Source: Halomicronema hongdechloris C2206 | Lineage (GTDB): Bacteria; Cyanobacteriota; Cyanobacteriia; Phormidesmidales; Phormidesmidaceae | DNA length: 32,000 nucleotides | Direction of reading: 5' to 3' | Assembly: GCF_002075285.3 (NCBI RefSeq) | Contig: NZ_CP021983.2 | Coordinates: 2,070,001-2,102,000 of the forward strand | Shown here: positions 1-32,000 of the stretch, in pieces | How positions within the stretch are numbered: position 1 is the first letter of the stretch | Layout of the letters: each line of letters begins with the position of its first letter | The notes under the pieces: generated by a model | The model's database searches: none | What the model was told of the DNA's origin: nothing | What the model saw: only the letters and a program-made list of their open reading frames with translations | Translations under genes and position numbers: made by a program

Positions 1-758
1 GCACGGCCTATAATTTTATTAATGTTTACGAGACGTTTCAAGAACGTGCAAATCTTGCACAACTCAATATTGCCACCTCCGCGCTCTATTTGCTAGCCGC
101 CCCCTCTACTCCCCCTGAGGTGCGCCATGACTTCCTGAATCGGGCTAAGGCCGGGGAGAAAGTAACCCACAAGGAGCTCGCCCAGACCCTAAGGGGGAAA
201 CCCTCATCCTCTTCACCGCGGTCTTCATCCCAGCCCGCGCCTCCATCGAAACCGTCGACCACTGGCATCGTCAAGGTCATTCCCAAGTCGGCAGATTCCC
301 GTGAGTCCCCCTCAGCAGCTACCTCCTCACCCCCATCGGTACCTGCCTCTGAGCTGGCCACCATCCAACCGGGCTGGTATCGCCTCGGTGGTCAGCATGT
401 CCTGTTTTGCGGCGATACGGCCTCCGATCAGTTTGCTCAACGGGTGCCTCAGGTGGCCTTTGCCCTGGCCATCACCTCCAACGACTGGGATCATGACTGG
501 CTCATCGATCAGGCCAGAACCGTGACAATTTTGGCCGAGGCCGACGTGCAGGCGGGCATGGTTGAGGCTCTGTTGCAGATGTTCTCAAACCCTCAGGAGT
601 CGGTGCTGTTTCCCTGGCTCCCTCGGGCAGATATGCTGGCCATCGCCCATCGCCTTGGTCGTCGGGTATATGCCGGTGACGCCGATCCAGAACGTTGCCG
701 TGCGGCCGTTGCGGCGGCGGGGTTAATCCCGCAGCCCCTGCCGCTGCATCAAAATTAA
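1..758 (+). CDS. Hypothetical protein, 5'-truncated at the window edge (Ser/Pro-rich linker plus C-terminal globular region)
   Basis: Frame 3 is open from nt 3 to the TAA at 756-758. The ORF track's start at 90 is a TTG, so the gene probably begins upstream of the window. 'GGQHVLFCGD' resembles the HxLxCGD motif at the N-terminus of ParB-/N4-N6-methylase-like proteins, but I saw no DPPY or SAM-binding motifs. Confidence 0.4.
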   Translation, partial: TAYNFINVYETFQERANLAQLNIATSALYLLAAPSTPPEVRHDFLNRAKAGEKVTHKELAQTLRGKPSSSSPRSSSQPAPPSKPSTTGIVKVIPKSADSRESPSAATSSPPSVPASELATIQPGWYRLGGQHVLFCGDTASDQFAQRVPQVAFALAITSNDWDHDWLIDQARTVTILAEADVQAGMVEALLQMFSNPQESVLFPWLPRADMLAIAHRLGRRVYAGDADPERCRAAVAAAGLIPQPLPLHQN

Positions 759-1521
759 AGGCCATCCCACACCAGTGGCGCCGGCAGATGCGATCGCTTC
801 CCTCTACCGCCAGGGTAGCCGCATACCCAGGGGCAGGGTTGACCTCATAGAGAGACCAATGCTCAGACATCGCCGGCTGCCATTGTACGTTGACCAGGGC
901 AGGGAGTGCCTGGGGGGCCAGGGTCACCTCCACCTGGTCCAGCGGGGCCGATAATCCCTGTCCGATGGCCTTGAGAAAGGCCTCCTTACGGGTCCAGCCA
1001 TGAAAAAACACCTGGGCTTGCTGAGAAGGAGGCACTTGCCGGAAAATAGCCTGCTCTCGCGGAGAAAAATATCCCGCGACTATCTCTTGGCAGGTGATAT
1101 CGGAGCGAATCGCCTCTAGATCTACCCCCACCCGACGTCCCCAGGCAACCGCATAGAGGGCCAATCCCTGGGAATGGGAGAGGTTAAAGCAGAGCTCCTG
1201 GTCGCCCTGCCGTGGGACCAACGCCGGCTTGCCCCTAGAACCATAGTGAAAGGCGAGCGCTGGGGCGGCTTGCCCCAGGTAGTACCCCAGCAGTTGCCGC
1301 AGCCGCCCCCGGGCCACGATAAAGTGTTGGCGGTCGCGCTCGAAGTAAAAACGCTCGGCCCGGGCCCGCTCCCCCTCGCAGAGAACTTCATAGAGTGCCT
1401 CCACCGTCGACGGTGCCACCTCCAGGGACAGGCGCCAGAGATGAACCTGGTCAGGGGCAAGTACCAATGGGTTTGGGGGTAGCTGCCAATCCTCCTCGGC
1501 GGCAACAGTTACTGGCATCAC
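502..1521 (-). CDS. Sfp/HetI-type 4'-phosphopantetheinyl transferase, with an atypical C-terminal extension of about 90 aa
   Basis: PPTase core motifs are present: 'GKPAL', 'FNLSHSQGLALYAV', 'VGVDLE' and 'WTRKEAFLKAIG'. A GAGGAGG Shine-Dalgarno lies 7-10 nt upstream of the GTG(1521)/ATG(1518) starts. The recognisable domain ends near aa 250 (about nt 770). The rest is P/R/G-rich and antisense to ORF 1-758. Confidence 0.85.
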   Translation of the reverse strand: MMPVTVAAEEDWQLPPNPLVLAPDQVHLWRLSLEVAPSTVEALYEVLCEGERARAERFYFERDRQHFIVARGRLRQLLGYYLGQAAPALAFHYGSRGKPALVPRQGDQELCFNLSHSQGLALYAVAWGRRVGVDLEAIRSDITCQEIVAGYFSPREQAIFRQVPPSQQAQVFFHGWTRKEAFLKAIGQGLSAPLDQVEVTLAPQALPALVNVQWQPAMSEHWSLYEVNPAPGYAATLAVEGSDRICRRHWCGMAFNFDAAAGAAGLTPPPQRPHGNVLDRRHRHIPDDQGDGRWPAYLPEGARETAPTPEGLRTSATEPQPCPPARRPRPKLSRFWPDR

Positions 1522-1544
1522 GGAGACACCTCCTCAAGAGCAGA

Positions 1545-2303
1545 TCACAGGGAAATCAATGAGGCCAAGGCTCGGTGGAGGGCTTGCCCTAGCATGGGTT
1601 GTGCCGCATGGAGAAAAAAGTGATCCCCAGGCAGCATCTGCAGCGAGAATCCTGAGCAGGTCTGCTGCCGCCAGGCTTCCAACATCTCACAGGTGACATC
1701 TGGATCCTGTAGTCCCCCAAATGCCGCGATTGGACAGTTAAGCGGGGGCGCGGGCTCATAGCCATAGGTCTCTAGCACCGCGAAGTCGGCCCTGAGGGTG
1801 GGCAACAGCAGCTGCATCAACTCTCGATTCTCCAGGACGGCCGCCGGTGTCCCATTCAAGCGCCGCAACTCGGCGATAAACTCGGCCTCTGGCAGGGCAT
1901 GAATGGGGGGATCCGGATCGGGCCATTGGGGCGCCCGCCGCCCGGAGATAAACAGCTGCCCCGGCTGCCGCTGGAGCCGACGCAGCCGCCGGGCCACTTC
2001 GAAGCTCAGCAAGGCTCCCATGCTATGGCCAAAAAAGGCAAACGGCTTATCCAGGCAGGGCAGTAGTGCCTCAACGATGGCCTCGGCTAAGGGGGCTAAT
2101 CGGTCAAACGGGGGCTCCCGCAACCGCATGCCCCGACCCGGCAGCTCAATCGGGCAGAGCTCAACGGTGGCTGGCAGATGCGCTTCCCAGCCGCGAAAGG
2201 TGAGGGCTCCTCCTCCAGCATAGGGAAAGCAGAATAGCCGTAAGGTAGCCTGGGGATTCGGACAGGGACAGGTAATCCAGGAATTGGGGGCGGCCATCGG
2301 CAT
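1545..2303 (-). CDS. Type II (editing) thioesterase
   Basis: 'FCFPYAGGG' N-terminal motif, 'GHSMG' nucleophile elbow and 'LPGDHFFL' C-terminal His motif. At 252 aa the length is typical for a TEII. It lies 23 nt upstream of the PPTase gene. Confidence 0.9.
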   Translation of the reverse strand: MPMAAPNSWITCPCPNPQATLRLFCFPYAGGGALTFRGWEAHLPATVELCPIELPGRGMRLREPPFDRLAPLAEAIVEALLPCLDKPFAFFGHSMGALLSFEVARRLRRLQRQPGQLFISGRRAPQWPDPDPPIHALPEAEFIAELRRLNGTPAAVLENRELMQLLLPTLRADFAVLETYGYEPAPPLNCPIAAFGGLQDPDVTCEMLEAWRQQTCSGFSLQMLPGDHFFLHAAQPMLGQALHRALASLISL

Positions 2304-2324
2304 AGGACGTATCAGGGTATGCGG

Positions 2325-2552
2325 CTAAGCTTGGTTTTGGGCAACCTGGTCCATTTGTTTTCGTAAACTCAGGGGCCGCATATCCGTCCAGACTTCTTTG
2401 ATGTAGTCTAGACACTCGGGCTTGAGACCAGTCTTACCCACATCTCGCCAGCCCAGAGGGTTCTCGCGATAAGCCGGCCAGATGGAATACTGCTCTTCAT
2501 GGTTAACGACAACCTTGTAAATCGTAGTATCTTCCTGGTCATCTCGATGCAT
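2325..2552 (-). CDS. MbtH-like protein
   Basis: 75 aa with the signature '[22 protein letters not shown]' (NxExQxSxWP...PxGW). Confidence 0.93.
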
Positions 2553-2588
2553 GGGTCTTCCTCCAGAATAGGGTCGGCGCTGAGCCAG

Positions 2589-2942
2589 CTATTTTGCCAG
2601 GGTATCGGCCGGAGATAGCTCGGCTAAGGGGTCTAGATGCCCGGTGCCCTCTAGCGTCGTCAAATCAATATCGGCCACACAGCGGACCTTGACGTAGTTC
2701 AAGATCAACTCCCCGACTAGGTGAACCGTGCCGTTGGGTTGGTCAAAATCGGCTTGACCCAACTCGCAGGCATCGCCATCCAGCTTGACGCTTAACTCAG
2801 TGCCGCCCCGGGTATTGGTAAACTTAATGTGGACGTATCCCAGGTCTATGCGCTCCTTCAAGGCGGCAGCGGTCTTCTCTGGTCGTAAGCTGACTTCGAC
2901 CGGGTGCTCCCCGGTGGACAAACGCTGGACGAGTTCATTCAT
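2589..2942 (-). CDS. Hypothetical protein (117 aa), co-operonic with the MbtH/TEII/PPTase genes
   Basis: Clean ORF with an ATG start and coding-like composition. It sits 36 nt upstream of the MbtH-like gene. I recognise no family motif. Confidence 0.5.
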   Translation of the reverse strand: MNELVQRLSTGEHPVEVSLRPEKTAAALKERIDLGYVHIKFTNTRGGTELSVKLDGDACELGQADFDQPNGTVHLVGELILNYVKVRCVADIDLTTLEGTGHLDPLAELSPADTLAK

Positions 2943-2973
2943 GGTTGACTTCCTGAAATAATCAACAGCTCAG

Positions 2974-3318
2974 TTAGGGGGCGGCATTGGCGCCCACGGG
3001 CTCATTGACGGTCTCATTGACGGTGCTGGAGGCGTAGTCTGGAATCTCAAATTCCAGCACAGTACGGCAAAATTCTTGCCATTCCGGCGTGATCTGGTCG
3101 AAGATAATGTTTTCATCCTTGAAGATGCCATCAGTGACAACATAGTTCTCCTGCAGGTAGAAGATGTCGTCATCGCTGAGTTGCCGATTGACCTCTACCT
3201 CTGTACCGTCAATCTTTTTCGTTTCCTTGCGAGTATTGTCGCTGCGCTCTGTCCATTGACTAAACTCACGCAAACGCTTAACAGGATAGGCTTTGCAATA
3301 TTTGCCCATAGTGGCCAT
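2974..3318 (-). CDS. Hypothetical protein (114 aa), first gene of the accessory operon
   Basis: ATG start preceded by a GAGG-type RBS (reverse complement of 3322-3330). No recognisable motif. The overlapping ORFs 2970-3173(-) and 3076-3321(+) look like frame artefacts. Confidence 0.5.
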   Translation of the reverse strand: MATMGKYCKAYPVKRLREFSQWTERSDNTRKETKKIDGTEVEVNRQLSDDDIFYLQENYVVTDGIFKDENIIFDQITPEWQEFCRTVLEFEIPDYASSTVNETVNEPVGANAAP

Positions 3319-3765
3319 TGATATACCTCACGGTTAGTGCTACAGCAGTAGTATTCAGGCTCGCGACATGAGAAATGATTGAAGCTCTCCCAGAAGACCT
3401 AAGGGATTTCAATATCGGGGGCTACGAGACCTGAAATTCCCTTTATGGCTTCGATCTATCGAGAAAAAATTGAGTTTGAATTTTTCCTGATCAACACTCG
3501 ACTAGCAACACTAAAACTTGACTGACTACCACAAGCCCAGCGTCTAAAAAGCTAATGCTATCGTCAAGGAGACAGCCTGTCCACAAGCCCTAGCCAATGA
3601 TTCGCCTCTACAGGGCTAGGAAGGTAGAGAGATGATCAGTTTATTGGCATACACTCTCAACTGAGACACCAATTACAGTAACCCAGGACGCTCAAATTGG
3701 CAAGGAATTTTCTTTGCTTTTAAGATTCATGTCCGGACGCGCTTGAGGTAGCAAATATCACATGT

Positions 3766-3781
3766 CCGCAATATATTGCGG
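3766..3781. promoter_or_regulatory. Perfect 16-bp palindrome CCGCAATATATTGCGG (candidate operator or hairpin)
   Basis: Read directly from the sequence. It is flanked by the direct repeat CATGTCCG at 3729-3736 and 3761-3768. It lies in the ORF-poor divergent region between the two operons. Confidence 0.3.
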
Positions 3782-3985
3782 CGGCGATTCATTAACACAG
3801 CTGATGGCTATTCATGCTGAAATCGATATGCTCCACGGCAACGAGATTCCTCAAGCTGTCCGTGGCTAACTGATCTGCGCCGTCGTCTTTCGCCGCTGTT
3901 TTGGGATCAATCCCGCGTGGCTGGCTTTCAATGCTCCACCTCATCATCCTGCAACCTCTGGTTAGCCCTCATGGAGGATAACGCT

Positions 3986-3999
3986 CCTGGTTAACCAGG
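3986..3999. promoter_or_regulatory. Perfect 14-bp palindrome CCTGGTTAACCAGG followed by CATTTTT
   Basis: Read directly from the sequence. It would form a short stem (5 bp, 4-nt loop) followed by a T-run on the + strand, about 175 nt upstream of the receptor ATG. It could be a weak terminator or attenuator, or a dimeric binding site. Confidence 0.25.
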
Positions 4000-4027
4000 C
4001 ATTTTTCATCAGAACTATTCCAAATAG

Positions 4028-4040
4028 TCAGATATTCTGA
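4028..4040. promoter_or_regulatory. AT-rich inverted repeat TCAGA-TAT-TCTGA upstream of the receptor gene (candidate metalloregulator site)
   Basis: 5-3-5 inverted repeat about 135 nt upstream of ATG 4175. It only loosely resembles Fur-type boxes and does not match the consensus. Confidence 0.2.
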
Positions 4041-4174
4041 TACGCTTCTTGAGAGCTATTCCGATCTGGAGTTGCGTGAGTTAGGAAAGCTAGGTGGGAA
4101 CAAGCCTGCCATGTAATTACTGTACTATCCAGTTCGACGTCGGAATTCTGTCCAGTGGTGTGGGAGTAATAGTG

Positions 4175-6730
4175 ATGAATCAACTAAAATGCCTTGTTTG
4201 GCTCACCGGTATCTTCTCAATGGTTTTTGCTGCAGGAGCCAGGGCCGAAATGCAACCCTCGCCGGTGGCTTCTGAAGAAGCCACAACGGCGCAGCACCTG
4301 CATGACATTGAATCCCCGGCGACTACAGTAGGGGAGTGGCTAGCCCAAATCGAAGCGGCGATCGTCGAGATTACCGGCGTGCGGGTTGAAAGCAGCGAGA
4401 CTGGTTTGCAAGTAATATTGGAGACCGCTGACGGAGATCTGTCTGTTCCGACCACAGAAACCGTAGGCAATGCCCTCGTGGCAGAGATTCCCAATGCGGT
4501 GCTGGCATTGCCGGAAGGAGACGAGTTTCAGGCAACCGACCCAGCTGCAGGCATTGCCCGGGTGTCAGTGACGGCTGTGGGCCAGGATCGCATTCAGGTA
4601 GCGATTACGGGCACCGATGCGCCACCAGAAGCGACCGTGAATGCCGAAGCTGGCAATTTGGTCTGGACTGTCGTGCCAGGCATTGCCCAAGTCGATGATG
4701 CCGATGATGCGATCGAAATTGTAGTAACCGGTGAGCAAGACACTGGGTATCGGGTTGAGCGGGCGACCACAGCCACCCGGACTGACACCCCGATTCGGGA
4801 TATTCCTCAGTCGATTCAAGTTGTCCCCCGGCAAGTATTAGAGGATCAGCAAGTGATTCGATTGCGCGAAGCACTGCGCAATGTTAGTGGAGTCATCCAG
4901 GGAAATACAACAGGTAATACAGTTCCATCATTTATTATCCGTGGGTTTGAACAACTTAATGTTGGAACGGACGGTTCAGGTACCATTTATCGGGACGGTT
5001 TTCGTGAAAACTTTGAAGCACTGAGAGATACTGCCAATATAGAACAGATAGAAGTGCTTAAAGGTCCGGCATCGATTCTCTTTGGCAATTTAGAACCGGG
5101 CGGTATCATCAACTTGGTAACAGAAAGACCGCTGGCTACTCCCTCTTATGAAGCACAACTACAAGTGGGAAGCTTTGGCTTCGTGCGGCCCACCATCGAT
5201 CTCACAGGACCCTTAAATTCAGACAGAAGCCTACTCTACCGTTTCAACGCTGCTTACGAGCGCGAAGATGGCTTTCGTAATTTCGATCAAGATGTCAATC
5301 ATGTCTTTGTGGCACCAGAAATCACCTGGCAAATTAGCGATCATACTGACATCGCCATAGAGCTAGAGTATTTGTATGATGAACGCCCTTTTGATCGAGG
5401 GGTAGTAGCGATTGGTAACGAGGTGGCAGATATTCCTTTCGATCGCGTTCTAGGCGAACTAGATGATAAAGAAAGACGAGAAATTCTCAGTACTGGATAT
5501 CGATTAGAACATCAGTTTAACGACAACCTGCGGCTCCGTAACGCTTTTCGATTTAATACTACTCTCAACGGCAACAATAATTCTGTTCAAAACCTGGCAG
5601 TGGATGAAGTGACCGGAGAACTCAGTAGAATATTCGTTGATGTTGAAGATGACCAAAGTAGTTACGCTCTTTACACCAACTTGGTCGGCGAATTTACAAC
5701 CGGACCAATTGCTCACACACTTTTATTTGGCATAGATCTGGAACGCATTATAGATATCGCTGACGTTCGATTCGGAGCAGCGCCTAGCATTAATATTTTC
5801 GATCCAGTTTACGGCCAAGTTCCTCGTCCCGAGCGAGATGAACTGCAGAATGTTTCTCTCAGAGACTCTACTATAGACACCTTGGGAATCTATTTGCAAG
5901 ATCAAGTTACGATTCGCCCTGACTTAAAACTCCTCATCGGTGGACGATTTGACTTATATCATCGAGAACAGACCCGAAGCTTTAATGGTAATGAGAGTAG
6001 TGTAGAACAAGATGATCAGGCCTTCTCTCCACGAGTTGGCGTTGTTTATCAACCAATTGAACCATTGTCTCTCTATGCCAGTTTCACGCGATCGTTTGCG
6101 CCCAACACTGGCACAGCTTTCGATGGCTCTATCTTAGATCCTACTCGTGGCACTCAGTATGAGATTGGACTTAGAGGCGAGTTTTTTGAGGACAGGCTGA
6201 CAGCCAATCTAGCCGCTTTCCATCTCACTAGAACTAATGTTGCTACTGCCGATCCAGATAATCCCAACTTTAGTATTGCCGTTGGGGAGCAGCGCAGTCA
6301 AGGGATTGAATTAGATGTGGCAGGTGAAATTCTGCCCGGTTGGAATATCATTGCCTCCTATGCCTACACGGATGCCGAAATTACAGACGACAATACCTTC
6401 CCAGAAGGCAATAGCCTGTTTGGTGTCCCTAAAAATGCCGCTAGTCTTTGGACGACCTATGAACTTCAGCGAGGAGATTTGCAAGGATTAGGTTTTGGAT
6501 TGGGGTTATTTTTTGTGGGTGAACGTCCAGGTGATTTGGCTAACTCTTTTGAGGTAGATAGCTATATCCGTACCGATGCCAGCGTGTTTTACCAGCGAGA
6601 TAACTGGCGAGCTGGCATTAACATCCAAAATCTCTTTGATATTGACTATATCGAATCCGCTTCTCGCAGAACACGCATTAATCCTGGAATACCTTTTACC
6701 GTTTTGGGGACAGTATCCATTGAATTTTAA
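4175..6730 (+). CDS. TonB-dependent siderophore receptor with an N-terminal AMIN-like extension
   Basis: ATG 4175 is preceded by GGAG and gives the signal peptide 'MNQLKCLVWLTGIFSMVFAAGARA'. The GTG at 4094 in the track looks like an over-extension. An AMIN-like segment ('VRVESSETGLQVILE...RIQVAITG') is followed by plug motifs ('IEIVVTGE', 'TATRTDTPIRDIPQSIQVV', 'IEVLKGPASILFG'). The protein then has a long beta-barrel ending in a C-terminal Phe ('TVSIEF'). Confidence 0.9.
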   Translation: MNQLKCLVWLTGIFSMVFAAGARAEMQPSPVASEEATTAQHLHDIESPATTVGEWLAQIEAAIVEITGVRVESSETGLQVILETADGDLSVPTTETVGNALVAEIPNAVLALPEGDEFQATDPAAGIARVSVTAVGQDRIQVAITGTDAPPEATVNAEAGNLVWTVVPGIAQVDDADDAIEIVVTGEQDTGYRVERATTATRTDTPIRDIPQSIQVVPRQVLEDQQVIRLREALRNVSGVIQGNTTGNTVPSFIIRGFEQLNVGTDGSGTIYRDGFRENFEALRDTANIEQIEVLKGPASILFGNLEPGGIINLVTERPLATPSYEAQLQVGSFGFVRPTIDLTGPLNSDRSLLYRFNAAYEREDGFRNFDQDVNHVFVAPEITWQISDHTDIAIELEYLYDERPFDRGVVAIGNEVADIPFDRVLGELDDKERREILSTGYRLEHQFNDNLRLRNAFRFNTTLNGNNNSVQNLAVDEVTGELSRIFVDVEDDQSSYALYTNLVGEFTTGPIAHTLLFGIDLERIIDIADVRFGAAPSINIFDPVYGQVPRPERDELQNVSLRDSTIDTLGIYLQDQVTIRPDLKLLIGGRFDLYHREQTRSFNGNESSVEQDDQAFSPRVGVVYQPIEPLSLYASFTRSFAPNTGTAFDGSILDPTRGTQYEIGLRGEFFEDRLTANLAAFHLTRTNVATADPDNPNFSIAVGEQRSQGIELDVAGEILPGWNIIASYAYTDAEITDDNTFPEGNSLFGVPKNAASLWTTYELQRGDLQGLGFGLGLFFVGERPGDLANSFEVDSYIRTDASVFYQRDNWRAGINIQNLFDIDYIESASRRTRINPGIPFTVLGTVSIEF

Positions 6731-6747
6731 CGCTATTTGATTTTCGG

Positions 6748-7788
6748 ATGAAACAAAGTAAACGTGAGATATTCCAAAAAATTTGTGCAATCAGCTTACT
6801 ACTGCTGAGCTCAGCTTGCAATCAGAGATTATCTCAAAATTCAGCATCAACTACGACACAGTCAACAGCCGACTGCCGGGTCGTTGAGCATGATGCCGGA
6901 GATACACAGGTTTGCGGGCAGCCGCAACGAGTAGCTACGCTCAGCCCTTATGTACTAGATATGATGCTGGCACTGGGGGTGCAGCCTGTTGGACATGTCG
7001 AATACTATTCAAGCACGCGCCAACAGTTCGATCGCCCAAGTGAACAAATTCCCTACTTAGGCGATCGCATCACAACGCAACCATTGAATCTTGGTGAGCG
7101 CCAAACTCCCTCCCTGGAAACACTGACTTTGCTTAAGCCAGATCTAATTTTGGGCGAACGTTGGCACTTTCAGAGTTATGACTTGTTCTCAAAAGTTGCC
7201 CCTACTGTATTGGTTGATTATGGCGAGGGTGGTGGCTGGCAAGAAGACATCCACCCCATTGCTAAAGCACTCGATCGCGAATCAGAAGCAGAACAAGTCA
7301 TCGCGGTCCATGAACAGCAGGTGGCAGCCGTTCAACGCAAGTTAGCGTCGGTATTGGCAACTAATCCACGATTGTTATTGATCACTACAGTTGACAATTT
7401 GAGCGGCTCGATACATCTCTTTAATAAAGACACGCCAGGAACCCTGTTGGAACGTATTGGCTTTGAATTAATTGGATCGGAAGGGGTGAAACGAGGAACT
7501 GGCAAAACAATTTCAGTCGAAGTGTTGGCACAGTTTAGTCCTGATATTGTAATTGTCTCAGGCTCGCAGTATGGATCCCACGATCCGGAATTAAATAAGT
7601 TCAAACAGCAATGGAACCAAATCCCAATTCTACAAACCATGAAGGCCAACCGTAACGGATGTGTGTACTTTGTCGACAACTTACTTTGGGGTGGCAATGT
7701 TCGGGGTCCTATTTCTGAAGAAATCGTTATGGAGCAGCTTCCTGAACTGTTACTGCCACCCTGTCAAAATTCAAAACCTGAAAACTGA
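6748..7788 (+). CDS. Periplasmic iron-siderophore ABC-type substrate-binding protein (FhuD/FecB-like), probable lipoprotein
   Basis: Signal peptide with a lipobox-like 'LLSSAC'. 'RVATLSPYVLDMMLALGVQPVG' and 'LKPDLILG' are typical of cluster-A/FhuD-type binding proteins. It starts 17 nt after the receptor stop. Confidence 0.8.
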   Translation: MKQSKREIFQKICAISLLLLSSACNQRLSQNSASTTTQSTADCRVVEHDAGDTQVCGQPQRVATLSPYVLDMMLALGVQPVGHVEYYSSTRQQFDRPSEQIPYLGDRITTQPLNLGERQTPSLETLTLLKPDLILGERWHFQSYDLFSKVAPTVLVDYGEGGGWQEDIHPIAKALDRESEAEQVIAVHEQQVAAVQRKLASVLATNPRLLLITTVDNLSGSIHLFNKDTPGTLLERIGFELIGSEGVKRGTGKTISVEVLAQFSPDIVIVSGSQYGSHDPELNKFKQQWNQIPILQTMKANRNGCVYFVDNLLWGGNVRGPISEEIVMEQLPELLLPPCQNSKPEN

Positions 7789-7818
7789 ACAGGACTTACG
7801 CAGTTGAATGAATTTCGC

Positions 7819-7911
7819 CTCCCCCTACCCAACCACAAGTTGGGGGGAACCAACTCATATTTATCTTTCCCCCCAGAATTGGGGGGAACCAAAGGGGGGC
7901 AAGGGGGAAAG
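7819..7911. repeat. G6/C6-tract intergenic repeat with a hairpin
   Basis: TTGGGGGGAACCA occurs twice (7840-7852 and 7879-7891). TTCCCCCC (7867-7874) pairs perfectly with GGGGGGAA (7881-7888). It is followed by AAGGGGGGCAAGGGGGAAAG. Confidence 0.45.
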
Positions 7912-8001
7912 TGCGTAACTCCTGCTGAAATCCTCCTTGAGAAACCAGATTTTTGTCAGCTGCAAATTCTTTATTCACACTCTTAAGCAGTAAGCAGTAT
8001 T

Positions 8002-9300
8002 ATGCGTACCTTCTTCATTATTTGGTTGGGTCAATTTATCTCGGCGAACGGCAGTCGGATGACCAACTTTGCGATTAAAATTTGGGCTTGGGAACAAACT
8101 GGGCAAGTCACAACGCTCACCCTAATGGCATTTGTCAGTCTGCTTCCAGGAATATTGATTGCCCCAGTCGCGGGCTTAGTAGTCGATCGCTACAGTCGCA
8201 AACAATTGATGATGTTAGGTGACACAGTTGCAATTGGAGCAACCCTAATACTCTTGCTGCTTTACTTAGACAACAGCTTGCGAATTTGGCATATATACGT
8301 TGTTTCACTAGTTGAAGTGACATTTTATCAATTCCAACACTTGGCTTACTCAGCCTCCATTTCAATGTTGGTACCCAAGCAACACTATACTCGCGCCAGC
8401 AGCATGGAATTTCTGTCTTTCTATGGTGCGCTGGTTGTTGCCCCGGCTCTAGCAGGATCTCTCTATTACATCATTGGTTTTCCAGGTATTGTACTCATCG
8501 ATATCATCACCTTTTCACTGGCGATTCTGACTGTCATATGGGTTCATATTCCTCAACCAATTATGACGCAGCTACCAAAGTTGCAAAAAGCGACGATTAT
8601 AAGTGAGTTGCATTTTGGATTCCGGTATGTGAAGGGACATCCTAGCCTTTTTGCCTTGTTAACAGCGGTTGCCTTGTTTAACTTACCGATGGATTTAAGT
8701 GATGCCCTCTATTCACCGCTGATCCTGGCCCGAACTGACAATGATGCAGTAGTGTTAGGAACCTTAGCCTCAGCAGCAGGCATTGGCGGGGTGATTGGAG
8801 CTTCATTCATGAGTATTTGGGGGGGTCACAAGCGACGAATTAATGGTGTCTTAAGTGGCATGATTGGCGTCGGAATTAGCAAGTTTATCTTTGGCTTGAG
8901 CCGAACCATATTTATTTGGATTCCAGCTCAAGTCTGTTCCTCCTTCAATTTCCCAGTGATTGGAGGATCTGATCAAGCCATCTGGTTAAGCAAAGTTGAA
9001 CCAGAACTGCAAGGACGCGTCTTTGCAGCTAATCAAATGGCTCGAAAAATGACGCTGGCGGTTGCCTTTTTAGTCGCTGGCCCCCTTGCTGATTATGTCT
9101 TTGAACCGGCTATGATGCCATCTGGTAGTCTAGCCCCAATATTCGGAGGATTATTCGGAACTGGTAGAGGTGCAGGCATTGCCCTCCTCTATGCACTCTG
9201 CGCTATTTGTATGTTGCTTGTGGGCTTTGCTGGCTACGCCTTCCCTCTTCTTCGCAACGTCGAATGCAGCATGCCCGATCATGATTCTTCCTCAGTTTAA
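8002..9300 (+). CDS. MFS transporter, EntS/YbdA-like (putative siderophore exporter)
   Basis: 432 aa and highly hydrophobic, with about 12 predicted helices. The N-terminus 'FIIWLGQFISANGSRMTNFAI..W' plus 'AGLVVDRYSRKQLMMLGD' is typical of the EntS-like MFS subfamily. Confidence 0.75.
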   Translation: MRTFFIIWLGQFISANGSRMTNFAIKIWAWEQTGQVTTLTLMAFVSLLPGILIAPVAGLVVDRYSRKQLMMLGDTVAIGATLILLLLYLDNSLRIWHIYVVSLVEVTFYQFQHLAYSASISMLVPKQHYTRASSMEFLSFYGALVVAPALAGSLYYIIGFPGIVLIDIITFSLAILTVIWVHIPQPIMTQLPKLQKATIISELHFGFRYVKGHPSLFALLTAVALFNLPMDLSDALYSPLILARTDNDAVVLGTLASAAGIGGVIGASFMSIWGGHKRRINGVLSGMIGVGISKFIFGLSRTIFIWIPAQVCSSFNFPVIGGSDQAIWLSKVEPELQGRVFAANQMARKMTLAVAFLVAGPLADYVFEPAMMPSGSLAPIFGGLFGTGRGAGIALLYALCAICMLLVGFAGYAFPLLRNVECSMPDHDSSSV

Positions 9301-9489
9301 GGAGATCCATAACTACATGACCACAACTATTGTCAGATGCTGTGTTTTCTTGTCAAGCAAATTGCCAGCACTATAACGCTGCGCCTGCATTCGCCTGTCC
9401 GTAATTGAGTTCAGAGGATATTTGGAAAGTACCCTGCAACCTTGCTCCAGACTGGATTCTGACCAACAGAGCCATACGCTCTAAAACGC

Positions 9490-9841
9490 TTACCCTGCAG
9501 GGCTTTCAGCCGAGTTTTCAAATGTCCTCTCAAAGGGACTTCGATGTTTCAACACGCCATAGACGATATGGAGGAGTTTACGCATCACTGCACCCACCGC
9601 CGCCATTTTACTTTTGCCACGTTTGAGTAATCGCTCGTAAAAGGCCTTGAGTTCAGGGTTGTAGCGTGTTGCACAGACAGCAGGCATGAACAATGCCTTG
9701 CGCAGCCGAGCATTACCAACTTTGGATAAACAGGGACGTTTCTTCACCGACGTACCCGATTGTTTGTCTCGAGGTGTTAAGCCACAATAGGCTGCTAGCT
9801 GACGAGCGTTACTAAATCGGCTCAGATCTGCGTATTTGCAT
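9490..9841 (-). pseudogene. IS110-family transposase, C-terminal fragment only
   Basis: 'RFSNARQLAAYCGLTPRDKQSGTS...GNARLRKALFMPA...YNPELKAFYERL..RGKSKMAAVGAVMRKLL' matches the IS116/IS110/IS902 C-terminal domain. The N-terminal two-thirds is missing. The fragment abuts the inverted repeat at 9842. Confidence 0.75.
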
Positions 9842-9878
9842 AACTTCGGGCTCTTGGCCACTTTTGGTGATCCTTAAT
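9842..9878. repeat. ISL3-type terminal inverted repeat, left copy
   Basis: AACTTCGGGCTCTTGGCCACTTTTGGTGATCCTTAA is the reverse complement of 12204-12239 apart from one mismatch. The internal GGCTCTT start is characteristic of ISL3-family ends. Confidence 0.65.
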
Positions 9879-9887
9879 ACCAATTCT

Positions 9888-10236
9888 CTAAATTCCGGCT
9901 ACAGATAGAGACTCCAATATTGAAGCTCTCCCTGTAATCGAGGCGATGGTGCCCGTCGACAACGCAAGTAATTGCTCCCGGATCACCTGCCGCAATTCAT
10001 CCAAGGTTTTAGGACGGCACCAGCGCAATCGTTTTTTGAGGTATTGCCAGACTTGCTCAATGGGATTGCATTCCGGGGAATGCGCCGGTTGAAACATCAA
10101 GATGATGTTGTCGGGCACCTGTAGGCGCTTGGCCTTGTGCCATCCCGCTTGGTCGAGTTGGATAATTAAGAGACTGTCGGGATATTGCTCTGCAACGAGT
10201 TTGAGAAAGATCTCGAAGCAGTCGGTATTGCAGTGG
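9888..10236 (-). pseudogene. IS630-family transposase, C-terminal fragment
   Basis: By hand translation the frame stays open from 10236 down to the TAG at 9888: '...CFEIFLKLVAEQYPDSLLIIQLDQAGWHKAKRLQVPDNIILMFQPAHSPECNPIEQVWQYLK'. This is the DDE third-acidic-residue region of IS630/Tc1-like transposases. It is cut off exactly at the IS903-like left end (10237). Confidence 0.8.
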
Positions 10237-11311
10237 GGCGTTGTTGCATGAATAGGGCGTTACGGACAGGGTAATGGCATAAGGTTAAAGTACCATCCAA
10301 AACCTGACGCCGATGCAGTACCGAGTCCGTAACTGGTCTGAGTATAACGCTGGCCTGAAGCAGCGTGGAAGTCTCACCATTTGGTTGAGCGAGGATGCCC
10401 TCAAACAGTGGTTGGTGACCACGCCCACGGGACGGCGAGGAGCCTCTAAGACCTACAGTGATACGGCGATAGCGACGGTGGCGACCCTCAAGAGCTTGTT
10501 TCACTTAGCCGGTGCGTATTTGCAGCCGGACGTCAAGCTCAGGGCTTTGTGGAATCGGTGTTTCAGCTGATGAACATACCCTTGCCGGTGCCCGACCACA
10601 GTACGGTATCGCGCCGATTGGCAGCCTTATCGGTGGCGATGCCGATTCAGCCTGCCGGTGGGGCTCGTCATATCGTGGTGGATTCCACCGGTATCAAAGT
10701 CTACGGGGAAGGGGAATGGAAAGCCCGGCAGCATGGCGTGAGCAAGCGGCGTACCTGGCGCAAGCTTCATCTTGGTGTCGATGAGGCGACCGGTGAGATC
10801 AGGGTCGCTGAGGTCACCACCCACGACTATCACGACAGCGAAATTCTTCCCAGTTTGCTCGATGGCATCGATGGTGAGATTGCCCAAGTCTCGGGCGATG
10901 GGGCCTACGACACCTTTGCTTGCCATGAGGCCATTGCCCAACGGAGCGCTGTGGCCACGATTCCGCCGCGACACGATGCCCAGCCCTGTCGGCCCCAGGA
11001 GGAGACCCCGACTCACCCGAGAGACCAGATTTTGCAGAGCATTGAGCAGGTTGGACGGGCGGCCTGGAAGCAAGAGAGCGGCTATCATCGTCGGTCGTTG
11101 GCCGAAACCACGATGTTTCGCCTCAAAGTCACCTTTGGGGGGCATGTTCGCTCTCGGAGCTTTGACAACCAGGCCGTTGAACTCTTCTTGCAGTGTGCCG
11201 CGCTCAACCGCATGATTCAATTGGCCAAGCCCGATAGCTATCCGGTTGAGGCTTAGTTCACGGTTCTGACCACGGAACCCCTGACTCACACACTATTCAT
11301 GCAACAAAGCC
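10237..11311 (+). mobile_element. IS5-family (IS903-group) insertion sequence, complete ends, 1075 bp
   Basis: Terminal inverted repeats GGCGTTGTTGCATGAATAG (10237-10255) and the reverse complement of 11293-11311, GGCTTTGTTGCATGAATAG, match at 18 of 19 positions. They resemble the IS903 IR GGCTTTGTTGAATAAATC. The internal transposase is IS903-like. Confidence 0.8.
10313..11256 (+). pseudogene. IS903-group DDE transposase, interrupted by one frameshift near 10500-10550
   Basis: ORF 10313-10570 ('YRVRNWSEYNAGLKQRGSLTIWLSEDALKQW...YSDTAIATVATLKSLFHL') and ORF 10549-11256 ('ESVFQLMNIPLPVPDHSTVSRR...VVDSTGIKVYGEGEWKARQHG..RRTWRKLHLGVDE...VSGDGAYD') together are collinear with the IS903 transposase. 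Homology switches from frame 2 to frame 1 around 'HL/..GRQAQGFVESVF'. Confidence 0.8.
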
Positions 11312-12207
11312 TTAGGCGAGTTGAACAAGCCACATTAGCGCCTCAAGACAACACCTCTGCTCAGCCTCCTACGCCTGTCCTGTTGGTGCCAAACCAAGCA
11401 GCTGAAAGTAAACGGGATCAGCGCTTGGAGCGCTATGAACAAGTCCATGCTTTACGACAGCAAGGCTATCAAATCAAAGACATTGCTCATCATCTCGGCA
11501 TGGGCAAACGCACTGTCTACACCTACCTGTCCCATGAGACTTTTCCAGAATGGCAACCTCCCATTCGACGACGTGGCAGTGGCCTTGATCCTTACAAAGG
11601 ATATCTCCTTGAACAATGGCAGCAAGGCCAACAACAAACCAAACAACTGTTCATTGACATCCAAAAGCAAGGCTATCAGGGCAGCTATGCCACCGTGGCC
11701 CGTTACACAAGGCAACTGCGTCAGTCACCGCCTCAAGCTCAGCCTCCACCTGAGACTCTCAACGATTTCCCGGGGCGAGGGCCTGCGCCTCAAAATCAAA
11801 CTGCTTCGTCAACTTCCTTAAGTGCCCGCCGTGCGGCTTGGTTACTCTTGCAGCGGGCTGAAAGCCTCACCACTGAGCAGAAGCAAACGCTGGAGCATCT
11901 CTATCAACAACCCGAGTTGACTGACGCGATTACCTTAGCCCAAGGCTTTATCGAACTGGTGCGTCAGCGGCTACCAGAAGATTTGGACGGTTGGTTGGCG
12001 AAGGCAGCCAATAGCTCGGTCAAAGTATTTCAGACGTTTGCGAAGGGCCTCAAGGAAGACTACGACGCCGTCAAAGCAGGTTTGACCTTGGAGGTGAGCA
12101 ATGGCCCCGTCGAAGGCCTCAATAATCGGCTCAAAATGTTAAAGCGACAGATGTTTGGCCGCGCTGGGCTGGATCTGTTAGCCAAACGGTTCATTTTGAC
12201 CAGTTAA
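11312..12207 (+). pseudogene. ISL3-family transposase, C-terminal portion
   Basis: The C-terminus 'LEVSNGPVEGLNNRLKMLKRQMFGRAGLDLLAKRFIL' is the ISL3 signature. The stop codon abuts the right IR. The first four codons of the track ORF (from 11299) come from the IS903-like IR. No zinc finger or DDE core is present upstream. Confidence 0.65.
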
Positions 12208-12239
12208 GGATCACCCAAAGTGGCCAAGAGCCCGAAGTT
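12204..12239. repeat. ISL3-type terminal inverted repeat, right copy
   Basis: TTAAGGATCACCCAAAGTGGCCAAGAGCCCGAAGTT is the inverted partner of 9842-9878. Confidence 0.65.
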
Positions 12240-12261
12240 GGCGTGAATCAGGTGCCGAAGT

Positions 12262-12549
12262 TCATGCGATTTTGCAGGCCAAGCGCTCAGCTAGTTGGAC
12301 CAAAGTCGCATCGTTGTCCGCTTCGACTAACTCCCGTAACACCTCATGATGAGAGGCTTGAAGCGTGGGTTGAGGGCCCCCAGTATAGGGTTTGGGGGCA
12401 ATGCTGCCGGTGGCTTGATACTGTTTCACCAGGAGACGGACGCTATCTTGACTCACTTGAAAGCGCTTGGCTAATTGTCGAATCGACCCTTCGCCTCGCT
12501 CATACAGGGTGACGATGCGGCGACGTAAATCGGCAGAGTGGGGGCACAT
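12262..12549 (-). pseudogene. IS630-family transposase, N-terminal HTH fragment
   Basis: 'DLRRRIVTLYERGEGSIRQLAKRFQVSQDSVRLLVKQYQATGSIAPKPYTGGP' is the typical IS630/Tc1 paired HTH N-terminus. The ORF ends after 95 aa with no catalytic domain following. Confidence 0.75.
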
Positions 12550-12651
12550 AGGGACTACCAGAGCAGTACAAAAGAGCGTACTGCATAAGCTTGCACACCG
12601 CTATACCTTCATGCTCCAGGGACTTGAGCTAGAGATCCCGCCCAATAGCAG

Positions 12652-13448
12652 TTGAATTTCCAAAATGAGAATTGCTGGCTATTACAGGACCCGCCTGCGG
12701 ACGGCGATCTGTGGGATGGTCCGAAAGTAGCGCAGTGGATGAGCGGCGTGTTAGGACGCCCAATCCATCCTCAGCGTGGTTGGGAATATCTCAAAAGTCT
12801 GGAGATGCGTCGCCGTCGTCCTCGTCCCGCTCACATTGACAGTGACATCGAAGTGCAAACGGCGTGGAAAAAAAACTCCCAACTCTCCTCGCCGACTTGA
12901 AGGCAACGTATCCTGAGGCGACTTTTCGAGTTTGGGCAGAAGATGAACATCGCATTGGCTTGCACCCCGTCAATCGCATGGTGTGGGTGCCCCTCGGCGA
13001 GACACCCATCGCTCCCGTGAACTTCAAATATGAGTGGCTGTGGCTCATCGGCTTTGTCGAGCCGAGCAGTGGTGAAACCTATTGGTGGATTGTGCCCCGG
13101 TTAAATTGGCCGATTCTCGAACGGGTCCTGGCGGATTTTGCCCAGGCTTTTGAGGTCAGTGCCACTAATCGCATAGTGTTGGTGCTCGACCAAGCCAGTT
13201 TCCATACGACTCATAAGTTAACAGTTCCAGACGGGATGCACTTGCTGTTTCTACCCCCGCGCTCACCTGAACTCCAACCCGCAGAACGACTCTGGCCACT
13301 CACGAACGAGGCCATTGCCAACCGCAGCTTTGAGTCTTTAGATGAGTTGGAAGCCGTCACAGCTCATCGATGCCGGGTGCTCATGAACCGTCCTGAGTTT
13401 ATGCGTGGGATAACTGGATATCACTGGTGGCTTGAGGCGGTAGCATGA
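12652..13448 (+). mobile_element. IS630-family transposase orfA/orfB (N-terminally truncated) joined by a -1 frameshift site
   Basis: orfA (12652-12900) contains '...DGPKVAQWMSGVLGR..RGWEYLKSL...RPRPAH...AWKK'. orfB (12864-13448) contains 'KLPTLLADLKATYPEATFRVWAEDEHRIGL...LVLDQASFH...FLPPRSPELQPAERLW'. Together they are collinear with single-ORF IS630 transposases. The usual N-terminal HTH region of about 100 aa is missing. Confidence 0.75.
12870..12876 (+). promoter_or_regulatory. Candidate -1 programmed frameshift heptamer A AAA AAC inside an A8 run
   Basis: In the orfA frame the codons are TGG AAA AAA AAC. A -1 slip puts the next codon at 12876 (CTC), which is exactly the orfB frame, giving AWKK(N/K)LPTLL. 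Confidence 0.45.
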
Positions 13449-13550
13449 GCGTGCTTGTTCAAACGGATTTTATATTAAGAAGCGCAGTGCCTTAGCCCGA
13501 TTTTTAGTCCATCATGGCACACCAGATGCAGCACTGTAGATAGCATGGAA

Positions 13551-14525
13551 TCAGATTAAGCCAACTCTGAATAAAGCGTTACCCAACCAGGGAAATTCTA
13601 AGAGAAGTGGCAAAAGACGACCTTTAATAGGAGCAATATCTCTAAATGATTGAAATGCCAATTCAGAGTTACACTCATTTAGGATATTGGTATTTAATGA
13701 AATGCTATCTTCAAGGTTTTTGACCTGATGCCACCATCTTGGAGGAATATAGATCACTTCCCCTGGTTCTAATACCGCTTCTATGGGTTTGGCATGGGCA
13801 TAGAGTGGAAATTGATTGAGATTAGGACTGAAAGCATTCACTTCTCCGCCGTATAGGAAATCCCCTTGATCCGGTGAGAAAAATATGATTTTTTTGCGTC
13901 CAGAAGTCAATGCAACCCATGCTGGCAAATCGTATGAATCGATGTGGAGACCAATAGATGAATCTTTAGGGCCGATATACACGGTAGAGCGCTCCAGTCG
14001 ATATTTCTTTTGCAGTTCCATTGGTAAGCGTTCGAGCCAATTGGGAAAATAAACAGGCACATCATAATCTTGACGTAGCTCAGGAAAGGAAGAGAGCCGT
14101 AATTCTTCCAAATAAAGAGAGCGTTGACGATCGTGGCTAGCTAAGTAGTCGAGATAGTCTGCCAGTTTCATGGTGATGTCTTGATTCCGGCTTCTAATTC
14201 CCTCAGAACAATCTGTGACCGTCACATTGATCGAGCCATAGGTTGACCTAAAAAAATCCAACGTCCATTTTGTTAAGGCAGGCCAGTTTTTAATAACATC
14301 TGTGAGAATAACAGGCTTGCAAACAGAGGCGTAGTCTCTAATAAATTCTTCGTAAGAAAGTTGACTGCGGCGATCGATCAAAGCAACGGCTTCCCAGGAA
14401 ACCTTAAATTGTTTCTTTTGCCATACTCGTTTGAGAAAATAAGTGGCAAGCAATACGGTAATGCCTAAGATAGGTAAAGCAAGTCCTAACCAGAAAATAT
14501 TAAAATGAGAGAGCAGTAATTGCAT
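13551..14525 (-). CDS. Membrane-anchored JmjC/cupin_8-type Fe(II)/2-oxoglutarate oxygenase (putative tailoring hydroxylase)
   Basis: N-terminal TM helix 'IFWLGLALPILGITVLLATYFL'. HxD facial-triad motif 'GLHIDSYD', 'WVALTSGRKKIIFFSP', and the distal His in 'GEVIYIPPRWWHQVKNLEDSISLNTN'. It is the last gene of the minus-strand biosynthetic operon. Confidence 0.75.
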   Translation of the reverse strand: MQLLLSHFNIFWLGLALPILGITVLLATYFLKRVWQKKQFKVSWEAVALIDRRSQLSYEEFIRDYASVCKPVILTDVIKNWPALTKWTLDFFRSTYGSINVTVTDCSEGIRSRNQDITMKLADYLDYLASHDRQRSLYLEELRLSSFPELRQDYDVPVYFPNWLERLPMELQKKYRLERSTVYIGPKDSSIGLHIDSYDLPAWVALTSGRKKIIFFSPDQGDFLYGGEVNAFSPNLNQFPLYAHAKPIEAVLEPGEVIYIPPRWWHQVKNLEDSISLNTNILNECNSELAFQSFRDIAPIKGRLLPLLLEFPWLGNALFRVGLI

Positions 14526-14615
14526 TGTTATACCAGGATTAAGTATTTCAAATTAGGAAAACTATGAGGATAAAAAGCAATGGCCAGTTAGTTGCCAACA
14601 GTTTGACTTCTATTC

Positions 14616-17540
14616 TTAGTTTGTCTGATTAAGATAACTGTTTAACTGCTCAGCTAAGACTTGTACCTGAGGTTTAGCGAGCATCGTATAATGATTTCCA
14701 GGCACAACAACGACCTCTACTGATTCAGAAGAGAGTTGATCCCATCCCCAACTCAAATCATCGGGGTAAGCGGCTCCTTCATCGCTATCTTTGCCCTGGA
14801 AAAGCAGCAATCGCTCTGGGTAAATAATTTGAGGTAAATAGTTTTGATAAGCTCGCAAGTTGCTCTTATAAAGCTTGAATAAGAGACAGAATTGGTGAAA
14901 ATCAATATCAGTTGGCATTAAGTTAGCTGCCTGCAATTGGTCTAGGAAATAATTTAACTTCTCTGCGGTTGGCAGTTTCCGTAATGTGTTGAATCGATCG
15001 TGGAACGTTGATAAATCGTACCCAGCGGCACCAGCTATATCTCTAGCAAAACCGACTAATGCTGTAACATCAAAATCACTCTCAACCTCCGCAGGCTTGC
15101 TTCTGGAAATGGGCGCTGGATTATCTAGCAATGCCAGCAGTTCGATCAAATGCCCTTGCTTTTGCAATTGTTGTGCCATTTCAAACGCAATGAAGCTTCC
15201 CATTGACCAAGATACCAACAGGTATGGACCTTCTGGTTGAGCAAGACGAAGTGTTTCAATATAATGAGCTGCCATGTCTTCTATGCGAGTATAGGGTTCG
15301 CGATCTCCGTACAGACCGAGTGCTTGCAACCCATAGCACGGGCGATCGGTGCCCAAACTGCGTACCAGTTGGTTGTAGCAAAGGACTGTTCCACCCATCG
15401 AATGGATGAAAAATAGGGGTCTCTTAGAACCTTGTGACTGTATTTTAATTAGAGGGGCTTCAATGTCTGGTTTGCTAAATTTTGTGAATGATGAGTTTAC
15501 TGCTGTATATCCATATTTTGTTGTAGAACTGGGCTGTAAAAACTCAACCTCTTGCAATTCTACAACACTCTCCTTAACAGCTCGAATAACCTGCTCAATT
15601 TCTTCATCTGTGTGGGAAGTTGATAGAAAAAGTCGGCGATTTTCTAAGGCGTAAACCCCTTTTTCTAAAAGATGATAAAACAATAAATCTATTCCTTTGA
15701 GAGTAGATGGATGGGTAAAACGAAAAAGTGAACCAAAATGAACAACCTGAATAGGTAACTGTTTCTGTTCAAAATAAGTATTAAGCGTTGTAGCTAATTG
15801 TGTTGTCTTCCGAGTTAAGGTTTCCTGGAGTAATGGTCCACTATGCTTGAGATGGTTGAGTGCAGCCCAAGCGGCCGCCATGACAAGCGGGTGTTTAAAG
15901 TAAGTTCCTGCAAATATAGTGGTTTCTGTCTGAGGATATGACGCATCCCCATAGTTCCAAAAGCCACCATCCAAAGCATCCATCAAGGCAGCTTTACCCG
16001 CTACAGCACCAATGGGAAAACCCACCCCAATTGCCTTGGCATAGGTCGTTAAGTCGGCGCGAATATTCCATAGCGCCTGTACGCCTCCAGGGTGGGTACG
16101 AAAGCCAGTAATCACCTCGTCGAAAATCAGGACAACGCCTGCGCTCTCAGTCCATTGCCTCAATTCATGCAAAAACGCTTTGGGTTGAAAACCGGGTCGC
16201 TCACTCTGGACTGGCTCAACCAAAACAGCCGCCAATTCGTGAGCGTGGGCTTTCAAGATGTTAAGAGATTGAGGATTTCCATAGTCTAAAACGATGGCTT
16301 GATCAGCTTTATATGACGGGATTCCCGGTGCATTGGGTACAGAATCTGGTGTTCCATCTCCACTGGGAATCCCCGTCGCTAACACATCATCCAAATTGCC
16401 ATGAAATGAGCCAGTGAAAAAAGCAATCTTGGAACGTCCAGTGACGGCACGTGCAATTCGGATGGCTCCCTCTATCGCGTCTTTACCAGAATTGCAAAAA
16501 GCAACCCGTTCTTGCCCGGTCAACTCACAGATTAATTCAGCGACGTTACCTGCTAGCCGCGATTGGGGACCCAGTTGAATCCCTTGCTGAATCTGCTGTT
16601 GAATCGCTTCTACAACAAAAGAGGGGGAATGCCCGAACAGAAGCGCACCAAATCCCATTGACATATCAATGTACTCATTGTCGTCAATGTCCCAAATTTT
16701 GGCCCCAGCAGCTCGTTGCGTGTAAATTGGATATACTAATTCTTTGATAGCAAGATTGAACCCGCTGACGGCTCTGGGATTAGCATGACAGGGGCGGTGT
16801 ATTTGGGTGAGCTGTTTGGATTTTTGGGTGAGCTGGCTCAGACGCTCAATTAATCCTTCTAAATGGTTTTGTTGACGAGTGCTCAATGTCTCTTTTTGAG
16901 GAGCGATTGCCCTTTTAGGTGGACTTGTACGATTGCTTGAGTGATTTTGGTTTTCCTGAGGCAATGAGGTAGAGGTTGTTGTTTGCTGTATATCTAACGG
17001 CGTAGAGACAGGTGTTCTGGCTTCCGAAGGAGATAATGTTTGCTGCTTTGATAAAGTATTGTGGCGCAACAAGTCTAGCTGTTTAGCCATTACTTGAAGC
17101 TGTTGTGCCAAGAGCTGTTTGACAGCAGTATTAGGAGTTGATATTTTTGGGAAATTTTCCAGCAAAGATGTTCCATTTTGACTCACTGTAGAGCTAGTAG
17201 ACCGTTGTGATTCATTAACATCGGGAATAGACTCTGTTGCTGACTCTTCCAGAGGTCTCTGTTTAGAGATATAAATAGCAAGGTCGTGAATCGTTGGAGT
17301 ATTCTCAAGCAATAAACGTAGAGAAACATTGATATCAAACTGTTTTCTGACCGCTCCACTCAGTTGCAGGGTGTGAATGGACTCTAGCCCCATTTCAAAA
17401 AAATGGGTGTGAACATCGATCGCAGAAGGATGGACACCCAGGATATCACTGGCAATCCTTGTGAGTTCTCCCAGGATTCTCTGAGTTGATGCATCGATCG
17501 GGGAAGAATTTGATATCGGCTGAACTTGAGAATGAGTCAT
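14616..17540 (-). CDS. ACP - class-III PLP aminotransferase (AMT) - thioesterase tridomain protein
   Basis: ACP 'FFEMGLESIHTL' (Ser54, nt 17379-17381). GSA-aminomutase-like AMT with 'IDMSMGFGALLFGHSP', 'LIFDEVITGFR' and 'TYAKAIGVGFPIGAV' (Lys502, about nt 16035-16037). TE with 'PLFFIHSMGG', 'VSWSMGS' (Ser779, about nt 15204-15206) and 'VPGNHYTM'. Confidence 0.9.
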   Translation of the reverse strand: MTHSQVQPISNSSPIDASTQRILGELTRIASDILGVHPSAIDVHTHFFEMGLESIHTLQLSGAVRKQFDINVSLRLLLENTPTIHDLAIYISKQRPLEESATESIPDVNESQRSTSSTVSQNGTSLLENFPKISTPNTAVKQLLAQQLQVMAKQLDLLRHNTLSKQQTLSPSEARTPVSTPLDIQQTTTSTSLPQENQNHSSNRTSPPKRAIAPQKETLSTRQQNHLEGLIERLSQLTQKSKQLTQIHRPCHANPRAVSGFNLAIKELVYPIYTQRAAGAKIWDIDDNEYIDMSMGFGALLFGHSPSFVVEAIQQQIQQGIQLGPQSRLAGNVAELICELTGQERVAFCNSGKDAIEGAIRIARAVTGRSKIAFFTGSFHGNLDDVLATGIPSGDGTPDSVPNAPGIPSYKADQAIVLDYGNPQSLNILKAHAHELAAVLVEPVQSERPGFQPKAFLHELRQWTESAGVVLIFDEVITGFRTHPGGVQALWNIRADLTTYAKAIGVGFPIGAVAGKAALMDALDGGFWNYGDASYPQTETTIFAGTYFKHPLVMAAAWAALNHLKHSGPLLQETLTRKTTQLATTLNTYFEQKQLPIQVVHFGSLFRFTHPSTLKGIDLLFYHLLEKGVYALENRRLFLSTSHTDEEIEQVIRAVKESVVELQEVEFLQPSSTTKYGYTAVNSSFTKFSKPDIEAPLIKIQSQGSKRPLFFIHSMGGTVLCYNQLVRSLGTDRPCYGLQALGLYGDREPYTRIEDMAAHYIETLRLAQPEGPYLLVSWSMGSFIAFEMAQQLQKQGHLIELLALLDNPAPISRSKPAEVESDFDVTALVGFARDIAGAAGYDLSTFHDRFNTLRKLPTAEKLNYFLDQLQAANLMPTDIDFHQFCLLFKLYKSNLRAYQNYLPQIIYPERLLLFQGKDSDEGAAYPDDLSWGWDQLSSESVEVVVVPGNHYTMLAKPQVQVLAEQLNSYLNQTN

Positions 17541-17622
17541 CAGCAGTTCCTTGGTTTGCTATATTCTTGTGTGACTGAGGGATATCGCGACTGCGTTGCT
17601 CTGGTGTAATCTAAACGTGAGA

Positions 17623-20600
17623 TTATTCATGCAGATTGAGTAGGTCTAGCTGTTGGGATATAATTTCTAGCTGTTGAGTAATTAGTTGTTCTAAGCTATG
17701 TTTTTCTAATTTGGTTTCGGTGCCAGTTTCTTGGTTATTTATTTCTTCTGAATTGATAGATTGATTGGGTTCACCCCTAGACAACGACTCTGGTGGCTCT
17801 AATTCATTAGAAACTTCAAAAGCATTACCTGTTTTGTGGCTGCTATGCTTCAAGTCTAATGGAGCGGGATTGTTCTTTGATGGTGCAGATGGCGGTGGCA
17901 AATTGTTGGTTTTAGGAGACTCAATCCAATAGCGCTGGCGTTCAAATGGATAGGTGGGCAAATGGACACGATGGCGTTGTTCGTAGGCGTAAAATCCTGA
18001 CCAGTCGATCGGTACACCAGCAAGCCAAAGATTTCCCAGGGTGTTGAGCAAGAATGCCATATCAGACTGTTGCTGATGGGGATGGCGGAGTGAAGCCAGA
18101 ACTGACGGTGAAGGGGATGAATCTGCATCAGGCTGGACGGCTAACTGACTCAATGACCCTCCCGGACCCACTTCCAAAAGGATTCGCTCCGGTTCTTGCT
18201 GCAAGATTGCCATATTCTCAGCAAACCGCACAGGCTGGCACATATGCTTTGCCCAGTAAGCGGGAGCAGTCGCCTCGTCAGGTGTAATCCAAGTCCCTGT
18301 GACATTGGATAAGTAAGGGATTTTAGGCGGCTGGAGATTAAAGGTTTTTGTCAGCTCGATTAGGGGAGTGGCGATCGGTTCTAGCATTCTGGAATGAAAG
18401 GCATGAGAGGTTTGTAACCGGCAATAGGCGAAACCCTTTTCGGTTAAATGCTGAATTAATTCATCCACAGCGTCCGTAGAACCTGAAATAACACAGAGAG
18501 AGGGAGCTTGAATTGCCGCAAGGAATAGATTTTCCTTCAACAAAGGGGCTACTTCTGCCGCTGAAAGGGGAACAGCCAGCATCGCTCCCCCTGGCAATTC
18601 CTGAATCATCTGGGCTCTTTTTGTAACCAGGGTTAGGGCATCCTCTAGAGACATGACCCCAGCCAGGCAAGCGGCAACATATTCACCGATACTATAGCCC
18701 AGCATTACCTGAGGATAAATCCCCCACGACATCCACAATTGAGCTAATGCATATTCAATGATGAAGAGAATCGGTTGAGCCAGGAAGGTTTGATTTAATG
18801 TCTGGGTGGCGGTATCCGCCTGTCCTTCAGCACGAGCTAGCAGTTTACGGAAATCGAGGCGGGAATTAGGGGAATTGCGATCGATCTCCTCTTGCATATC
18901 AGGGTTGGTTCGGTCTTTGCCAGGATACAACACGTCGCGTAAATCCAGACCTAAAAGAGGCTGAAGAAAGTTGCAACACTGATCAACCTGGTTTCGAAAC
19001 GTGGATTCGCCCTGATACAGGTGCCAAGCCATGTTGACATAGTGGGTGCCTAATCCGGGAAACAGAAACGCGACGGGACGTCCTCCCCGGGGTTGATGGT
19101 AAGTTAGGACTCGTTTGGCATCTTGAAATGCAGTAATGGCATCGTTAACATCGCGGCAGACAACGGCTCGACGATGGCTAAATGCTCGACGACCGAGTTG
19201 CAACGTATAAGCGACATCCGCCAGGTTGAGGTCAGGATTTTGTTGGAGATAATCCACGAAATTGGCAGTTGCCGTCTCTAGGGCAGTGCTTGTTTTGGCG
19301 GATATCACCAGGAGTTGCCAGGGGCGAGAGTTTCCAGAAGGCGCTTGCGGCGGCGCTTCTTCTAAAACCACATGGGCATTGGTTCCTCCAAGCCCAAAGG
19401 CGCTTACCCCTGCCCGTCTGGGGATTCCGTTGGTTTCCCAATCGGTCAGTTTGGTATTGACATAGAAAGGAGTGTTGGTAAAGTCTATTTCTGGATTAGG
19501 GTGTTCAAAGTGCAATGTGGGGGGAATCTGTTGATGCTTAAGGGCCAGTAATGTTTTAATCAAACCAGCAACACCGGCGGCTCGATCAAGGTGACTAATA
19601 TTGGTTTTTACTGAACCGATCGCACATTGTGCCTGTTTGGTAAAGCCATCCCATCTTTCCTGATTCCTTCCGGCACAAAACACATTGTCCAGTGCCCTGA
19701 TTTCAATCGGATCTCCCAAAGCGGTTCCGGTTCCGTGGGTTTCGATATACGTGATTGTTTCGGGAGCAAAGCCAGCGATCGCCTGGGCATCGGCAATCAC
19801 TTCGGCTTGGCCGGTGACGCTGGATGCAGTAAAACTCACCTTCTCAAATCCATCGTTATTAATAGCTGAGCCCTTAATCACGGCATAAATTGAGTCACCA
19901 TCTCCTAAAGCCTCTTCTAGTCTTTTAAGTACCACAACTCCCACCCCACTGCCGAACGGACAACCTTCGGCTTTGGCATCAAATGCCCGACAGTGACCAT
20001 CTGAAGAAGCCATTCCACCCTCTTGATAGAAATAACCCTGCTTTTGTGGAACGGTGATTGAGACACCTCCAGCCAACGCCAGATCGCAGTCGTAGTTCAG
20101 TAATCCCCGACAAGCTAAGTGAATGGCAACAAGTGAGGTAGAACACGCGGTACTCACATTAACACTGGGTCCCTTCAAGTTAAGCTTGTAGGAAACCCGT
20201 GTGGCTAGGAAGTCTTGGATATTGCCAATGTTAATGGATAAAGACCCTACTGTTTGGATCGAGTCAGGATTGGGAATGAGATTGTTTAAGCAATAACTAC
20301 TTGAGGCGCTTCCGGCATAAACCCCAATTAATCCTGCCTTTGAAGACTCATAGCCTGCATTCTCCAGGGCAGACCAGGCAGATTCCAAGAAAAACCGGTG
20401 CTGCGGGTCAGTGATTTTAGCTTCCCGCGGTGTAAATCCAAAGAACGAAGCATCAAACCATTCAATGTCGTCCAGCGCAAATCCCGCCTTGACATAGTTG
20501 GGGTCGTGTAACCAAGTTGGATCTACCCCTGAAGCCAGTAGCTCCTCATCGGAAAAGAATGAAATAGACTCCACGCCATTGCATAAATTTTGCCAAAACT

Positions 20601-20688
20601 GTTCAACACTCCTGGCTCCCGGAAACCGACCGGCTATGCCAATGATGGCTATGCCCTCCAAGGACGGATCGCGCTTCATCTCATCCAT
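17623..20688 (-). CDS. Type I PKS, KS-AT didomain with no carrier domain, ending in a low-complexity tail and a coiled-coil-like helix
   Basis: KS motifs 'STACSTSLVAIH', 'ETHGTGTALGDPIE' and 'KTNISHLDRAAG'. AT motifs 'GYSIGEYVAACLAG' and 'SHAFHS' (malonyl-type HAFH). The post-AT linker is 'YPFERQRYWI'. It ends in '...LEQLITQQLEIISQQLDLLNLHE'. The start overlaps the upstream stop in ATGGATGA (20681-20688). Confidence 0.9.
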   Translation of the reverse strand: MDEMKRDPSLEGIAIIGIAGRFPGARSVEQFWQNLCNGVESISFFSDEELLASGVDPTWLHDPNYVKAGFALDDIEWFDASFFGFTPREAKITDPQHRFFLESAWSALENAGYESSKAGLIGVYAGSASSSYCLNNLIPNPDSIQTVGSLSINIGNIQDFLATRVSYKLNLKGPSVNVSTACSTSLVAIHLACRGLLNYDCDLALAGGVSITVPQKQGYFYQEGGMASSDGHCRAFDAKAEGCPFGSGVGVVVLKRLEEALGDGDSIYAVIKGSAINNDGFEKVSFTASSVTGQAEVIADAQAIAGFAPETITYIETHGTGTALGDPIEIRALDNVFCAGRNQERWDGFTKQAQCAIGSVKTNISHLDRAAGVAGLIKTLLALKHQQIPPTLHFEHPNPEIDFTNTPFYVNTKLTDWETNGIPRRAGVSAFGLGGTNAHVVLEEAPPQAPSGNSRPWQLLVISAKTSTALETATANFVDYLQQNPDLNLADVAYTLQLGRRAFSHRRAVVCRDVNDAITAFQDAKRVLTYHQPRGGRPVAFLFPGLGTHYVNMAWHLYQGESTFRNQVDQCCNFLQPLLGLDLRDVLYPGKDRTNPDMQEEIDRNSPNSRLDFRKLLARAEGQADTATQTLNQTFLAQPILFIIEYALAQLWMSWGIYPQVMLGYSIGEYVAACLAGVMSLEDALTLVTKRAQMIQELPGGAMLAVPLSAAEVAPLLKENLFLAAIQAPSLCVISGSTDAVDELIQHLTEKGFAYCRLQTSHAFHSRMLEPIATPLIELTKTFNLQPPKIPYLSNVTGTWITPDEATAPAYWAKHMCQPVRFAENMAILQQEPERILLEVGPGGSLSQLAVQPDADSSPSPSVLASLRHPHQQQSDMAFLLNTLGNLWLAGVPIDWSGFYAYEQRHRVHLPTYPFERQRYWIESPKTNNLPPPSAPSKNNPAPLDLKHSSHKTGNAFEVSNELEPPESLSRGEPNQSINSEEINNQETGTETKLEKHSLEQLITQQLEIISQQLDLLNLHE

Positions 20689-23600
20689 TCGGTTTTCTCC
20701 TCTGCTTCATCCGTTGTTGATTGTTTTGGATCGCAACTTGTTTCTGCTTTGCACGATCCTGAGCATGTTGGAATACAGGTCTTTTAGCAATTTCTTGGCT
20801 CAGGTGCTCTGCCAATGCGCTAATGGTTGGATACTCAAATAAGTCAGCGATCGGAAAGTCCTGATGGAGCCGATCTCGCATTTTGCTGCGGACTTGAACG
20901 GTTAAAAGCGAGTCTCCTCCCAGGTCTAAAAAGTTATCGTAGATGCCTACGAGTTCAACACCTAGTAACTCTTGCCAGATTTCAGCCAACGTTTGTTCTA
21001 GCTCATTGCGAGGCGCAACATAAGGGTTGTTCAACTCTGGTCGTGGATGCGTTGGCTTAGATAGATTAACCTTCTCTAGAGTCTCCAGAAAGTTAGAATC
21101 TTCTCCGGCATTTTCTTGTTCAATCTGAGTTAGAAAATCGCAAGTTGATACCACAACCTGAGGAATTGTTCTTCCTAAAAGGCGATCGAATACTTCGGCC
21201 CCCTCCTGGGGTAAAATTTTCTGCTGAAGTGTTTCGGCTCGCCATGCTTGCAGGTTAAAGGGCACTGTCGTGTCTACTGCCATCCCTACCTCTTGCCAAG
21301 CATCCCAGTTAATCGAAAAGACTGAGCGATGGGAAGAAGATAAGAAGTGATGATGGGCAAAAACATCTAAGAACGCATTGGCTGCACAATAGTCTACCTG
21401 TCCAAACCCGCCTTGGATGGAGGTAAGAGAAGAACAAAGCACTAAGAAATCGAGTGGAATATCCTTGAACACAGCTTCAAGAATCCGCGTTCCTTTAACT
21501 TTAGGAGCCAGAATTCTTTCTACCTCATCAGGTGTTTTTCGTTGAATCACACCTCCACCAGGAACACCAGCCGCATGGATCACGCCATTGATCTGCCCAA
21601 ACTGAGCGCAGGACTGATCCACAACGGCTTGCATCTGTTCAAACTGAGTGACATCCGCACTAATGATTTGCACTTCAGAGCCCAGTGCTTCTAGTTCTAG
21701 TATGATTTGAATCTTGCAGCTAATCTTGTCTTGTTCGTCATGAGTGGTCAACCAGTGTTGCCACGCTTCCCGTGGAGGAAATGCCGAACGTCCAATCAGA
21801 ATCAGTTTGGCTTGAACGGTTTTTGCCAGATGTTGAGCCAGTGTTAATCCAATGCCACCCAGTCCACCCGTAATCAGATAAACTCCACCAGGTTTTAACC
21901 GTACTGTCCTTGCTGGGGGGCGATCGAATCGCACGGGTTCAAACGCTTGCACCCAGCGCTGACGCCCCCGATAGGCAATCACTAGATCGGGTGATGGCGT
22001 TGTCAATTCTGCTAGAAGTTGTTCTGCCAAGTTTTCGACTTGCCAATGTTCTGGAATAGGAAACTCAACATCAATACTGCGGCAATGAAGATTTGGATAT
22101 TCTCGGGAAATCACTCGAACAGGTCCAAGGACAGTCGCCTTTTCTGGGCAGAGCGGTTCACCCCCTGTAACCGATTGCATCTGATTTGAAATCACCGTGA
22201 TTTGAACGTCATCGGTAATCGCCTGTTTTCCTAACGCCTGAGCTAGAAAAAGCAGGCTGTAAAACCCTAAATCCTGTAGTTTGTTAACTTGTTCAAAGCC
22301 TAAATTTGGAAAATTGTGCGAGGTAACAGTCCATGAATGAATGATCTTTGTTGGAAATTGATTGTGCTTTAAAAGGGCTTTGAATAAGACATGATAGTCT
22401 TCCTGTTGTTGAGGATTGAGGCTGTATTCTTTTTCGTTCCACTGGGTAAAGTGCGACCCAATGCTTACGGTGATAATCTCGTGGTTTTGCTGTTGCAAAT
22501 TCGTTACAATCTGGGAACCTAAACCGCATTCATCCAAGAATACAAGAATACAGGATGATTGATGTAACTCATCTTGGTCCAATAAAACTGGAGGTAAAGC
22601 GGGTTTCCAGAAAGGAAGGTAAAACCAGTCTGCGATGTCCAGTTTTCTACTCTTTGATTTTTCTTTGAATGGCGCGGCAACACGCTGTGGCTGCTTTTGT
22701 AAATCAATCCAATACCGCTGGCGTTCAAAGGGATACGTAGGTAACGGGAGTCTATGGCGACGCTCATGAGCATAAAAAACAGCCCAGTCTACTTTGACGC
22801 CCATCAACCATAAACGACCGAGTGTTGTGAGCAAAACCGCAATATCTGACTTTTGCTCTTTGAGGTGACGAACCGAGGTAAGTGTCACCAATTCATCGGG
22901 TTGATGTTGCTTAGCAAAGGTACTGAGGGTGCGTCCTGGACCAACCTCTAATAATATTTGCTTGGGCTTGGTGAGAACTTCGCGAATTCCAGCACTAAAG
23001 CACACGGGTTGTCTGAGTTGCTGTGTCCAATAATGAGGATCGATCGCCTCGCTTGGTGTCATCCAAGTGCCGCTGAGATTGGATATAAACGGAATGGTAG
23101 GCGGATTCAGTTTCACGCCTTGGAGAGCTTGAGTAAAAGGTTGCAGAATCGGTTCCATCATTTCAGAGTGGAAGGCATGAGAGGTATGTAAACGGCGGCA
23201 ACTTATGTTCTGTTCTTGCAATTTTTGTTGCAACTGCTCCACAGCCTCAGTCGGACCTGAAACCACACAAGAAGATGGTGCATTACTTCCAGCTAGGGAA
23301 AGGGCTGCTCCTAACAATGGTTGTATTTGTTGCTCAGAACATTGAACAGCTAGCATCGCACCGAGGGGACACTGCTGCATCAGTCGTCCGCGTGTGGCAA
23401 CTAGCGCTAAGGCGTCTTCCAGGGAGAAAACACCAGCCAGACAAGCCGCGACATATTCGCCGATGCTGTGACCGATCATGGCGGTGGGATTCACGCCCCA
23501 AGACATCCACAATTTGGCAAAGGCATACTCAATGACAAATAAGGCAGGCTGGGCGTAGATAGTGTCGTTGAGGGAGAATTCAAAGTTCGGAGCTTGCAAC

Positions 23601-25411
23601 TCAACGTTAGATTGGTCTCCTGATTCCTGATTCCTGACTCCTGGCTCCTCATCTGGATAGAGAACTTGTCGTAGATCTAAACCGAGATGAGGTTTAAGCA
23701 ATTCGCAACAGCGATCGACTTGCTCAGTAAATGCCAGCTCGGTATGGTAGAGTTCCCGCGCCATATTGACATACTGGGTTCCCTGTCCCGGAAACATGAA
23801 CACAAGGGAACGATGACCGAGTTCTTGATAATGAGACAAAACTTGTTGAGAATCAGGCGAGCTTAGGGCTTGTGTGGCGTCATTTGAGTTTTGACAAATT
23901 ACCATGCGGCGATGCTCAAATCCTCGGCGCCCCACTTGCAGGGTATAGGCTACATCGGCAAGGTTACAATCAGGATGGTGCTGAAGGTAATTTACTAAGT
24001 TAACTGTAGCAGTGTCTAAAGCGGTACTGGTTTTGGCAGAGAGGAATAATAACTGCCAGGGACGAGAAGAGTCAGAAACTTCGATGGGAGGCGCTTCTTC
24101 CAGAATTACATGGGCATTAGTGCCACCAATTCCAAACGAACTAACACCAGCGCGACGAGGGGTACCGTTTGTTTTCCATTCAGCAAGTTGGGTATTGACG
24201 TAGAAAGGACTGGTGGCGAAATCAATTTTAGGATTGGGTTTCTCAAAGTGTAGGCTAGGCGGAATTTGCTTGTGTTCAAGGGCAAGAACGGTTTTGATCA
24301 GACCCGCCACTCCTGCTGCTGCATCCAAATGTCCAATATTGGTTTTAACAGAACCGATCGCACAGAATTGCTTCTGTTGCGTTTTTACCCGAAAGGCTTG
24401 GGTCAGAGCAGCGATTTCAATTGGATCGCCAAGAGAGGTTCCCGTCCCGTGAGCTTCGACATAGGTGATGGTATCCGGCTCAACTTCTGCGATCGCTTGA
24501 GCTTTCCGAATAACCTTTGCCTGACTATCGATACGAGGGGCTGTATAGCTGACCTTGAAAGAACCGTCGTTGTTGGTGGCTGAGCCTTTGATTACAGCGT
24601 GGATTGTGTCTCCATCAGCAAGGGCGTTTTTTAGTCGCTTCAACACGACAATTCCTACACCACTGCCTCTTACCGTTCCTTGGGCTTTGGCATCAAAGGC
24701 ACGACAATGACCATCTGGAGAATTAATGCTACCTTCTTGATACAAGTAACCAGAGGATTCTGAAATGGAAACGCCTCCTGCCAATGCCAGATGGCATTCA
24801 CCACCAAGCAAGCTACGACAAGCCATATGAACGGCAACTAGTGAGGTGGAGCAGGCGGTTTGAATATCGACACTTGTGCCCTCCAGGTTCAGCTTATAGG
24901 ACACACGGGTCGTGAGAAAATCTTTGTCGTTGGAGATCACCAGTTGATAGGGATCGACAGAGGCTGCAAAGCTGCCTGCTGCATAACGCTTGAGCATGTA
25001 GCCGTTCAATCCTGTACCTGCATAAACTCCGATCGCTCCTCGATAGGTTTCAGCGTCATAGCCAGCCTGTTCAAGGGCTTCCCAGGCACACTCTAGAAAC
25101 AGTCGATGTTGTGGGTCTGTAATTTCTGCTTCTTTAGCACTGAAGCCGAAAAACGAGGCATCAAATAATTCGATGTTCTCTAAAACGCCTGCTGCTCTGA
25201 CATATTGAGGATGATCTAGCAACGCTGATTCAACTCCCAGAGCAATTAGTTCTTTATCATTAAAGAACGAAATTGATTCCACTCCATTTTTTTGGTTTTC
25301 CCAAAATTTTTCAATGGTATTTGCCTTGGGAAAGCGCCCACTCATGCCAATAATGGCTATTTCTAAGCCATTTGTCTGATTTTTCGTCACTAATGGGTTG
25401 ATTCTACTCAT
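20681..25411 (-). CDS. Type I PKS module KS-AT-KR-ACP
   Basis: KS motifs 'QTACSTSLVAVH', 'EAHGTGTSLGDPIE' and 'KTNIGHLDAAAG'. AT motifs 'GHSIGEYVAACLAG' and 'SHAFHS' (malonyl-type). KR motifs 'YLITGGLGGIGL' and '...VDYCAANAFLD', with no LDD motif seen. ACP motif 'LDLGGDSLLTVQV'. Confidence 0.9.
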   Translation of the reverse strand: MSRINPLVTKNQTNGLEIAIIGMSGRFPKANTIEKFWENQKNGVESISFFNDKELIALGVESALLDHPQYVRAAGVLENIELFDASFFGFSAKEAEITDPQHRLFLECAWEALEQAGYDAETYRGAIGVYAGTGLNGYMLKRYAAGSFAASVDPYQLVISNDKDFLTTRVSYKLNLEGTSVDIQTACSTSLVAVHMACRSLLGGECHLALAGGVSISESSGYLYQEGSINSPDGHCRAFDAKAQGTVRGSGVGIVVLKRLKNALADGDTIHAVIKGSATNNDGSFKVSYTAPRIDSQAKVIRKAQAIAEVEPDTITYVEAHGTGTSLGDPIEIAALTQAFRVKTQQKQFCAIGSVKTNIGHLDAAAGVAGLIKTVLALEHKQIPPSLHFEKPNPKIDFATSPFYVNTQLAEWKTNGTPRRAGVSSFGIGGTNAHVILEEAPPIEVSDSSRPWQLLFLSAKTSTALDTATVNLVNYLQHHPDCNLADVAYTLQVGRRGFEHRRMVICQNSNDATQALSSPDSQQVLSHYQELGHRSLVFMFPGQGTQYVNMARELYHTELAFTEQVDRCCELLKPHLGLDLRQVLYPDEEPGVRNQESGDQSNVELQAPNFEFSLNDTIYAQPALFVIEYAFAKLWMSWGVNPTAMIGHSIGEYVAACLAGVFSLEDALALVATRGRLMQQCPLGAMLAVQCSEQQIQPLLGAALSLAGSNAPSSCVVSGPTEAVEQLQQKLQEQNISCRRLHTSHAFHSEMMEPILQPFTQALQGVKLNPPTIPFISNLSGTWMTPSEAIDPHYWTQQLRQPVCFSAGIREVLTKPKQILLEVGPGRTLSTFAKQHQPDELVTLTSVRHLKEQKSDIAVLLTTLGRLWLMGVKVDWAVFYAHERRHRLPLPTYPFERQRYWIDLQKQPQRVAAPFKEKSKSRKLDIADWFYLPFWKPALPPVLLDQDELHQSSCILVFLDECGLGSQIVTNLQQQNHEIITVSIGSHFTQWNEKEYSLNPQQQEDYHVLFKALLKHNQFPTKIIHSWTVTSHNFPNLGFEQVNKLQDLGFYSLLFLAQALGKQAITDDVQITVISNQMQSVTGGEPLCPEKATVLGPVRVISREYPNLHCRSIDVEFPIPEHWQVENLAEQLLAELTTPSPDLVIAYRGRQRWVQAFEPVRFDRPPARTVRLKPGGVYLITGGLGGIGLTLAQHLAKTVQAKLILIGRSAFPPREAWQHWLTTHDEQDKISCKIQIILELEALGSEVQIISADVTQFEQMQAVVDQSCAQFGQINGVIHAAGVPGGGVIQRKTPDEVERILAPKVKGTRILEAVFKDIPLDFLVLCSSLTSIQGGFGQVDYCAANAFLDVFAHHHFLSSSHRSVFSINWDAWQEVGMAVDTTVPFNLQAWRAETLQQKILPQEGAEVFDRLLGRTIPQVVVSTCDFLTQIEQENAGEDSNFLETLEKVNLSKPTHPRPELNNPYVAPRNELEQTLAEIWQELLGVELVGIYDNFLDLGGDSLLTVQVRSKMRDRLHQDFPIADLFEYPTISALAEHLSQEIAKRPVFQHAQDRAKQKQVAIQNNQQRMKQRRKPNG

Positions 25412-25434
25412 TATTCTTTACATATGTGATTTGG

Positions 25435-28400
25435 TTATTCTTCTCTTTTTAATAGTTGATTAAGCAAATCTTTTTCCATGTTTATCTCCTTATCAATTTC
25501 TTTCATGGATTCGGAAGATGTCTCATCTTTTGTCTTGCTAAAATAATCTGCCAAGGAACTGATGGTTGGTAGCTTAAACATTTCTATTAACGAAATCTCC
25601 GATGAGAATAATTCACTAAGCTGACTATGGACCTGAACCATTAGTAAGGAATGACCACCAAGATCAAAGAAGTTATCGTGAATACCGATTTTTTCGACAT
25701 TAAGAACCTTTCGCCAAATCGCAGCTATAGCCTGTTCAGTCTCGGTTCTTGGTATGACATAGGCAACTTTTAATTCTGGTCTGCCAGTCTCTGGCATAGG
25801 CAGGGATCGCCGATCGACCTTGCCATTAGGGGTCAATGGCAGCGCTTCGAGTTCCATAATGGTTGCAGGCACCATGTACTCGGGCAGCTTGCCTCGCAGG
25901 AAGCGACGCAACTCTGTGGTTGACAGCGCCGCTTCTGGACGGGGTACCGCATAGCCCACCAGCTGCTGGTCTCCGTGGTCACTGGTGCGAGCAATGATTA
26001 CCGTTTGTGATACGGTCGGGTGCTGGGAGAGCACACTCTCAATCTCACCGATTTCAATGCGGAAGCCGCGTATCTTCACTTGGTGGTCGATTCGCCCCAG
26101 ATACTCGAGAATGCCATCTGCTCGATATCTGACCAGGTCCCCGGTCTTGTATAGCCTTGTCCCGGGCTCCACACTGAAGGGATTGGGGATAAAGCACTCG
26201 GCTGTCAACTCCGGCCGCTGGTAATAGCCTCGGGCTAGCTGAACACCACCAATGTGCAATTCACCTGGCACCCCAATGGGAGTGGGTTGTCCGGCTTTGT
26301 CCAATACATACACCTGAGTGTTGGCAATGGGACGGCCAATCGGGACACTATTTTCAACCTGATGAGGATCACAGGCCCAAGCCGTCACATCAATTGCAGC
26401 CTCAGTAGGACCATACAGGTTGTGCAAATTAGCCTCAAGACGTTTAAAGTAGTGCTGATGAAGCTTCAGTGGAAGCGCTTCGCCACTACAAATGACATGC
26501 CTCAGGCTTTTACAGTATGACTCTAGCTGCAGCTCTTCTAGAAAGACTTGCAGCATAGATGGCACAAAGTGCAGGACACTTACCTGTTCTTGAGCAATGA
26601 ACTTAGCCAAGTAATGACTATCTTGATGCCCACCGGGTTGAGCAACCGCTAAGGATGCCCCTGTCATCAGAGGCCAGAAAAACTCCCATACTGAGACATC
26701 AAAACTAAAGGGGGTCTTTTGTAGGACTCGGTCAGCTTGCGTCAGCTGATAGGTCTCTTGCATCCACTGCAAACGATTGCACACCCCTTGGTGAGTATTC
26801 ATCGCTCCTTTTGGCTGTCCCGTCGAGCCAGAGGTGTAGATAACGTAACTGAGATGAGAGCTTGCAGTAGGTCTCGAGGGATTGGTGGCATCTGATGTCG
26901 CTATTGCTGCCCAGTTAGCCTCCAAGCATAAGCATAGGGTGTGAGTCCCATTAGGCAAGACATCTACGAGAGCCATGTGGGTAAGCACAAGGGGTACTTG
27001 AGCATCCTGCACCATGAAGGCTAGACGCTCATGGGGATAGGTTGGATCCAGAGGCACATAAGCGCCCCCCGCTTTCAGCACCCCTAACAGCGCAATCACC
27101 ATCGCTACTGAGCGTTCGAGACAGACCCCCACCAAGGTTTCAGGTCCCACCCCCTGGCCCTGCAGGTAATGGGCCAGTTGATTGGCGCGACGATTCAACT
27201 CGTCATAGGTCAGGTGCTGCTGCTCAAACACCAGCGCCACTGCCTCCGGGGTACGCTCCACTTGCGCTTCAAATAACTCATGGAGACAAGCCTCTGGATA
27301 CTCAGCCTCCGTCTGATTCCACTCCACCAGAAGACGCTGCCGCTCAGCAGAGGTCAACAGGGGTAGGTCACTAACCCGCTGCTCCGGCTGCCTCACCACC
27401 GCCGTTAACACCTGCTGCAGATGCGTGATGAGACGTGCCATGGTCGCCGCGGCAAATAAGTCGGTGTTGTACTCTAGCTGCCCTTGCAACCCCGCCTCAC
27501 CCTCTTGCAGCGATAGAGTCAGGTCAAATTTGGCGCTTTCTGGAGCACTCTCGAGTACCTCCACCGCTACCCCTGGCAAGGCCAACGATTCCTGGGGCGC
27601 ATTCTGCAGGATAAACATCACCTGAAACAGGGGGGAATGACTCAATGCCCGCTCCGGCTGCAGCAGTTCCACCACCTGCTCAAAGGGCATATCCTGATGG
27701 GCATAGGCCCCTAAGGTCACCTCCCGTACCCGCTGCAATACCTCCACAAAGGAGGGCTGCCCCGCCAAGGATGTGCGCAACACTAAGGTATTGACGAAAA
27801 AGCCAATCAACCCTTCCACTTCCCTACGGGTGCGGTTGGCAATGGGAGAGCCCACCACGATGTCCGCTTGGCCGCTGTAGCGACTCAACACCACTTGAAA
27901 GGCAGCCAGCAGTGTCATAAACAGGGTGCAGTTCTGCTGCCGACTCAACTGCTTCAATCCCTGGGTTAACTCTGGGGTAATTCCAAAGGCTTGAGTCGCT
28001 CCCCGGAAGGTCTGCACCGCCGGACGAGGATGGTCCGTGGGTAACTCAAGCACTTCCGGGGCACCTGCTAACTGCTGCTGCCAGTACTGCCGCTGTTGCT
28101 CTAGCACCTCACCGTGGAGCCACTGCCGCTGCCAAGCCGCATAGTCTAGATACTGAACCGGTAGGGGGGATAAGGAAGGGGCATGACCTGTGACAATAGC
28201 CCCATAGAGCTGAGCCACTTCTCTGACTAAAATGCCCATTGACCAGCCATCGGAGACGATGTGGTGCATGGCAAACACCAGCACCTGCTCCTGCTGGGAA
28301 CATTGCAGCAGGACGACGCGAAGCAAGGGGGGCTGGTCGAGGGAAAAAGGCTGATGGGTGATGCTCCCAGTCAGCTGTTGGACCCCTTGCTCCTGCCCTT

Positions 28401-29376
28401 GGGCTGTTAGGTCTTGCAGGTCGATGACCGCCAGGGGCACCTCTACAGTGGGATGGAGATCTACGGCAGGATGGCCCTCTTGGCTGACAAACCCGAGGCG
28501 CAGGGCCTCATGACGCTGCAGGAGAATCTGGAGACTGGCCTGGAGGGCGTCAATGTCAAGGGAACCGTGTAGTCGCAGGGCACTCGACAGGTGATAGAAG
28601 GGACTTTCTGGTTCGAGTTGGGCCAAAAACCACAGCCGTTGTTGGGCAAAGGAGAGGGGTAAGGGGCCGCTGCGCTCGATAGTGGTTATGGGAGGACTGG
28701 TGAGGCCCTGTTCCTCATGGAGGGCAGCTTCAATGACAGGCGCTAACTCAGCAATGGTGGGATGCTCAAAGAGGCGACGCAGGGGCACCTCTACGGCAAA
28801 GGCGTGACGCACGTGCGACATCACCCGGGTTGCCAGCAGGGAATGGCCGCCTAACTCAAAGAAGTTGCTCTGGATGCTGACGGTCTCTAGCTTCAGCACG
28901 TCTGCCCAAATGCTCACGAGCATCGCTTCGATGGGGGTGCGAGCTGCAACCGTTGCTGAAGTGTCTAGGTGCTGATACTCGGGGGCTGGTAGGGCTTTGC
29001 GGTCGACTTTGCCATTGGGGGTGAGGGGCAATTCCTTCAGCAGAACCATGGCTGCAGGCACCATGTAGTCGGGAAGCTGCTCTTGCAGGTAACGCCGTAA
29101 CGCTGAGGGGGAGAGACTGGCAGTGGCAGGGACGACATAGCCCACTAACTGTGGCTCGCCTGAGGCATTCTGGTGAGCGACCACCACGGCTTGTGAGACA
29201 GATGAATGGCGCAGCAGCACCGTTTCAATTTCACCTAGTTCAATGCGGAAGCCCCGCAGCTTCACTTGATGGTCGAGGCGACCCAGGTATTCCAGGCTGC
29301 CATCGCGGCAATACTTGACTAAGTCCCCAGTCTTGTACAGACGGGCCCCAGGTGTGGGGCTAAAGGGATTGGGCAC
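25435..29376 (-). CDS. NRPS, distal part of a frameshift-split gene: (A7-A10 of module 1)-T-C-A(Ser-like)-T
   Basis: It begins mid-A-domain: 'PNPFSPTPGARLYKTGDLV' (A7), 'GRLDHQVKLRGFRIELGEIE' (A8) and 'NGKVDR' (A10). Next come T 'FFELGGHSLL' and LCL-type C ('LSFAQQRLWFL', 'MHHIVSDGWS'). A full A domain follows (A3 'YVIYTSGSTGQPKG', 'FDVSVWEFF', 'NLYGPTEAAIDVT'), then T 'FFDLGGHSLL'. The track's start codon is a GTG artefact. Confidence 0.9.
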   Translation of the reverse strand: MPNPFSPTPGARLYKTGDLVKYCRDGSLEYLGRLDHQVKLRGFRIELGEIETVLLRHSSVSQAVVVAHQNASGEPQLVGYVVPATASLSPSALRRYLQEQLPDYMVPAAMVLLKELPLTPNGKVDRKALPAPEYQHLDTSATVAARTPIEAMLVSIWADVLKLETVSIQSNFFELGGHSLLATRVMSHVRHAFAVEVPLRRLFEHPTIAELAPVIEAALHEEQGLTSPPITTIERSGPLPLSFAQQRLWFLAQLEPESPFYHLSSALRLHGSLDIDALQASLQILLQRHEALRLGFVSQEGHPAVDLHPTVEVPLAVIDLQDLTAQGQEQGVQQLTGSITHQPFSLDQPPLLRVVLLQCSQQEQVLVFAMHHIVSDGWSMGILVREVAQLYGAIVTGHAPSLSPLPVQYLDYAAWQRQWLHGEVLEQQRQYWQQQLAGAPEVLELPTDHPRPAVQTFRGATQAFGITPELTQGLKQLSRQQNCTLFMTLLAAFQVVLSRYSGQADIVVGSPIANRTRREVEGLIGFFVNTLVLRTSLAGQPSFVEVLQRVREVTLGAYAHQDMPFEQVVELLQPERALSHSPLFQVMFILQNAPQESLALPGVAVEVLESAPESAKFDLTLSLQEGEAGLQGQLEYNTDLFAAATMARLITHLQQVLTAVVRQPEQRVSDLPLLTSAERQRLLVEWNQTEAEYPEACLHELFEAQVERTPEAVALVFEQQHLTYDELNRRANQLAHYLQGQGVGPETLVGVCLERSVAMVIALLGVLKAGGAYVPLDPTYPHERLAFMVQDAQVPLVLTHMALVDVLPNGTHTLCLCLEANWAAIATSDATNPSRPTASSHLSYVIYTSGSTGQPKGAMNTHQGVCNRLQWMQETYQLTQADRVLQKTPFSFDVSVWEFFWPLMTGASLAVAQPGGHQDSHYLAKFIAQEQVSVLHFVPSMLQVFLEELQLESYCKSLRHVICSGEALPLKLHQHYFKRLEANLHNLYGPTEAAIDVTAWACDPHQVENSVPIGRPIANTQVYVLDKAGQPTPIGVPGELHIGGVQLARGYYQRPELTAECFIPNPFSVEPGTRLYKTGDLVRYRADGILEYLGRIDHQVKIRGFRIEIGEIESVLSQHPTVSQTVIIARTSDHGDQQLVGYAVPRPEAALSTTELRRFLRGKLPEYMVPATIMELEALPLTPNGKVDRRSLPMPETGRPELKVAYVIPRTETEQAIAAIWRKVLNVEKIGIHDNFFDLGGHSLLMVQVHSQLSELFSSEISLIEMFKLPTISSLADYFSKTKDETSSESMKEIDKEINMEKDLLNQLLKREE
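26218..26337. repeat. ~120-nt direct repeat, copy 1 (A5/A6 region of the module-2 A domain)
   Basis: Hand alignment with 29403-29522 shows about 13 mismatches in 120 nt. Both copies encode 'PIANTQ.YVLDKAGQPTPIGVPGELHIGG..LARGYYQRPELTAE'. Confidence 0.8.
27044..27320. repeat. 277-nt direct repeat, copy 1 (C-A linker to A2 motif of the module-2 A domain)
   Basis: Hand alignment with 30205-30481 has no gaps and about 20 mismatches (roughly 93% identity). Both copies encode 'WNQTEAEY..ACLHELFEAQVER.PEAVALVFEQQHLTYDELNRRANQLAHYLQGQGVGPETLVGVCLERSVAMVIALLGVLKAGGAYVPLDP'. Confidence 0.85.
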
Positions 29377-31961
29377 AAGCGTTCTGCTGTTAACTCGGGG
29401 CGCTGGTAATAGCCTCGGGCTAGCCCCATGCCACCAATGTGCAGTTCACCTGGCACCCCAATGGGAGTGGGTTGTCCGGCTTTATCCAGCACATATAGCT
29501 GAGTGTTGGCAATGGGCTGGCCTAAGGGCACTGTCTCACACTCAGCCCTCAGTTCACTCACCGCAGACCAAATCGTCGTCTCGGTCGGTCCATACAGGTT
29601 CCAGACCCCTGCACTGCGAGCGTACAACTGATGGGCTAACTCCAATGGCAAGGCGTCCCCGCCACAGAACACTAGCAATGCAGATGACCCGGACCACTCC
29701 GTTGACATCAGCATCTGCCAGGTGGCTGGAGTCGCTTGCAGCACTGTCGCGTCAAATTGCTCTAGTCGCCGAGCCAAATGATGAGCATCACAGGCGACCT
29801 CTCGACTCACCACCTCCAATCGAGCTCCTTGAAGGAGTGGCAGGTATAACTCCAAGGCTGCAATGTCAAAAGCGACGGTTGTGACTGAGACCAGTCGGTC
29901 CTCAGCCCTGAGCCCTGGATACTCAGCCATGCTATATAGGAAGTTGCTCAACGCCTGATGGGGAATCTGGACGCCTTTGGGGGCTCCGGTGGACCCTGAG
30001 GTGTAGATCACATAGCTGAGCTGCTCGAGTGCGGTAACTGGAGCAGGAGGATAGCTGGGGCTCTCAGCAATGCAGTCCCAATCGGTGTCTAGGCACAGAG
30101 GGGAAACTGAGGTGGGTAGCACGCCAACGTGAGCTGCTTGCGTTAGCAAACAACGGGCCTGTGCGTCTTCTAGGATATAGGCCAGTCGCTCTTGAGGGTG
30201 GCTCGGATCCAGAGGCACATACGCACCCCCCGCTTTCAGCACCCCTAGCAGTGCAATCACCATCGCCACCGAGCGCTCTAGACATACCCCTACTAAGGTT
30301 TCAGGTCCCACGCCTTGGCCCTGCAGGTAATGGGCCAATTGATTGGCCCGACGATTCAACTCGTCATAGGTCAGGTGCTGCTGCTCAAACACTAGCGCCA
30401 CTGCCTCCGGGCTGCGCTCCACTTGCGCTTCAAATAACTCATGGAGGCAAGCCTCTGAATACTCAGCCTCCGTCTGATTCCAGTCAACTAAAATATGCCG
30501 TTGTTCTTGTTCGCTAAAGAGGGAAAGCTCTGATATAGGTAATTTATAGTCAGTAACAACAGACGCTAATAAATTTTGGAAATGTGAAGTTAGGTCAGCA
30601 ATAGTAATTTCATTAAATAAATCTAGACTGTACTCTACTTGTCCTCGAATTGCTTGATCGACTTCAGACAAATTAAAACGTAATTCAAATTTTGTTGTTT
30701 CGCTTTCTATTGGAAAAGTCTCTAAGTTCAAGCCAGACAGCCTTAGTTCATCTACAGAAGCAAGCTGAAAATCAAACTTGACTTGAAATAGTGGATTGAC
30801 TCGACTGAGATCTCGTTCGGGCTTTAAATACTCAACTAATCTTTCAAAAGGCAGATCTTGATGAGCATAAGCTTCTAGTGTTACTTCACGAACTTTTTGT
30901 ACTACCTCTTGAAAGGTAAAACTGCTGTTCAGCTTTGTTCGTAGCACTAATGTATTTACTAAGAGGCCAATTAATCCCTCAGTTTCGATCTGGTTTCGAT
31001 TAGCAATATCAGTGCCTATAACAATGTCTTCTTGATTGGAATATTTATAAAGTAAGATCTTAAATGTTGTCAATAGTAAGACAAACAAGCTTATCCCTTC
31101 TTGGGCACTCAGTTGCTTCAACGCTGCAGTAAGCGGTCTTGACAATGTAATAGGATATCGACCTCCACGAAATGTTGGTGTAGTTGGTCGAGACTTATCC
31201 GTCGGAAGTTCTAGCATCGACATATCAGCAAGCTGCTGGTGCCAATAGCTCAGCTGTTTTTCTAATCTCTCTCTCTGTAGCCATTGCCGTTGCCAGAGTG
31301 CCCAATCCGCATATTGAATTGGCAAATCAAGCAGGGGAGACGGTTCACCTTTTGAAAACGCTTCATAGAGGGCCTTAAATTCTCGTGTTAGGATGCCCAA
31401 AGACCAGCGATCAGCAATAATATGATGAAGTGTTAGTAGCAACACATGATCTGTCTCACCTAGACGCAGAAGAGCAAGCCTCGAGGATGATTGAGAAAGA
31501 TCAAAAGGCAGCTGTGAAATTTGTCTAACTAAATCTTGAGATTCTGAAGTTAGCTGAGGTACTTGAGTCAGATCAAAAACAGGCAATCTCACAGAAGTTG
31601 ACTCAATAACCTGCATGGGGTTTCCTTCATCGTCGCTTATAAAGCGAGTTCGCAAGGTTTCATGGCGCCTGAATAGCTCATGAAAAACTCGATACAGTAT
31701 TGCTATTTTAAGCTCACCCCGAAGACGTAGTGCTAAAGGAATATTGTAGGCTGTGTTCGATGGATCGAGTTGCTGAATGAACCATAATCTTTGTTGAGCA
31801 AAGGATAAAGGTGGATTATCTGAGCCTTCTCGCTTAGGAATTATCTGAGACTCGGAATACTGCAATTGCTTTTGCTTTAGCCGAAGCTCAAGCAACTTCC
31901 TTTGCTTGGGTGATAGGGTGGCAATTTGTTGAGAAAGATCTTCTGACATGACTAGATCCAA
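29319..31961 (-). CDS. NRPS, proximal part of a frameshift-split gene: N-terminal docking region - C - A(Gly-like, A1-A6 only)
   Basis: LCL-type C ('LSFAQQRLWFIQQL', 'LHHIIADRWS'). A-domain motifs 'LTYDELNRRANQLA', 'LKAGGAYVPLDP', 'YVIYTSGSTGAPKG', 'FDIAALELY', 'NLYGPTETTIW' and 'GELHIGGMGLARGYY'. The reading then runs out of frame ('ERLCPIPLAPHLGPVCTRLGT*'). The start is TTG 31961 or, more plausibly, ATG 31949 ('MSEDLSQQ'). Confidence 0.9.
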   Translation of the reverse strand: MDLVMSEDLSQQIATLSPKQRKLLELRLKQKQLQYSESQIIPKREGSDNPPLSFAQQRLWFIQQLDPSNTAYNIPLALRLRGELKIAILYRVFHELFRRHETLRTRFISDDEGNPMQVIESTSVRLPVFDLTQVPQLTSESQDLVRQISQLPFDLSQSSSRLALLRLGETDHVLLLTLHHIIADRWSLGILTREFKALYEAFSKGEPSPLLDLPIQYADWALWQRQWLQRERLEKQLSYWHQQLADMSMLELPTDKSRPTTPTFRGGRYPITLSRPLTAALKQLSAQEGISLFVLLLTTFKILLYKYSNQEDIVIGTDIANRNQIETEGLIGLLVNTLVLRTKLNSSFTFQEVVQKVREVTLEAYAHQDLPFERLVEYLKPERDLSRVNPLFQVKFDFQLASVDELRLSGLNLETFPIESETTKFELRFNLSEVDQAIRGQVEYSLDLFNEITIADLTSHFQNLLASVVTDYKLPISELSLFSEQEQRHILVDWNQTEAEYSEACLHELFEAQVERSPEAVALVFEQQHLTYDELNRRANQLAHYLQGQGVGPETLVGVCLERSVAMVIALLGVLKAGGAYVPLDPSHPQERLAYILEDAQARCLLTQAAHVGVLPTSVSPLCLDTDWDCIAESPSYPPAPVTALEQLSYVIYTSGSTGAPKGVQIPHQALSNFLYSMAEYPGLRAEDRLVSVTTVAFDIAALELYLPLLQGARLEVVSREVACDAHHLARRLEQFDATVLQATPATWQMLMSTEWSGSSALLVFCGGDALPLELAHQLYARSAGVWNLYGPTETTIWSAVSELRAECETVPLGQPIANTQLYVLDKAGQPTPIGVPGELHIGGMGLARGYYQRPELTAERLCPIPLAPHLGPVCTRLGT
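29403..29522. repeat. ~120-nt direct repeat, copy 2 (A5/A6 region of the module-1 A domain)
   Basis: See 26218-26337. Confidence 0.8.
30205..30481. repeat. 277-nt direct repeat, copy 2 (C-A linker to A2 motif of the module-1 A domain)
   Basis: See 27044-27320. Confidence 0.85.
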
Positions 31962-32000
31962 ATTTGACTATTTCTCTTTGAATTATCTTAGTAAGTCTCA

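Follow-up and report, generated by a model that had tools for sequence, protein, structure and literature searches.

An orphan, mosaic NRPS-PKS cluster of a cyanobacterial metallophore-type family in Halomicronema hongdechloris

The locus described here raises the question of whether a hybrid NRPS-PKS line of Halomicronema hongdechloris C2206, encoded near siderophore-type transport genes, makes a product for metal uptake, and whether this copy still functions. The window, by which we mean the whole stretch of DNA analysed, is 32,000 nucleotides long. We favour, with reasonable but far from complete confidence, a reading in which it holds the downstream half of such a line together with accessory and transport genes, and in which the product serves metal (iron) acquisition. 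The cluster is real, orphan and mosaic, and it is possibly inactive.

The assembly line and its predicted product

The biosynthetic features, all on the minus strand and assigned by Pfam and motifs, are as follows.

29319..31961 (-), NRPS part 1: docking-like N-terminal segment, C1 and A1 core
about 30489-31814 (-), C1, motif HHIIADR
about 29406-30434 (-), A1 core, Gly-like code
29374..29384 (-), frameshift site, inside A1 between core motifs A8 and A9
25435..29376 (-), NRPS part 2: A1 C-terminal subdomain, T1, C2, A2 and T2
about 28741-28920 (-), T1
about 27328-28662 (-), C2
about 26221-27273 plus C-terminal subdomain (-), A2, Ser-like
20681..25411 (-), PKS module 1: KS-AT-KR-ACP
24242-25363 (-), its KS
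22796-23803 (-), its AT, motifs GHSIG and HAFH
21290-21886 (-), its KR
20801-20995 (-), its ACP
17623..20688 (-), PKS module 2, first protein: KS-AT and a long low-complexity C-terminal tail
19504-20658 (-), its KS
18034-19068 (-), its AT, motifs GYSIG and HAFH
14616..17540 (-), PKS module 2, second protein: ACP-Aminotran_3-Thioesterase
17268-17465 (-), its ACP
15573-16733 (-), its class-III aminotransferase (AMT) domain
14643-15422 (-), its thioesterase (TE) domain
13551..14525 (-), JmjC/Cupin_8 2-oxoglutarate oxygenase, Pfam Cupin_8 122 bits

A first-pass annotation had described five collinear minus-strand genes ordered C-A-T-C-A-T, KS-AT-KR-ACP, KS-AT, ACP-AMT-TE and JmjC. Pfam confirmed this domain order, and order and strand stand, but the genes form six ORFs because the NRPS is split by a 1-nt frameshift. 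NRPS part 1 (Condensation 359 bits, AMP-binding 302 bits) likely has its true start at the ATG at 31949. Compared with C domains in the PDB, its C1 matched LCL-type ones (TycC6, 268 bits; fuscachelin PCP-C, 237 bits) much better than DCL-type ones (SrfA-C, 101 bits; TycB, 113 bits), in agreement with the LCL assignment made earlier. The N-terminus of C1 carries an MSD..IAxLSPxxRxLL motif common to mid-line NRPS subunits of related clusters. This motif and the LCL type of C1 together make upstream modules beyond nt 32000 likely, as had been proposed from the docking-like N-terminus. We derived the specificity codes anew by aligning the A domains to GrsA with MAFFT, using a reference that differs from PDB 1AMU only at residue 2 of 531. 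The codes obtained, DILQFGLIWK for A1 and DVWHISLIDK for A2, are identical to those extracted by hand, and the HAFH motif reported for both ATs is likewise present. The carrier-protein serines (GGHS) are found in NRPS part 2.

Closest to this cluster is a metagenomic contig, L081 (84–89% nucleotide identity), which keeps a Ser-type A domain (DVWHFSLIDK), KS-AT-KR-ACP, KS-AT, ACP-AMT-TE and JmjC. The PKS module 1 protein (deposited as ASC71030.1) is 76–88% identical to its L081 counterpart by piecewise tblastn, the first protein of module 2 (ASC71029.1) 89% and the JmjC protein 88%. The start of the first module 2 gene overlaps the end of the module 1 gene by 8 nt; its AT has GYSIG in place of GHSIG, a variant kept in L009, L081 and L082. 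The second module 2 protein is 100% identical to one recorded for H. hongdechloris C2206; its ACP Ser and PLP Lys (TYAKA) are kept in P0001-P0004, as are the Ser (SWSMG), Asp and His of its TE. ACP-AMT-TE termination recurs after Gly in L082 (DILQLGLVWK) and after an Asn-like residue, adjoining TauD, in the Nostocales loci L008, L001, L046 and L048. An ACP-AMT followed by a C domain occurs in hundreds of cyanobacterial homologues.

The JmjC protein has an N-terminal transmembrane helix, and its best PDB matches are JMJD6, JMJD5, JMJD7 and FIH. Its clade is small, with almost exclusively cyanobacterial members, and H194, D196, H266 and K211 are invariant in it. The four contexts of this clade with full Pfam annotation all lie in NRPS/PKS clusters with AMT, methyltransferase or TauD genes; L089, also of this clade, lies in a PKS cluster with no AMT, methyltransferase or TauD gene within its locus. 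Clusters of the clade also carry β-hydroxy-Asp machinery, MbtH or a PvdQ-like acylase. To our knowledge, the Asp β-hydroxylases of siderophore pathways belong to the TauD/SyrP family, not to JmjC. Tailoring by the JmjC hydroxylase may itself bear on metal binding.

The collinear logic proposed earlier (Gly, Ser, a ketoreduced C2 unit, a transaminated C2 unit and TE release) is supported, in that the catalytic motifs are intact and L081 conserves the block from Ser-A to JmjC. Judged from domain order and these motifs, a chain from subunits encoded beyond nt 32000 would dock on the NRPS N-terminus and be extended by Gly (A1) and then Ser (A2), the A domains probably being assisted by the MbtH-like protein. 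KS-AT-KR-ACP would add malonate and reduce the keto group to give a serine-derived γ-amino-β-hydroxy unit. The predicted reaction of a PKS-embedded AMT is the on-line conversion of a β-keto thioester to a β-amine; KS-AT plus ACP-AMT-TE would accordingly add a second malonate and aminate it with the embedded PLP aminotransferase. Release by the TE would leave a predicted C-terminus of 6-N-acyl-3,6-diamino-5,7-dihydroxyheptanoate; the exact skeleton and release as a δ-lactone are speculation. The membrane-anchored oxygenase is predicted to hydroxylate a product carbon, and N-methylation of the new amine by two methyltransferases is probable in relatives. The chelating residues would be encoded upstream.

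A mosaic and probably impaired copy

The first-pass annotation overlooked a frameshift, a rearrangement by insertion sequences (IS) and the absence of genes that L081 has for two methyltransferases and a pair of ABC exporters. NRPS part 1 leaves the frame and stops at the TAG at 29319. The 1-nt frameshift lies at nt 29377/29376, where the minus strand reads GAACGCTT^GTGCCC; the equivalent stretch of module 2 is ELTAECFIPNPFS. One T appears to be missing, and its insertion gives an uninterrupted C-A-T-C-A-T ORF of 2175 aa. In GenBank the two ORFs are separate CDSs, the 876-aa product of part 1 being ASC71032.1. With A1 split in this way the assembly line may be dead, unless the frameshift is a sequencing error.

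Two further features mark the locus as rearranged.

26850..30450, GC-rich block, GC 0.56-0.60, host-like (GC profile)
9301..13550, insertion-sequence debris, 4.2 kb between the transport/accessory genes and JmjC (Pfam, ORFs)
9490-9861, IS110-family C-terminal fragment
9888-10118 and 12864-13448, IS630 DDE_3 fragments
10313-11256, IS5-type transposase split into two ORFs
11299-12207, ISL3 fragment
12262-12900, HTH fragments

The GC-rich block spans A1, T1, C2 and the first ∼ 140 aa of A2, with low-GC sequence on both sides. Nucleotide colinearity with L081 begins next to its edge, at 26848, and blastn gives 83.6% identity from there down to 17063, with nothing comparable upstream. Direct repeats (D1-D3) were detected between the modules, and at the protein level the A1 and A2 domains are 90–100% identical in their flanks and 23–63% in the specificity core. 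The NRPS carries a swapped-in, host-like block, and this copy of the cluster is a mosaic. At the other end, synteny with L081 breaks off precisely with the stop codon of JmjC (13549). L081 continues with two methyltransferases and then two ABC exporters (ABC_membrane/ABC_tran), of which no remnant was found in the window; fragments of five kinds of IS, among them the IS110, IS630, IS5 and ISL3 families, stand there instead. The copy, with the A1 frameshift, the swapped block and the IS debris in place of these genes, is probably impaired.

Transport genes and the role of the product

Beyond the debris lie the transport and accessory genes.

8002..9300 (+), MFS_1/MFS_3 efflux-type transporter, putative exporter (Pfam)
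6748..7788 (+), periplasmic binding protein, Peripla_BP_2, iron-siderophore type (Pfam)
4094..6730 (+), TonB-dependent siderophore receptor with N-terminal AMIN domain (Pfam AMIN, Plug, barrel)
2325..2552 (-), MbtH-like protein (Pfam MbtH 82 bits)
1545..2303 (-), type II thioesterase (Pfam Thioesterase 180 bits)
502..1521 (-), Sfp/HetI-type phosphopantetheinyl transferase (Pfam ACPS plus AASDHPPT_N)

The neighbours named previously are thus all present (the transferase as a HetI-like enzyme), but 4.2 kb of debris separates them from JmjC. The receptor passes TIGR01783 (484 bits; cut-off 223.5). The binding protein matched the NCBIfam FecB, FepB and FhuD models weakly and below cut-off in every case, and the phosphopantetheinyl transferase scored 225 bits against HetI (cut-off 370). 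MbtH is 73–78% identical to the MbtH adjoining AMT/JmjC clusters in L046, L008, L048, L001 and L091. The type II thioesterase is 61% identical to that of L046, which keeps the MbtH-then-thioesterase order downstream of its AMT-TE. L091 carries, contiguously and on one strand, A(Orn-like)-A(Ser)-T-R, AMT, two methyltransferases, JmjC, MbtH, AMIN-receptor, binding protein and MFS; identities to the window are 54% (JmjC), 73% (MbtH), 43% (receptor), 27% (binding protein) and 55% (MFS). According to a preprint (10.64898/2026.07.30.741596), AMIN-receptor fusions are specific to cyanobacteria, and CctA, the receptor for cyanochelin, is one of them. AMT, JmjC, MbtH and the AMIN-TonB receptor/binding protein/MFS cassette mark a metallophore-type family of cyanobacterial clusters that includes this one, and membership in it makes metal (iron) acquisition the most likely role of the product.

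The siderophore proposal made at the outset is supported in part: the contiguous gene set of L091, the occurrence of the JmjC clade in TauD/β-hydroxy-Asp-type clusters and a shared low GC3 (0.42–0.45 in the receptor, binding protein and MFS genes; 0.38–0.46 in the PKS and JmjC genes) speak for it, but a search for a Fur box gave no match better than chance. The genome mean GC is 54.6% (PMC6416890). We agree that the window lacks chelator-forming enzymes and modules for chelating residues (no TauD, Asp-specific A domain, salicylate/catechol genes or N-hydroxylase), which speaks against the proposal. This absence also suits a different explanation, which we think unlikely, namely that the line makes or formerly made a non-siderophore peptide-polyketide, protease-inhibitor-like or cytotoxic, and that the transport genes came to lie nearby by an accident of IS rearrangement. 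Serine-derived γ-amino-β-hydroxy units fit such a product, since statine-like units of this kind are typical of protease inhibitors. L081 has no TonB cassette within 10 kb, the debris sits exactly at the synteny break, and the cassette is inverted relative to L091, so that its adjacency here could be secondary. However, in L091 the genes from JmjC to MFS are contiguous and adjoin the AMT/methyltransferase set, relatives of the JmjC gene occur in TauD/Asp clusters, the MFS and MbtH proteins are 55% and 73% identical to those of L091, and the low GC3 of the transport genes, shared with the PKS genes, is foreign rather than host-like.

A decaying relic from which no product is made any more is a more serious prospect, although we do not regard it as the probable one; it can be combined with either view of what the ancestral cluster did. 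Here the frameshift would have killed module 1 and IS elements would have deleted tailoring and export genes. The genome is reported to be IS-rich, with other verified frameshifts, and the A1 halves were deposited separately in an assembly with ∼ 72× coverage from three technologies (PMC6416890). Against this, the other ORFs, about 5,900 codons of the line, are open throughout and keep their catalytic residues, a single T missing from a short T run is the error expected of 454 data, and the GTG at 29376 offers, in principle, a new start for the second NRPS ORF.

Comparison with known systems

No match was found among characterised cyanobacterial metallophore clusters. Cyanochelin (ccs/cct, Leptolyngbyaceae) and the wider 'cyanochelin-like' clusters are, like the window, hybrid NRPS/PKS systems of filamentous cyanobacteria, and the cctA-cctB-cctC order equals that of the AMIN-TonB receptor, substrate-binding protein and MFS here. 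Clusters of the JmjC-clade relatives share with them the C-plus-TauD arrangement and Asp/Asn A domains, and the PvdQ-type acylase of L008 resembles ccsQ. Unlike cyanochelin, the window has no TauD, interface C domain, Asp-specific A domain or FAAL, nor the permease and ferredoxin-like genes of the cct cassette. Cyanochelin B ends at a reductase (ethanolamine) and cyanochelin C at a TE on an NRPS module, whereas the line in the window ends in a PKS AMT-TE.

The transport cassette also resembles that of the predicted anachelin cluster (2014, PMC4247773) and its look-alike L066 in Anabaena sp. WFMT (51% identity for MFS, 42% for the receptor, 34% for the binding protein). In both the anachelin line and this one Ser is extended by two malonate units, and an aminotransferase serves, together with methyltransferases in relatives, to form a terminal amine. 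Anachelin, however, has both of its ketides reduced (Atha) and placed near the N-terminus, and its aminotransferase works as a separate enzyme on the Tyr aldehyde that a reductase releases; in the present line transamination of the second ketide would take place on-line, by an embedded domain, and this ketide would form the C-terminal unit. The window has neither salicylate genes nor a reductase domain nor a thioredoxin-like (Suc_Fer-like) gene.

JMJD6, JMJD5, JMJD7, TYW5 and FIH share with the JmjC protein the Cupin_8 fold, the HxD...H iron triad and the 2-oxoglutarate lysine, but the window enzyme is bacterial, membrane-anchored and encoded inside secondary-metabolite clusters.

A full-text literature search for the AMT-TE or ACP-AMT-TE domain string found no described precedent for this termination. 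Aminotran_3 directly follows, as a fusion, the ACP of a KS-AT-ACP module, as in the window, in MycA/ItuA (mycosubtilin/iturin), McyE/NdaF (microcystin/nodularin) and the puwainaphycin and microginin synthetases, and its PLP lysine is conserved. In MycA/McyE-type systems a C domain follows the AMT and the chain continues, whereas the ACP-AMT-TE of the window is a protein separate from its KS-AT and, as in P0002-P0004 and L008, its AMT is followed directly by the TE, which would make the β-amino acid the C-terminal residue.

The assembly line and its reading frames

An earlier reading from sequence alone, the first-pass annotation, described an NRPS-PKS line (Gly, Ser, a ketoreduced C2 unit and a transaminated C2 unit) in a siderophore-type context. 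ORF listing and Pfam searches bear out its domain order, and the observation is real and largely accurate, but a frameshift and the debris of insertion sequences (IS) had been missed.

Features of the window (minus-strand assembly-line and Cupin_8/JmjC genes from ORF listing and Pfam)
502-1521, minus: HetI-like PPTase
1545-2303, minus: type II thioesterase (TEII)
2325-2552, minus: MbtH
2589-2942 and 2974-3318, minus: two small ORFs between MbtH and the TonB receptor
4094-6730, plus: AMIN-domain TonB-dependent receptor (TBDT; AMIN, Plug and barrel; TIGR01783)
6748-7788, plus: Peripla_BP_2 binding protein (PBP)
8002-9300, plus: MFS_1/MFS_3 transporter
9301-13550: 4.2 kb of transposase fragments (IS110, IS630, IS5 and ISL3 families) between the MFS and JmjC genes
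13551-14525, minus: Cupin_8/JmjC
14616-17540, minus: ACP-Aminotran_3-Thioesterase (100% identical to a Halomicronema hongdechloris C2206 protein)
17623-20688, minus: PKS KS-AT (ASC71029.1)
20681-25411, minus: PKS KS-AT-KR-ACP (ASC71030.1)
25435-29376, minus: NRPS A_C-T-C-A-T
29319-31961, minus: NRPS C-A (deposited as ASC71032.1)

By Pfam and motifs, the core domains of the type I cis-AT PKS/NRPS line are complete (C with HHxxxD, A with A3-A10, T with GGxS, KS with Cys-His-His, AT with GxSxG, KR with Lys-Ser-Tyr and ACP with Ser). Attachment and catalytic residues are in place in the T, KS and ACP domains, and so are the PLP lysine of the aminotransferase (AMT) and the Ser, Asp and His of the TE. 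The exception is the reading frame of A1, the adenylation domain of NRPS module 1, which is broken at nt 29377. The start of the KS-AT gene overlaps the stop of the preceding PKS gene by 8 nt (20681-20688), which suggests translational coupling, and the other junctions of the line are gaps of 23-90 nt, consistent with a single operon. The 117-aa product of one small ORF gave an unexpected match to the Pfam family CBF_beta (core binding factor beta; 31 bits, cut-off 25); the 114-aa product of the other matched no family, and neither ORF had a homologue in any of the loci fetched.

The C-A-T-C-A-T gene, previously taken as single, consists of two ORFs split within A1 by a 1-nt frameshift. The minus strand at nt 29377/29376 reads GAACGCTT^GTGCCC, with a T missing, and the site (29374-29384, minus strand) lies between motifs A8 and A9. 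The first frame reaches a TAG at 29319 after 19 more codons. The second ORF opens with GTG exactly at the shift, and its frame is the normal A-domain continuation between A8 and A9. With one T added, the two ORFs join into an uninterrupted C-A-T-C-A-T protein of 2175 aa; in the deposited annotation the upstream half is a separate 876-aa entry (ASC71032.1). The genome assembly combined 454, Solexa and PacBio data (~72x), and further frameshifts in it are reported as verified (PMC6416890). The missing T may be a real mutation or a homopolymer error of the 454 type.

Substrate codes were taken from a MAFFT alignment of GrsA, the A domains of the window and 17 relatives; the GrsA reference was checked against PDB 1AMU, from which it differs solely at residue 2 of 531. 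The ten Stachelhaus positions are DILQFGLIWK in A1 and DVWHISLIDK in A2, exactly the codes of the first-pass annotation. A pairwise local alignment to GrsA had given DILAVCLI-K for A1 with misplaced gaps, and was replaced by the multiple alignment. Both AT domains carry the malonyl-specific HAFH motif, as had been noted. AT2 has GYSIG in place of GHSIG at its active site (18690-18710, minus strand); since this is kept in the closest relatives (loci L009, L081 and L082) and also in L083, L010, L013 and L023, it is a feature of the lineage and not a sign of decay. C2 carries a canonical HHxxxDG. The C1 active site (about 31370-31400, minus strand) reads HHIIADRWS, with Arg where HHxxxDG usually has Gly. 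In the KR, the stereochemistry signatures LDD (B-type) and W (A-type) are both absent.

C1 scored 268 bits against TycC and 237 bits against fuscachelin synthetase, both LCL-type PCP-C structures, whereas SrfA-C and TycB, which are DCL-type, gave 101-113 bits, in keeping with its earlier assignment as LCL-type. NRPS subunits in L088 (Chroococcidiopsis) and L084, each of which comes after another NRPS gene, and the stand-alone C protein of L008 (Nostoc NIES-4103) begin with sequence that matches the 45 N-terminal residues of C1 (MSEDLSQQIATLSPKQRKLLELRLKQ...). The scores and the match to mid-line subunits indicate that C1 most likely accepts its chain, peptidyl or acyl, from a protein whose gene lies beyond nt 32000, where upstream modules had already been placed. 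A search for C1 homologues returned no close relative (best identity 56%).

Base composition divides the locus. The genome has a mean GC of 54.6% (PMC6416890). Low GC3 (0.38-0.46) is found in the genes for JmjC, AMT-TE, both PKS proteins and C1, and also in those for the TBDT, PBP and MFS transporter. A host-like block of GC 0.56-0.60 (~26850-30450) spans A1, T1, C2 and the first ~140 residues of A2, set in cluster DNA of GC 0.40-0.49, and its downstream edge is the point at which colinearity with L081, the closest relative, begins. TEII and PPTase are also GC-rich (0.62). At the protein level A1 and A2 are 90-100% identical over the N-terminal 90 residues and 77-90% around A6-A8, compared with only 23-63% across the specificity pocket, and direct DNA repeats mark the similar stretches. 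This looks like the pattern expected from natural recombination at conserved A-domain flanks. Simple insertion of a Gly module into a C1-A(Ser) ancestor is unsupported: the C-domain end of L081 is nearer to C2 (55%) than to C1 (40%), so a diverged homologous block seems to have replaced the original sequence, rather than a module having been cleanly inserted. The locus appears to be a case of natural module engineering, in which the splice between a GC-rich A-T-C block and an A domain falls in a conserved N-terminal stretch.

The ACP-AMT-TE release unit and the JmjC oxygenase

AMT domains embedded in assembly lines are familiar features of the iturin/mycosubtilin, microcystin/nodularin and further β-amino-acid lipopeptide synthetases. 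In the window, the Aminotran_3 domain (188 bits, residues 270-656) lies after the PP-binding domain (residues 26-91), fused C-terminal to the ACP as in modules of the MycA/McyE type, and its PLP lysine is conserved (TYAKA). In MycA/McyE-type modules, however, a condensation domain comes next and hands on the β-amino acyl chain, whereas here the AMT is followed by a thioesterase (114 bits) and then the stop codon. Proteins P0002-P0004, which share the ACP-AMT-TE end, and L008 have the same arrangement. The large majority of the cyanobacterial AMT homologues found have a C domain or nothing after the AMT; a TE directly follows only in a few proteins, P0001-P0004 and the fused KS-AT-ACP-AMT-TE proteins of Nostocales. 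A full-text literature search yielded no description of AMT-TE or ACP-AMT-TE termination. The residue ahead of the unit varies: Ser plus ketide in the window, Gly in L082 (JGI 3300039108), and Asn-like in Nostocales (L008, L001, L046 and L048), where the unit follows an Asn-like DLTKIGEVGK module adjoining TauD. KS-AT plus ACP-AMT-TE looks like a portable, reusable termination unit that makes C-terminal β-amino acids.

The oxygenase downstream scored 121.8 bits against the Pfam family Cupin_8 (cut-off 27.4). H194, D196 and H266 (the HxD/E...H triad) and K211 (the 2OG lysine) are invariant in 13 members of its clade. Among solved structures it is closest to the protein hydroxylases JMJD6, JMJD5, JMJD7 and FIH. 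The clade is small (~26 sequence clusters at 45% identity or above), and all of its named members are cyanobacterial. The oxygenase of the window has an N-terminal transmembrane helix and a conserved hydrophobic tail at the C-terminus (LLPLxLEFPWLG..GLL), as do most members of the clade, which suggests a membrane-anchored tailoring enzyme.

Gene contexts of JmjC-clade members in other loci
L008 (Nostoc NIES-4103): JmjC, C, TauD, C-A(DLTKIGEVGK)-T, KS-AT-ACP-AMT-TE, AMT, MT, MbtH, PvdQ-type acylase
L001 (Calothrix): like L008 (ORF layout and tblastn)
L088 (Chroococcidiopsis): KS-AT-KR-ACP, KS-AT, ACP-AMT-C-TauD, JmjC, C-A(Asp)-T, C-A(Ser)-T-C, TauD
L086: C-TauD, C-A(Asp)-T, PKS, JmjC, PKS
L084: NRPS-reductase, MT, ORF, JmjC, AMT
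L091: A(Orn-like)-T-C-A(Ser)-T-reductase, AMT, MT, MT, JmjC, MbtH, AMIN-TBDT, Peripla_BP_2, MFS_3 (contiguous, one strand)

Members of the clade have other tailoring neighbours in L089 and L090, from microbial-mat metagenomes, where the JmjC-clade gene lies downstream of a KS-AT-cMT-KR-ACP PKS and beside an Asp_Arg_Hydrox (PF05118) hydroxylase and a sulfotransferase-like gene.

Rearrangement of the locus and the siderophore reading

Nucleotide identity to the metagenomic contig L081 (ENA ERZ26692634) is 84-89% along a collinear stretch of the window that runs from nt 26848 down to 13549; the contig encodes C-A(Ser, DVWHFSLIDK)-T, KS-AT-KR-ACP, KS-AT, ACP-AMT-TE and JmjC. L009, a small contig from an Elainellaceae MAG, matches part of this region, with protein identities to the window of 94% in the AT2 segment and 79% over the first 430 residues of ACP-AMT-TE. 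After JmjC, L081 continues with two methyltransferases and two ABC exporters. Synteny with the window stops exactly at the JmjC stop codon, and no remnants of these methyltransferase and ABC genes were found in the IS region of the window. The break and the four missing genes indicate that the Halomicronema locus was rearranged there by IS elements. Two or three pieces of IS630 lie within 9301-13550, and an IS5-type transposase is split into two overlapping ORFs (10313-10570 and 10549-11256). The transport genes that the first-pass annotation placed beside the line are indeed present, but it overlooked the 4.2 kb of transposase fragments that separate the MFS gene from JmjC. The locus in this genome is frameshifted, mosaic and IS-disrupted. 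Because the copy may be inactive, its practical value is as a pointer to intact relatives, of which the L081/Elainellaceae and L091 types are better experimental targets.

The TonB receptor scored 483.9 bits against TIGR01783 (cut-off 223.5). The AMIN-TBDT fusion is reported in a 2026 preprint to be exclusive to cyanobacteria and to occur in the cyanochelin receptor CctA; receptor, binding protein and MFS gene of the window stand in the same order as the cyanochelin uptake/export cassette cctA-cctB-cctC (preprint 10.64898/2026.07.30.741596). A similar arrangement of transport genes is found in the predicted anachelin cluster (PMC4247773) and in a look-alike locus, L066. The latter (Anabaena sp. 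WFMT, NZ_JBPWOA010000021.1, 1-17424) encodes C-A-T-reductase, MT, AMT, two small ORFs, MFS, a Suc_Fer-like protein, a binding protein, a TonB receptor and AraC; its layout matches the Anabaena cylindrica prediction, and Anabaena sp. WFMT probably carries an anachelin-type cluster.

Among the JmjC-clade contexts, L091 is the most telling for a siderophore, with identities to the window of 54% (JmjC), 73% (MbtH), 43% (TBDT), 27% (PBP) and 55% (MFS). In L046 (Nostoc LEGE 06077), MbtH and then TEII lie directly downstream of AMT-TE (78% and 61% identity to the window). The gene contexts of the relatives and the shared low GC3 favour, on balance, a single metallophore-type cluster to which the PKS line, MbtH and the transport genes all belong and which IS elements would have inverted and truncated. 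Against a siderophore stand the ABC exporters that L081 has at the position of the IS debris, and the chelating residues, which are not visible in the window. The siderophore reading of the first-pass annotation is reasonable and has gained comparative support, but the 32-kb window itself holds no chelator-forming gene, as that annotation had recognized. Nor does the 32-kb window contain a TauD-family Asp β-hydroxylase with interface C or Asp-specific A domains. TauD, interface C and Asp-type features are present in the JmjC-clade relatives L008, L086 and L088, and TauD and Asp-specific modules could lie upstream of nt 32000. A search for a Fur box with the 19-bp E. coli consensus gave a best match with 6 mismatches, no better than shuffled sequence (4-6); cyanobacterial FurA sites are poorly defined.

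Proposed product and comparison with known metallophores

Domain identities apart, we infer the biosynthetic steps as follows. Gly would be added, followed by Ser, and a first malonate unit would then be incorporated and reduced by the KR. After addition of a second malonate, the β-keto group would be transaminated on the ACP. The TE would release the product by hydrolysis or by formation of a δ-lactone, with 6-N-acyl-3,6-diamino-5,7-dihydroxyheptanoic acid as the predicted C-terminal residue. The JmjC enzyme would hydroxylate the product at some position, and methylation of the new amine is the probable role of the two methyltransferases in the relatives.

We regard it as possible but rather unlikely that the set of AMT, JmjC, (MT), MbtH and AMIN-TonB genes defines an uncharacterised class of cyanobacterial metallophores, whose C-terminus would be a (methylated) amine hydroxylated by JmjC, whose Halomicronema/L081 form would end in 3,6-diamino-5,7-dihydroxyheptanoate made by ACP-AMT-TE, and in which a new metal-binding motif would arise from, or be completed by, the hydroxylation. 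If this family does make metallophores, tailoring by a JmjC hydroxylase, instead of or beside TauD, would be new, and direct TE release of a β-amino acid formed on-line by an AMT would be a new release logic. The locus matters mainly for the rare AMT-TE release and for the JmjC/AMT/MT/AMIN-TonB set, which maybe marks such an unexplored class.

The locus is an orphan cluster of an already known type of system. Few cyanobacterial metallophores of the NRPS type have been characterised: anachelin, the cyanochelins, leptochelins, lusichelins and fatuamide. None of the clusters compared (cyanochelins B and C, leptochelins, lusichelins, fatuamide and predicted anachelin) matches the core. Leptochelin is made by a salicylate/Cy-domain line without an AMT, fatuamide likewise involves no AMT, the lusichelins are of the salicyl-thiazoline type, and the lines for cyanochelins B and C have reductase or NRPS-TE ends. 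Anachelin-type clusters (PMC4247773) combine Ser and two KS-AT-KR-ACP modules (Atha) with salicylate starter genes, a terminal Tyr-reductase and a stand-alone AMT and MT. Salicylate genes, a reductase and an MT are missing from the window, and its second PKS module is without a KR and carries AMT-TE, the difference from anachelin that the first pass had also drawn. Cyanochelin-type lipopeptides begin with a FAAL; the start of the present line would lie beyond nt 32000. Cyanochelin-type clusters differ in the TauD, interface C and Asp A domains, which are not in the window, and are alike in having an AMIN TonB receptor, a binding protein and an MFS transporter in that order.

What the first reader, a model, noticed from the sequence alone, without database searches (positions are those of the whole stretch)
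14616..17694. Split terminal PKS module (KS-AT | ACP-AMT-TE) with an aminotransferase fused directly to the releasing thioesterase, and a duplicated QQLxxxxxQLDLL helix
- The last extension module is divided between two proteins. KS-AT has no carrier domain. The next ORF begins with the ACP, followed by a class-III PLP aminotransferase and then a TE.
- In the AMT-containing megasynthases I know (MycA/ItuA-type lipopeptide starters, McyE/NdaF-type), the AMT is followed by NRPS condensation chemistry that uses the new beta-amine. Here the next domain is the offloading TE, so the beta-amino thioester would be released or cyclised directly.
- The KS-AT protein ends with 'LEQLITQQLEIISQQLDLL' (17626-17694).
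- A very similar 'VKQLLAQQLQVMAKQLDLL' lies between the ACP and the AMT (about 17067-17120).
- These could be complementary coiled-coil docking elements for the split module. Alternatively they could be a footprint of a fission or insertion event that placed the ACP between an ancestral KS-AT linker and the AMT.
- Both are embedded in long S/T/Q/N/P-rich low-complexity linkers.
Basis: partly seen in the sequence, partly recalled or inferred. Interest (0 to 1): 0.7.

Follow-up and report, generated by a model that had tools for sequence, protein, structure and literature searches.

The report
Split PKS module with docking helices
The last module of a cyanobacterial peptide-polyketide assembly line is cut into two proteins that each carry the same short Gln/Leu-rich helix, a pairing that recurs wherever this kind of module is split and so probably holds the halves together, and the module ends in a very rare aminotransferase-thioesterase fusion.

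Summary
On the minus strand, 17623-20688 encodes KS-AT with no carrier domain, ending in SLEQLITQQLEIISQQLDLL. Next, 14616-17540 encodes ACP, then TAVKQLLAQQLQVMAKQLDLLRH, then a class-III aminotransferase (AMT) and a thioesterase (TE). The window is from Halomicronema hongdechloris C2206.

The second helix is not special to this locus. It lies about 60-100 residues before the AMT in 116 of 120 homologues, whether ACP or AT precedes it. The first helix is the informative one. All 12 carrier-less KS-AT proteins among the 120 closest KS-AT homologues end in it, and none of the other 108 has it. In 13 clear split systems, plus 2 divergent ones, an upstream AT-ending protein carries a C-terminal copy and the next gene is ACP-helix-AMT. 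These systems span at least three phyla. Fused relatives, including a fused KS-AT-ACP-AMT-TE, have only the pre-AMT helix.

This supports an intramodular docking pair: a C-terminal helix binding an internal helix. Binding itself is not shown. I found no description of the pair in the held literature.

The AMT-TE fusion is very rare. Only 2 of 1.84 billion representative proteins match through both domains. The catalytic residues are intact. The likely chemistry is beta-amination on the ACP followed by TE release of a beta-amino acid terminus. The product is unknown.

The parts
17623..20688 (-). Gene for the KS-AT half of the terminal PKS module (1021 aa). It has no carrier domain.
   Evidence: Pfam finds KS (aa 11-395), the KS-AT linker and AT (aa 541-885), with no PP-binding domain. 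The KS motifs TACSTS, HGTGT and NISHL are present, as are the AT motifs GYSIG and HAFH, the latter typical of malonyl-specific ATs. It is 100% identical to a Halomicronema hongdechloris C2206 protein.
17638..17697 (-). C-terminal tail helix SLEQLITQQLEIISQQLDLL (aa 998-1017), four residues before the stop. This is the proposed docking helix of the KS-AT subunit.
   Evidence: It scores 27.7 bits (E = 1.5e-8) against an HMM built from pre-AMT helices, and shuffles of the tail reach at most 6.7 bits. The same helix ends all 12 carrier-less KS-AT homologues and none of the 108 others. It is conserved in L081 and L082, although in L082 the preceding linker is no longer alignable.
17698..17913 (-). 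Low-complexity linker (aa 926-997) between the post-AT linker motif YPFERQRYW (aa 913-921, nt 17926-17952) and the tail helix.
   Evidence: It is 49% S/T/Q/N/P. It cannot be aligned with the equivalent stretch of the L082 homologue.
14616..17540 (-). Gene for the ACP-helix-AMT-TE half of the module (974 aa).
   Evidence: Pfam finds PP-binding, Aminotran_3 and Thioesterase. It is 100% identical to a Halomicronema hongdechloris protein that NCBI names 'glutamate-1-semialdehyde 2,1-aminomutase'.
17268..17465 (-). ACP domain (aa 26-91). The phosphopantetheine serine is S54 (nt 17379-17381). There is no N-terminal docking extension.
   Evidence: Pfam PF00550 matches. S54 is invariant in P0001-P0004. 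The AF2 model gives a confident four-helix ACP at aa 17-94.
17061..17129 (-). Internal pre-AMT helix TAVKQLLAQQLQVMAKQLDLLRH (aa 138-160). This is the proposed partner of the tail helix.
   Evidence: The element is found in 116 of 120 AMT homologues. AF2 predicts a single isolated helix at aa 138-160 (pLDDT about 70-78) between disordered linkers at aa 99-136 and 160-216. It lies outside all solved MycA constructs, which begin at the equivalent of about aa 220.
15537..16883 (-). Class-III PLP aminotransferase domain (aa 220-668). The PLP lysine is K502 (nt 16035-16037).
   Evidence: phmmer against the MycA AMT structures gives E = 5e-134 (6KFM) and 3e-139 (6KFU) over aa 220-668. K502, D474 and E442 lie in invariant columns. 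SGKDA replaces the usual SGTEA at aa 351-355, and this change is shared only with P0002.
14643..15422 (-). Type I thioesterase domain (aa 707-966) fused directly after the AMT.
   Evidence: Pfam PF00975 matches at E = 1.4e-32. S779 (WSMG), D806 and H950 (GNH) are invariant in P0001-P0004. The AF2 model is poor here because the alignment is shallow.
20681..25411 (-). Preceding PKS module, KS-AT-KR-ACP (1576 aa). It supplies a beta-hydroxy intermediate to the split module.
   Evidence: Pfam. The syntenic part of relative L081 is 77-88% identical.
13551..14525 (-). JmjC/cupin_8 oxygenase gene immediately downstream of the TE.
   Evidence: Pfam PF13621 matches at E = 6e-35. It is syntenic and 88% identical in L081. 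Cupin_8 genes also occur in the AMT clusters L085 and L087.

Best explanation
**Overall.** The window holds the end of an NRPS-PKS assembly line. Its final chain-extension module is made of two polypeptides.

**Chemistry (inferred from the domain families).**
1. KS-AT loads malonate onto the ACP of the second protein.
2. KS-AT condenses the malonyl unit with the incoming beta-hydroxyacyl chain.
3. The PLP-dependent AMT converts the ACP-bound beta-ketone to a beta-amine.
4. The TE, fused directly behind the AMT, releases the chain. The product therefore ends in a 3-amino (5-hydroxy) carboxylic acid, or in a lactone or lactam derived from it.

**How the halves are held together (supported by comparison, not shown physically).** The two halves share copies of one short amphipathic Gln/Leu helix with the pattern (L/I)ExxIxQQLxxMxxQLxLL.
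- One copy sits at the extreme C-terminus of KS-AT.
- The other is internal, between the ACP and the AMT, flanked by long disordered linkers.
- The internal copy is a standard accessory of PKS-embedded AMT domains. It probably forms a dimeric stalk for the homodimeric AMT.
- When the module is split, the KS-AT subunit carries a second copy that joins this stalk. The most likely form is a 2+2 helical bundle with the conserved glutamines in the seam.
- The ACP is left dangling on its C-terminal tether, within reach of KS, AT, AMT and TE.

**Status of each step.** Domain identities and the co-occurrence of the helices are shown here. Binding, stoichiometry, helix orientation and the mode of release are inferred.
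For: **Domains and catalytic residues.**
- The domain order comes from Pfam.
- Catalytic residues are present: KS Cys/His/His, AT GYSIG and HAFH, ACP S54, AMT K502, TE S779/D806/H950.
- The AMT is homologous to the crystallised MycA AMT (E about 1e-134).

**The internal helix is a general feature of embedded AMTs.**
- The helix HMM hits 116 of 120 homologues.
- The helix precedes the AMT in both KS-AT-ACP-helix-AMT and KS-AT-helix-AMT-ACP proteins.
- Stand-alone AMT ORFs (L001, L014, L017) lack it.

**The tail helix is specific to split modules.**
- 12 of 12 carrier-less KS-AT proteins have it, against 0 of 108 other KS-AT homologues.
- 13 clear pairs have a tail helix upstream of an ACP-helix-AMT gene:
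  - the window, L081 and L082;
  - L084, L085 and L086;
  - L047;
  - L003 and L037;
  - L087, L088, L089 and L090.
- L033 and L023 add two more divergent, probable pairs.
- Named hosts include Cyanobacteria, Acidobacteria and Pseudomonadota, and probably Gemmatimonadota and Actinomycetota.

**Fused controls have a single helix.**
- P0241.
- The eight fused KS-AT-ACP-AMT (ACP-before-AMT) proteins in the hit list.
- The L091 proteins.

**Signs of selection and co-variation.**
- The helix is kept while the linker in front of it diverges completely.
- In L089 both helices carry the same 4-residue insertion.
- Cognate pairs are slightly more alike than shuffled pairings (107 against 96 +/- 4 identities, p about 0.004).

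**Structure prediction.** AF2 predicts an isolated helix between disordered linkers.

**No alternative docking element.** The ACP protein has no N-terminal docking extension.
Against: - No physical test of binding was possible. Multimer prediction could not be run with these tools.
- The permutation result is confounded by shared ancestry and by composition.
- The shared insertion in L089 could reflect duplication within that lineage rather than co-adaptation.
- Fused proteins keep the internal helix, so it has a role independent of docking. The tail copy could serve only to dimerise KS-AT.
- The AMT of this lineage has K in place of the phosphate-contacting T of SGTEA. Its effect is unknown.
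- In this genome an upstream NRPS gene carries a frameshift, and IS fragments replace genes that follow the cluster in a relative. The pathway may therefore be inactive in this strain.
- The mode of TE release and the product are unknown.
Confidence: 0.62

Rival explanations
1. **Fission or recombination footprint.** The tail helix is a non-functional remnant. It was left when an ancestral AMT-containing gene broke, for example KS-AT-helix-AMT-ACP. Alternatively, an ACP was inserted between an AT-proximal helix and the AMT.
For: - KS-AT-helix-AMT-ACP proteins exist and carry the closest fused AMTs, at 58-62% identity.
- In those proteins the helix sits about 50-100 residues after the AT, as it does in the tail-helix proteins.
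Against: - A neutral remnant should decay. Instead the helix is retained in at least 13 split systems across phyla, while the adjacent linker diverges beyond alignment.
- The fused AMT-TE relative P0241 has no AT-proximal helix.
- The two window copies are only 63% identical in DNA, so there was no recent duplication.
- Breaking either fused architecture at one point does not give helix | ACP-helix-AMT.
Confidence: 0.1
2. **Dimerisation only.** Each helix forms its own homodimeric coiled coil, stabilising the KS-AT dimer and the AMT dimer separately. The two subunits meet only through transient contacts of the ACP with KS and AT.
For: - The internal helix is present in fused proteins, where no docking is needed.
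- C-terminal dimerisation elements are known in PKS modules (from my own knowledge, not checked here).
Against: - The tail helix matches the AMT-helix profile itself rather than being a generic coiled coil.
- It appears only on KS-AT proteins whose neighbour carries the same helix.
- Both helices share a length variant in L089.
- Without docking, the ACP-first subunit has no visible recognition element.
Confidence: 0.2
3. **Decaying pathway.** The locus is inactive in this strain, so the architecture has no present function here.
For: - There is a 1-nt frameshift in the NRPS A domain at about 29319-29376.
- Three transposase fragments lie directly downstream.
- The two methyltransferase and two ABC-transporter genes found in relative L081 are absent from this window.
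Against: - The frameshift is at a TT/TTT run and may be a sequencing error.
- Both terminal-module ORFs are intact with all catalytic residues.
- The same split architecture is intact in L081 and L082. The design is therefore functional, whatever the state of this copy.
Confidence: 0.25

Closest known systems
MycA/ItuA-type and McyE/NdaF-type PKS-embedded aminotransferase modules (KS-AT-ACP-AMT-C...)
   Same: - The AMT is a clear homologue of the crystallised MycA AMT: E about 1e-134 over aa 220-668, with the PLP lysine aligned.
- The order ACP then AMT is the same.
- The cyanobacterial fused versions carry the same pre-AMT helix.
   Different: - Here the module is the last one rather than an early one.
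- A TE follows the AMT instead of a condensation domain, so the beta-amine is not used for peptide-bond formation on the assembly line.
- The module is split between AT and ACP.
- The Bacillus locus L020 shows no helix hit of 9 bits or more. The solved MycA constructs omit the linker region.
[quoted passage not shown]
   Same: These are short helical elements of about 20-25 residues at subunit ends that assemble dimeric subunits through helical bundles. Split-module junctions using such elements are known in trans-AT systems (review PMC9113145, read).
   Different: - According to that review, cis-AT junctions are predominantly intermodular (ACP/KS), with a C-terminal element binding an N-terminal one.
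- Here the junction is intramodular (AT/ACP) in a cis-AT module.
- The partner helix is internal, after the ACP, rather than N-terminal.
- The two partners are copies of the same sequence element.
- The class 2 type tails seen on neighbouring KS-AT-ACP proteins (...AELEELTEEEA...) are unrelated in sequence.
KS-AT-helix-AMT-ACP proteins of Nostoc, Rhizonema and Tolypothrix (P0009-P0032; uncharacterised)
   Same: They carry the closest fused AMT domains, at 58-62% identity. The same helix lies shortly after the AT.
   Different: They are single polypeptides. The ACP follows the AMT. There is no TE and only one helix.
P0241, a fused KS-AT-ACP-helix-AMT-TE protein (1877 aa, metagenomic)
   Same: It has the same terminal-module domain set and the same AMT-TE fusion. 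It is 54% identical over the AMT C-terminus plus TE. A methyltransferase gene lies nearby, as in L081.
   Different: It is not split, and it has no helix between AT and ACP.

Membership tests
PKS-embedded class-III aminotransferase (MycA-type AMT domain) | Fold-type I, class-III aminotransferase homology extending over the N-terminal extension seen in the MycA structures | tested here: met
   Pfam PF00202 matches at E = 2.3e-55. phmmer against 6KFM and 6KFU gives E = 5e-134 and 3e-139 over aa 220-668.
PKS-embedded class-III aminotransferase (MycA-type AMT domain) | Schiff-base lysine and the PLP-binding Asp and Glu | tested here: met
   K502, D474 and E442 fall in invariant columns of 12- and 42-sequence alignments.
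PKS-embedded class-III aminotransferase (MycA-type AMT domain) | SGTEA phosphate-binding motif | tested here: inconclusive
   The window protein and P0002 read SGKDA, whereas P0003, P0004 and nearly all other homologues read (S/T/D)GTEA. The consequence for cofactor binding is unknown.
PKS-embedded class-III aminotransferase (MycA-type AMT domain) | Transamination of an ACP-bound beta-ketoacyl thioester | not testable with these tools
   This needs an enzyme assay.
cis-AT modular PKS extension module | KS with Cys-His-His, AT with the GxSxG serine and a specificity motif, and an ACP serine | tested here: met
   TACSTS, HGTGT and NISHL are present, as are GYSIG and HAFH, and S54 in GLES. The three domains lie on two polypeptides.
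Type I chain-releasing thioesterase (PF00975) | Alpha/beta-hydrolase TE with a Ser-Asp-His triad at the C-terminus of the last module | tested here: met
   PF00975 matches at E = 1.4e-32. S779, D806 and H950 are invariant in P0001-P0004.
Class 1 / class 2 cis-AT PKS docking domains | A C-terminal element of an ACP-ending subunit that binds an N-terminal element of a KS-starting subunit | tested here: not met
   The junction is AT/ACP. The downstream partner helix is internal (aa 138-160). The ACP protein has only about 20 residues before the ACP. The definition is taken from PMC9113145.
Helical-bundle docking domains in general (works-like claim) | Specific physical association of the two helices | not testable with these tools
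   Only co-occurrence and conservation are shown. Multimer prediction and binding assays were unavailable.
Siderophore biosynthetic gene cluster | Biosynthetic genes functionally linked to a TonB receptor and uptake genes, plus chelating residues | tested here: inconclusive
   A TonB receptor, a periplasmic binding protein and an MFS gene lie at 4094-9300. They are separated from the PKS genes by IS fragments. Relative L081 has methyltransferases and ABC exporters at that position instead.

The most novel reading that the evidence does not exclude
The Gln/Leu helix may be a previously unrecognised, widely distributed class of megasynthase docking element.
- It would be a self-recognising 'Q-zipper' stalk that normally anchors the AMT dimer within a module.
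- Simply copying it onto the C-terminus of KS-AT would let a cis-AT module be split inside the module, between AT and ACP.
- The C-terminal helix would then dock onto an internal helix rather than an N-terminal one.
- If so, it is a portable tag of about 20 residues for recruiting carrier-protein-linked tailoring and release units to a KS-AT in trans.

Separately, the AMT-TE unit may be a compact cassette for ending a chain as a free beta-amino acid.
Probability: 0.5. Interest if true: 0.75.

Novelty: new variant of a known kind. Interest (0 to 1): 0.6.

Why it matters
**Docking rules.** Docking domains set the order in which megasynthase subunits assemble, and they are the main handles for re-engineering these enzymes.
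- The review read here says cis-AT subunit junctions are predominantly intermodular (ACP/KS). It describes split-module junctions for trans-AT systems.
- A conserved helix pair that joins AT to ACP inside a module, using a terminal helix and an internal one with the same sequence, would extend those rules.
- It would also suggest a simple evolutionary route to a split module: copy an existing self-associating helix.
- It could serve as a small, possibly orthogonal connector for synthetic biology.

**The linker element.** It gives a function to a conserved linker element next to embedded aminotransferases. That element was left out of the solved MycA constructs.

**Termination logic.** The AMT-TE ending is a rare way to finish a chain. 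It should give peptide-polyketides with a free C-terminal beta-amino acid, which is a useful target for genome mining.

Tried and rejected
- **Recent duplication of the helix.** Rejected. DNA identity is 36 of 57 and protein identity 10 of 19.
- **Helix specific to this cluster.** Rejected. It is found in 116 of 120 AMT homologues.
- **Known product.**
  - Cyanochelin B was checked and its cluster is built differently, ending in a reductive release domain and with no aminotransferase mentioned.
  - A search for Halomicronema hongdechloris with 'siderophore' gave nothing relevant.
  - Papers on beta-amino polyketide residues and on puwainaphycin describe AMT followed by other domains and do not mention docking.
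- **Literature on the helix.** Searches for an AMT docking or coiled-coil element and for a terminal AMT-TE module found no description. The library is incomplete, so this is not proof of absence.
- **L091.** I fetched it to test whether a 4-residue-insertion subfamily also has matching tails. Its genes are broken inside the AT, probably by assembly frameshifts, so it is not a true AT/ACP split. It serves only as a single-helix control.
- **Charge complementarity.** In the cyanobacterial pairs I saw E in tail helices and K in partner helices. I did not rely on this, because the K also occurs in the fused KS-AT-helix-AMT-ACP proteins.
- **AF2 model of the whole ACP-AMT-TE protein.** The TE was poorly modelled (mean pLDDT 65), so I ran no fold search.
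- **Single-chain helix fusion for AF2.** Not attempted.
- **Not done.** A-domain specificity and product structure were not predicted.
Full report
**Source and layout**

The ACP-AMT-TE protein and the KS-AT protein are each 100% identical to proteins of Halomicronema hongdechloris C2206. The minus strand carries, in order:
- an NRPS, C-A / A(C-terminal part)-PCP-C-A-PCP, at 29319-31961 and 25435-29376;
- a KS-AT-KR-ACP module at 20681-25411;
- a KS-AT protein at 17623-20688;
- an ACP-AMT-TE protein at 14616-17540;
- a JmjC/cupin_8 oxygenase at 13551-14525.

Downstream lie three transposase fragments, and then on the plus strand a TonB-dependent receptor, a periplasmic binding protein and an MFS transporter. 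A type II thioesterase and a PPTase lie at the far end.

**Check of the observation**

- The KS-AT protein has KS, linker and AT domains but no carrier domain. It ends ...SLEQLITQQLEIISQQLDLLNLHE*.
- The next protein begins with an ACP (aa 26-91, S54).
- It then has the helix TAVKQLLAQQLQVMAKQLDLLRH at aa 138-160.
- A class-III aminotransferase and a thioesterase follow.
- The linkers around both helices are 49-63% S/T/Q/N/P.
- The two helices share 10 of 19 residues and 36 of 57 bases, so they are not a recent duplication.
- I built a 23-residue HMM only from pre-AMT helices of homologues. The KS-AT tail scores 27.7 bits against it (E = 1.5e-8 over the window's six-frame ORFs). Nothing else in the window scores above 3 bits. 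The best of 5000 shuffles of the tail reaches 6.7 bits.

**The internal helix**

This helix is not particular to this locus.
- The HMM finds it in 116 of 120 homologues of the AMT protein.
- It always lies some 60-100 residues before the start of the AMT.
- Pfam coordinates show two fused architectures. One is KS-AT-ACP-helix-AMT (for example P0086). The other is KS-AT-helix-AMT-ACP (P0009, P0023). So the helix travels with the AMT, not with the ACP.
- Stand-alone AMT ORFs (L001, L014, L017) start directly at the AMT's N-terminal extension and lack the helix.
- Many acidobacterial versions are lengthened by exactly one heptad (QQLQISAQQLEIMSQQLELL).
- The MycA AMT has been crystallised (6KFM, 6KFR, and an ACP-AMT fusion, 6KFU). 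Those constructs start at the equivalent of residue about 220 and omit this region.
- AF2 models it as a lone helix (pLDDT about 70-78) between disordered linkers.
- From the sequence pattern, hydrophobic residues fall at a, c and d heptad positions and the nearly invariant glutamines at g. This suggests a polar-zipper seam. That is my inference only.

**The tail helix**

This is the new information.
- Among the 120 closest homologues of the KS-AT protein, 12 lack a carrier domain. All 12 end in the helix within their last 25 or so residues. None of the other 108 (KS-AT-KR-ACP, KS-AT-MT-ACP and so on) has it.
- Wherever I fetched the context, the gene after a tail-helix protein begins ACP-helix-AMT. 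What follows the AMT varies:

| Locus | Source | Domains after AMT |
|---|---|---|
| L081, L082 | not named (metagenomic contigs) | TE |
| L084 | Phormidium nigroviride | C-A-PCP |
| L085 | not named | C-TauD |
| L086 | not named | not annotated on record (gene reaches the contig end) |

- In the other direction, four ACP-first AMT proteins that I picked from the hit list without knowing their neighbours all have an upstream AT-ending protein with the helix near its C-terminus (L087-L090).
- The one-genome-per-species scan adds L047 (Pyrinomonadaceae), L003 (a Pseudomonadota MAG) and L037 (Burkholderia multivorans).
- It also adds two more divergent, probable cases: L033 (Gemmatimonas) and L023 (Streptomyces).
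- One ACP-first locus, L008, had no KS-AT gene immediately upstream, so it says nothing either way.

*Controls.*
- Fused modules have a single helix. These include P0241, a fused KS-AT-ACP-helix-AMT-TE in which the post-AT linker runs straight into the ACP.
- L091 was first taken for a split. It is broken inside the AT, probably by assembly errors, and likewise has one helix.

*Signs of selection.*
- Between the window and L082 the roughly 70-residue linker before the tail helix cannot be aligned, yet the helix is conserved.
- In L089 both helices carry the same unusual 4-residue insertion: RQLQTMS-HLMT-QQLRVL and QQLEVMS-NLMS-QQLNLL.
- Cognate tail and internal helices are slightly more alike than permuted pairings (p about 0.004). 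Shared ancestry weakens this test.

**Interpretation of the helices**

The simplest reading has three parts.
1. The internal helix is a self-associating stalk of the dimeric AMT.
2. Split modules carry a second copy on the KS-AT C-terminus, which joins that stalk and so docks the two subunits.
3. The ACP protein has no N-terminal docking extension, so there is no other visible recognition element.

This differs from the catalogued docking classes. The review read here states that cis-AT junctions are predominantly intermodular ACP/KS junctions using a C-terminal and an N-terminal element (PMC9113145). In this locus the junction is AT/ACP within a module, the partner is internal, and both partners are the same element.

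The fused AMT-TE relative lacks an AT-proximal helix. No single break of either fused architecture gives the observed arrangement. A neutral remnant would not persist across phyla.

A dimerisation-only role for the tail helix cannot be excluded without binding data.

**The AMT-TE ending**

- Of the 120 best homologues only P0001-P0004 have ACP-AMT-TE. P0039 and P0087 have AMT-C-PCP-TE.
- I ran an exhaustive phmmer search of 1.84 billion representatives with the AMT C-terminus plus TE (aa 560-974). Only two representatives matched through both parts: P0002 and P0241. All other hits matched the TE alone.
- In homologues the AMT is otherwise followed by a condensation domain, a luciferase-like monooxygenase, an ACP or the end of the protein.
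- The catalytic residues are in place: K502 (PLP), D474 and E442 in the AMT, and S779, D806 and H950 in the TE.
- One oddity is SGKDA in place of SGTEA. It is shared only with the 79%-identical P0002.
- The AT carries HAFH, which indicates malonyl specificity (the assignment rests on established AT motifs).

Given that the preceding module is KS-AT-KR-ACP, the expected ACP-bound product is a 3-amino-5-hydroxyacyl chain. The TE would release it by hydrolysis or by lactone or lactam formation. This follows from what is known of the domain families and is not shown here.

Relatives have methyltransferase genes next to the module (L081, L092). This would fit later methylation of the free amine or carboxylate, but that is speculation. 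These genes are missing from the window.

**State of the locus**

- The NRPS gene is interrupted by a 1-nt frameshift inside an A domain.
- IS fragments occupy the place where L081 has methyltransferase and ABC-transporter genes.
- This copy may be decaying, or the frameshift may be a sequencing error.
- A link to the neighbouring iron-uptake genes is possible but unsupported.

**Novelty and score**

- All the domains are of known kinds.
- What appears to be new is the conserved tail and internal helix pair at an intramodular cis-AT junction, and the rare AMT-TE termination unit.
- I found no description of either in the held literature. That library is incomplete.
- I rate the finding as a new variant of a known kind, with interest about 0.6.
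- The comparative evidence is strong for co-occurrence. It is only indirect for binding.

Noticed in passing
window 29319-29376 (minus strand): The NRPS gene is split by a 1-nt frameshift inside an adenylation domain, between the motifs RPELTAER and VPNPFS. The sequence reads GAACGCTTGTGCCC where TTT is expected. This is either a sequencing error at a T run or an inactivating mutation.
   Followed up: partly
window 27000-30000: GC content is 0.58-0.59 here, against 0.42-0.50 in the PKS genes. The matching NRPS segment (26329-27579) is only 59% identical in protein to relative L081, while the PKS genes are 78-89% identical. This suggests a replaced A-domain or module segment.
   Followed up: partly
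window 10549-13448: There are three different transposase fragments (DDE_Tnp_1, ISL3, DDE_3) directly after the JmjC gene. The relative L081 has two methyltransferase and two ABC-transporter genes at this position, and none of those four has a match in the window.
   Followed up: partly
window 2589-2942 (minus strand): A 117-aa ORF hits Pfam CBF_beta, the eukaryotic core-binding factor beta family (E = 2e-7, 31 bits, above the cut-off). This is unexpected in a cyanobacterium.
   Followed up: no
window 16482-16484 (K353 of the AMT): The near-invariant SGTEA motif of the aminotransferase reads SGKDA here and in the 79%-identical P0002. P0003, P0004 and other homologues do not share this change.
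   Followed up: partly
L047 (Pyrinomonadaceae MAG), about 3-5470 and 6243-16309: There are two divergently oriented copies of the KS-AT(tail helix) / ACP-helix-AMT gene pair. Their tail helices are identical and their internal helices nearly so. This is either an inverted duplication or an assembly artefact.
   Followed up: no
L089 4255-5853 and 6001-9483: The tail helix and the internal pre-AMT helix of this system both carry the same 4-residue insertion relative to the family consensus.
   Followed up: partly
P0009-P0032 (Nostoc, Rhizonema, Tolypothrix, Brasilonema): This is a large, uniform group of proteins of about 1630 aa with the order KS-AT-helix-AMT-ACP. The aminotransferase sits before the carrier domain, like a reductive-loop domain.
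   Followed up: partly
L084 3056-6516 and L086 3114-6523: The AMT clusters of Phormidium nigroviride and a relative contain a four-gene set: 3-hydroxyacyl-CoA dehydrogenase, ACP, acyl-CoA dehydrogenase and a HAD-type hydrolase. This is typical of hydroxymalonyl- or methoxymalonyl-ACP extender-unit synthesis. L082 has part of the set.
   Followed up: no

Follow-up and report, generated by a model that had tools for sequence, protein, structure and literature searches.

Our analysis indicates that the middle of an NRPS gene in Halomicronema hongdechloris C2206 was probably built by homologous recombination in several steps, the most recent within the gene's own cluster. The original prediction, which had regarded A1-T1-C2-A2 as a recombinant block ending in the C-A and A-T linkers and as a case of the module or A-domain exchange held to diversify NRPSs, is supported by strongly incongruent per-segment identities across the domains. 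Its views that the block is foreign and that it moved as a single piece are not, as discussed below.

The gene and its composition

The gene lies on the minus strand at 25435–31961 of the window, by which we mean the whole 32-kb stretch of DNA that was analyzed. Its Pfam domain order is C-A-T-C-A-T, all matches being far over the curated cut-offs, and the NRPS core motifs WNxTE, VPLDP, YKTGDL, NGKVDR, and GGHSL are seen in the translation. The predicted organization is C1-A1(Gly-like)-T1-C2-A2(Ser-like)-T2, and the NRPS hands over to PKS1 (20681–25411) within a large siderophore-type NRPS/PKS cluster. None of the cluster's biosynthetic proteins was detected in the published H. hongdechloris proteome. 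As assembled, the gene does not encode an intact single polypeptide. The reading frame is broken in A1, giving ORFs at 29319–31961 (880 aa) and 25435–29376 (1313 aa), and each half carries a gene annotation of its own (XM38_019810 and XM38_019800, respectively); the 1313-aa ORF is 100% identical to an H. hongdechloris C2206 protein (P0151). The features of the gene, all on the minus strand and in the order of translation, are as follows.

30483..31961, minus strand: N-terminal docking-like helix and condensation domain C1, low-GC scaffold (Pfam Condensation 5e-107; GC 0.40, GC3 0.31)
30480..30485, minus strand: upper breakpoint in the C-A linker, between GAC (D493) and TGG (W494) (DNA alignment, GC change-point)
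30204..30482, minus strand: A1 N-terminal segment (WNQTEAEY...VPLDP, motifs A1-A2), copy 1 of a direct repeat (repeat family D1)
27043..30443, minus strand: tract with protein sequence equal to that of the paralog ASC71036/XM38_019850 (P0121) (protein alignment)
29514..30203, minus strand: A1 core, motifs A3-A6 (per-segment identities)
29377..29378, minus strand: frameshift in A1, TT for TTT (ORFs compared with the paralog protein)
29224..29513, minus strand: A1 A7-A8 segment (IANTQ...GEIE), copy 1 of a second direct repeat (repeat family D2)
28669..29223, minus strand: A1 sub-domain (A9-A10) and carrier domain T1 (Pfam AMP-binding_C, PP-binding)
27322..28668, minus strand: condensation domain C2 (Pfam Condensation 7e-123)
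27043..27321, minus strand: A2 N-terminal segment, copy 2 of the N-terminal repeat and last piece of the tract identical to the paralog (repeat and protein alignment)
26329..27042, minus strand: A2 core, of a different lineage (identities; GC ~0.495)
26038..26328, minus strand: A2 A7-A8 segment, copy 2 of the second repeat (repeat family D2)
25810..26037, minus strand: A2 sub-domain (A9-A10), ending in NGKVDR at 25827–25810 (GC 0.55–0.61; without a close relative)
25775..25809, minus strand: lower breakpoint zone in the A-T linker, RSLPMPETGRPE... (GC change-point 25775, support 25694–25792)
25435..25774, minus strand: carrier domain T2 and C-terminal docking-like tail, low-GC scaffold (Pfam PP-binding; GC 0.36)

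GC content is 0.402 in C1 (30483–31961), 0.565–0.572 in the block (25791–30482), and 0.362 in T2 and its tail (25435–25790). Third codon positions follow the same course, with GC3 of 154/493 (0.31), 952/1558 (0.61), and 42/121 (0.35), respectively (Fisher tests, 3e-31 for C1 vs block and 2e-8 for T2 vs block), and the block is distinct from its flanks in GC at codon positions 1 and 2 as well. This is the low-high-low layout (C1 0.40, block ~0.57, T2 0.36) that the original prediction had drawn from hand counts of 60-nt samples, and those counts (19, 33, 37, and 24 of 60) were exact on recount. Also borne out were the two positions it had given, a switch at about 30485–30495 in the C-A linker and a drop within about 30 nt past NGKVDR: sliding GC and GC3 profiles have significant steps at both, maximum-likelihood GC change-points have 2-lnL support intervals of 30415–30491 (upper) and 25694–25792 (lower), and GC falls ~20–50 nt past NGKVDR. 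The differences between adjacent 300-nt windows at these two junctions (0.24 and 0.233) are the largest across all 32 kb, and both exceed every one of 200 block shuffles (shuffle maximum 0.20).

The upper GC step and a break in similarity fall on the same base, at 30482/30483, the W codon of WNQTEAEY. When the DNA is aligned with the gene's own C2-A2 junction, identity rises there from ~45% to ~97%, beginning with TGG AAT (30482), and the sequence just upstream is unrelated and AT-rich. The lower outer junction is placed by composition alone. Inside the block GC is uneven, as the A2 core (about 26295–27063) has a GC content of 0.495 vs 0.587 in its neighbors (LR 14).

Relatives of the block

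The closest relative of the block is the bimodular NRPS XM38_019850, encoded four genes upstream in the same cluster, a position read from the accessions ASC71029/30/31...36 together with the table of locus tags. In comparisons made throughout at the protein level, the two NRPSs are identical at 1123/1123 positions over amino acids 518–1640 (30,410–27,043: A1, T1, C2, and the start of A2) and at 1133/1134 over amino acids 507–1640. T1 and C2 lie wholly inside the identical tract, as do most of A1 and the 93 N-terminal amino acids of A2. Identity is 87% across the whole block, 45% in C1, 40% in the A2 core, and 41% in T2, and the block is therefore far closer to this other gene than the block's flanks are. 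Breakpoints can be localized to 30482/30483 by DNA alignment, to 27043 where the tract ends, and to about 26328 where similarity returns. The paralog, too, has a low-high-low profile when an amino-acid proxy is used for GC at codon positions 1 and 2. Its own two A domains are identical at 467/482 positions, with the likeness ending directly after NGKVDRK. The first 13 amino acids of A1 resemble the gene's C2-A2 junction, not the paralog's C1'-A1' junction. Per-segment identity tables served here in place of a six-domain phylogeny and RDP/GARD. Since the nearest relative is an NRPS of the same cluster, the latest event would have been intra-cluster gene conversion or unequal crossover.

The block is also not the single A-T-C-A cassette that had been proposed, but a nested mosaic in which the A2 core is of another origin and two segments are repeated in both A domains. 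These direct repeats, of about 280 nt, lie at the A-domain N-termini and at A7-A8, where they offer substrates for recombination. Between the A1 copy of the N-terminal repeat and the A2 copy (27321–27043), 21/93 codons differ, 19 synonymously and 2 non-synonymously; the A7-A8 copies, compared over 45 codons, have 87% nucleotide identity, 10 of the codons differing synonymously and 4 non-synonymously. Nucleotide identity between A1 and A2 is 83–97% per 60-nt window at 30482–30182 (91% in the first 100 codons), ~50% at 30180–29520, and then ~90% at 29520–29380. The A domains thus share their N-terminal sequence and their sequence from A7 onward around unrelated cores, the pattern of an A-core sub-domain swap.

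A related block is found in a metagenomic locus, L078 (protein P0133), at 73% nucleotide identity over 3.5 kb. There too it is a high-GC island (0.574 vs 0.449, LR 127), exactly one module long; unlike those in the window, both of its ends lie at the A7-A8 repeat. Comparison of the segments with the paralog and with P0133 gives a different picture for each. The A1 core is 100% identical to A1' of the paralog, about 41% identical to A1 of P0133, and ~50% identical in nucleotides to the gene's own A2 core. The A1 sub-domain and T1 are 100% identical to the paralog and 59–64% identical to P0133, and C2 is 100% identical to the paralog, 76% identical to P0133, and just 47% identical to C1-type domains. 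The A2 core has 40% identity to the paralog and 72% to A2 of P0133, and the A2 A7-A8 segment has 86% amino acid identity to A2' of the paralog and 80% to P0133. Outside the block, the KS-AT and T2 scaffold is 60–65% identical to L078. T2 is collinear with the A sub-domain and T of L078 gene 3 (59–60% amino acid identity), which precedes the L078 PKS; this PKS matches PKS1 at 62%, and the two loci have accessory gene types in common (class-III aminotransferase; sulfotransferase). Because the lower end of the block is in the A-T linker, the sub-domain of A2 appears to have travelled with the block. It is 55% identical to the paralog and 58–59% identical to both the L078 gene 3 A sub-domain, a relative of scaffold type, and the P0133 A1 sub-domain, one of block type, and using L078 to assign it to the block or to T2 was uninformative (58% vs 59%).

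Wider searches returned more distant sequences. In the collections searched, no orthologous un-recombined cluster was found above about 60% identity, and a scan of genome contigs with the repaired full-length NRPS gave best matches of 49–55% identity. The best relatives of C1 in a collection of 5.8 billion proteins were 53–56% identical, all of them cyanobacterial. Neither search turned up another Halomicronema genome or any closer relative of the scaffold. A 225-aa query across the C1-A1 junction had a best full-query match of 56% and recovered no independent junction-spanning fragment, and a synteny check of 77 loci found just generic T-to-KS-AT-KR-ACP junctions (53–62%).

The substrate predictions rest on the specificity codes DILQFGLIWK (A1, Gly-like) and DVWHISLIDK (A2, Ser-like), which were read by hand at positions that we take to correspond to the GrsA-PheA numbering. 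Among solved structures LgrA is the best match overall for A1 and A2 alike, and A2 outscores A1 against EntF (412 vs 292 bits) and FscH (472 vs 331 bits), both presumably Ser-activating.

Polarity and origin of the mosaic

The original prediction had the block entering a native low-GC scaffold from a genome of different composition. Since the published GC content of the H. hongdechloris genome is 54.6% (PMC6416890), it is the block, at 57%, that resembles the host, and the proposed polarity must be turned around. Composition is atypical instead in C1, T2, the PKS genes, the JmjC gene, and the transport genes, at 36–49% GC; the scaffold genes range over GC 0.36–0.49 and GC3 0.31–0.46 and so deviate from the published genome mean of 0.546. 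The adjacent MbtH/TEII/PPTase operon, whose MbtH-like protein is encoded at 2325–2552, has a GC content of 0.62 and is, like the block, of host composition. The AT-rich remainder of the cluster most likely arrived more recently and has not yet ameliorated. The locus contains four IS-type transposase genes or fragments (9490–13448), and tRNA and Rfam scans for island landmarks found nothing in the 32-kb window, which contains neither a tRNA nor an integrase. The sharp GC and GC3 steps at each end would be expected of a foreign block, no donor outside the cluster was identified among H. hongdechloris proteins, and the closest relative outside the genome, P0133, belongs to another organism. However, the best match, at 100% protein identity over 1,123 amino acids, is in the same cluster and the best outside the genome reaches only 73% at the nucleotide level, and together with the host-like composition of the block this makes a foreign origin very unlikely.

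Could the contrast have arisen without any transfer, from domain-specific amino acid or codon selection or from GC-biased gene conversion? The block does recombine with its paralog, and codon positions 1 and 2 share in the difference from the flanks. Nevertheless, synonymous third positions show the strongest contrast (0.31 vs 0.61), domains of one type differ according to where they lie (C1 vs C2, T1 vs T2), the step is complete within a few bases at the point where similarity breaks, and the diverged L078 homolog is equally GC-rich. The third-position contrast and the similarity breakpoint lead us to reject GC-biased conversion or selection as the sole cause, which we consider hardly credible. 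It is easier to imagine, though still rather improbable, that the cluster arrived already mosaic, the block having entered a low-GC ancestral cluster in another lineage, so that the match to host GC is coincidental and only intra-cluster homogenization took place in H. hongdechloris. As the L078 block is also a GC-rich segment of a low-GC cluster, the mosaic could predate arrival in the Halomicronema genome; the homology of the L078 scaffold from T to PKS (60–62%), the common accessory gene types, and the absence of other H. hongdechloris NRPSs from the best matches of the block all fit such a history. Against it, the block ends in the C-A and A-T linkers in the window and at the A7-A8 hinge on both sides in L078, and these different boundaries argue for independent insertions. 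The block also matches the GC content of the host and of the adjacent MbtH/TEII/PPTase operon, and shared ancestry does not readily account for a 20-point GC contrast kept in two hosts despite 27% nucleotide divergence.

The assembly itself must also be considered. The genome is a hybrid of 454, 36-bp Solexa, and 14x early-PacBio data with manual joins, for which chimeric reads were reported (PMC6416890), and assemblies of this type go wrong at just such features as a homopolymer frameshift or an exact repeat of 3.4 kb. The break in A1 (GAA CGC TT- GTG CCC, ...ELTAER-F-VPNPF...) falls between motifs A6 and A7 and is a T3-to-T2 homopolymer change; the paralog protein requires TTT and reads RPELTAERFVPNPFSP intact at this site. 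The frameshift may thus be real or may be a homopolymer error of the 454/PacBio hybrid. Had the repeat been mis-threaded or consensus-polished across the two paralogs, neither the 100% identity nor the frameshift would be real, nor perhaps the bimodular architecture, and no independent contig across the junction was found. We nonetheless think this quite unlikely. Both composition junctions are in unique sequence outside the identical tract and would therefore survive any mis-threading, and the N-terminal repeat copies, with their 21/93 differing codons, have not been collapsed. The N terminus of A1 has private substitutions, S502 and S517, that occur in no other copy, and the paralog has a similar profile by the amino-acid proxy.

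We therefore favor stepwise assembly of the A1-T1-C2-A2 block by homologous recombination at conserved A-domain ends. Three sites would have been used: the C-A linker with the A1-A2 motif region (WNxTE...HELFEAQVE...VPLDP), the A7-A8 hinge region, and the A10/A-T linker. In earlier steps, an A domain or block of host composition may have been placed between the low-GC C1 and T2, in what would be a foreign scaffold, and A2 may have been given a core of a different lineage. In the latest step, the 3.4-kb tract would have been copied between the NRPS and XM38_019850 by gene conversion or unequal crossover, leaving both proteins alike from A1 to the start of A2. We also considered a one-step insertion of an A-T-C module from the paralog into a single-module gene, which fits the A2-type first 13 amino acids of A1 and the ends of the tract. 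We do not favor it as a complete explanation, since the collinearity of T1-C2-A2(core) with L078 suggests ancestral linkage.

Beyond this stepwise assembly, it is conceivable, if somewhat unlikely, that a host-composition [A-T-C-A] unit was pasted into both bimodular NRPSs of an imported AT-rich line and a related unit independently into another cyanobacterial cluster, with a MbtH/TEII/PPTase set of host composition beside it in Halomicronema, such that the foreign line was progressively "domesticated" by resident parts through a recurrent exchange unit. If so, a natural multi-domain exchange unit would break the supposedly protected C-A and A-sub/T interfaces.

Comparison with documented exchanges

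Natural recombination is held to be the main route of NRPS diversification, and the positions at which nature cuts and joins guide peptide engineering. The locus described here is unusually legible in this respect. The GC contrast places old junctions within a few bases, the 3.4-kb tract matching the sister gene marks an event that would be very recent, the block has an A-core swap nested within it, and a diverged copy of the block with other ends is present in the cluster of another organism. Published surveys are dominated by sub-domain boundaries; the outer junctions of the block, one where the C-A linker begins and one in the A-T linker, are of another kind and, if the enzyme is active, would be useful for choosing fusion sites. 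A caution also follows: the direction implied by "high-GC insert" and "low-GC scaffold" is not assignable without the composition of the host genome.

Natural A-core swaps, and a rare A-T-C-A exchange in an iturinic lipopeptide synthetase, have been documented (Baunach et al., 2021, Mol Biol Evol, PMC8097286). As in that study, the gene is a mosaic, one segment of which resembles another module more closely than the flanking sequence does, and same-cluster donors are possible. The A domains likewise resemble the A-core swaps described there: the N terminus of A1 and A2 is conserved to motif A2, the core diverges, and the likeness is back before A8. The block also resembles the A-T-C-A exchange, being a unit of that size with further sub-domain swaps nested inside. 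Unlike those units, it has one outer end where the C-A linker motif begins and the other in the A-T linker, and these are marked by a 20-point GC step, a kind of evidence that study does not draw on, the term "GC content" being absent from its text (PMC8097286).

In the microcystin synthetase, intragenomic mcyB1/mcyC replacement has been documented (Fewer et al., 2007, PMC2174460), and here too two NRPS genes of one cyanobacterial cluster appear to recombine, with A-domain sequence copied between modules. The mcy events replace a single A domain, whereas the tract described here comprises A-T-C and the start of the next A, measures 3.4 kb, and lies in a compositionally chimeric gene. Multi-domain swaps at linker and T-domain sites are also the basis of the XUT approach, in which exchange units tolerate GC differences (roughly 50–65%) and "fusion site I", in the A-T linker, resembles our lower boundary (bioRxiv 10.1101/2022.12.02.518901). 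However, XUT units are laboratory T-C-A units joined at the T domain or A-T linker, whereas the natural block runs from A to A starting at the C-A linker and is known from sequence. Concerted evolution of modular synthases offers a further parallel: long near-identical stretches between paralogous modules of one cluster or genome, attributed to gene conversion, have been described, for example, in the PKS genes of Streptomyces avermitilis (PMC1592344). Those are PKS modules, whereas the tract reported here has sharp ends at A-domain motifs and a GC contrast that exposes older events. Set beside these systems, the Halomicronema NRPS is a clear, though not unprecedented, case of an assembly-line gene being rebuilt by recombination.

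Composition and junctions of the NRPS gene

In a sliding profile, GC content is ~0.57 over ~25,800–30,450 and 0.34–0.39 in the flanks. The same contrast is found at third codon positions in the frame of this minus-strand gene, whose predicted C-A-T-C-A-T order is confirmed by Pfam: GC3 is 154/493 (0.31) in C1, 952/1558 (0.61) in the A1-T1-C2-A2 block and 42/121 (0.35) in T2 and the tail (Fisher test, 3e-31 for C1 versus block and 2e-8 for T2 versus block). Change-point support intervals are 30,415–30,491 at the upper end and 25,694–25,792 at the lower end, with NGKVDR at 25,827–25,810. When neighboring 300-nt windows are compared, no GC steps in the 32 kb are larger than these two (0.24 and 0.233), and both exceed 200 of 200 block shuffles (maximum 0.20). 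The original prediction of a high-GC middle between low-GC flanks, whose four 60-nt hand counts we reproduced exactly, is thus borne out.

The direction that it gave to this difference, with the block as the part of foreign composition, must be reversed. Since the published Halomicronema hongdechloris genome (5,577,845 bp) is 54.6% GC (PMC6416890), the block (0.57) has host composition. The MbtH-like, type II thioesterase (TEII) and PPTase genes (502–2,552; GC 0.62) and the IS genes (0.52–0.61) are also host-like, in line with their earlier description as high GC, and the PKS genes are low GC as described. It is the scaffold that deviates:

Compositional outliers (GC)
C1: 0.40
T2: 0.36
PKS1 / PKS2: 0.47 / 0.49
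ACP-aminotransferase-TE gene: 0.44
JmjC gene: 0.41
TonB receptor, binding protein and MFS genes: 0.46–0.48

The upper GC step is a base-exact similarity breakpoint. When the C1-A1 junction is aligned with the gene's own C2-A2 junction, the DNAs are unrelated upstream of the boundary between GAC and TGG (AT-rich versus GC-rich), and ~97% identity starts at the TGG of WNQTEAEY (30,482), at the switch predicted between EQRHILVD and WNQTEAEY. Two segments are repeated in A1 and A2, although the A1 and A2 cores are only ~50% identical:

30,482–30,204 and 27,321–27,043, minus strand: N-terminal segment
29,513–29,224 and 26,328–26,038, minus strand: A7–A8 segment

As 21 of 93 codons differ between the N-terminal copies, 19 of them synonymously, these are old paralogous copies under purifying selection; the same differences rule out a fresh duplication and a collapsed assembly repeat.

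A paralogous tract within a nested mosaic

The block had been thought to derive from a different genome, but its nearest relative and best match is P0121 (ASC71036; 2,177 aa, C-A-T-C-A-T), a sister NRPS in the same H. hongdechloris cluster.

Segment identities, P0121 versus the window protein after frameshift repair
C1: 45%
aa 507–1640: 1133/1134
aa 518–1640 (30,410–27,043): 1123/1123
A2 core: 40%
A2 A7–A8: 86%
A2 sub-domain: 55%
T2: 41%

Gene order, drawn from accession numbers and the locus-tag table of the genome paper, is as follows:

019780, PKS2
019790, PKS1
019800, NRPS 3′ half
019810, NRPS 5′ half
019820, luxA-like monooxygenase
019830, type I PKS
019840, DABA decarboxylase
019850, P0121, then further sulfotransferase, PKS and NRPS genes

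The two genes with the identical tract therefore belong to a single assembly line and lie four genes from each other. As the first 13 residues of A1 (WNQTEAEYSEACL) are akin to the C2-A2 junction and unlike the C1′-A1′ junction of P0121 (WNHTEVTYPQQQCI), the outer junction appears to be older than, and distinct from, this tract. P0121, which lies beyond the window's right edge, has two Gly-like A domains that are identical to each other at 467 of 482 positions, suggesting intragenic A-domain duplication or conversion there also; their similarity ends directly after NGKVDRK. By an amino-acid proxy (GC at codon positions 1+2), P0121 appears to share the low-high-low composition of the window gene (0.485, 0.549 and 0.444 versus 0.451, 0.536 and 0.394).

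Identity to P0121 stops at VPLDP (motif A2; 27,043). The A2 core that follows (27,042–26,329), where GC dips to 0.495, shares 72% of its residues with the second A domain of P0133, an NRPS from a metagenome, against just 40% with P0121. The block is thus a nested mosaic: recombinant, as predicted, but not a single cassette. Read by hand, with positions placed by GrsA-PheA numbering, the Stachelhaus codes would be Gly-like for A1 (DILQFGLIWK) and Ser-like for A2 (DVWHISLIDK). EntF and FscH, whose A domains are MbtH-dependent, activate Ser; in solved-structure scores A2 ranks above A1 against both, lending the codes weak support. Because A2 scores fairly well against these domains, the MbtH-like protein encoded at 2325–2552 may be a partner of the block's A domains.

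The P0133 gene lies on JGI metagenome contigs L078 (3300023283) and L079. Window positions 29,535–26,039 align with L078 12,361–15,858 at 73% nucleotide identity; separately compared, C2 and the A2 core match L078 at 76% and 72%. In the P0133 gene, which belongs to another organism, 12,359–15,839 is a high-GC island (0.574 versus 0.449 in the remainder; LR 127) comprising exactly one module with A7–A8 direct repeats at its ends. The scaffolds are also akin; window T2-PKS1 is collinear with (C-A-T)-PKS in L078 (60–62%). The L078 island resembles the window block in GC richness and homology but differs in its junctions.

Assembly quality and neighboring genes

The NRPS halves are annotated as two genes, XM38_019810 (5′) and XM38_019800 (3′), and their ORFs overlap inside A1:

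29,319–31,961, minus strand: 880 aa
25,435–29,376, minus strand: 1313 aa (P0151, ASC71031, the C2206 protein recovered in a search with the block)

At 29377–29378 (minus strand), TT replaces TTT: GAA CGC TT GTG CCC is one T short relative to the paralog protein (...ELTAERFVPNPF...). This one-base frameshift may be genuine and inactivating, or else a homopolymer error of 454/PacBio sequencing. The assembly is a 454, 36-bp Solexa and 14x PacBio-RS hybrid that includes manual joins and for which chimeric reads were reported (PMC6416890). Both the frameshift and the perfect paralog identity are provisional and need read-level confirmation. The composition junctions should be robust, since both are in unique sequence outside the P0121-identical tract and the A1 N terminus has private substitutions; we found no independent contig across them.

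Other features of the window are:

502–1521, minus strand: PPTase (operon GC ~0.62)
1545–2303, minus strand: type II thioesterase (same operon)
2325–2552, minus strand: MbtH-like protein (same operon)
2589–2942, minus strand: 117-aa ORF
4094–9300, plus strand: siderophore-type uptake and export set (TonB-dependent receptor with N-terminal AMIN domain, periplasmic binding protein, MFS transporter)
9490–9861, minus strand: IS110-family fragment
10549–11256: DDE_Tnp_1 gene
11299–12207: ISL3 gene
12652–13448: HTH_33 + DDE_3
14616–17540, minus strand: ACP-aminotransferase (class III)-thioesterase tri-domain protein

The MbtH-like/TEII/PPTase operon is of the same composition class as the block. The ORF between the MbtH-like and TonB-receptor genes unexpectedly matches Pfam CBF_beta, eukaryotic core-binding factor beta (31 bits, cut-off 25; E = 2e-7). 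IS remnants (9490–13448) stand between the transport and biosynthetic genes. The tri-domain gene has GC ~0.50 at 15800–16800 (aminotransferase part) versus 0.39–0.43 in the parts that encode ACP and TE; GC steps fall at ~15806 and ~15405, and the gene may carry a further recombination patch. A single L078 PKS matches PKS1 and PKS2 (17623–25411, minus strand) in the KS-AT region of each (62–65%), and PKS1 has AT-rich patches at 22000–22600 and 25000–25411 (linker and docking regions). The published proteome includes the TonB receptor, with 12 spectral counts, but no biosynthetic protein of the cluster; all NRPS/PKS proteins have zero counts.

Proposed history and comparison with known NRPS recombination

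A two-stage history is best supported. In older events, A-domain or block sequence of host composition would have come to lie between the AT-rich C1 and T2, joined to them at the C-A and A-T linkers, and an A core would also have been swapped. Later, and very recently, gene conversion or unequal crossover would have homogenized a 3.4-kb tract of both bimodular genes. The repeated A-domain segments, whose protein sequences are strongly conserved among cyanobacterial NRPSs, provide substrates for homologous recombination; even distant relatives of C1 contain WN.TE..Y...CIHELFEAQVE. It is possible that the mosaic is older than its arrival in Halomicronema, as a GC-rich T-C-centered block likewise lies inside an AT-richer cluster in L078. 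Since the blocks in these two AT-richer clusters have different ends, repeated insertion is favored over a single inherited mosaic.

According to Baunach et al. (2021, PMC8097286), natural NRPS recombination mostly consists of A-core sub-domain swaps that usually leave the C-A linker and the A-sub/T interface native; there were only two exceptions, and A-T-C-A multidomain exchange was one of them. The window gene likewise has an A-T-C-A-sized block and a nested A-core swap. As in the intragenomic mcyB1/mcyC A-domain replacement (Fewer et al., 2007, PMC2174460), exchange is intragenomic, here with a donor in the same cluster. What the locus has beyond these patterns is a compositional marker and outer junctions that fall at the linkers; it is a clean natural example of known NRPS recombination rather than a new mechanism.

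Follow-up and report, generated by a model that had tools for sequence, protein, structure and literature searches.

Organization of the NRPS gene

The window, a 32,000-nt stretch of the Halomicronema hongdechloris C2206 genome, contains a single minus-strand nonribosomal peptide synthetase (NRPS) gene with the domain order C-A-T-C-A-T (positions 25435–31949). According to its reading frames and to Pfam Condensation, AMP-binding and PP-binding matches, the gene encodes approximately 2170 aa, arranged as C1-A1(Gly)-T1-C2-A2(Ser)-T2, and the surrounding cluster is of a siderophore-like NRPS-PKS type. Both A domains match PF00501 (E=1e-89 and 5e-95) together with PF13193, which assigns them to the NRPS adenylation domains of the ANL superfamily. 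The motifs LTYDEL, LKAGGAYVPLD, YTSGSTG, FD, NLYGPTE, GELHIGG, YKTGD, GRxDxQVKxRG, LPxYMVP and NGKVDR are recovered in their alignment.

All segments described below are on the minus strand. A docking-like N-terminal tail and C1 (30483–31949; GC 0.40, GC3 0.31) open the gene, and the closest relatives found for this part are at most 56% identical in amino acid sequence. A1 is composed of an N-terminal flank, hereafter N-flank (30207–30482), a Gly-like core (29517–30206) and a patch covering the post-A5 and A6 region (29388–29516). The carrier domain T1 (28672–28962) and the condensation domain C2 (27322–28671), both delimited by Pfam and alignment, lie between the two A domains. The second N-flank (27046–27321) abuts C2 and leads into the Ser core (26332–27045), the second patch (26203–26331) and the C-terminal part of A2, which contains motifs A7 to A10 (25774–26202). 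T2 and a docking-like C-terminal tail (25435–25773; GC 0.36) close the gene.

The reading frame of A1, which must be intact for the domain to function, is broken between motifs A6 and A7 by a 1-nt deletion (GAACGCTT^GTGCCC) near 29380 (29376–29384), as identified by the analysis of open reading frames. Paralogous copies read 'ERFVPNPF' and 'ECFIPNPF' at this site. Because of the frameshift, the gene is annotated as two CDS, ASC71032 upstream (29319–31949) and ASC71031 downstream (25435–29376). The deletion, which had escaped the earlier note on this DNA, may be a homopolymer sequencing error.

Repeated flanks and divergent cores

The two A domains had been described as carrying near-identical flanks around unrelated cores, and recalculation reproduces this pattern. 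The segments 27044–27320 and 30205–30481, estimated at about 93%, are 92.8% identical over 277 ungapped nt, and the segments 26218–26337 and 29403–29522, estimated at about 89%, are 89.2% identical over 120 nt. The first repeat extends, as described, from the C-A linker with its WNQTE motif through 'LTYDEL' of motif A1 to 'LKAGGAYVPLDP' of motif A2. The second encodes the post-A5 region through 'GELHIGG..ARGYY' of motif A6. The codons of both modules were aligned and segmented with a Bernoulli change-point model, for which the BIC optimum comprises six segments. Nucleotide identity between module 1 and module 2 is 50.7% in the C domains, 92.8% in the N-flank (30482–30207/27321–27046), 50.0% in the core (30206–29517/27045–26332), 89.1% in the patch (29516–29388/26331–26203), 66% in the C-terminal part of the A domain and 43% in the T domains. 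The core value corresponds to saturation, and the sequence between the flanks is indeed unrelated at the nucleotide level. Identity changes in sharp steps along this alignment, and uniform divergence across the A domains is rejected.

The N-flank homology starts abruptly at the W codon of 'WNQTEAEY', with 16 of 30 nt differing before this position and 5 of 134 after it; over their full length, the two copies differ at 20 sites. Identical residues use the same codon at a frequency of 0.90 in one half of the N-flank, 0.70 in its other half and 0.80 in the patch, compared with 0.34–0.38 in the C domain, core and T domain and 0.49 in the C-terminal part of the A domain. The similarity of the flanks exceeds mere protein conservation.

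The minimal processing segment for homologous recombination is approximately 20–30 bp. The direct repeats are in phase. Exact runs above this length occur in the N-flank (44, 32 and 24 nt at the longest) and in the patch (39 and 24 nt), and the previously suggested role of the repeats as substrates for deletion or duplication of a module is plausible. The repeat spacing is 3161 nt instead of 3162 nt because of the 1-nt frameshift in the upstream A domain. Deletion between the repeats would thus give an in-frame product from which the frameshift is lost.

Specificity codes were read by aligning A1 and A2 to GrsA-PheA; as a control, the known code of this protein, DAWTIAAICK, was recovered. A1 has the code DILQFGLI(W)K, close to the canonical Gly code (DILQLGLIWK), and A2 has DVWHISLIDK, close to the canonical Ser code (DVWHLSLIDK). 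The proposed distinction between a Gly-like and a Ser-like domain is therefore retained as a prediction. The code DVWHLSLIDK is also that of the first A domain of a metagenomic protein, P0003. The earlier note had placed all pocket residues between the flanks, which applies to each of them except K517, which lies outside the interval.

A block shared with the neighboring synthetase ASC71036

Approximately 1130 consecutive residues of the window gene are 100% identical, at the protein level and with the exception of the frameshift codon, to ASC71036 (P0001), a bimodular Gly-Gly NRPS of the same cluster. As the accessions of the window CDS are ASC71031 and ASC71032, the two genes are four CDS apart, with ASC71036 upstream. 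The shared block comprises A1, T1, C2 and the A2 N-flank (27045–30410, ~3.4 kb; host-like GC of 0.57–0.59), and its translation corresponds to residues ~513–1642 of ASC71036. One edge lies at the WNxTE linker motif or inside the A1 N-flank (~30410), and the other directly past 'AYVPLDP' (27045). The two proteins are 30–55% identical on either side. A contiguous tract with sharp edges is thus embedded in divergent sequence, as observed at the protein level only.

This identity changes the view of the flanks. The earlier note had taken the other A domain of this gene as the relevant partner, and this role falls instead to ASC71036, which matches the entire A-T-C-A block perfectly in protein sequence, including the core of its own first A domain (A1´) and the N-flank of its second (A2´). 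The A2 N-flank of the window gene is therefore the 3´ end of this block and not an isolated flank. The A1 N-flank is 97.8% identical to that of A2´ and 90.4% identical to that of A1´, and it contains two residues (S, S) absent from all other copies, which suggests that it is the resident copy. The two A domains of ASC71036 are themselves identical over 256 residues; consequently, the N-flanks of the window gene, which differ by 7% in nucleotides, are not both fresh copies. Judging from its sequence, the block is presumably very recent or still undergoing homogenization.

Affinities and composition of A2

Informative sites assign the segments of A2 to different relatives. Counted as ASC71036-like to P0003-like, these sites favor ASC71036 in the N-flank (28:0) and the patch (8:3), and P0003 in the core (15:82) and the C-terminal part (13:24). 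The patch by itself is not significant at the protein level (p=0.23), and a wider 47-residue segment around it (26197–26337) is 94% identical in amino acids to A2´ of ASC71036. The nearest relative of both the Ser core (68% aa identity) and the C-terminal part (72%, compared with ~64% to ASC71036) is the first A domain of P0003. The P0003 locus was considered as an ortholog and rejected, as it belongs to a different cluster with a FAAL, a decarboxylase and a luciferase-like gene.

Third-position GC content (GC3) rises from 0.31 in C1 to 0.54–0.67 in the block and drops to 0.48 in the Ser core; the C-terminal part of A2 has a value of 0.62, and T2 one of 0.35. The GC content of the genome is 54.6% (PMC6416890). 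Among other genes of the cluster, GC3 is 0.38–0.46 in the downstream PKS and 0.63–0.69 in the PPTase and TEII genes. The composition steps along the NRPS gene coincide with the homology edges at WNxTE and at A10. Taken alone, the lower GC3 of the Ser core relative to the C-terminal part of A2 would instead point to the core as the piece that came in. GC3 was rejected as a decisive marker of a foreign piece in A2, since an unrelated NRPS gene swings by ~0.1–0.2 between its own segments. GARP/FYMINK amino-acid composition, used as a proxy for the GC content of the first C domain (C1´) and the second T domain (T2´) of ASC71036, gives intermediate values that are merely suggestive.

Origin of the mosaic gene

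The gene is a mosaic with defined breakpoints, protein identity to a paralog and composition steps. It probably arose through homologous recombination or gene conversion among the A-domain-containing modules of one cluster. The earlier note had proposed this class of explanation, and the breakpoints lie where natural exchanges of A domains are known; the partner that it considered, and a clean exchange of the core, are not supported. The latest layer would be the ~3.4-kb block in common with ASC71036, comprising the interior of the A1 N-flank, the Gly core, T1, C2 and the end of the A2 N-flank, with its right end directly past 'LKAGGAYVPLDP'. The block would be nested in an older A...A unit of host-like GC content. 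This unit extends from the WNxTE motif in the C-A linker to A10 or the A-T linker and is flanked by the low-GC C1 and T2. The Ser core, and probably also the C-terminal part of A2, would be the remnant of a different Ser-type A domain, the conserved segments of which (the N-flank and ~130 nt around A6) were overwritten from Gly-type paralogs. Overwriting would be confined to these two stretches because only there does identity suffice for strand exchange. Of the 93% flanks, one would then be the resident copy, and the other would have been carried in by the block.

The main rival explanation, which we regard as rather unlikely, is that a ~700-nt core of a Ser domain (27045–26332) replaced the core of a Gly-type A2 and thereby switched incorporation from Gly to Ser. 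Its breakpoints would lie directly past motif A2 and shortly ahead of A6, with the pocket residues other than K517 inside, and this interval matches the exchange unit of natural Acore swaps (PMC8097286). An ancestral Gly-Gly state is conceivable, as both A domains of the sister gene are Gly-type, and the GC3 of the core is below that of both its flanks (0.55–0.62). However, comparable GC3 swings occur inside an unrelated NRPS gene. A core swap was the first of two readings in the earlier note, next to gene conversion of the flanks. A core swapped cleanly into a Gly-type A domain is not supported: past the 130-nt patch the C-terminal part of A2, including Asub, is no closer to the Gly-type domains than to an unrelated Ser domain (13:24), whereas in an Acore swap in the sense of Baunach 2021, Crüsemann 2013 and Kries 2015 both edges would belong to one lineage and the core alone would have another nearest relative. 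A further event would thus be required. The core and the C-terminal part also share their nearest relative at a similar distance. As both resemble an unrelated Ser domain, conversion of the flanks is favored over a clean exchange of the core.

An assembly artifact is improbable. Repeat collapse, homogenization of the consensus or a chimeric join would then have created the block or its perfect match to ASC71036, and the true gene might consist of one C-A(Ser)-T module or harbor a more diverged block. The genome is a 2019 hybrid assembly that combines 454 data, Solexa mate pairs of 36 bp and early PacBio RS data at 14x, with many chimeric PacBio reads and joining by hand (PMC6416890). The frameshift in a short T run inside the block is a typical 454/PacBio error, and the look-ups found no independent assembly of the locus. 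Nevertheless, two false joins (at 30482 and 27045) would be needed, each in phase within a 276-nt homology, and together they must leave the ORF continuous save for one base. The 20 differences between the N-flank copies are incompatible with collapse, and the copy in the window is distinguished from ASC71036 by the frameshift base at the least, indicating that two copies were kept by the assembler. Joins were also verified with PCR and Sanger sequencing according to the authors (PMC6416890). The consensus within the 3.4-kb repeat may nonetheless have been homogenized. Descent without recombination, as old tandem duplicates whose A1-A2 and A5-A6 regions were held together by purifying selection and a shared codon bias, is scarcely credible: A domains are most strongly conserved in these flanks (72–83% aa identity even among unrelated NRPSs), but the same-codon frequencies (0.70–0.90, versus 0.34 in other conserved parts and 0.49 in A7-A10), the abrupt edges, the 1130-residue perfect identity to a paralog and the matching composition steps argue against it, and the synonymous sites refute motif conservation as the sole cause.

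Under recombination within the cluster, it is inferred which way the transfer ran, how many events took place and whether they brought the addition or the replacement of a module. One tentative scenario, possible but doubtful, is the gain of a module, in which a C-A(Ser)-T synthetase of one module would have acquired precisely one A-T-C period of 3162 nt. The recipient would have resided in a horizontally acquired, low-GC, siderophore-like cluster. Repair of a break would have been templated on the neighboring Gly-Gly synthetase, with the N-flank (WNxTE to 'AYVPLDP') providing homology on both sides. This would have created a new Gly-Ser bimodule, with the pair of 93% repeats as its scar.

Comparison with known NRPS recombination

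The gene is a clear but ordinary case of the recombination known to reshuffle NRPSs, a well-documented phenomenon. For cyanobacterial NRPSs, Acore-centered recombination has been documented along with A-T-C-A exchanges, which are rare (Baunach et al., 2021; PMC8097286), and replacement of A domains has been described for mcyB1 and mcyC (Fewer et al., 2007; PMC2174460). The window gene resembles these cases in that its breakpoints lie within the A domain at conserved motifs, the cores differ while the edges are common, and the donor module belongs to the same cluster or to a related one. The resemblance extends to an A-T-C-A block common to two genes of a hybrid NRPS-PKS cluster. In contrast to the trend toward native C-A linker and Asub-T interfaces reported by Baunach et al. 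(PMC8097286), the C-A linker and the Asub-T interface of this gene were not kept from a single parent. The identity of the block at the protein level is a further difference from the documented natural exchanges.

The concerted evolution of repeated megasynthase modules through gene conversion offers a second parallel. Tracts that are nearly identical and share synonymous sites are framed by sequence diverged to saturation, and donor and recipient are a few genes apart. As a difference, conversion here would have halted at the specificity core, and two predicted substrates were kept.

Where NRPS modules survive cutting and rejoining is the central problem of their engineering, and natural breakpoints reveal such places. 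Engineered exchange units reportedly consist of A-T-C (Bozhüyük et al. in 2018). One such unit is exactly the length of the repeat period, 3161 (+1) nt. The left edge of the homology and the step from low to high GC coincide with the W of 'WNQTE', which corresponds to WNATE, the C-A linker motif that serves as the fusion point of engineered exchange units (PMC11546977). The present event differs in being natural rather than designed, and the block edge between the window gene and its paralog lies further in, past motif A2, and not at a second WNATE. The locus provides base-resolved junctions at the WNxTE linker motif, directly past motif A2 and around A6, together with an A-T-C-A block that two genes of the cluster have in common and what may be a module gain. 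If true, the gain would be a natural counterpart of the insertion of an engineered exchange unit, with junctions known to the base, and it would be reversible through recombination between the repeats.

Relatives and variants

Protein searches with the second ORF, C1 and the N-flank, core and patch of A2 returned, beyond two H. hongdechloris proteins, best matches of 56–68%. The C1 and A2 searches listed short proteins only and lacked the self-hit, and their negative results are accordingly weak. In protein and metagenome searches, no ortholog above 70% aa identity turned up for any of C1, the Ser core and the block, and protein and metagenome DNA searches found neither variant strains nor an orthologous cluster in the state before recombination. 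A scan of metagenome DNA with a peptide pattern of the Gly core gave 0 hits, and a scan with an N-flank pattern gave 27 loci, all at or below ~72% nt identity. Look-ups of the exact proteins ASC71036, P0002, the JmjC protein and TEII had nothing on record. A scan of genome contigs with ASC71036 identified, among the matches listed, distant genomes only, on generic NRPS peptides. Logan contigs of a related organism (86–87% nt identity) span positions 3–3350 of the window and end at the start of the low-GC island.

Stepwise identity between the two A domains

The two modules of the window NRPS gene were compared by codon alignment, sliding windows and change-point segmentation, with a BIC optimum of six segments. 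The C domains share 51% nucleotide identity. Homology then begins abruptly at the W of WNQTEAEY with the N-flank, a 276-nt segment running from the WNxTE linker to motif A2 (30482-30207 and 27321-27046; 92.8%). The cores that follow are 50.0% identical, the A5/A6 patch (29516-29388 and 26331-26203) returns to 89.1%, and A7-A10 and the T domains show 66% and 43%. Aligned to GrsA, the pocket residues predict a Gly-like code for A1, DILQFGLI(W)K, and a Ser code for A2, DVWHISLIDK. An earlier note had described near-identical 5´ ends and A5/A6 regions around unrelated cores with Gly-like and Ser-like codes; both of its flank values, 92.8% for 277 nt and 89.2% for 120 nt, were reproduced exactly, and alignment with breakpoint analysis bore out every particular. 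In the two N-flank halves, 90% and 70% of identical residues share their codon, and in the patch 80% do so, compared with 34–38% in the C domain, core and T domain and 49% in A7-A10. Because same-codon use is high in the flanks, their similarity reflects shared ancestry rather than motif conservation.

A frameshift splits the NRPS gene

All relevant genes in the window lie on the minus strand. Pfam domains assign a C-A fragment to 29319-31949 and the remainder of the A domain, followed by T-C-A-T, to 25435-29376. The open frames overlap at 29321-29448, and the two fragments are a single gene. At GAACGCTT^GTGCCC the sequence is one base short of both paralogous copies (ERFVPNPF and ECFIPNPF), with TT in place of TTT. 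This 1-nt deletion (29376-29384, minus strand), between motifs A6 and A7, splits the NRPS into the annotated ASC71032 and ASC71031; insertion of one base restores an unbroken protein of ~2170 aa with the order C1-A1-T1-C2-A2-T2. In the sister gene ASC71036, the otherwise identical stretch is unbroken. Either a real mutation has inactivated the gene within a newly copied block, or the frameshift is an error of the 454/PacBio type.

An A-T-C-A block is common to the window gene and its sister

When the second ORF was used as a protein query, the source was identified as Halomicronema hongdechloris C2206, and a second bimodular NRPS of this genome was retrieved, P0001 (ASC71036, 2177 aa). By accession order it lies four CDS upstream in the same cluster (JmjC, 71027; AMT-TE, 71028; KS-AT, 71029; PKS, 71030; window CDS, 71031 and 71032; P0001, 71036). 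The repaired window protein matches P0001 at every residue from ~507 to 1636 (nt ~30410 to 27045). The match starts within the A1 N-flank, takes in most of it, continues through the Gly core, the A1 C-terminal part, T1 and C2, and ends with the entire A2 N-flank; beyond this stretch, identity is 30–55%. By this residue-for-residue match, the A2 N-flank is the 3´ end of the shared block, which terminates directly after AYVPLDP, where Gly-type and Ser-type cores stop aligning at the DNA level. The block appears recent because its ~1130 codons, compared at the protein level, show no amino-acid change.

The genome was assembled by hand from 454, 36-bp Solexa and 14x PacBio RS reads, for which chimeric reads were reported (PMC6416890); consensus homogenisation within the repeat and a homopolymer error at the frameshift are both possible. 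Neither protein searches nor metagenome DNA scans found an orthologous cluster or a variant strain.

Both P0001 A domains (A1´ and A2´) have predicted Gly-type codes. Over 256 residues, poorly conserved stretches included, the two do not differ at all, so they very probably are near-identical in DNA; beyond this tract, scattered differences affect 1–7% of residues, compared with none in the block. Between the two window N-flanks, 20 of 276 nt differ, 18 of them synonymously, so if the P0001 A domains are near-identical in DNA, the window N-flanks could not both be fresh copies. Most simply, the A1 N-flank would be resident, at least in part, and the A2 N-flank would have come with the block. 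The A1 N-flank shows 97.8% amino-acid identity to A2´ versus 90.4% to A1´ and has two residues (S, S) absent from all other copies. Mismatches between the window N-flanks are uneven, with 5 in the first 134 nt versus 15 in the last 144 nt (Fisher p=0.037). P0001 also carries its own internal conversion tract.

A2 resembles a Ser-type domain with overwritten segments

A2 was compared with A2´ and with its best outside relative, the first A domain of the metagenomic bimodular NRPS P0003; this domain has the canonical Ser code. Counted as P0001-like to P0003-like, informative sites stand at 28:0 (N-flank), 15:82 (core), 8:3 (patch) and 13:24 (C-terminal part). The Ser core and A7-A10 have this P0003 domain as common nearest relative at a similar distance (68% and 72% aa), which argues, short of proof, for A2 as a Ser-type domain in which sequence from Gly-type paralogs has replaced the two best-conserved segments. 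A foreign core received by a Gly-type A2 (Acore swap) would fit the lower GC3 of the core (0.48) relative to the C-terminal part (0.62), but GC3 swings of comparable size occur within an unrelated NRPS gene and A7-A10 is not Gly-type; this reading is disfavoured, though not disproved. The earlier note had proposed either a core swap or gene conversion of the flanks. Overwriting of the flanks is the favoured reading; the locus does not qualify as a clean Acore swap, since its Asub part belongs to another lineage than the flanks.

All layers would be accounted for if the A domains of the cluster exchanged sequence by homology-dependent recombination or gene conversion. Both ends of a strand exchange need sufficient identity, which is confined to the regions of motifs A1-A2 and A5-A6, so that the differing specificity cores are left as islands. 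The 3.4-kb block either replaced an earlier first module or added an extra module to a C-A(Ser)-T gene. The repeat period of 3161 (+1) nt is precisely one A-T-C unit between WNxTE motifs, and break repair with the sister gene as template would yield exactly such a structure. Chimeric joins at both ends of the block seem unlikely, since both would have to fall in phase. The repeats are mechanically plausible deletion substrates, as previously proposed, with exact runs of 44, 32 and 24 nt and an in-frame N-flank crossover product; such a crossover would drop the frameshift and leave C1-A(Ser)-T2.

Composition suggests an older layer

GC3 stands at 0.31 for C1, 0.35 for T2 and 0.38–0.46 for the transport genes and the downstream PKS, AMT-TE and JmjC genes. 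It is 0.54–0.67 from the WNQTE codon (30482) to A10 (~25800), with the Ser core inside at 0.48, and 0.63–0.69 in the PPTase and TEII genes. The genome has 54.6% GC (PMC6416890). Given the GC3 steps against low-GC C1 and T2, the entire A...A unit is read as a host-like insert that reflects an older round of A-domain replacement, bounded by the C-A and A-T linkers, in a largely low-GC cluster that probably was acquired horizontally. P0003 (10001-16594 of its locus) has a similar profile (terminal C 0.39, T 0.42 versus A cores 0.59–0.62); low-GC ends with higher-GC A cores may be common in such NRPS genes, which weakens GC-based arguments on origin. The C1´ and T2´ domains of P0001 seem, from amino-acid composition, lower in GC than its interior, as in the window gene.

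Whole-A-domain replacement was reportedly described in the mcy genes by Fewer and colleagues in 2007. The present locus is a fresh, well-resolved case of already documented A-domain recombination, which comprises Acore exchanges and occasional A-T-C-A exchanges (PMC8097286). In contrast to the trend reported for natural recombination, the C-A linker and A-T junction are themselves older-layer breakpoints here. The WNxTE motif is the fusion point of engineered exchange units (PMC11546977), and the A-T-C period of the window gene is likewise bounded by WNxTE motifs.

Surrounding cluster

Downstream of the NRPS lie genes for KS-AT-KR-ACP (20681-25411), KS-AT (17623-20688), ACP-aminotransferase-TE (14616-17540) and a JmjC/cupin protein (13551-14525). 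The KS-AT gene, upstream of the ACP-aminotransferase-TE gene, lacks its own carrier domain. The assembly line ends in an unusual 974-aa protein with ACP, class III aminotransferase and thioesterase domains, adjoining the JmjC/cupin hydroxylase-like gene (together 13551-17540). Direct repeats of 73–82% identity, up to 278 nt long and spaced by ~4.7 kb, occur between the KS-AT regions of both PKS genes (18374-20037 and 23148-24751); these are ordinary paralog similarity, with near-identical tracts absent.

Elsewhere in the window, genes for a PPTase, type II thioesterase, MbtH protein, TonB-dependent receptor, periplasmic binding protein and MFS transporter make the cluster look siderophore-like. 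The window is a strong GC mosaic. Host-like values (56–62%) mark the A...A unit (25774-30482), the stretch 1-3000 and the surroundings of the IS elements (10549-13448), and GC is low (40–49%) in the TonB receptor, PBP, MFS, JmjC, AMT-TE and PKS genes, C1 and T2. Logan contigs from ERR14224704 and SRR6256322 (loci L082 and L083) match the PPTase, TEII, MbtH and small-ORF region (3-3350) at 86–87% nucleotide identity, so a related organism has these accessory genes in common; similarity stops at ~3350, exactly at the GC drop of the window. Three transposase ORFs of different families lie between the transport and biosynthetic genes (DDE_Tnp_1, 10549-11256; ISL3, 11299-12207; DDE_3, 12864-13448), and an antisense ORF (10627-11289) overlaps the first.
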